In this document: one piece after another, positions 1 to 32,000 of the stretch | How positions within the stretch are numbered: the stretch's first letter is position 1 | Layout: each line of letters opens with the position of its first letter | NCBI RefSeq assembly: GCF_900128735.1 | Contig: NZ_LT667503.1 | Location: forward strand, 411,748 to 443,747 | DNA: 32,000 nt | Source: Candidatus Saccharimonadota bacterium | GTDB lineage: Bacteria > Pseudomonadota > Gammaproteobacteria > Enterobacterales > Enterobacteriaceae | Direction of reading: 5' to 3' | The notes under the pieces: generated by a model | The model's database searches: none | The model's input: the letters and a program-made list of their open reading frames with translations, nothing else | What the model was told of the DNA's origin: nothing | Program-made: the position numbers and the translations under genes

Positions 1-1
1 G

Positions 2-421
2 TTAAGTTTAATTATGATTGACTATTTACAACTTATTACTATCCCAACACTATCTGGAAATAGAACCTTAGAAATAGCTGAAATTTCAAGAACATTAAAA
101 TCATTAGCAAAAGAATTAAAAATTCCTATAATTGCATTATCTCAATTAAATCGATCACTAGAACAGAGATCTGATAAAAGACCAATAAACTCTGATCTTC
201 GAGAATCTGGTTCATTAGAACAAGACGCTGATCTTATTATATTTATTTATCGAGATGAATTATATCATGAACAAAGTGAATTAAAAGGTATTGCAGAAAT
301 AATTATTGGAAAGCAAAGGAATGGACCAACAGGAACTATTCATTTAACATTCAACGGACAATGGTCACGATTTGATAATTATGCTAACCCTACAATGCAT
401 ATCAATGTAAAAAAAAATTAA
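2..421 (+). CDS. dnaB: Replicative DNA helicase DnaB, C-terminal part (gene starts upstream of the window)
   Basis: The frame is open to the window edge. The translation LIMIDYLQL...[19 protein letters not shown]...[42 protein letters not shown]...[11 protein letters not shown]...[12 protein letters not shown] is near-collinear with the E. coli DnaB C-terminus. Confidence 0.95.
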
Positions 422-572
422 AAATCTATATTATATCGCGTGCAAAATTTTATAAATAAAATATGATTTTCAATCATCGAAAATTTATTGAATTAAAGAT
501 TAAATAATTTCTAAAAATTTAAGAACCCACTTAATCATAAAATTTTTTTTAATAAGGTCATTTATTTTCATT

Positions 573-989
573 ATGTTAGTAATAGCTATAGATTATGGAA
601 CTAAAAAAATGGGTTTAGCAGTTTCAGAAACGGAACTACTTTATGCAAAACCTATTCAAGAAATTCAGAATAATAATTGGAATGAATTAGATCGAATGAT
701 TATAAAATGGTTACCGGAACTAATTATTGTAGGCTACCCAATCAATATGAATGGAAAAAAACAAAAAATTACAAAAAAAGTAGATCAATTTTGTAATAAA
801 TTAAAAAAACGTTATAAAATACCTATTATCACACATGATGAAAGGCTCACTACAATTGAAGCTAAATCAATTATTTTTCAAAAAGGAGGATTTAAAGCGT
901 TAACGCGAACGTGTATTCATTCTATTTCAGCAAAAATTATTTTAGAAAGTTGGATTACCACTCAAGATCAAAAAAAACGTATATTATAA
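573..989 (+). CDS. ruvX: Putative pre-16S rRNA nuclease / Holliday-junction-resolvase-like YqgF (RuvX)
   Basis: 138 aa, the same length as E. coli YqgF. The N-terminus LVIAIDYGTKKMGLAVSE matches the family motif (LAFDFGTKSIGVAV). Later HDERLTT and SW motifs are also present. Confidence 0.85.
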   Translation: MLVIAIDYGTKKMGLAVSETELLYAKPIQEIQNNNWNELDRMIIKWLPELIIVGYPINMNGKKQKITKKVDQFCNKLKKRYKIPIITHDERLTTIEAKSIIFQKGGFKALTRTCIHSISAKIILESWITTQDQKKRIL

Positions 990-1175
990 CTTTATAATAT
1001 GATTATATTAATAAATTTATAAAAAAATATAATTTCTTTTTATCTCATATATAAAAAAATTTATTAAAATAATGAAATTAAATAAAAAAAATTAATTATT
1101 CTTTTTTTAAAAAGAATTTTTATAATATAGTATAAATAAACTATTTTCTTTTTATAAAAAAACTACTAATAAAAA

Positions 1176-1877
1176 TTAAATTTTATAAATATATTCAAAA
1201 ATTATATTACCTAATTTTATACCGCGTTTTTCATAATTAGTTTGATATAACAACTTTTCTTGCTCGTTTTCCTTTTCCAAAATTATTTTTTTAAAAAAAT
1301 CAAACTTTAAAAAAATTTTTTTGATATAATTAGCATAAGGCTGAAAATCTGTTTTAATATGTATACTACCATGAGGAATTAATTTTTTAGAAATAAGAGA
1401 AATAAAAGATGGATTTATTATTCTTCTTTTATGATGTTTTCGTTTAGGCCAAGGATCAGGAAAAAAAATTTTTATCATAAACAAAGTTTTATCAGGAATC
1501 ATATTTAAAAAAACATCCACAGCATCATAGTGTATAATTTTAATATTATCAGTATGATACATATTAGCATACTTAAGGCTAGATAATATACTTGGCGGAT
1601 AGACTTCAATTCCTAAAAAATTCATTTTTGGAAATAATACAGCTTTTTTAATAAAAAAATCACCTTGACCAAACCCAATGTCTACTACAATAGGATTATT
1701 GTTGCCAAATATATCTTTAAAAGAAATGAAATGATTTTTATAATTGATCCCAAAACGAACCCATAAATCTAAAATTACACCAGAAGAACTAAAAAAATTG
1801 ATTTTTCTATACCTTAATACAAAACTTTTTATTCTCTTATTTCTTTTTAAAAAATTTATATTACTATTATTATACAT
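1176..1877 (-). CDS. trmB: tRNA (guanine-N7)-methyltransferase TrmB (YggH)
   Basis: 233 aa. It has the SAM motif VDIGFGQG, plus LGIEV and FFPDPWPKRKHHKRR (E. coli FFPDPWHKARHNKRR). It lies next to mutY as in E. coli. Confidence 0.9.
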   Translation of the reverse strand: MYNNSNINFLKRNKRIKSFVLRYRKINFFSSSGVILDLWVRFGINYKNHFISFKDIFGNNNPIVVDIGFGQGDFFIKKAVLFPKMNFLGIEVYPPSILSSLKYANMYHTDNIKIIHYDAVDVFLNMIPDKTLFMIKIFFPDPWPKRKHHKRRIINPSFISLISKKLIPHGSIHIKTDFQPYANYIKKIFLKFDFFKKIILEKENEQEKLLYQTNYEKRGIKLGNIIFEYIYKI

Positions 1878-2017
1878 TCAATAACTCCTAAAAACATTAT
1901 TTAATACAATTAAAATAATAAAACTAAAAAATGATTTTTTTATTATATAAAAAATATTAAAAAATCTATTACTATTTATTGGATATTATTAAGATAAATC
2001 AATACAAGAGAAAAGAT

Positions 2018-3076
2018 ATGATTTTTTCGCAAAAAATTTTAAATTGGTATCATCTAAATGGTCGTAAAAATCTTCCATGGAAAAAAGATAAAAATATATA
2101 TAATATTTGGATCTCGGAAATTATGTTACAAAGAACGCAAGTTAACACAGTAATTCCATATTATAAAAAATTTATAAAAATTTTTCCTACTTTAAAAAAA
2201 TTATCAAAAGCTCCAATAAAAAAAATCTTATATCTTTGGAGTGGCTTAGGATTTTATCAACGAGCACATAATATATATAAAACTACACAAATCATCATCA
2301 ATCAATATCAAGGAATATTTCCCAATAATATCTCCGAAATCAAAGATTTACCAGGAATTGGTCAGTCTACAGCCCATGCTATTTTATCTTTTTCTAAAAG
2401 TTTTTGTTATCCAATATTAGATACTAATATTAAACGCATATTAATACGATATAATTTTTCTTTAAAAAAAAAATCATTTTCTGATAAAGAATTATGGCGT
2501 ATTATTAACATATTAATTCCTATACATAATGCAGAAAAATTTAATCAAGGAATGATGGATCTCGGAGCATTAATATGTCATTCTAGAAAACCAATATGTA
2601 TATCATGTCCTTTAAAAGGAACATGTAACTATTATAAAATAAAAAAATTATCAAAGATTAAAATTACTCTGAATAATTCCACTTTAGATAATAAAAAAAC
2701 TGGCATAAATTTTTTAATATTATATTATAAACATTTTATTTTATTACAAAAACAAAAAATACAAAAATTTTGGAAATCGTTATTTTTTTTTCCTATAAAT
2801 TATTTTTCTATAAAATCAAATATATGGAAAAAAATTCAAAATAAATATAAAATTCATAAAAATATAAAGTTTATGATACCTCCATTTATACATTATTGTA
2901 GTCATATAAAATTATATATTAACTCTTATATAATATACATTAATCATCAAGATAAAAAACAAAAATATTCAAAAAAAAAATATCTTTGGTATAATATTGA
3001 TCAACCCTCTAAAATAGGCATTCCTGCTCCCGTTTCTAAAATTATACAACTAATAAAAAAAAATAGAAAAAATATT
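2018..3076 (+). CDS. mutY: Adenine DNA glycosylase MutY; as sequenced it has no stop codon and runs in frame into yggX
   Basis: I start it at ATG 2018 (MIFSQKILNWYHLNGRKNLPWKK) rather than at the TTG of the ORF track. The catalytic Glu context WISEIMLQRTQV, the HhH motif LPGIGQSTAHAIL, the Asp in LDTNIKRIL and the 4Fe-4S ligands CHSRKPICISCPLKGTC are all present. The C-terminal domain motifs FIHYCSHIKL and LWYNIDQPSKIGIPAPVSKIIQLI are collinear with E. coli MutY. No stop occurs before yggX ATG 3077. Confidence 0.9.
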
Positions 3077-3316
3077 ATGAAAAAAATTAAAACTCGCACA
3101 ATTTTTTGTACATATTTGAAGAAAAATATGTTAGGCTTAGATTATCAATTTTATCCCGGTCAAATAGGAGAAAAAATTTATAATGAAATTTCCCAAGAAG
3201 CATGGCAATTATGGATTAAAGAACAAACAAAAATAATCAATGAAAAAAAATTAAATATGTTTTTAGAAAAAGATAGAGATAAACTAGAAAAAGAAATGAT
3301 AAAATTTCTATTTTAG
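3077..3316 (+). CDS. yggX: Fe(2+)-trafficking protein YggX
   Basis: 79 aa from the internal ATG. [55 protein letters not shown] matches E. coli YggX ([55 protein letters not shown]). Confidence 0.92.
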   Translation: [79 protein letters not shown]

Positions 3317-3611
3317 AAAAAAATAGTTTAATATCTTCAAAAAGATTTTTAAAAGTAATTAAAAAATCTAATATGTATATATATCTTGAAAAAATATTTT
3401 TATCATTATAAAAATACATGTTTTTTATAAAAAAAATAAGAATTATATTCAATATATAAATAAATTATTTGGTCTTTTTTTTAAAAGAAATTATCATGTT
3501 TCTTTTAGAATCTTTTTAATACTATCAAATTAATTTTTTTAAAAAAAAATCAAAAGTAATTATTAATCTTTTCTCATTTTTTTATAAAAAAAAATTATTT
3601 TTTTATAAAAA

Positions 3612-5056
3612 TTAACAAAAATTATTAATATCTTTTATTAATTGATTAACATATTTAGCTAATTGATTTAATAAATATACTTTCTCATAATCATCATTAT
3701 ATAATATTTTTAAAGAATCAATTTTATGAAAATATTGTTTAATAATTTCTGAACGAATAATATTTTGACAATGTTTTTTCCAACTTTGTTTTTCTAATAT
3801 AGTTAATGAATTAAAAAAATTTCTCGCTCGTAATCTAAAAATAATTTTATATAAACGATGATCATAAAATTTTAAATTTGTAATATTCCAATACTCTGGA
3901 GATTTTTTATGTAATAAATTTAAATGTACTTTATCTTGAGAATGAAAAAAATCATAATATAACATTAAATCTATATTCTTTGATTTCAAAACTAATGGAA
4001 AGGGAGGATGTATTAAAAAAATAGACAAAATCCATTTTTTTATATCTTTTTTATTTAAAAGAAAAAAAAATTTCTTTTGATATTTATAATAATTTAAATT
4101 AAGTCGTTGACACGATTTTACAGACAATGAATTGTATTTAAAAAACATAGGTGACTGATTCAAATAAATAATCTTAATTCCAACTAACAATAAATCTTTA
4201 ATAGTATAATTGATTTTATTTGATTTTTCATATAATAAAACTAAATCTTTAAGGGATCTTTCTAAATCAAAAATCAAAAGTAAATTATTATTCTTTGGAT
4301 GATAACCGAATATCATAACACAACTAATATTATTTCTTTTACTACCAAATATACTAGATAAATAAAAAAAAGGTTTGTGATAATTCTTATGAATAAAATA
4401 TCGTATATTATTTTTTTTAGACATAATATATAACATAAAAAAAAATTTTTTATTTTTAGAACATAATAACTTTGCTACTTCTATAGTGGCAAAAACATCA
4501 GAAGAGGCATCATGTACATTCCTATGTAAAATATTATTAATCTTAGTAAATTCAGATAATTTAAAGATAATATGACCTTCAGTATTTTTAGGCCATAAAA
4601 TATTATTTGGATAAAAAATATAAAAAGCCCGTAAAACATTTAAAATATCCCAACTAGAATTTCCATTTTTCCAACACCATTCATATGGATCCAAGCAATT
4701 TCGATAAAATATATTACGTGTTATTAAATTATCAAATTTTAAGTTATTAAACCCAACAATACAGGTGTCTTTTTTTAAAAAAATATTATATATTTCTCTT
4801 GCAAAATAATATTCATTTATTCCTTTTTTACATAAATCTTGAGGTAATATTTTGGTAATTAATACGGAATGAGGATCTGGCAAGTAATCTAAAGGTGGAA
4901 TACAAAAAAAATTTTTTTTTTCTCTATGATATTAAAAGATAAATCAGTTCGGAGGCTAGAAAATTGAGAGACTTTATCTAATGCTGTATGAACTCCAAAT
5001 GTTTCGTAATCATAAAATAAAAAATATTTAAAAAGTTTATTTGATATTTTTAGCAT
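3612..5056 (-). CDS. sbcB: Exodeoxyribonuclease I (SbcB), interrupted by a 1-nt frameshift in an A10 tract (possible pseudogene or slippage-dependent gene)
   Basis: The main ORF 3612..4883 carries Exo II (GFNNLKFDNLITRNIFYRN) and Exo III (HDASSDVFATIEVAKL). The Exo I motif (MLKISNKLFKYFLFYDYETFGVHTALDKVSQFSSLRTD) is encoded from ATG 5056 in another frame. That frame stops just after the coding-strand A10T8 run at 4904-4921. Confidence 0.88.
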
Positions 5057-5101
5057 ATTAACCTAATATTAAAAATTTATTTTAATAATTCTATTATTTT
5101 A

Positions 5102-5174
5102 CTCCCCTGACTGGACTCGAACCAGTGACATACGGATTAACAGTCCGCCGTTCTACCAACTGAACTACAGAGGA
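5102..5174 (-). tRNA. tRNA-Asn (anticodon GUU)
   Basis: The reverse complement tcctctgtagttcagttggtagaacggcggactgttaatccgtatgtcactggttcgagtccagtcaggggag is almost identical to E. coli tRNA-Asn. It folds as a cloverleaf with loop cuGUUaa. No CCA is encoded. Confidence 0.95.
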
Positions 5175-5377
5175 ATAATTATATTTTATATCATAAAAAT
5201 GAAAAAAAAGCAACAAAAAAGGATTATGAAAAGTCAGAAAAAGATAAAAACTTTTATTTTTTAGGTATTTAAAGAATAAATAATAATATTTTTTTTTTTT
5301 TTAATAAAAAATATAGATTACTAAAAAAAATTGCTTTATAATATCACTATAATATTTTTTTTTAAAAAAAAATACTT

Positions 5378-5450
5378 GGCCCCTTAGCTCAGTGGTTAGA
5401 GCACACGACTCATAATCGTTTGGTCGCTGGTTCAAATCCAGCAGGGGCCA
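5378..5450 (+). tRNA. ileX: tRNA-Ile2 (anticodon CAU, lysidine-type; near-identical to E. coli ileX)
   Basis: ggccccttagctcagtggttagagcacacgactcataatcgtttggtcgctggttcaaatccagcaggggcca. The acceptor, D and T arms match E. coli ileX rather than the elongator or initiator tRNA-Met. Confidence 0.85.
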
Positions 5451-5481
5451 TTAAATAATAATATAAAGAAAAATTTTTTAA

Positions 5482-5901
5482 CTAAAAAATAAAATTTAAT
5501 GAAATATTCATATTTGAAATAAAAACTAGTTGAGCAATAACTTCTCCAGAATTAATATAAAAATTTATTTTACTTTTATTCCAAATTAATAATTTAACTT
5601 CACCTTCATTTAACTTTTTAAGAAAATTTATAAAATTTCCAAAAATAATATTTTTCATAACACCTAATCCAGCACGAGGTAATATTAAATACTGGATATT
5701 TTCCTTTTCCAAGTTACAACGATATAAAGAAATACCAGTGGATAACAATTCCGATTGATTAGGCATAATACATAATTTATTTTTTACACATAAATTTAAG
5801 TATAATCCTATTACACCATTCATATGATAAAAAAACAATGGTAATTGTAATTTTGTGCGTTGATCTAAAATTTTTAAATGGATTATACTTCTCCAAGACA
5901 T
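5482..5901 (-). CDS. dut: dUTPase (Dut) homologue, degenerate: catalytic motif III replaced and C-terminal motif V absent
   Basis: 139 aa, collinear without gaps with E. coli Dut over much of its length (KILDQR, PRAGLG, WN, SGEVIAQLVF). However GLIDSDYQG is replaced by NFLKKLNEG, AGLDL by IGLYL, and the terminal RGEGGFGHSG arm is missing. Confidence 0.7.
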   Translation of the reverse strand: MSWRSIIHLKILDQRTKLQLPLFFYHMNGVIGLYLNLCVKNKLCIMPNQSELLSTGISLYRCNLEKENIQYLILPRAGLGVMKNIIFGNFINFLKKLNEGEVKLLIWNKSKINFYINSGEVIAQLVFISNMNISLNFIF

Positions 5902-5977
5902 AAAAATATCCTATATAAATTTTTATACCACACAGATGCTCCAAATAATCTTAACGTAAAAAATCAATACTAAAAAT

Positions 5978-6433
5978 TTATTTTTTTTCATTAATAATTG
6001 ATATAGTAATATTTGTAAATATATTTTTATAAGGAGAAAAAATAACTTGGTGATCCCCTAAAAAACGTAATAAACCATTCGGTAATTTTATTTCTTGTTT
6101 TTTAACTTTAATTCCTTTTTCTAAAAGCGCTTTAATAATATCTTGAACCCCAACAGAACCAAAAATTTTTTTCTTTTCGCTTGTTTTCTTAGATATAATA
6201 ATAGAATTAATAGACTGAATTTTTTTAATCCTTATATTAGCTTGATTAATTTTTTCAACTTGTTTTTTTTCTAAAGATAGAATAGAGTCTTTAAATTTTT
6301 TAATGTTTTTATCGGTTGCTAAGATTACTTTTTTTTTAGGAATCAAATAATTTCTTGCATAACCATTTCTTACTGTAATTAATTGACCTAATTTTCCTAA
6401 ATTTTTTAATTTAGTTAACAAAATAACTTTCAT
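5978..6433 (-). CDS. rplI: 50S ribosomal protein L9
   Basis: 151 aa. MKVILLTKLKNLGKLGQLITVRNGYARNYLIPKKKV is the L9 N-terminal domain. It follows rpsR as in the E. coli rpsF operon. Confidence 0.95.
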   Translation of the reverse strand: MKVILLTKLKNLGKLGQLITVRNGYARNYLIPKKKVILATDKNIKKFKDSILSLEKKQVEKINQANIRIKKIQSINSIIISKKTSEKKKIFGSVGVQDIIKALLEKGIKVKKQEIKLPNGLLRFLGDHQVIFSPYKNIFTNITISIINEKK

Positions 6434-6501
6434 AAATTAATTATTATCCTATATCACACATAATTTTTTAAAAAATAGAAATTTTTTTTGATAAATTATA
6501 A

Positions 6502-6729
6502 TTACTGGTGTTGATCTGTATATGGAATAAGAGCTAAATAACGTGCAATTTTAATAGCTTTTGATAGTTGTCGTTGATATTTTGCTTTAGTTCCAGTAAT
6601 ACGACTAGGAACTATTTTTCCGCTTTCAGTAATATAATTTTTTAACATTGTAATATCTTTATAGTCTACATATTTAATGCCTTCCGAAGTAAAACGACAA
6701 AATTTTCTTCGACGAAAGTAACGAGCCAT
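6502..6729 (-). CDS. rpsR: 30S ribosomal protein S18
   Basis: 75 aa. [14 protein letters not shown]...IDYKD...[40 protein letters not shown] is near-identical to E. coli S18. Confidence 0.97.
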
Positions 6730-6842
6730 ATTCCTTTCCTTTTCTTGAATAAAATTCTAGACTTAAAAAATCAATGGTATAAACATATTATTTTTTTTAA
6801 TTAAAAAAACAAAAAATAGAATTTTAAATGAACGACAAAAAA

Positions 6843-7214
6843 TTAATGATTTATAGAATTTTTAGCTAAAGAAAAAACATTCTTTTTATGATCATCTCTT
6901 ATTTTTAACATTGGAGATACTTTATTAATAGCTTTTTTATTAATGATAATTAAATTTCGAATAATATTATTATTAAATTTAAAATGTCTTGCTAACTCTT
7001 TCATTAATTTTACGTTAACTTCAATATTTATCAATAAAAAATGAGCTTTTTTTAATTTTTTAATCGAATAAGCTAAAGGTTTTCTACCCCAATCCTCTAA
7101 ACGATGAATTTTCCCTTGAGTTGCAAGAATCATCTTTTTATATAATTCAATAATATGTGCAATATTTTCGCTTTGATCTGGATGGATCATTAATATAATT
7201 TCATAATAACGCAT
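6843..7214 (-). CDS. rpsF: 30S ribosomal protein S6
   Basis: 123 aa. MRYYEIILMIHPDQSE...IHRLEDWGRKPLAYSIKKLKKAHFLLINIE matches S6. Confidence 0.95.
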   Translation of the reverse strand: MRYYEIILMIHPDQSENIAHIIELYKKMILATQGKIHRLEDWGRKPLAYSIKKLKKAHFLLINIEVNVKLMKELARHFKFNNNIIRNLIIINKKAINKVSPMLKIRDDHKKNVFSLAKNSINH

Positions 7215-7435
7215 AAATATAATTCCTTAATGACTGTTATATAAAAATATAATTTTAAATTTCTCTGATTTTCATATTTTAACTGAAATATATATAAAAC
7301 TCAATATAAGATGATTATAATTATTTATTATATGTTTATTACTTATTTAAAATAAAAAAATAATCAAAATTTATCTATTTATTCTCCGTTTATTTCACTT
7401 AAAAAAAGTAAAAAATTTAAAATGTAAATTAAAGT

Positions 7436-8374
7436 TTATTTATTATTATTTATAATTTTTTCTATTTTTGCCATCAATTCATTTTTATTATTATCATAAA
7501 TTAAAGTAATATTTTTCCATTTGCGCAACCATGTAAGTTGATGTTTGACTAATTTATGCGTCGCCTTTAAGGTATTACTAACCATATCTTGATAAGTACA
7601 TTTTTTTTGTAAATATTCCCACATTTGTTTATAACCAATACTATTCATAAAAGGCAAAGGATACTTAAAAGAAAATCGATTAGATAAATCTTGTACTTCT
7701 TTTTCAAAACCATTCTCAAGCATCTTATAAAAACGTATAGAAATTTTTTCATATAATAAATCTTTATCGAATGGAATAAAAGCAAATTGAAAAACTCGAT
7801 AAGGTAATTTATTTTGTCTGAAAGTTAATAATTTACTTAACGGAATACCACCAGAAACAAAAAAAACTTCTAACGCTCTTAAAACTCGATATATATCATT
7901 CATATGTATTTTAGAGCTAGAAACATAATCAAAAATTTTTAAAGCTTTAAATAATTTTTTTTTATTACTATTAAATAGAATTTTAAAAATATACTCTCTA
8001 ACATTTTTATTAGAAGACGGTAAACAAACTAAACCATCTAATAAAGCCTTAAAATATAACATAGAACCACCAACAAAAAAAGGAATTTTTCCAATAGAAA
8101 AAATATCATGGATCTCTTTATATGCATCATTACAAAAATCAGCAGAAGAATAAGTGTCTTGTACATTTTTAATATTAATTAATCTACATGGAGTCAAAAA
8201 CAATTCTTCTGGTGTAGGTTTATCTGTACCTATATTTAATTCTTTATATATTAATTTAGAATCTACACTTAATAATTCTATATCCGAAAATTTTTTTTTT
8301 ACTTGCATTGAAAATAAACTTTTACCAATAGCCGTTGGACCCATTAAAAAAAATAATATACGTTTAGATTTCAT
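7436..8374 (-). CDS. miaA: tRNA dimethylallyltransferase MiaA
   Basis: 312 aa. It has the P-loop LMGPTAIGKS, followed by LLSVDSKLIYKELNIGTDKPT, GGSMLYFKAL, IGYKQ and TRQ-like motifs. E. coli MiaA is 316 aa. Confidence 0.92.
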   Translation of the reverse strand: MKSKRILFFLMGPTAIGKSLFSMQVKKKFSDIELLSVDSKLIYKELNIGTDKPTPEELFLTPCRLINIKNVQDTYSSADFCNDAYKEIHDIFSIGKIPFFVGGSMLYFKALLDGLVCLPSSNKNVREYIFKILFNSNKKKLFKALKIFDYVSSSKIHMNDIYRVLRALEVFFVSGGIPLSKLLTFRQNKLPYRVFQFAFIPFDKDLLYEKISIRFYKMLENGFEKEVQDLSNRFSFKYPLPFMNSIGYKQMWEYLQKKCTYQDMVSNTLKATHKLVKHQLTWLRKWKNITLIYDNNKNELMAKIEKIINNNK

Positions 8375-9162
8375 ATACCCTTTCTATATTTATAAATTTA
8401 AAAAAAATAAAAAGATAAAATAAAATATTTTATATTTAAATAATATATAAAATATAAAAAATTTTTTTTTAAAATCATTTATATTAGTTACTATAAACTA
8501 CTCTACAGCGCAAAAATATTATAAAAAAAATAAATTACTAAAAAAATAATTAAAAAAAATTTATTTATGTAATTAATGAATAAACTTTCTTAATTTGATC
8601 TCTTCCCTATCTATAAAAATTAATTTCATAAAAAATAGAATAAAAAAATTAAAGAAATAATTTTTTTGAAACAAATTTCTTACCAATATTTAAAAAAATT
8701 TATCCAAAATTTTTTTAAATAAAAAAAATTTACTATGTCTGAATATTTTAAAAATTTTTATATTTACAATTTATCTATGCTTTCTTTAAAATATTTTTTT
8801 AATATTAATTGATAATTCATTTAATTCTGTATTAAATGATATATTTCTATACTTTTTATGTTAATAAGAATATAATTAAATAAAAAAAATACTTATATTA
8901 AATAAAAGTTAAATAAAAAAATCTTTTAAAAACTTTAATTTTTTAAAACATTTTTTATTCATAACATATATATCAAAATAAAATAAAAAAAAATCAAAAT
9001 TAACCCTAATTATTTATTAAATAAAAAATCTAAAAACCATTCAATGTTCTCTATATAAAGAAACCCAAAACCAATCTTTATATCCACTATTTATTTATAT
9101 AAAAATTTTTATATAAAAATATATATAATTATTTTTATTTATTAAGAATATATCTAAAAATC

Positions 9163-17606: not shown

Positions 17607-18866
17607 TTATGATCGTTTCATCATTTCAAAAAACTCATCATTAGTTTTTGTCATAGATAACTTATTAATTAAAAACTCCATAGCATCAATTTCGCCCATA
17701 GGATGAATAATTTTTCGTAAAATCCACATTTTTTGTAATTCTTCTGGAATGGTTAATAATTCTTCACGTCTTGTACCTGAACGATTATAATCAATCGCAG
17801 GAAAAACTCTTTTTTCTGCTATTTTTCTAGATAATGGCAACTCCATATTTCCAGTCCCTTTAAATTCTTCATAAATAACTTCATCCATTTTAGATCCAGT
17901 ATCAATTAAAGCTGTTGCTATAATAGTTAAACTTCCCCCTTCTTTCACATTACGAGCTGCTCCAAAAAATCTTTTCGGTCTATGTAAAGCGTTAGCATCA
18001 ACTCCGCCAGTTAATATTTTTCCAGAAGCAGGTACTACTGTGTTATATGCTCGAGCTAAACGAGTAATAGAATCTAATAAAATAATCACATCTTTTTTGT
18101 GTTCCACTAATCTTTTCGCTTTTTCTATTACCATCTCAGATACTTGAACATGTCTAGAAGCAGGTTCATCAAAAGTAGAAGCGATAACTTCTCCATTAAC
18201 TAATCTTTGCATTTCTGTAACTTCTTCTGGACGTTCATCAATTAATAAAACCATTAAAACACATTCCGGATGATTATAAGCAATACTTTGTGCTATATTT
18301 TGTAACAACATTGTCTTTCCAGCTTTTGGTGGAGCTACAATTAATCCTCGTTGACCTCTTCCAATAGGAGATGCTAAGTCAAGAACCCGAGCCGTTAAAT
18401 CTTCAGTAGAACCATTACCTCTTTCCATTTTTAATCTAGAATTAGCATGTAATGGTGTTAAATTTTCAAATAAAATTTTGTTACGTGCATTTTCGGGACG
18501 ATCATAATTTACTTCATTAACTTTTAATAATGCAAAATATCTTTCGCCCTCTTTAGGGGGTCGAATTTTTCCAGAAATGGTATCACCAGTTCTTAAATTA
18601 AAACGACGTATTTGACTAGGTGATACATAAATATCATCTGGACCTGCCAGATAAGAACTGTCAGAAGATCTTAAAAAACCAAAACCATCCTGTAAAATTT
18701 CTAACACACCATCACCAAATATATCCTCTCCACTTTTTGAATGTTGTTTAAGAATAGAAAAAATAATATCTTGTTTCCTCATACGCGCTAAATTTTCAAG
18801 ACCTATACTTTCACCAAGAATAATAAGCTTAGAAACCGATTTATTTTTTAATGCAGTAAGATTCAT
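17607..18866 (-). CDS. rho: Transcription termination factor Rho
   Basis: 419 aa from ATG 18866 ([42 protein letters not shown]...). It is nearly residue-for-residue identical to E. coli Rho, including the Walker A PPKAGKT and the C-terminal FFEMMKRS. The 21-aa upstream extension in the ORF track is spurious. Confidence 0.98.
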
Positions 18867-19113
18867 AATAATAAGTTTCTTAATCAATTTATAGAAAACC
18901 TTAAAATAATTTTTATATATAAAAAACAAAGATATATAAAAAATAAAAGAAATTTAAAAAAAAAATAAATATATATACAAATCAAGTAAAAATTTTCTAT
19001 AAAAATATAATAAAAAAAAATAAATAATGCAATTATTACACTTATTATTTTTATATAAATATAATTATATACATTATAAAAATTATACATTTTTTAAATG
19101 TTATTTTAAAAAT

Positions 19114-19458
19114 TTATATATTTTCTTGATTTAAATGAGTATTTAAAAAATCAATTAATTCTACTTTTGATAGCGCACCAATTTTTGTACCGATTACTTG
19201 TGAATTATAAAAAAGTAAAAGAGAAGGAATACCTCTGATAGAATATTTTGGTGGAATAAGACTATTTTTATCTACATTCATTTTACCGACTATAATTTTT
19301 CCTAAATATTGATCAGCAATATCTTCTAAAATAGGCGCTAAAATTTTACAAGGTCCACACCAATCCGCCCAAAAATCCACTAATACATATTTTTTTGATA
19401 ATAATACAATTTCATTAAAGTTTTTATCAAAAACTTCAATTATATTACTGATTTTCAT
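19114..19458 (-). CDS. trxA: Thioredoxin 1
   Basis: 114 aa. VLVDFWADWCGPCK is the active site, and GIRGIPSLLLF is present. It lies adjacent to rho as in enterobacteria. Confidence 0.95.
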   Translation of the reverse strand: MKISNIIEVFDKNFNEIVLLSKKYVLVDFWADWCGPCKILAPILEDIADQYLGKIIVGKMNVDKNSLIPPKYSIRGIPSLLLFYNSQVIGTKIGALSKVELIDFLNTHLNQENI

Positions 19459-19570
19459 ATAATATTCTCATATTTAAAAATATTTAAATTATATTTAAAA
19501 AAATAAAAAATTTTATTTTTTTAATAGTGTATATATTAAAAATTTTCTTTCGTTTAAAAAAATAAAATCT

Positions 19571-21520
19571 TTAAGATTTATTAACCCATACTGTTGAAGA
19601 TTTAGGAAGTTCTAACAAAAAACGACTAGGTTGTAAATGTTCTTTAGTACCAAATTTTATTTTATTTTTACAAAAACTTAAAAATAATTGCTGTCGTGCT
19701 CTTGTTATTCCTACATACATCAGACGACGTTCTTCTGATACATTTTCTTTTAAAATACTTTTTTTATGAGGCAAAGTTCCTTCCTCTACCCCTACAATAT
19801 ATACCACTAAAAATTCTAAACCCTTCGATGCATGTAAAGTCATTAACTGTAACTGATCTAAAGACATACTAAGACTATTATTATATTTAATATTATGATG
19901 AATATTCTGATCTGAAATAAGATGCAATAAAGCATCCCCTAAAGTCATTGGTCGCTTTAAAACTTTTTTATTTAAAATAGTTTTTAACCAATGCGAAAAT
20001 ATTTGAATATTTTTAATAGCTCTTTTTAATAATATTCGATCTTTAATTTTTTTATTTAACCAATTTATATAATCAATTTTTTTAATAATCAAATCTAAAA
20101 TATCTTTAGAATTTTTAGGAATTAAAAGCATAATTTTTTTTATCCATAAAATAAAATTATGTAAAATTAAAACGGTATTTTTTTTAAAATGAAAAATAAT
20201 ACGGGCATCCATGCTCGCAAAAAATAGGCAAATTTTATATTTCTTAGCTAAAGATTTTAATTTACATAATGTAACTGAACCAATTTTACGACGTGGAATA
20301 TTAATAATTCTTAAAAAAGCTATATCATCATAAGGATTAACAATAAGACGTAAATATGCTAATAAATCTTTAATTTCTAAATTTTCAAAAAAAGAGTTTC
20401 CTTCATGAATATGATATGGAATTTTTTGATATATTAATTCAAATTCGAAAATCTTTGCTTGATAATTATTACGATATAAGATAGCGTAATCTTGGAATTT
20501 TTTTTTATAAAAATTTTTATGAACTTTAATATGATTAACTATAATTTTAGCTTCGTGAACTTCATTTAAAGCAATAAAAATATATATTTTTTTTCCAAAC
20601 GCTAAAGTAGAAAATAACTTTTTGTTAAACAAATTAGAATTATTGGCAATTAATTGATTAGCGGCTTTTAAAATACAACCAGAAGAACGATAATTTTGTT
20701 CTAATTTAACAACATTTAAATTTGGAAAATCATCTCTTAAAAAGTAAAAATTTTTTGGGCGCGCTCCTCTCCAGGAATAAATAGACTGATCATCATCACC
20801 TACCAATGTAAAATTTTGATTTTTTTCACTTAATACTTTAATTAATTCATATTGACTTCCATTTGTATCTTGATATTCATCAACTAATAGATATTGAATT
20901 TTTTTTTGCCAACGAAGTCTCACTAATACATTACTTTTTAGTAGTAATGTTGGTAAAAAAATTAAGTCATCAAAATCCAATAAATTATGAGACCTTAAAA
21001 AATTAGTATACTTATGATATAAATCAAAAAATTTTTCATGTGATATTTTTTTTATATATATACGAGCTAATTCTGGCGATAGTAAAAGATTTTTCCATTT
21101 TTTAATTTGATTAAACAATTTTTTTAAAAGAAAAATATCATTTTTTAATTCTATTAATGCTAAATCTTTTAAAACATGTAATTGCTCTTGATTGTCTAAT
21201 AATGTAAAAGAAGAAGAAAAACCTAAGATTTTAATTTCTTCTCGAATAATCTTTAAACCAAAAGCATGAAAAGTAGAAATAAATAATTGCTTTATTATTT
21301 TGTCAGATAATAAATTTAATAAACGCCATCGTATTTCTTGAGCAGCTTTATTAGTAAAAGTTACAGTAATAATTCTAGAAGGATCATATTGATAAAATGT
21401 AATTAATTGAAAAATTTTATTAATAATTACACTTGTTTTACCGGAACCAGCGCCTGCTAAAACTAGACATGGACCTTGAATCAAATGAATAGCTTTTTTT
21501 TGTGCAATATTTAATTTCAT
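19571..21520 (-). CDS. rep: ATP-dependent DNA helicase Rep
   Basis: 649 aa. MKLNIAQKKAIHLIQGPCLVLAGAGSGKTSVIINK (motif I), VTFTNKAAQEI, LLVDEYQDTN (motif II), VGDDDQSIYSWRGA, MTLHASKGLEF and YVGITRAR are present. Its position next to ilvC matches E. coli rep. Confidence 0.93.
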   Translation of the reverse strand: MKLNIAQKKAIHLIQGPCLVLAGAGSGKTSVIINKIFQLITFYQYDPSRIITVTFTNKAAQEIRWRLLNLLSDKIIKQLFISTFHAFGLKIIREEIKILGFSSSFTLLDNQEQLHVLKDLALIELKNDIFLLKKLFNQIKKWKNLLLSPELARIYIKKISHEKFFDLYHKYTNFLRSHNLLDFDDLIFLPTLLLKSNVLVRLRWQKKIQYLLVDEYQDTNGSQYELIKVLSEKNQNFTLVGDDDQSIYSWRGARPKNFYFLRDDFPNLNVVKLEQNYRSSGCILKAANQLIANNSNLFNKKLFSTLAFGKKIYIFIALNEVHEAKIIVNHIKVHKNFYKKKFQDYAILYRNNYQAKIFEFELIYQKIPYHIHEGNSFFENLEIKDLLAYLRLIVNPYDDIAFLRIINIPRRKIGSVTLCKLKSLAKKYKICLFFASMDARIIFHFKKNTVLILHNFILWIKKIMLLIPKNSKDILDLIIKKIDYINWLNKKIKDRILLKRAIKNIQIFSHWLKTILNKKVLKRPMTLGDALLHLISDQNIHHNIKYNNSLSMSLDQLQLMTLHASKGLEFLVVYIVGVEEGTLPHKKSILKENVSEERRLMYVGITRARQQLFLSFCKNKIKFGTKEHLQPSRFLLELPKSSTVWVNKS

Positions 21521-21620
21521 AATATTTGTATAATTAAAAAAATAGAAGATAATTAATTTAATGAATTAATTTATATGTAAAAAAATACGCTTTTGATATA
21601 TAAAAAATTAAAAGTATCTT

Positions 21621-23087
21621 TTATAAAGACTTTGTTTTTCTCATATAAGACCGAAGACGTTTGCCAACTAATTCAATTCGGTGATTTCGTACACTATAAT
21701 TTATAGATAAAAGTTGATTCGGATTAATATTTTCTTCTATTATTGATTCACCTAAATCACTGCTTTTAACTGAATTGATAAAATTATTTAATAATGGTAT
21801 AGCACGATTAGAAAAAAGGTAATTTCCATATTCTGCTGTATCAGAAATAACCATATTCATTTCATATAGTCTTTTTCGAGCAATAGTATTAGCTATTAAA
21901 GGTAATTCGTGTAGAGATTCATAATATGCTGATTCTTCTGTAATGCCAGCTTCTAACATTGTTTCAAATGCTAATTCTACCCCTGCTTTTAACATAGCAA
22001 TCATCAAAGTACATTTTTCAAAATATTCCTGATCTTGAATAATACGATTTTCATAAATCGCAGATTTTTCAAAATTAGAATCACGTAGTTTTTTTCTCCA
22101 TGTATATAAATTTAGATTATTATCTTTCCAATCTTGCATCATATTTTTAGAAAATTGACCAGATATAATATCATCCATATGCAAACGATACAAAGGTTTT
22201 AAAATTTTTTTTAATGCTAGAGATAATGTATAAACGCGTATTTTAGCTGTATTAGAAAGAAAATCTAACAATAAAGATATTCCACCAACCTTCATCACTT
22301 CTGTTAATTTTTCCCATCCAAATTGCAGTAATGTGGTGGAATATTCAGAATCATAACCTTTACTAATTAAATGCTGATAACAAACTAAAGAACAAGCCTG
22401 TAGCATTCCACATAAAATAGTTTGTTCTCCCATTAAATCTGATTTCACTTCCGCAATAAATGAAGAACTTAAAATTCCTGCTTTATGAGAACCTAATCCC
22501 ACTGCCCAAGCTTTAGCTAATTCTAAACCTTCTAAGTTTGGATCATTCATTTTATGTACAGCAATTAACGCGGGTACTCCAAAACCTTTCAAAAATTCTT
22601 GACGGACTTCGGTTCCCGGACATTTAGGCGCCACCATAATCACAGTAATATCTGAACGAATTTTTTCTCCTACTTCTACAATGTTAAAACCATGGGAATA
22701 TCCTAAAATAGCATTTTTTTTCATTAATTTTTGTAATTTTTTTACAACAATTGTATGCTCTTTATCCGGAGTTAAATTAATTACAAAATCAGCGTTTGGT
22801 ATTAACTTCTTATATGTATCTACTAAAAAATTATTTTTAATAGCATTTTGCCAAGAAATAGATTTCTTTTTGATAGATTCACTTCGTAAAGCATAAGCAA
22901 TATTTAAACCTGAATCTCGTAAATTTAAACCTTGATTTAAACCTTGCGCTCCGCATCCAACAATAACAATATTTTTTTGATTTAATATTTTTGTAGAATT
23001 TAAAAAATCTTTTGAATGTAATAAAAATCCAGTATTTAGCTCTTTTAATTGATTTCTAAAATTTAATGAATTGAAATAATTTTTCAC
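21621..23087 (-). CDS. ilvC: Ketol-acid reductoisomerase IlvC
   Basis: 488 aa (E. coli 491). [14 protein letters not shown], the Rossmann motif [18 protein letters not shown] and [12 protein letters not shown] are present. Confidence 0.96.
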
Positions 23088-23174
23088 AATATAAGTCCTT
23101 ATGTACTCATCAATTGTTTTTTATATAAAAAGAAAAAAATCTTTTTTGACGTCATTTCATCCATACAAATAATT

Positions 23175-25031
23175 TTAATTATGACGATATAATTTTTTTA
23201 AATCACGAACCGCACCTTGATCTGCGCTAGTAGCTAATTTACTATAAATCTTTAAAGAATCAGAAATAAAACGAATACGATTTTTTGGAGTATACGCATT
23301 TAAGCCACGACTTTCTTGTTTTATTTTTCTTTTTTTTAAAATATTTTGAGAAACATTTAAATTAATGCAACGGTTTTGAATATCAATAAAAATTGAATCA
23401 CCATTCTTAACTAACGCTAATAAACCTTTATTAGCTGCTTCAGGCGAAATATGTCCAATAGAAATTCCAGAAGTACCTCCTGAAAAACGGCCATCGGTTA
23501 TTAAAGCGCATGATTTATCTAAACCTTTTGATTTTAAATAGGTAGTAGGATATAACATTTCTTGCATTCCAGGACCTCCGCAAGGACCTTCATATCTAAT
23601 CACTATTACAGTACCAGGTTTAATTTGATCAGTTAAAATAGCTTTAACAGCATCATCTTCACTTTCATAAACGCACGCTTTTCCTAAAAAGACTAAATCT
23701 TTTTTATAAATTCCCGCGGTCTTTATTATACAACCATCTTGAGCGATATTCCCATATAAAACTGCTAATCCACCATCATAACTATATGCAAATTCGTAAG
23801 AACGTATACAACCAAACTGACGATCTGTATCTAAGGTAGACCATCTAAATGATTGAGAAAAAGGAAGAATTGTCTTTTTTCCACAAGGTCCTGCTAAAAA
23901 CATAGATTTTATCTTATCATCTTTTGTTTTTAAAATATCATATTTTTTTAAAGTTTTAGACAATGTCATACCTAAAATATTTAAGACCGAGGTGTCAATC
24001 ATTTTTTTATTATTTAATTCAGATAAAATAGCCATTACACCACCAGCTCGATGCAAGTCTTCCATATGATATAATTTAGTACTAGGAGATAATTTGCATA
24101 AATTTGGAGTAGTGCGTGATAAACTATCAATATCTTTCATAGTAAAATCAATTTTAGCTTCATTAGCCATCGCTAAAAGATGTAAAACTGTATTAGTAGA
24201 ACCACCTATTGCAATGTCCAGTGTCATAGCATTTTTTAATGAAATCTGGTTTACTAAATTACACGGCAATAACCGAAAATCATCTTTTTCATAGTAATTC
24301 TTAGTATTTTTAACTATAATCTCCCCAGCCTTCAGAAAAAGTTTTTTACGATCGCTATGAGTAGCTAAAATTGTGCCATTACCCGGTAAAGATAAACCAA
24401 GAACTTCAGTTAAACAATTCATAGAATTTGCAGTAAACATCCCGGAACATGAACCACAAGTTGGACATGCTGATTCTTCAATATCATGCAAAATCTGATC
24501 AGATGTATTTTTATCAGCGCTATGTGTAATAGCATCAACTAAATCTACAGTAAAAATTTCATTTTTTACTTTTACTTTTCCAGATTCCATGGGACCGCCA
24601 GAAACAAAAACAGTAGGAATATTTAATCTTAAAGCAGCAAGTAACATACCAGGGGTAATTTTATCACAATTTGAAATACAAACCATAGCATCAACACAAT
24701 GAGCTTGTATCATATATTCAATAGAATCAGCAATTAACTCTCGAGAAGGTAATGAATACAACATTCCCGAATGCCCCATTGCTATTCCATCGTCTATTGC
24801 TATAGTATTAAATTCTTTTGCGATTCCACCAAATTTTTTAATTTGAAGCGATACTAATCTACCTAATTCACGTAAATGAATATGACCCGGTACAAATTCC
24901 GTAAAAGAATTAACAACAGCAATAATAGGTTTTCCAAAATCTTTTTCTTTTACTCCGGTTGCTCGCCATAAAGCTCGAGCGCCTGCCATGTTCCTTCCGT
25001 TAATAGTTTTTGCAGAACGATAGATAGGCAT
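23175..25031 (-). CDS. ilvD: Dihydroxy-acid dehydratase IlvD
   Basis: 618 aa from ATG 25031 ([26 protein letters not shown]; E. coli [26 protein letters not shown]). [14 protein letters not shown] and [11 protein letters not shown] are present. The poly-Phe 42-aa extension in the ORF track is spurious. Confidence 0.96.
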
Positions 25032-25317
25032 ATTTAAATACTCATATATAAAAAATGTGAAAAATAAAATAAATAAAAAAAAATAAAAAAAATAGAAGTA
25101 AATTACATTAAAAAAAAATATAAATATTTTTTTTATTTTTAAATTTTTATAATTCATTGCAATATTTTGAATTTTTAAAAATATATTGTTAATTTATTTT
25201 TTTTGATAGGCAAATATGATAAGATTTTAAATATATAATATATATAGTTTCGTTATGATTGTTTAGAATAAAATCGAAAAATAAATCTTCCATCCTAACA
25301 TAAAAAAATTATTAAAA

Positions 25318-25391
25318 CAGGGGTGGAGGGAATTGAACCCCCAACATTCGGTTTTGGAGACCGATGCTCTACCTTATTGAACTACACCCCT
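25318..25391 (-). tRNA. trpT: tRNA-Trp (anticodon CCA)
   Basis: The reverse complement aggggtgtagttcaataaggtagagcatcggtctccaaaaccgaatgttgggggttcaattccctccacccctg is close to E. coli trpT. Confidence 0.95.
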
Positions 25392-25667
25392 AAGAAATTT
25401 TATATATCTAATAAAATATTTTTAAAGTTTCTTTTTTAATAATATTATTATAAAAATAATTATACATGAGAGATAAAAAAAAAACAACAAGAACAAATTT
25501 TTATCACTTAGTTATATAAAGTTTAAATAATTTATTAATATATATAAAATATTTAACTATATTTATAGTATTTGTTTTATATCATTTTTTATATCAATAA
25601 AGATATATATTCCATATAATGATCTTTATATTTTTATTTTAATGATAAAAAAAAGAGTTTGTATAAT

Positions 25668-26882
25668 ATGAAAAATAAAACCATTTATTTAGATTATGCA
25701 GCAACCACTCCATTAGATCCAAAAGTAGTCAAAAAAATGAAGCGGTACCTTACTTTAGACGGAGTATTTGGAAATGCTGCATCACGATCTCATCAATTTG
25801 GATGGCATGCAGAAGAAGCTGTTGATATCGCCCGAAATGAAATTGCCGATTTAATTGGTGCAGATTCAAGGGAAATTATTTTTACATCCGGCGCTACAGA
25901 ATCAAATAATTTAGCTATTAAAGGAGTATGCGAATTTTACAAAAAAAAAAACAACCATATCATTACTAGTAAAATTGAACACAAATCTGTTTTAGATAGC
26001 TGCCGGTACTTAGAAGGAAAAGGATGTAAAATAACATATTTAACACCACAAACAAATGGTATAATTAATATTGAAGAAATAAAAAAAAATATTTTACCAA
26101 ACACGTTATTAATATCTATTATGCATGTAAATAACGAAATTGGAGTTATCCAAGATATTAAAATGATCGGTAAAATTTGTAAAAAAAAAGGAATCTTTTT
26201 TCATGTCGATGCCACACAGAGTCTTGGAAAAATAAATATTAATCTAAAAAAATTAAATATTGATTTATTATCATGTTCCGGCCATAAAATATATGGACCG
26301 AAAGGAATAGGAATCTTATATGTACGACGACAACCACGAGTACGTTTAACAGCTCAAATTCATGGAGGTGGACATGAACGAGGAATGCGATCTGGAACAT
26401 TAGCCGTACATCAAATTGTTGGTTTTGGGGAAGCATGTAAAATCTTAAAGAAAAAAATGAAAAAAGAAAATATTCGATATTTCCAATTAAGAAATATGTT
26501 ATGGAATGGTATCAAAAATATTCCAGAAATTTATTTAAATAGTTCTTTCAAATATATTACTAGCAATATTTTAAATGTTAGTTTTAATTTTATTGAAGGT
26601 GAATCATTAATTATGGCATTAAAAGATTTAGCGGTTTCATCTGGATCTGCCTGTACTTCCGCTAGTTTAGAAGCTTCTTATGTATTACGTGCAATCGGTG
26701 TAAAAGATGAACTAGCACATAGTTCTATACGCTTCTCTTTAGGAAGATTTACAACAATTCATGATATTGAAAATACAATTAAATCTATCCATAAGGCTGT
26801 AAATAAATTACGTATTCTTTCGCCATTATGGGAGATGTTTCAAAAAGGTATTAATTTAGATACAATTTTGTGGAATCAATAG
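25668..26882 (+). CDS. iscS: Cysteine desulfurase IscS
   Basis: It starts [48 protein letters not shown] (PLP lysine), [12 protein letters not shown] (catalytic Cys) and LSPLWEM are present. I prefer ATG 25668 over the TTG 25659 of the ORF track. Confidence 0.96.
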
Positions 26883-26900
26883 CGTTCTGGAGTAGAAAAA

Positions 26901-27284
26901 ATGACTTATAGTAAAAAAGTATTAGATCATTATGAAAATCCTCGCAATGTTGGATCATTTAGTGAAAAAGAAAAAAATGTTGGTAGTAGCTTAGTAGGCG
27001 CGCCATCTTGCGGAGATGTTATGAAATTACAAATAAAAGTTAATTCTAAAAGTAATATTATAGAAGATGCATGTTTTAAAACATATGGCTGTGGATCTGC
27101 TATTGCATCAAGCTCATTAATGACAGAATGGGTAAAAGGAAAAACTTTAAATGAAGCTGAAAAAATAAAAAATTCCGAAATAGCAAAAGAACTAGAATTA
27201 CCTCCTGTTAAAATTCATTGCTCTATTTTAGCTGAAGATGCAATTAAAGCTGCTATTTCTGATTATAAAAATAAGCTAAAATAA
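26901..27284 (+). CDS. iscU: Fe-S cluster assembly scaffold IscU
   Basis: 127 aa. YENPRNVGS, GAPSCGDVMKL, YGCGSAIASSS and LPPVKIHCSILAEDAIKAAI are present. A ggag SD lies 8 nt upstream of the ATG. Confidence 0.96.
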   Translation: MTYSKKVLDHYENPRNVGSFSEKEKNVGSSLVGAPSCGDVMKLQIKVNSKSNIIEDACFKTYGCGSAIASSSLMTEWVKGKTLNEAEKIKNSEIAKELELPPVKIHCSILAEDAIKAAISDYKNKLK

Positions 27285-27321
27285 AAAATTAAAAAAAATT
27301 AATGAAATAAATATTATATAT

Positions 27322-27362
27322 GTGCTGAATAATTTATTTTTTATTTCAGCACTATTTTTTTT
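27322..27362 (+). terminator. Hairpin plus T-tract in the iscU-hscB spacer (candidate intrinsic terminator/attenuator)
   Basis: gtgctgaa (27322-27329) pairs with ttcagcac (27345-27352) across a 15-nt loop, followed by tatttttttt. The stem is short and the loop is large. Confidence 0.35.
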
Positions 27363-27428
27363 AAGAATTTGATATTATTTTAAATAAAAGAATTAAATCA
27401 TTAATTATAAAAATAAAAAGGAAGATTT

Positions 27429-27938
27429 ATGGATTATTTTTCTTTATTTCAAATACCCCAAAAATTTCACATCAATAAAAATCTTTTAGAAAAAAAATTC
27501 TATTCACTACAAAAAAAATATCATCCTGACATCTATAAAAAAAAAAATCATAATAAAAATGATTATCCTATTTCTTCTTCCAAAATAAATAAAGCATATA
27601 ATATATTAAAAGATAAATTTAACCGAGCAAAATATCTTTTAAAAATATATAACGGAAATAAAATAAAAAAAAAAAAAATTCTCACGCAAGATTCTTTAAA
27701 TAAACAATTTAAACTATATGAGATTATTGAAAAATTTAAAAAAAAAAAAGAAGATATTAAAAATATTGATATTTTTATTAAAAAAATTAAAAATAAAATT
27801 CGTTATTATTTTTTTAAAATTAATCAAGAATTTAAATTAAAAAAAATATGCGAGGCTCAAGAAACATTGTATAATTTATTTTTTAAAAAAAAAATATTAT
27901 TAATCTTAAAAGAAATAAAGGATGATTATGTTAAATAA
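27429..27938 (+). CDS. hscB: Co-chaperone HscB (J-protein)
   Basis: 169 aa (E. coli 171). MDYFSLFQIPQKFHINKNLLEKKFYSLQKKYHPDIY is a J-domain with HPD. It lies between iscU and hscA. Confidence 0.88.
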   Translation: MDYFSLFQIPQKFHINKNLLEKKFYSLQKKYHPDIYKKKNHNKNDYPISSSKINKAYNILKDKFNRAKYLLKIYNGNKIKKKKILTQDSLNKQFKLYEIIEKFKKKKEDIKNIDIFIKKIKNKIRYYFFKINQEFKLKKICEAQETLYNLFFKKKILLILKEIKDDYVK

Positions 27939-29447
27939 AAAAAAAAATCTTATGTCATTGGAATTGATTTCGGAACATCATATTGTTTAGTTTCATATAT
28001 AAAAAAAAACAAACTATTTATTGTATCTAATAAAAAAAATTGTAAATTAATTCCTACAATTATTACTTTTCAAAAGAAATGTTTTAAAATTGGCTGGAAC
28101 GCAAAAGAACAAATGTTTCAAGATCCAGTAAACACAATTTCTTCTATAAAAAGATTAATTGGTTTTTCATTAAAAAAAATTAATAAAAAATACCCTATGT
28201 TACCATACATTATGAAAGAAAATAGTGAAAATCAAATAGTGTTTATCACTTCTTTTGGAGAGATATCTATTTCTTTTATTATCCAAGAAATTTTAAAATA
28301 TTTACTTAAAAAAACTAAAAAATTAAACGCTCATTTAATTTCAGGAGCAGTGATTACTGTTCCGGCATATTTTAATAACATTCAAAAAAATGAAATTCGA
28401 AAAGCCGCTAAAATTATAAATTTAAAAATACTACGACTATTAAACGAACCAACAGCTGCCGCAATAGCTTATGGTTTAGAAAAAAAACAAAAAGGCATCT
28501 TTTGTGTATATGATTTAGGCGGTGGTACTTTTGATGTTTCAATATTGAAAATTTCTAAAGGAATTTTTGAAGTTTTATCTACTAATGGTCATAATAGTTT
28601 AGGTGGTGATGATTTTGACATATTAATTGCTAATTATATAATTAAAAAATTAAAAATTTCTAGAAAATTAACTGATTATGAATACAAACAATTACTAATT
28701 GAAGCAGAAAAAATAAAAATTGACTTAAGTAAAAATAAAAAAACGAAAATAGTTTTTTTAAATCAAATAATTAATTTTAATTACCATAATTTTAATTTAT
28801 TAATCATTCCTTTAATTCAAAAAACTATAAAAATTTTAAAAAGTGCTCTTATAGACGCTAATATATATAAAAAAAATATTGATGAGATTATATTAGTTGG
28901 AGGATCTACTTATATTCCTTTAGTTCAAAAAACAATTGAAAAATTTTTTTCTAAAAAAACTTTGTCGTCTATTGATCCTACTGAAGTAGTTGTACGGGGA
29001 GCTAGCTTACACGCTTACTTTTTAAAAAATCAAAAAAACAATAAGCAAAAAAATTCTGTTTTATTACTTGACGTCCTACCTATTTCAATTGGAATAGAAT
29101 TAATGGGTGGGATTATGGAAAAGATGATTTTAAAAAATACAGTTTTACCTATAGAATCTAAAAAAATATTTACTAATTTTAAAAAAAATCAAACAGGTTT
29201 TTGTATAAATATATTTCAAGGAGAAAAAAAATATGTTAAAGATTGTCAATTATTAAAAAAATTTAAAATAAAAAATTTACCTAAAAAAAATCCAGGAGAA
29301 ATAAAAATTTTAATTATATTTCAAGTTGATGTTGATGGTTTATTACATGTTGTCATCAAAAATAATGAATTAAAAATTCAGAAAAAAATTAAAATAGATA
29401 CTATATATAATAATAATTATACTACAATTATTGACATTCAAAGATAA
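27928..29447 (+). CDS. hscA: Fe-S chaperone HscA (Hsp70 family); start region out of frame at an A11 tract, and the C-terminal helical lid is absent
   Basis: The frame of ORF 28113..29447 extends upstream to the hscB stop and encodes SYVIGIDFGTSYCLVSYIKK (the phosphate-1 motif), but has no start codon. ATG 27928 (MLNKKK) is in another frame across the A-run 27937-27947. VITVPAYFN, LLNEPTAAAIAYG, DLGGGTFDVS, LVGGSTYIP and FQVDVDGLL are present. Confidence 0.88.

Positions 29448-32000: not shown

Follow-up and report, generated by a model that had tools for sequence, protein, structure and literature searches.

The stretch of DNA analysed here (32,000 nucleotides, hereafter the window) is a 22% GC part of the chromosome of a Cinara-type (Lachninae) Buchnera aphidicola (443,747 bp in RefSeq), and it raises the question of whether otherwise intact genes broken at A/T homopolymers reflect assembly errors, dying genes or genes that are still used through a corrected reading frame. 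The original prediction named five such genes (mutY, sbcB, orn, dapF and hscA), all repaired by the same addition of one nucleotide. The coordinates given for the five runs match the sequence exactly. Six-frame translation and in silico repair bear out the claim for sbcB, orn, dapF and hscA, in which a conserved N-terminal part lies in one frame and the body of the protein is one added base away. It does not hold for mutY, which forms part of a conserved MutY-YggX fusion; the number of broken genes is thus four, not five. In our judgement, these four genes probably carry genuine, inherited deletions of one base within their runs and are used via the corrected frame, with mutY encoded as a fusion.

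The gene sbcB (exonuclease I; 3612..5056, minus strand) is divided between two frames: an N-terminal frame of 55 codons begins with the ATG at 5056 and closes with a stop that ends at 4889, and the frame of the body reaches down to 3612. The putative slip site, A10 followed by T8 on the coding strand (4904..4921, minus strand; the A10 itself corresponds to the plus-strand T10 at 4912-4921), is one base short of an in-frame A11T8. The gene dapF (diaminopimelate epimerase; 15705..16555, minus strand) also occupies two frames. Its N-terminal frame starts at the ATG at 16516 (or the TTG at 16555) and stops at 16445, and its body reaches down to 15705; the putative slip site is a coding-strand T10 (16457..16466, minus strand; A10 on the plus strand), with T11 as the in-frame state. 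In orn (oligoribonuclease; 9163..9698, plus strand), ATG CAT is followed by an A10 run (9169..9178, plus strand) covering codons 3-5, for which the in-frame lengths are 8 or 11. The -1 frame holds the body, whose first in-frame ATG (9201) is located downstream of the catalytic D-x-E motif (WIDLE). The gene hscA (27922..29447, plus strand) overlaps the end of hscB (27429..27938, plus strand), whose TAA stop (27936-27938) is composed of T27936 and the first two adenines of an A11 run (27937..27947, plus strand). Relative to hscB, the ATG codons of hscA at 27922 and 27928 occupy the +1 frame, and a run length of 9 or 12 would keep the frame of the upstream ATG. The body (KKKSYVIGIDFGT...) shares the frame of hscB and begins directly after the hscB stop; its first in-frame ATG (28113) lies downstream of the ATPase phosphate-1 motif.

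The addition of one base yields products of 481 (SbcB), 178 (Orn), 270 (DapF, from the ATG) and 508 aa (HscA), each of which matches an NCBIfam equivalog profile in a single stretch spanning the junction. Residues 11-475 of SbcB fall on positions 8-475 of 477 (NF008746, 454 bits), residues 2-178 of Orn on 3-180 of 189 (NF003765, 256 bits), residues 1-269 of DapF on 6-269 of 270 (TIGR00652, 254 bits) and residues 6-497 of HscA on 15-508 of 621. The removal of two nucleotides mends the four genes equally well. The window contains 17 coding runs of at least 10 nt, of which 13 are in frame, including the long control runs that had been pointed out (A13 in orn, A14 in hscB and A11 in iscS), and four are out of frame. 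Such runs make up less than 1% of the coding bases, and since all four frameshifts are located within them, this placement is not what chance would give.

Related lineages represented in public assemblies, approximately 10% and 20-25% divergent in DNA, were used to assess conservation. These were a sister lineage (about 90% nucleotide identity to the window), available as independent short-read assemblies (MEGAHIT, Logan; contig L084 for hscA, L085 for sbcB, and L087-L091, from five samples, for dapF), the more distant lineages SRR21069242 (contigs L083 for dapF and L086 for sbcB) and SRR21069211 (contig L092 for hscA, 74% aa identity), and an older assembly, BCt.

This comparison shows that the predicted MutY-YggX fusion ORF is conserved across lineages. 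In the window, mutY-yggX is an uninterrupted, in-frame ORF of 432 aa (2018..3316, plus strand), in which residues 3-350 match the MutY profile and residues 359-432 that of YggX, and the A9 run (3055..3063, plus strand) falls within the linker and is no indel site. Fusions were found in at least five lineages (432 aa in the NCBI annotation, P0243, and in the sister lineage, P0245; 433 aa in P0356; 427 aa in L086; 406 aa in BCt, L082). The junction aligns without gaps between the window and BCt, which has AAACAATAC at this position, in the same frame and with no homopolymer. These two observations rule out mutY as a fifth frameshifted gene. Moreover, a stop at the A9 run is created in silico by the loss of one base as well as by the gain of one, so the shared +1 repair is unspecific for this gene. 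The stop codon of mutY was probably lost long ago, leaving MutY and YggX encoded as one fusion ORF; yggX retains its own ATG at 3077.

For three of the remaining genes, sbcB, dapF and hscA, the runs of the sister lineage have the same length as in the window, and these frameshifts at least are inherited rather than private to one genome. A10T8 is found unchanged in the sister sbcB (called as two genes, of 55 and 417 aa), the dapF T10 recurs in all five sister-lineage contigs and in SRR21069242, and the hscA A11 is present in both the sister lineage and SRR21069211. In-frame relatives (sbcB of SRR21069242, with A11T8 and an intact gene of 479 aa; dapF of BCt, with T11 and an intact gene of 281 aa) indicate that the ancestral runs had one base more. 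The three frameshift runs spanned by sister contigs had thus kept their length, whereas among 14 intergenic runs of at least 9 nt a different length was found in 12 (Fisher p=0.015). The situation differs at orn. The sister gene has the equivalent of A8 and is in frame (MQKKNLIW...), which leaves the more distant SRR21069242 (A10, the same wrong phase) as the lineage that backs the run length of the window; in BCt the run is A9, the other wrong phase, and needs -1 or +2, not +1.

The run follows the start codon closely in both orn and hscA. The sister hscA has the A11 run and an open, conserved body, but carries ATA ATT ATT where the window has ATG ATT ATG; with both upstream ATGs lost, an additional A would join no ATG to the body. 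The joining of an ATG to the body by +1 is therefore not the sole reading for these two genes. A live, if rather unlikely, alternative for orn and hscA only is initiation at a near-cognate ATT downstream of the run, the upstream ATG and the run being a leader that needs no correction. Both runs are situated at codons 3-8, and an in-frame ATT directly precedes the catalytic motif in each gene (ATT TGG ATT GAT in orn, ATT GGA ATT GAT in hscA). RefSeq calls of orn begin either at this ATT (WP_269456673.1, 171 aa, MWIDLEMTG, a start already called by the NCBI pipeline) or at the internal ATG (WP_075432336.1, 165 aa). The loss of both ATGs from the sister hscA points in the same direction, as do the different, wrong-phase run lengths of orn and hscA in BCt, where the hscA run is probably A10 or equivalent (needing -1 or +2), judging from protein P0125, which reads the segment after the run out of frame. 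However, ATT is an inefficient start, and intact relatives begin with M-(K)n at exactly this point. Four lineages have kept the ATG-CAN-poly(A) arrangement at orn and three the ATG TTA AAT-poly(A) of hscA, and the hscA A11 is constant in three lineages, whereas leader runs normally drift.

Under the preferred reading, replication slippage in an ancestor would have removed one base from a long A/T run in each of the four genes, and the deletions in at least sbcB, dapF and hscA would then have been inherited. Rescue is likely to shift the frame by one base at the run, through slippage of RNA polymerase or a -1 slip of the ribosome, both the step and the mechanism being inferred. The most likely correction is that RNA polymerase slips backwards on the run and inserts one extra A or U into the transcript. 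At homopolymers, Buchnera transcripts show predominantly single-base insertions, and 151 of 157 insertions were found within runs (PMC5574713). A ribosome slipping by -1 on A_AAA_AAA (sbcB, orn, hscA) or U_UUU_UUU (dapF, and also the T8 of sbcB) would give the same protein and would be inseparable from transcript insertion here. We regard such an unstimulated ribosomal shift as the unlikely route, even though all four sites have a slippery heptamer correctly phased with the upstream frame and the shift needed at each is -1. RNA structure downstream of the four sites did not exceed that of shuffled controls (z = +0.45, -0.12, -1.44 and +0.25), so the run is the only visible signal, and no dnaX-like internal Shine-Dalgarno sequence was seen upstream of the four runs. 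In addition, the experimental precedent published for Buchnera and Blochmannia, as related in PMC3017870 and bioRxiv 10.1101/2022.08.28.505559, is heterogeneity in transcript length.

It might also be argued that the four genes are plain pseudogenes, dead but not yet eroded and yielding no full-length protein. Lachninae Buchnera genomes are still shrinking, 5'-truncated hscA calls occur in several Cinara Buchnera, and a transcriptome-wide error survey of Buchnera, of small depth, detected no transcript in which a broken frame had been restored (PMC5574713). The sbcB of BCt (A8T7, the same wrong phase as in the window) has two frame breaks beyond the run, three in all, and no gene call; this further damage indicates decay of sbcB in at least the BCt lineage. 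The pattern of substitution between the window and the sister lineage (dS ~0.3, range about 0.14-0.44) nevertheless makes this explanation very improbable. The values of dN/dS for sbcB (body, 0.28), orn (0.21), hscA (0.18) and the dapF body (0.13) are all significantly below neutrality and within the range of the intact neighbouring genes (0.007 to 0.32). They are low upstream of the shift too (0.023 in the N-terminal fragment of sbcB; 0 nonsynonymous and 2 synonymous changes in that of dapF; 0.18 in the segment of hscA preceding its first in-frame ATG), so that constraint was found on both sides wherever it was measurable, which strengthens the earlier view that old pseudogene decay does not account for the state of these genes. 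The frameshifts of sbcB, dapF and hscA are older than the split between the window and its sister, no extra stops or frame breaks were found in the four genes in either, and the lengths of the frameshift runs have been kept, unlike those of intergenic runs. Judged by these substitutions, the four frameshifted genes are not decaying pseudogenes, and purifying selection before and after each run implies that a fraction of the expression products would have to cross it in the corrected frame.

An assembly artefact, in which calls of long homopolymers fell one base short and these sites are in frame in the true genome, is scarcely credible: the same +1 is needed at four of four sites, homopolymers of at least 10 nt are error-prone on several platforms, RefSeq proteins merely restate the assembly of the window and the closest lineage is in frame at orn, but equal out-of-frame lengths in independent assemblies (sbcB in the sister, dapF in five samples and SRR21069242, hscA in two lineages) refute systematic under-calling for these three genes, the A10 of SRR21069242 makes it unlikely at orn, runs of greater length in the window (A13, A14, A12, A11) keep the frame, and the constancy of coding runs beside variable intergenic ones suggests biology rather than length-dependent miscalling. 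At the level of the assemblies compared, the frameshifts in sbcB, dapF, orn and hscA are thus shown to exist in the DNA, to recur in other lineages and to affect genes that remain constrained.

PMC3017870 and bioRxiv 10.1101/2022.08.28.505559 credit Tamas et al. (2008, PNAS) with demonstrating rescue by slippage and Wernegreen et al. (2010, MBE) with showing that such frameshifts are conserved. As those accounts describe them, the Buchnera and Blochmannia cases of Tamas et al. resemble ours in having a single indel within an A/T run at least about 10 nt long, in a gene otherwise intact and kept under selection in a reduced, AT-rich endosymbiont; they differ in that our genes belong to Cinara-clade Buchnera and are described from DNA sequence, and that two of our four runs directly follow the start codon, which gives rise to the alternative-initiation reading. 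The Blochmannia frameshifts, as cited in PMC3017870, are likewise common to diverged lineages, free of further erosion and accompanied by dN/dS resembling that of intact genes, although symbiont and host are different and were studied there by targeted sequencing, here from public assemblies. The poly(A) disruption that is conserved in the pheA gene of Chaitophorinae Buchnera (bioRxiv 10.1101/2022.08.28.505559) concerns another gene and another aphid clade. Programmed -1 frameshifting of the dnaX type (A_AAA_AAG with stimulators) shares the in-phase, A-rich slippery heptamer and the -1 shift, but at our four sites neither a downstream structure nor an internal Shine-Dalgarno stimulator was found, and the shifted product would be the only useful one rather than an alternative isoform. 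The interrupted tssM of Citrobacter rodentium, whose frame poly(A) slippage restores in part of the transcripts (PMC4256274), is a single gene of a free-living pathogen, and its rescue was verified experimentally. The phenomenon is therefore a known one in endosymbionts, of which sbcB, dapF, orn and hscA are new examples, and its net effect would be that a nominally broken gene still yields full-length enzyme at a low level.

Four genes of the window, sbcB, orn, dapF and hscA, are each interrupted by a single indel within a long A/T run (about 9-10 nt or more) and are otherwise uninterrupted. The runs concerned are the coding-strand A10 of sbcB (4912-4921), the A10 of orn (9169-9178), the coding-strand T10 of dapF (16457-16466) and the A11 of hscA (27937-27947). 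At each of them the conserved N-terminal piece lies in one frame and the body of the protein in the frame reached by one additional base. The unrepaired upstream frames stop after 55 (sbcB), 6 (orn), 23 (dapF) and 20-22 codons (hscA), while addition of one nucleotide yields products of 481, 178, 270 and 508 aa for sbcB, orn, dapF and hscA, each of which gives one continuous NCBIfam equivalog match spanning the junction (...NIIEKKKNFFCIPPLDYLPDPHSVLITK in SbcB, ...NYFFFSSR in DapF). The original prediction named five such genes. All five homopolymers are present, and six-frame translation combined with in silico edits confirmed the break and its +1 repair at four of the five sites, mutY being the exception. 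In public annotation the four genes appear as truncated products (sbcB 423, dapF 246, orn 165/171 and hscA 444 aa). An alternative start of dapF, TTG 16555 (16516-16555, minus strand; MTDFKKNTVYFSK MHGLGNDF...), was noticed by analogy with MTIKKNIVRFSKMHGLGNDF of Buchnera of Cinara tujafilina (BCt), and its use may extend the repaired protein from 270 to approximately 283 aa.

The window has a G+C content of about 22% and a Buchnera-type gene order (dnaB-yqgF-trmB-mutY-yggX-sbcB-tRNAs-dut-rplI-rpsR-rpsF-miaA-orn-tRNA-rpmE-hslVU-zapB-fpr-(orphan)-dapF-tRNAs-rho-trxA-rep-ilvC-ilvD-tRNA-iscS-iscU-hscB-hscA-fdx-der-yfgM). RefSeq proteins of Buchnera aphidicola identical to its ORFs include WP_075432336.1, WP_269456673.1, WP_231938297.1 and WP_075432350.1, as well as those with our handles P0123, P0243 and P0246. 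The closest named genome is that of BCt (CP001817; about 78% DNA identity), and a sister lineage with about 90% DNA identity to the window was recovered from samples ERZ27237414, ERZ27237417, ERZ27237428, DRR198866 and DRR198868. WP_075432350.1 (13896-15152, minus strand) is a 418-aa protein annotated as hypothetical and without an NCBIfam match; it is conserved as a protein of 419 aa in the sister lineage (dN/dS 0.18) and of 415 aa in the more distant lineage SRR21069242, and no gene is called at this site in BCt. Three long spacers (8375-9162, 15153-15704 and 16556-16989; about 790, 550 and 430 bp), which contain no ORF of at least 60 aa and no gene call in relatives, may be remnants of lost genes.

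The A9 of mutY (3055-3063), predicted to break the gene and to be mended by one added base, lies within an uninterrupted 432-aa ORF (2018-3316, plus strand) that encodes MutY (residues 3-350) followed by YggX (359-432), and insertion or deletion of one base at the run creates a stop in either case. The NCBI annotation of the window genome has the same fusion ORF (P0243), and so do the sister lineage (P0245, 432 aa), another Logan lineage (P0356, 433 aa), SRR21069242 (427 aa) and BCt (406 aa; domains HhH-GPD, NUDIX_4 and Iron_traffic). The alignment of the window and BCt is gapless at the junction, with AAACAATAC of BCt opposite the A9. Together with the fusion in relatives, this indicates that the reading frame is ancestral and that no homopolymer indel is involved. 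Judged from these sequences, a single conserved fusion ORF encodes MutY and YggX, with both domains complete and a length of 406-433 aa across five lineages. A fused polypeptide may be produced beside YggX translated from an ATG of its own. At least five lineages of Cinara-type Buchnera carry the fusion, and the NCBI product name reads only “oxidative damage protection protein”; our literature search on a MutY-YggX fusion in Buchnera found no paper describing it.

The lengths of the four runs were compared across lineages. In sbcB, the GAG-A10-T8 of the window recurs as A10-T8 in the sister lineage (contig L085, called as 55 + 417 aa), SRR21069242 has A11-T8 and an intact 479-aa gene, and BCt has A8-T7, which is three bases shorter, i.e. 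in the same wrong phase, and carries two further breaks. The T10 of dapF is shared with five sister contigs from five samples (L087-L091) and, by descent or by recurrent origin, with SRR21069242, and BCt has T11 and an intact gene of 281 aa. In hscA, the T-A11-TCT of the window is identical in the sister lineage (L084), an A11 is also found in SRR21069211 (L092, another lineage, 74% aa identity), and the annotated HscA of BCt is out of frame after the run, which implies one base fewer. The orn gene begins with ATG CAT + A10 in the window, with ATG CAG + A10 (the same wrong phase) in SRR21069242, with ATGC + A10 in frame (MQKKNLIW...) in the sister lineage, and with A9, the other wrong phase, in BCt. 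Neither the start of orn nor the 5' end of dapF gave a match in scans of metagenome contigs.

In-frame relatives (A11T8, T11) show that the ancestral runs had one base more, which makes the lesions -1 deletions of the replication-slippage kind. A message longer by one nucleotide or, equivalently, a -1 step of the ribosome would restore the frame at all four sites, and RNA polymerase slipping at the run might add this base in part of the transcripts. Rescue through correction of one base at the run is, as we infer from these sequences, the explanation with the best support. Single-base insertions are the main polymerase error at homopolymers in Buchnera transcripts, with 151 of 157 insertions located in runs (PMC5574713); a caution for slippage rescue is that the Buchnera data of that study contain no frame-restoring transcripts. 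PMC3017870 and bioRxiv 10.1101/2022.08.28.505559 cite experimental demonstration of transcriptional-slippage rescue of frameshifts in Buchnera and Blochmannia, as well as the long-term conservation of such frameshifts in Blochmannia. The share of cDNA in the +1 length class is reported as tens of percent in earlier work cited by PMC3017870.

A -1 slip of the ribosome in place of polymerase slippage is equally compatible with the data. A slippery heptamer is in phase at all four sites (A_AAA_AAA at sbcB, orn and hscA; U_UUU_UUU at dapF and at the T8 of sbcB), but the other hallmark of programmed -1 frameshifting, a stimulatory hairpin, pseudoknot or SD-like element, was not found: the 84 nt 3' of each run show no folding beyond that of shuffled controls (z between +0.45 and -1.44), and inspection by eye revealed no internal SD upstream of the four runs. 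Given the result of the shuffled controls, the run itself is the sole visible signal.

For orn and hscA, whose runs occupy codons 3-8, initiation at a near-cognate codon just 3' of the run, with no frame correction, is a real alternative. The body of hscA lies in the frame of hscB and begins directly past the hscB TAA, and the +1 frame holds the two ATGs of the window. Where the window has ATG ATT ATG, the sister lineage reads ATA ATT ATT and thus has lost the upstream ATGs, yet it retains the A11 and a conserved open hscA body. The NCBI call for orn already begins at an in-frame ATT. Against such initiation stand the arrangement of an ATG followed by poly(A) and the exact A11, which are conserved across lineages, and the intact relatives, which begin with M-(K)n at this point. 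The A11 between the hscB stop and the hscA start is the same in three lineages, one of them without the upstream ATGs.

HscA itself (27922-29447, plus strand) is about 500 aa long here, as in the full-length calls of the listed Cinara-clade Buchnera (495-506 aa), whereas free-living relatives have a protein of approximately 616 aa. Its match covers only positions 15-508 of the 621-position profile, i.e. the C-terminal lid region is absent. In the published BCt HscA (P0125), residues ~7-40, located between two A runs, are read out of frame and match 27928-28040 of the window with one A fewer, so that the IDFGT ATPase motif is absent from the annotated BCt frame. Upstream, hscB contains four A runs of 10-14 nt, all in frame (27537-27894). 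Three of them are shorter or interrupted in the sister lineage (A8, A7, A6), and the window lineage appears to be gaining long runs.

It is also conceivable, although we consider it improbable, that selection maintains the out-of-frame lengths as fixed attenuators of expression, that is, as programmed recoding sites. If so, the A11 of hscA, the A10 of sbcB and the T10 of dapF would hold the production of HscA, of exonuclease I and of DapF low and constant, and this attenuation would operate in a genome stripped of most transcriptional regulation.

Plain pseudogene decay can be rejected for the lineage of the window, in agreement with the original prediction. Decaying genes would show multiple disruptions and dN/dS near 1; each of the four has one disruption, a stable run length where compared in sbcB, dapF and hscA, and a dN/dS of 0.13-0.28 (Nei-Gojobori, window versus sister lineage), significantly under neutral expectation in every case. 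The values are 0.28 for the sbcB body and 0.023 for its upstream fragment (13 synonymous, 2 nonsynonymous changes), 0.13 for the dapF body (upstream fragment: 2 synonymous, 0 nonsynonymous changes), 0.21 for orn, and 0.18 both for hscA and for the 58 codons ahead of its first in-frame ATG. Intact neighbours range from 0.007 (rho) to 0.32, with dS of about 0.14-0.44. No further stops or frame breaks occur in these genes in the window or the sister lineage. The constraint found on either side of the run argues that, in sbcB, dapF and hscA, translation at least sometimes joins the two parts into one protein. Only the sbcB of BCt (L082, 4352-5784) has the features of a pseudogene: it is a full-length remnant in four frame pieces, with the shared A/T-run break and two more (three in all) and no gene called, and appears to be decaying. 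A Dus-family (tRNA-dihydrouridine synthase) gene of SRR21069242 (L086, 5984-6963), called as pieces of 240 and 53 aa, may be a further homopolymer frameshift.

Homopolymer under-calling, which had been left as an option beside slippage, is likewise rejected, with some doubt remaining for orn alone. An error of a single assembly cannot yield out-of-frame runs of identical length in assemblies made independently for related lineages, as seen for sbcB, dapF and hscA (for the orn A10, agreement comes from SRR21069242 only), nor can it leave the longest runs in frame. Of 17 coding runs of at least 10 nt in the window, 13 are in frame and four are not; the former include A13, A14, A12 and two A11, among them the longer in-frame runs cited in the original prediction (A13, A14, A11). 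Between the window and the sister lineage, 12 of 14 intergenic runs of at least 9 nt differ in length, versus none of the three frameshift runs that sister contigs span (Fisher p = 0.015). The unchanged runs of sbcB, dapF and hscA indicate that these frameshifts are older than the split and persist under selection. An hscB-hscA read-through fusion (same frame, TAA between) is rejected as the main route, as the TAA would survive slippage in the run and no other evidence points to read-through.

The phenomenon is the one already described for Buchnera and Blochmannia and forms no new category; the practice of entering Buchnera genes of this kind as functional in annotations is likewise on record (bioRxiv 10.1101/2022.08.28.505559). 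What our comparison of sequences adds is a four-gene set in Cinara-clade Buchnera with cross-lineage inheritance and constraint, the correction concerning mutY, and an hscB/hscA A11 junction conserved even without an upstream ATG. In annotation, sbcB, dapF, orn and hscA of this clade are best regarded as probably functional genes with a recoding site, and mutY-yggX is better entered as a fusion. The case of dapF is significant, as the gene is part of the lysine pathway needed by the symbiosis. These genes also enlarge the number of well-documented, multi-lineage cases of frameshifts long maintained under purifying selection, and the hscB/hscA junction offers a clean site at which polymerase slippage, ribosomal slippage and near-cognate initiation could be separated.
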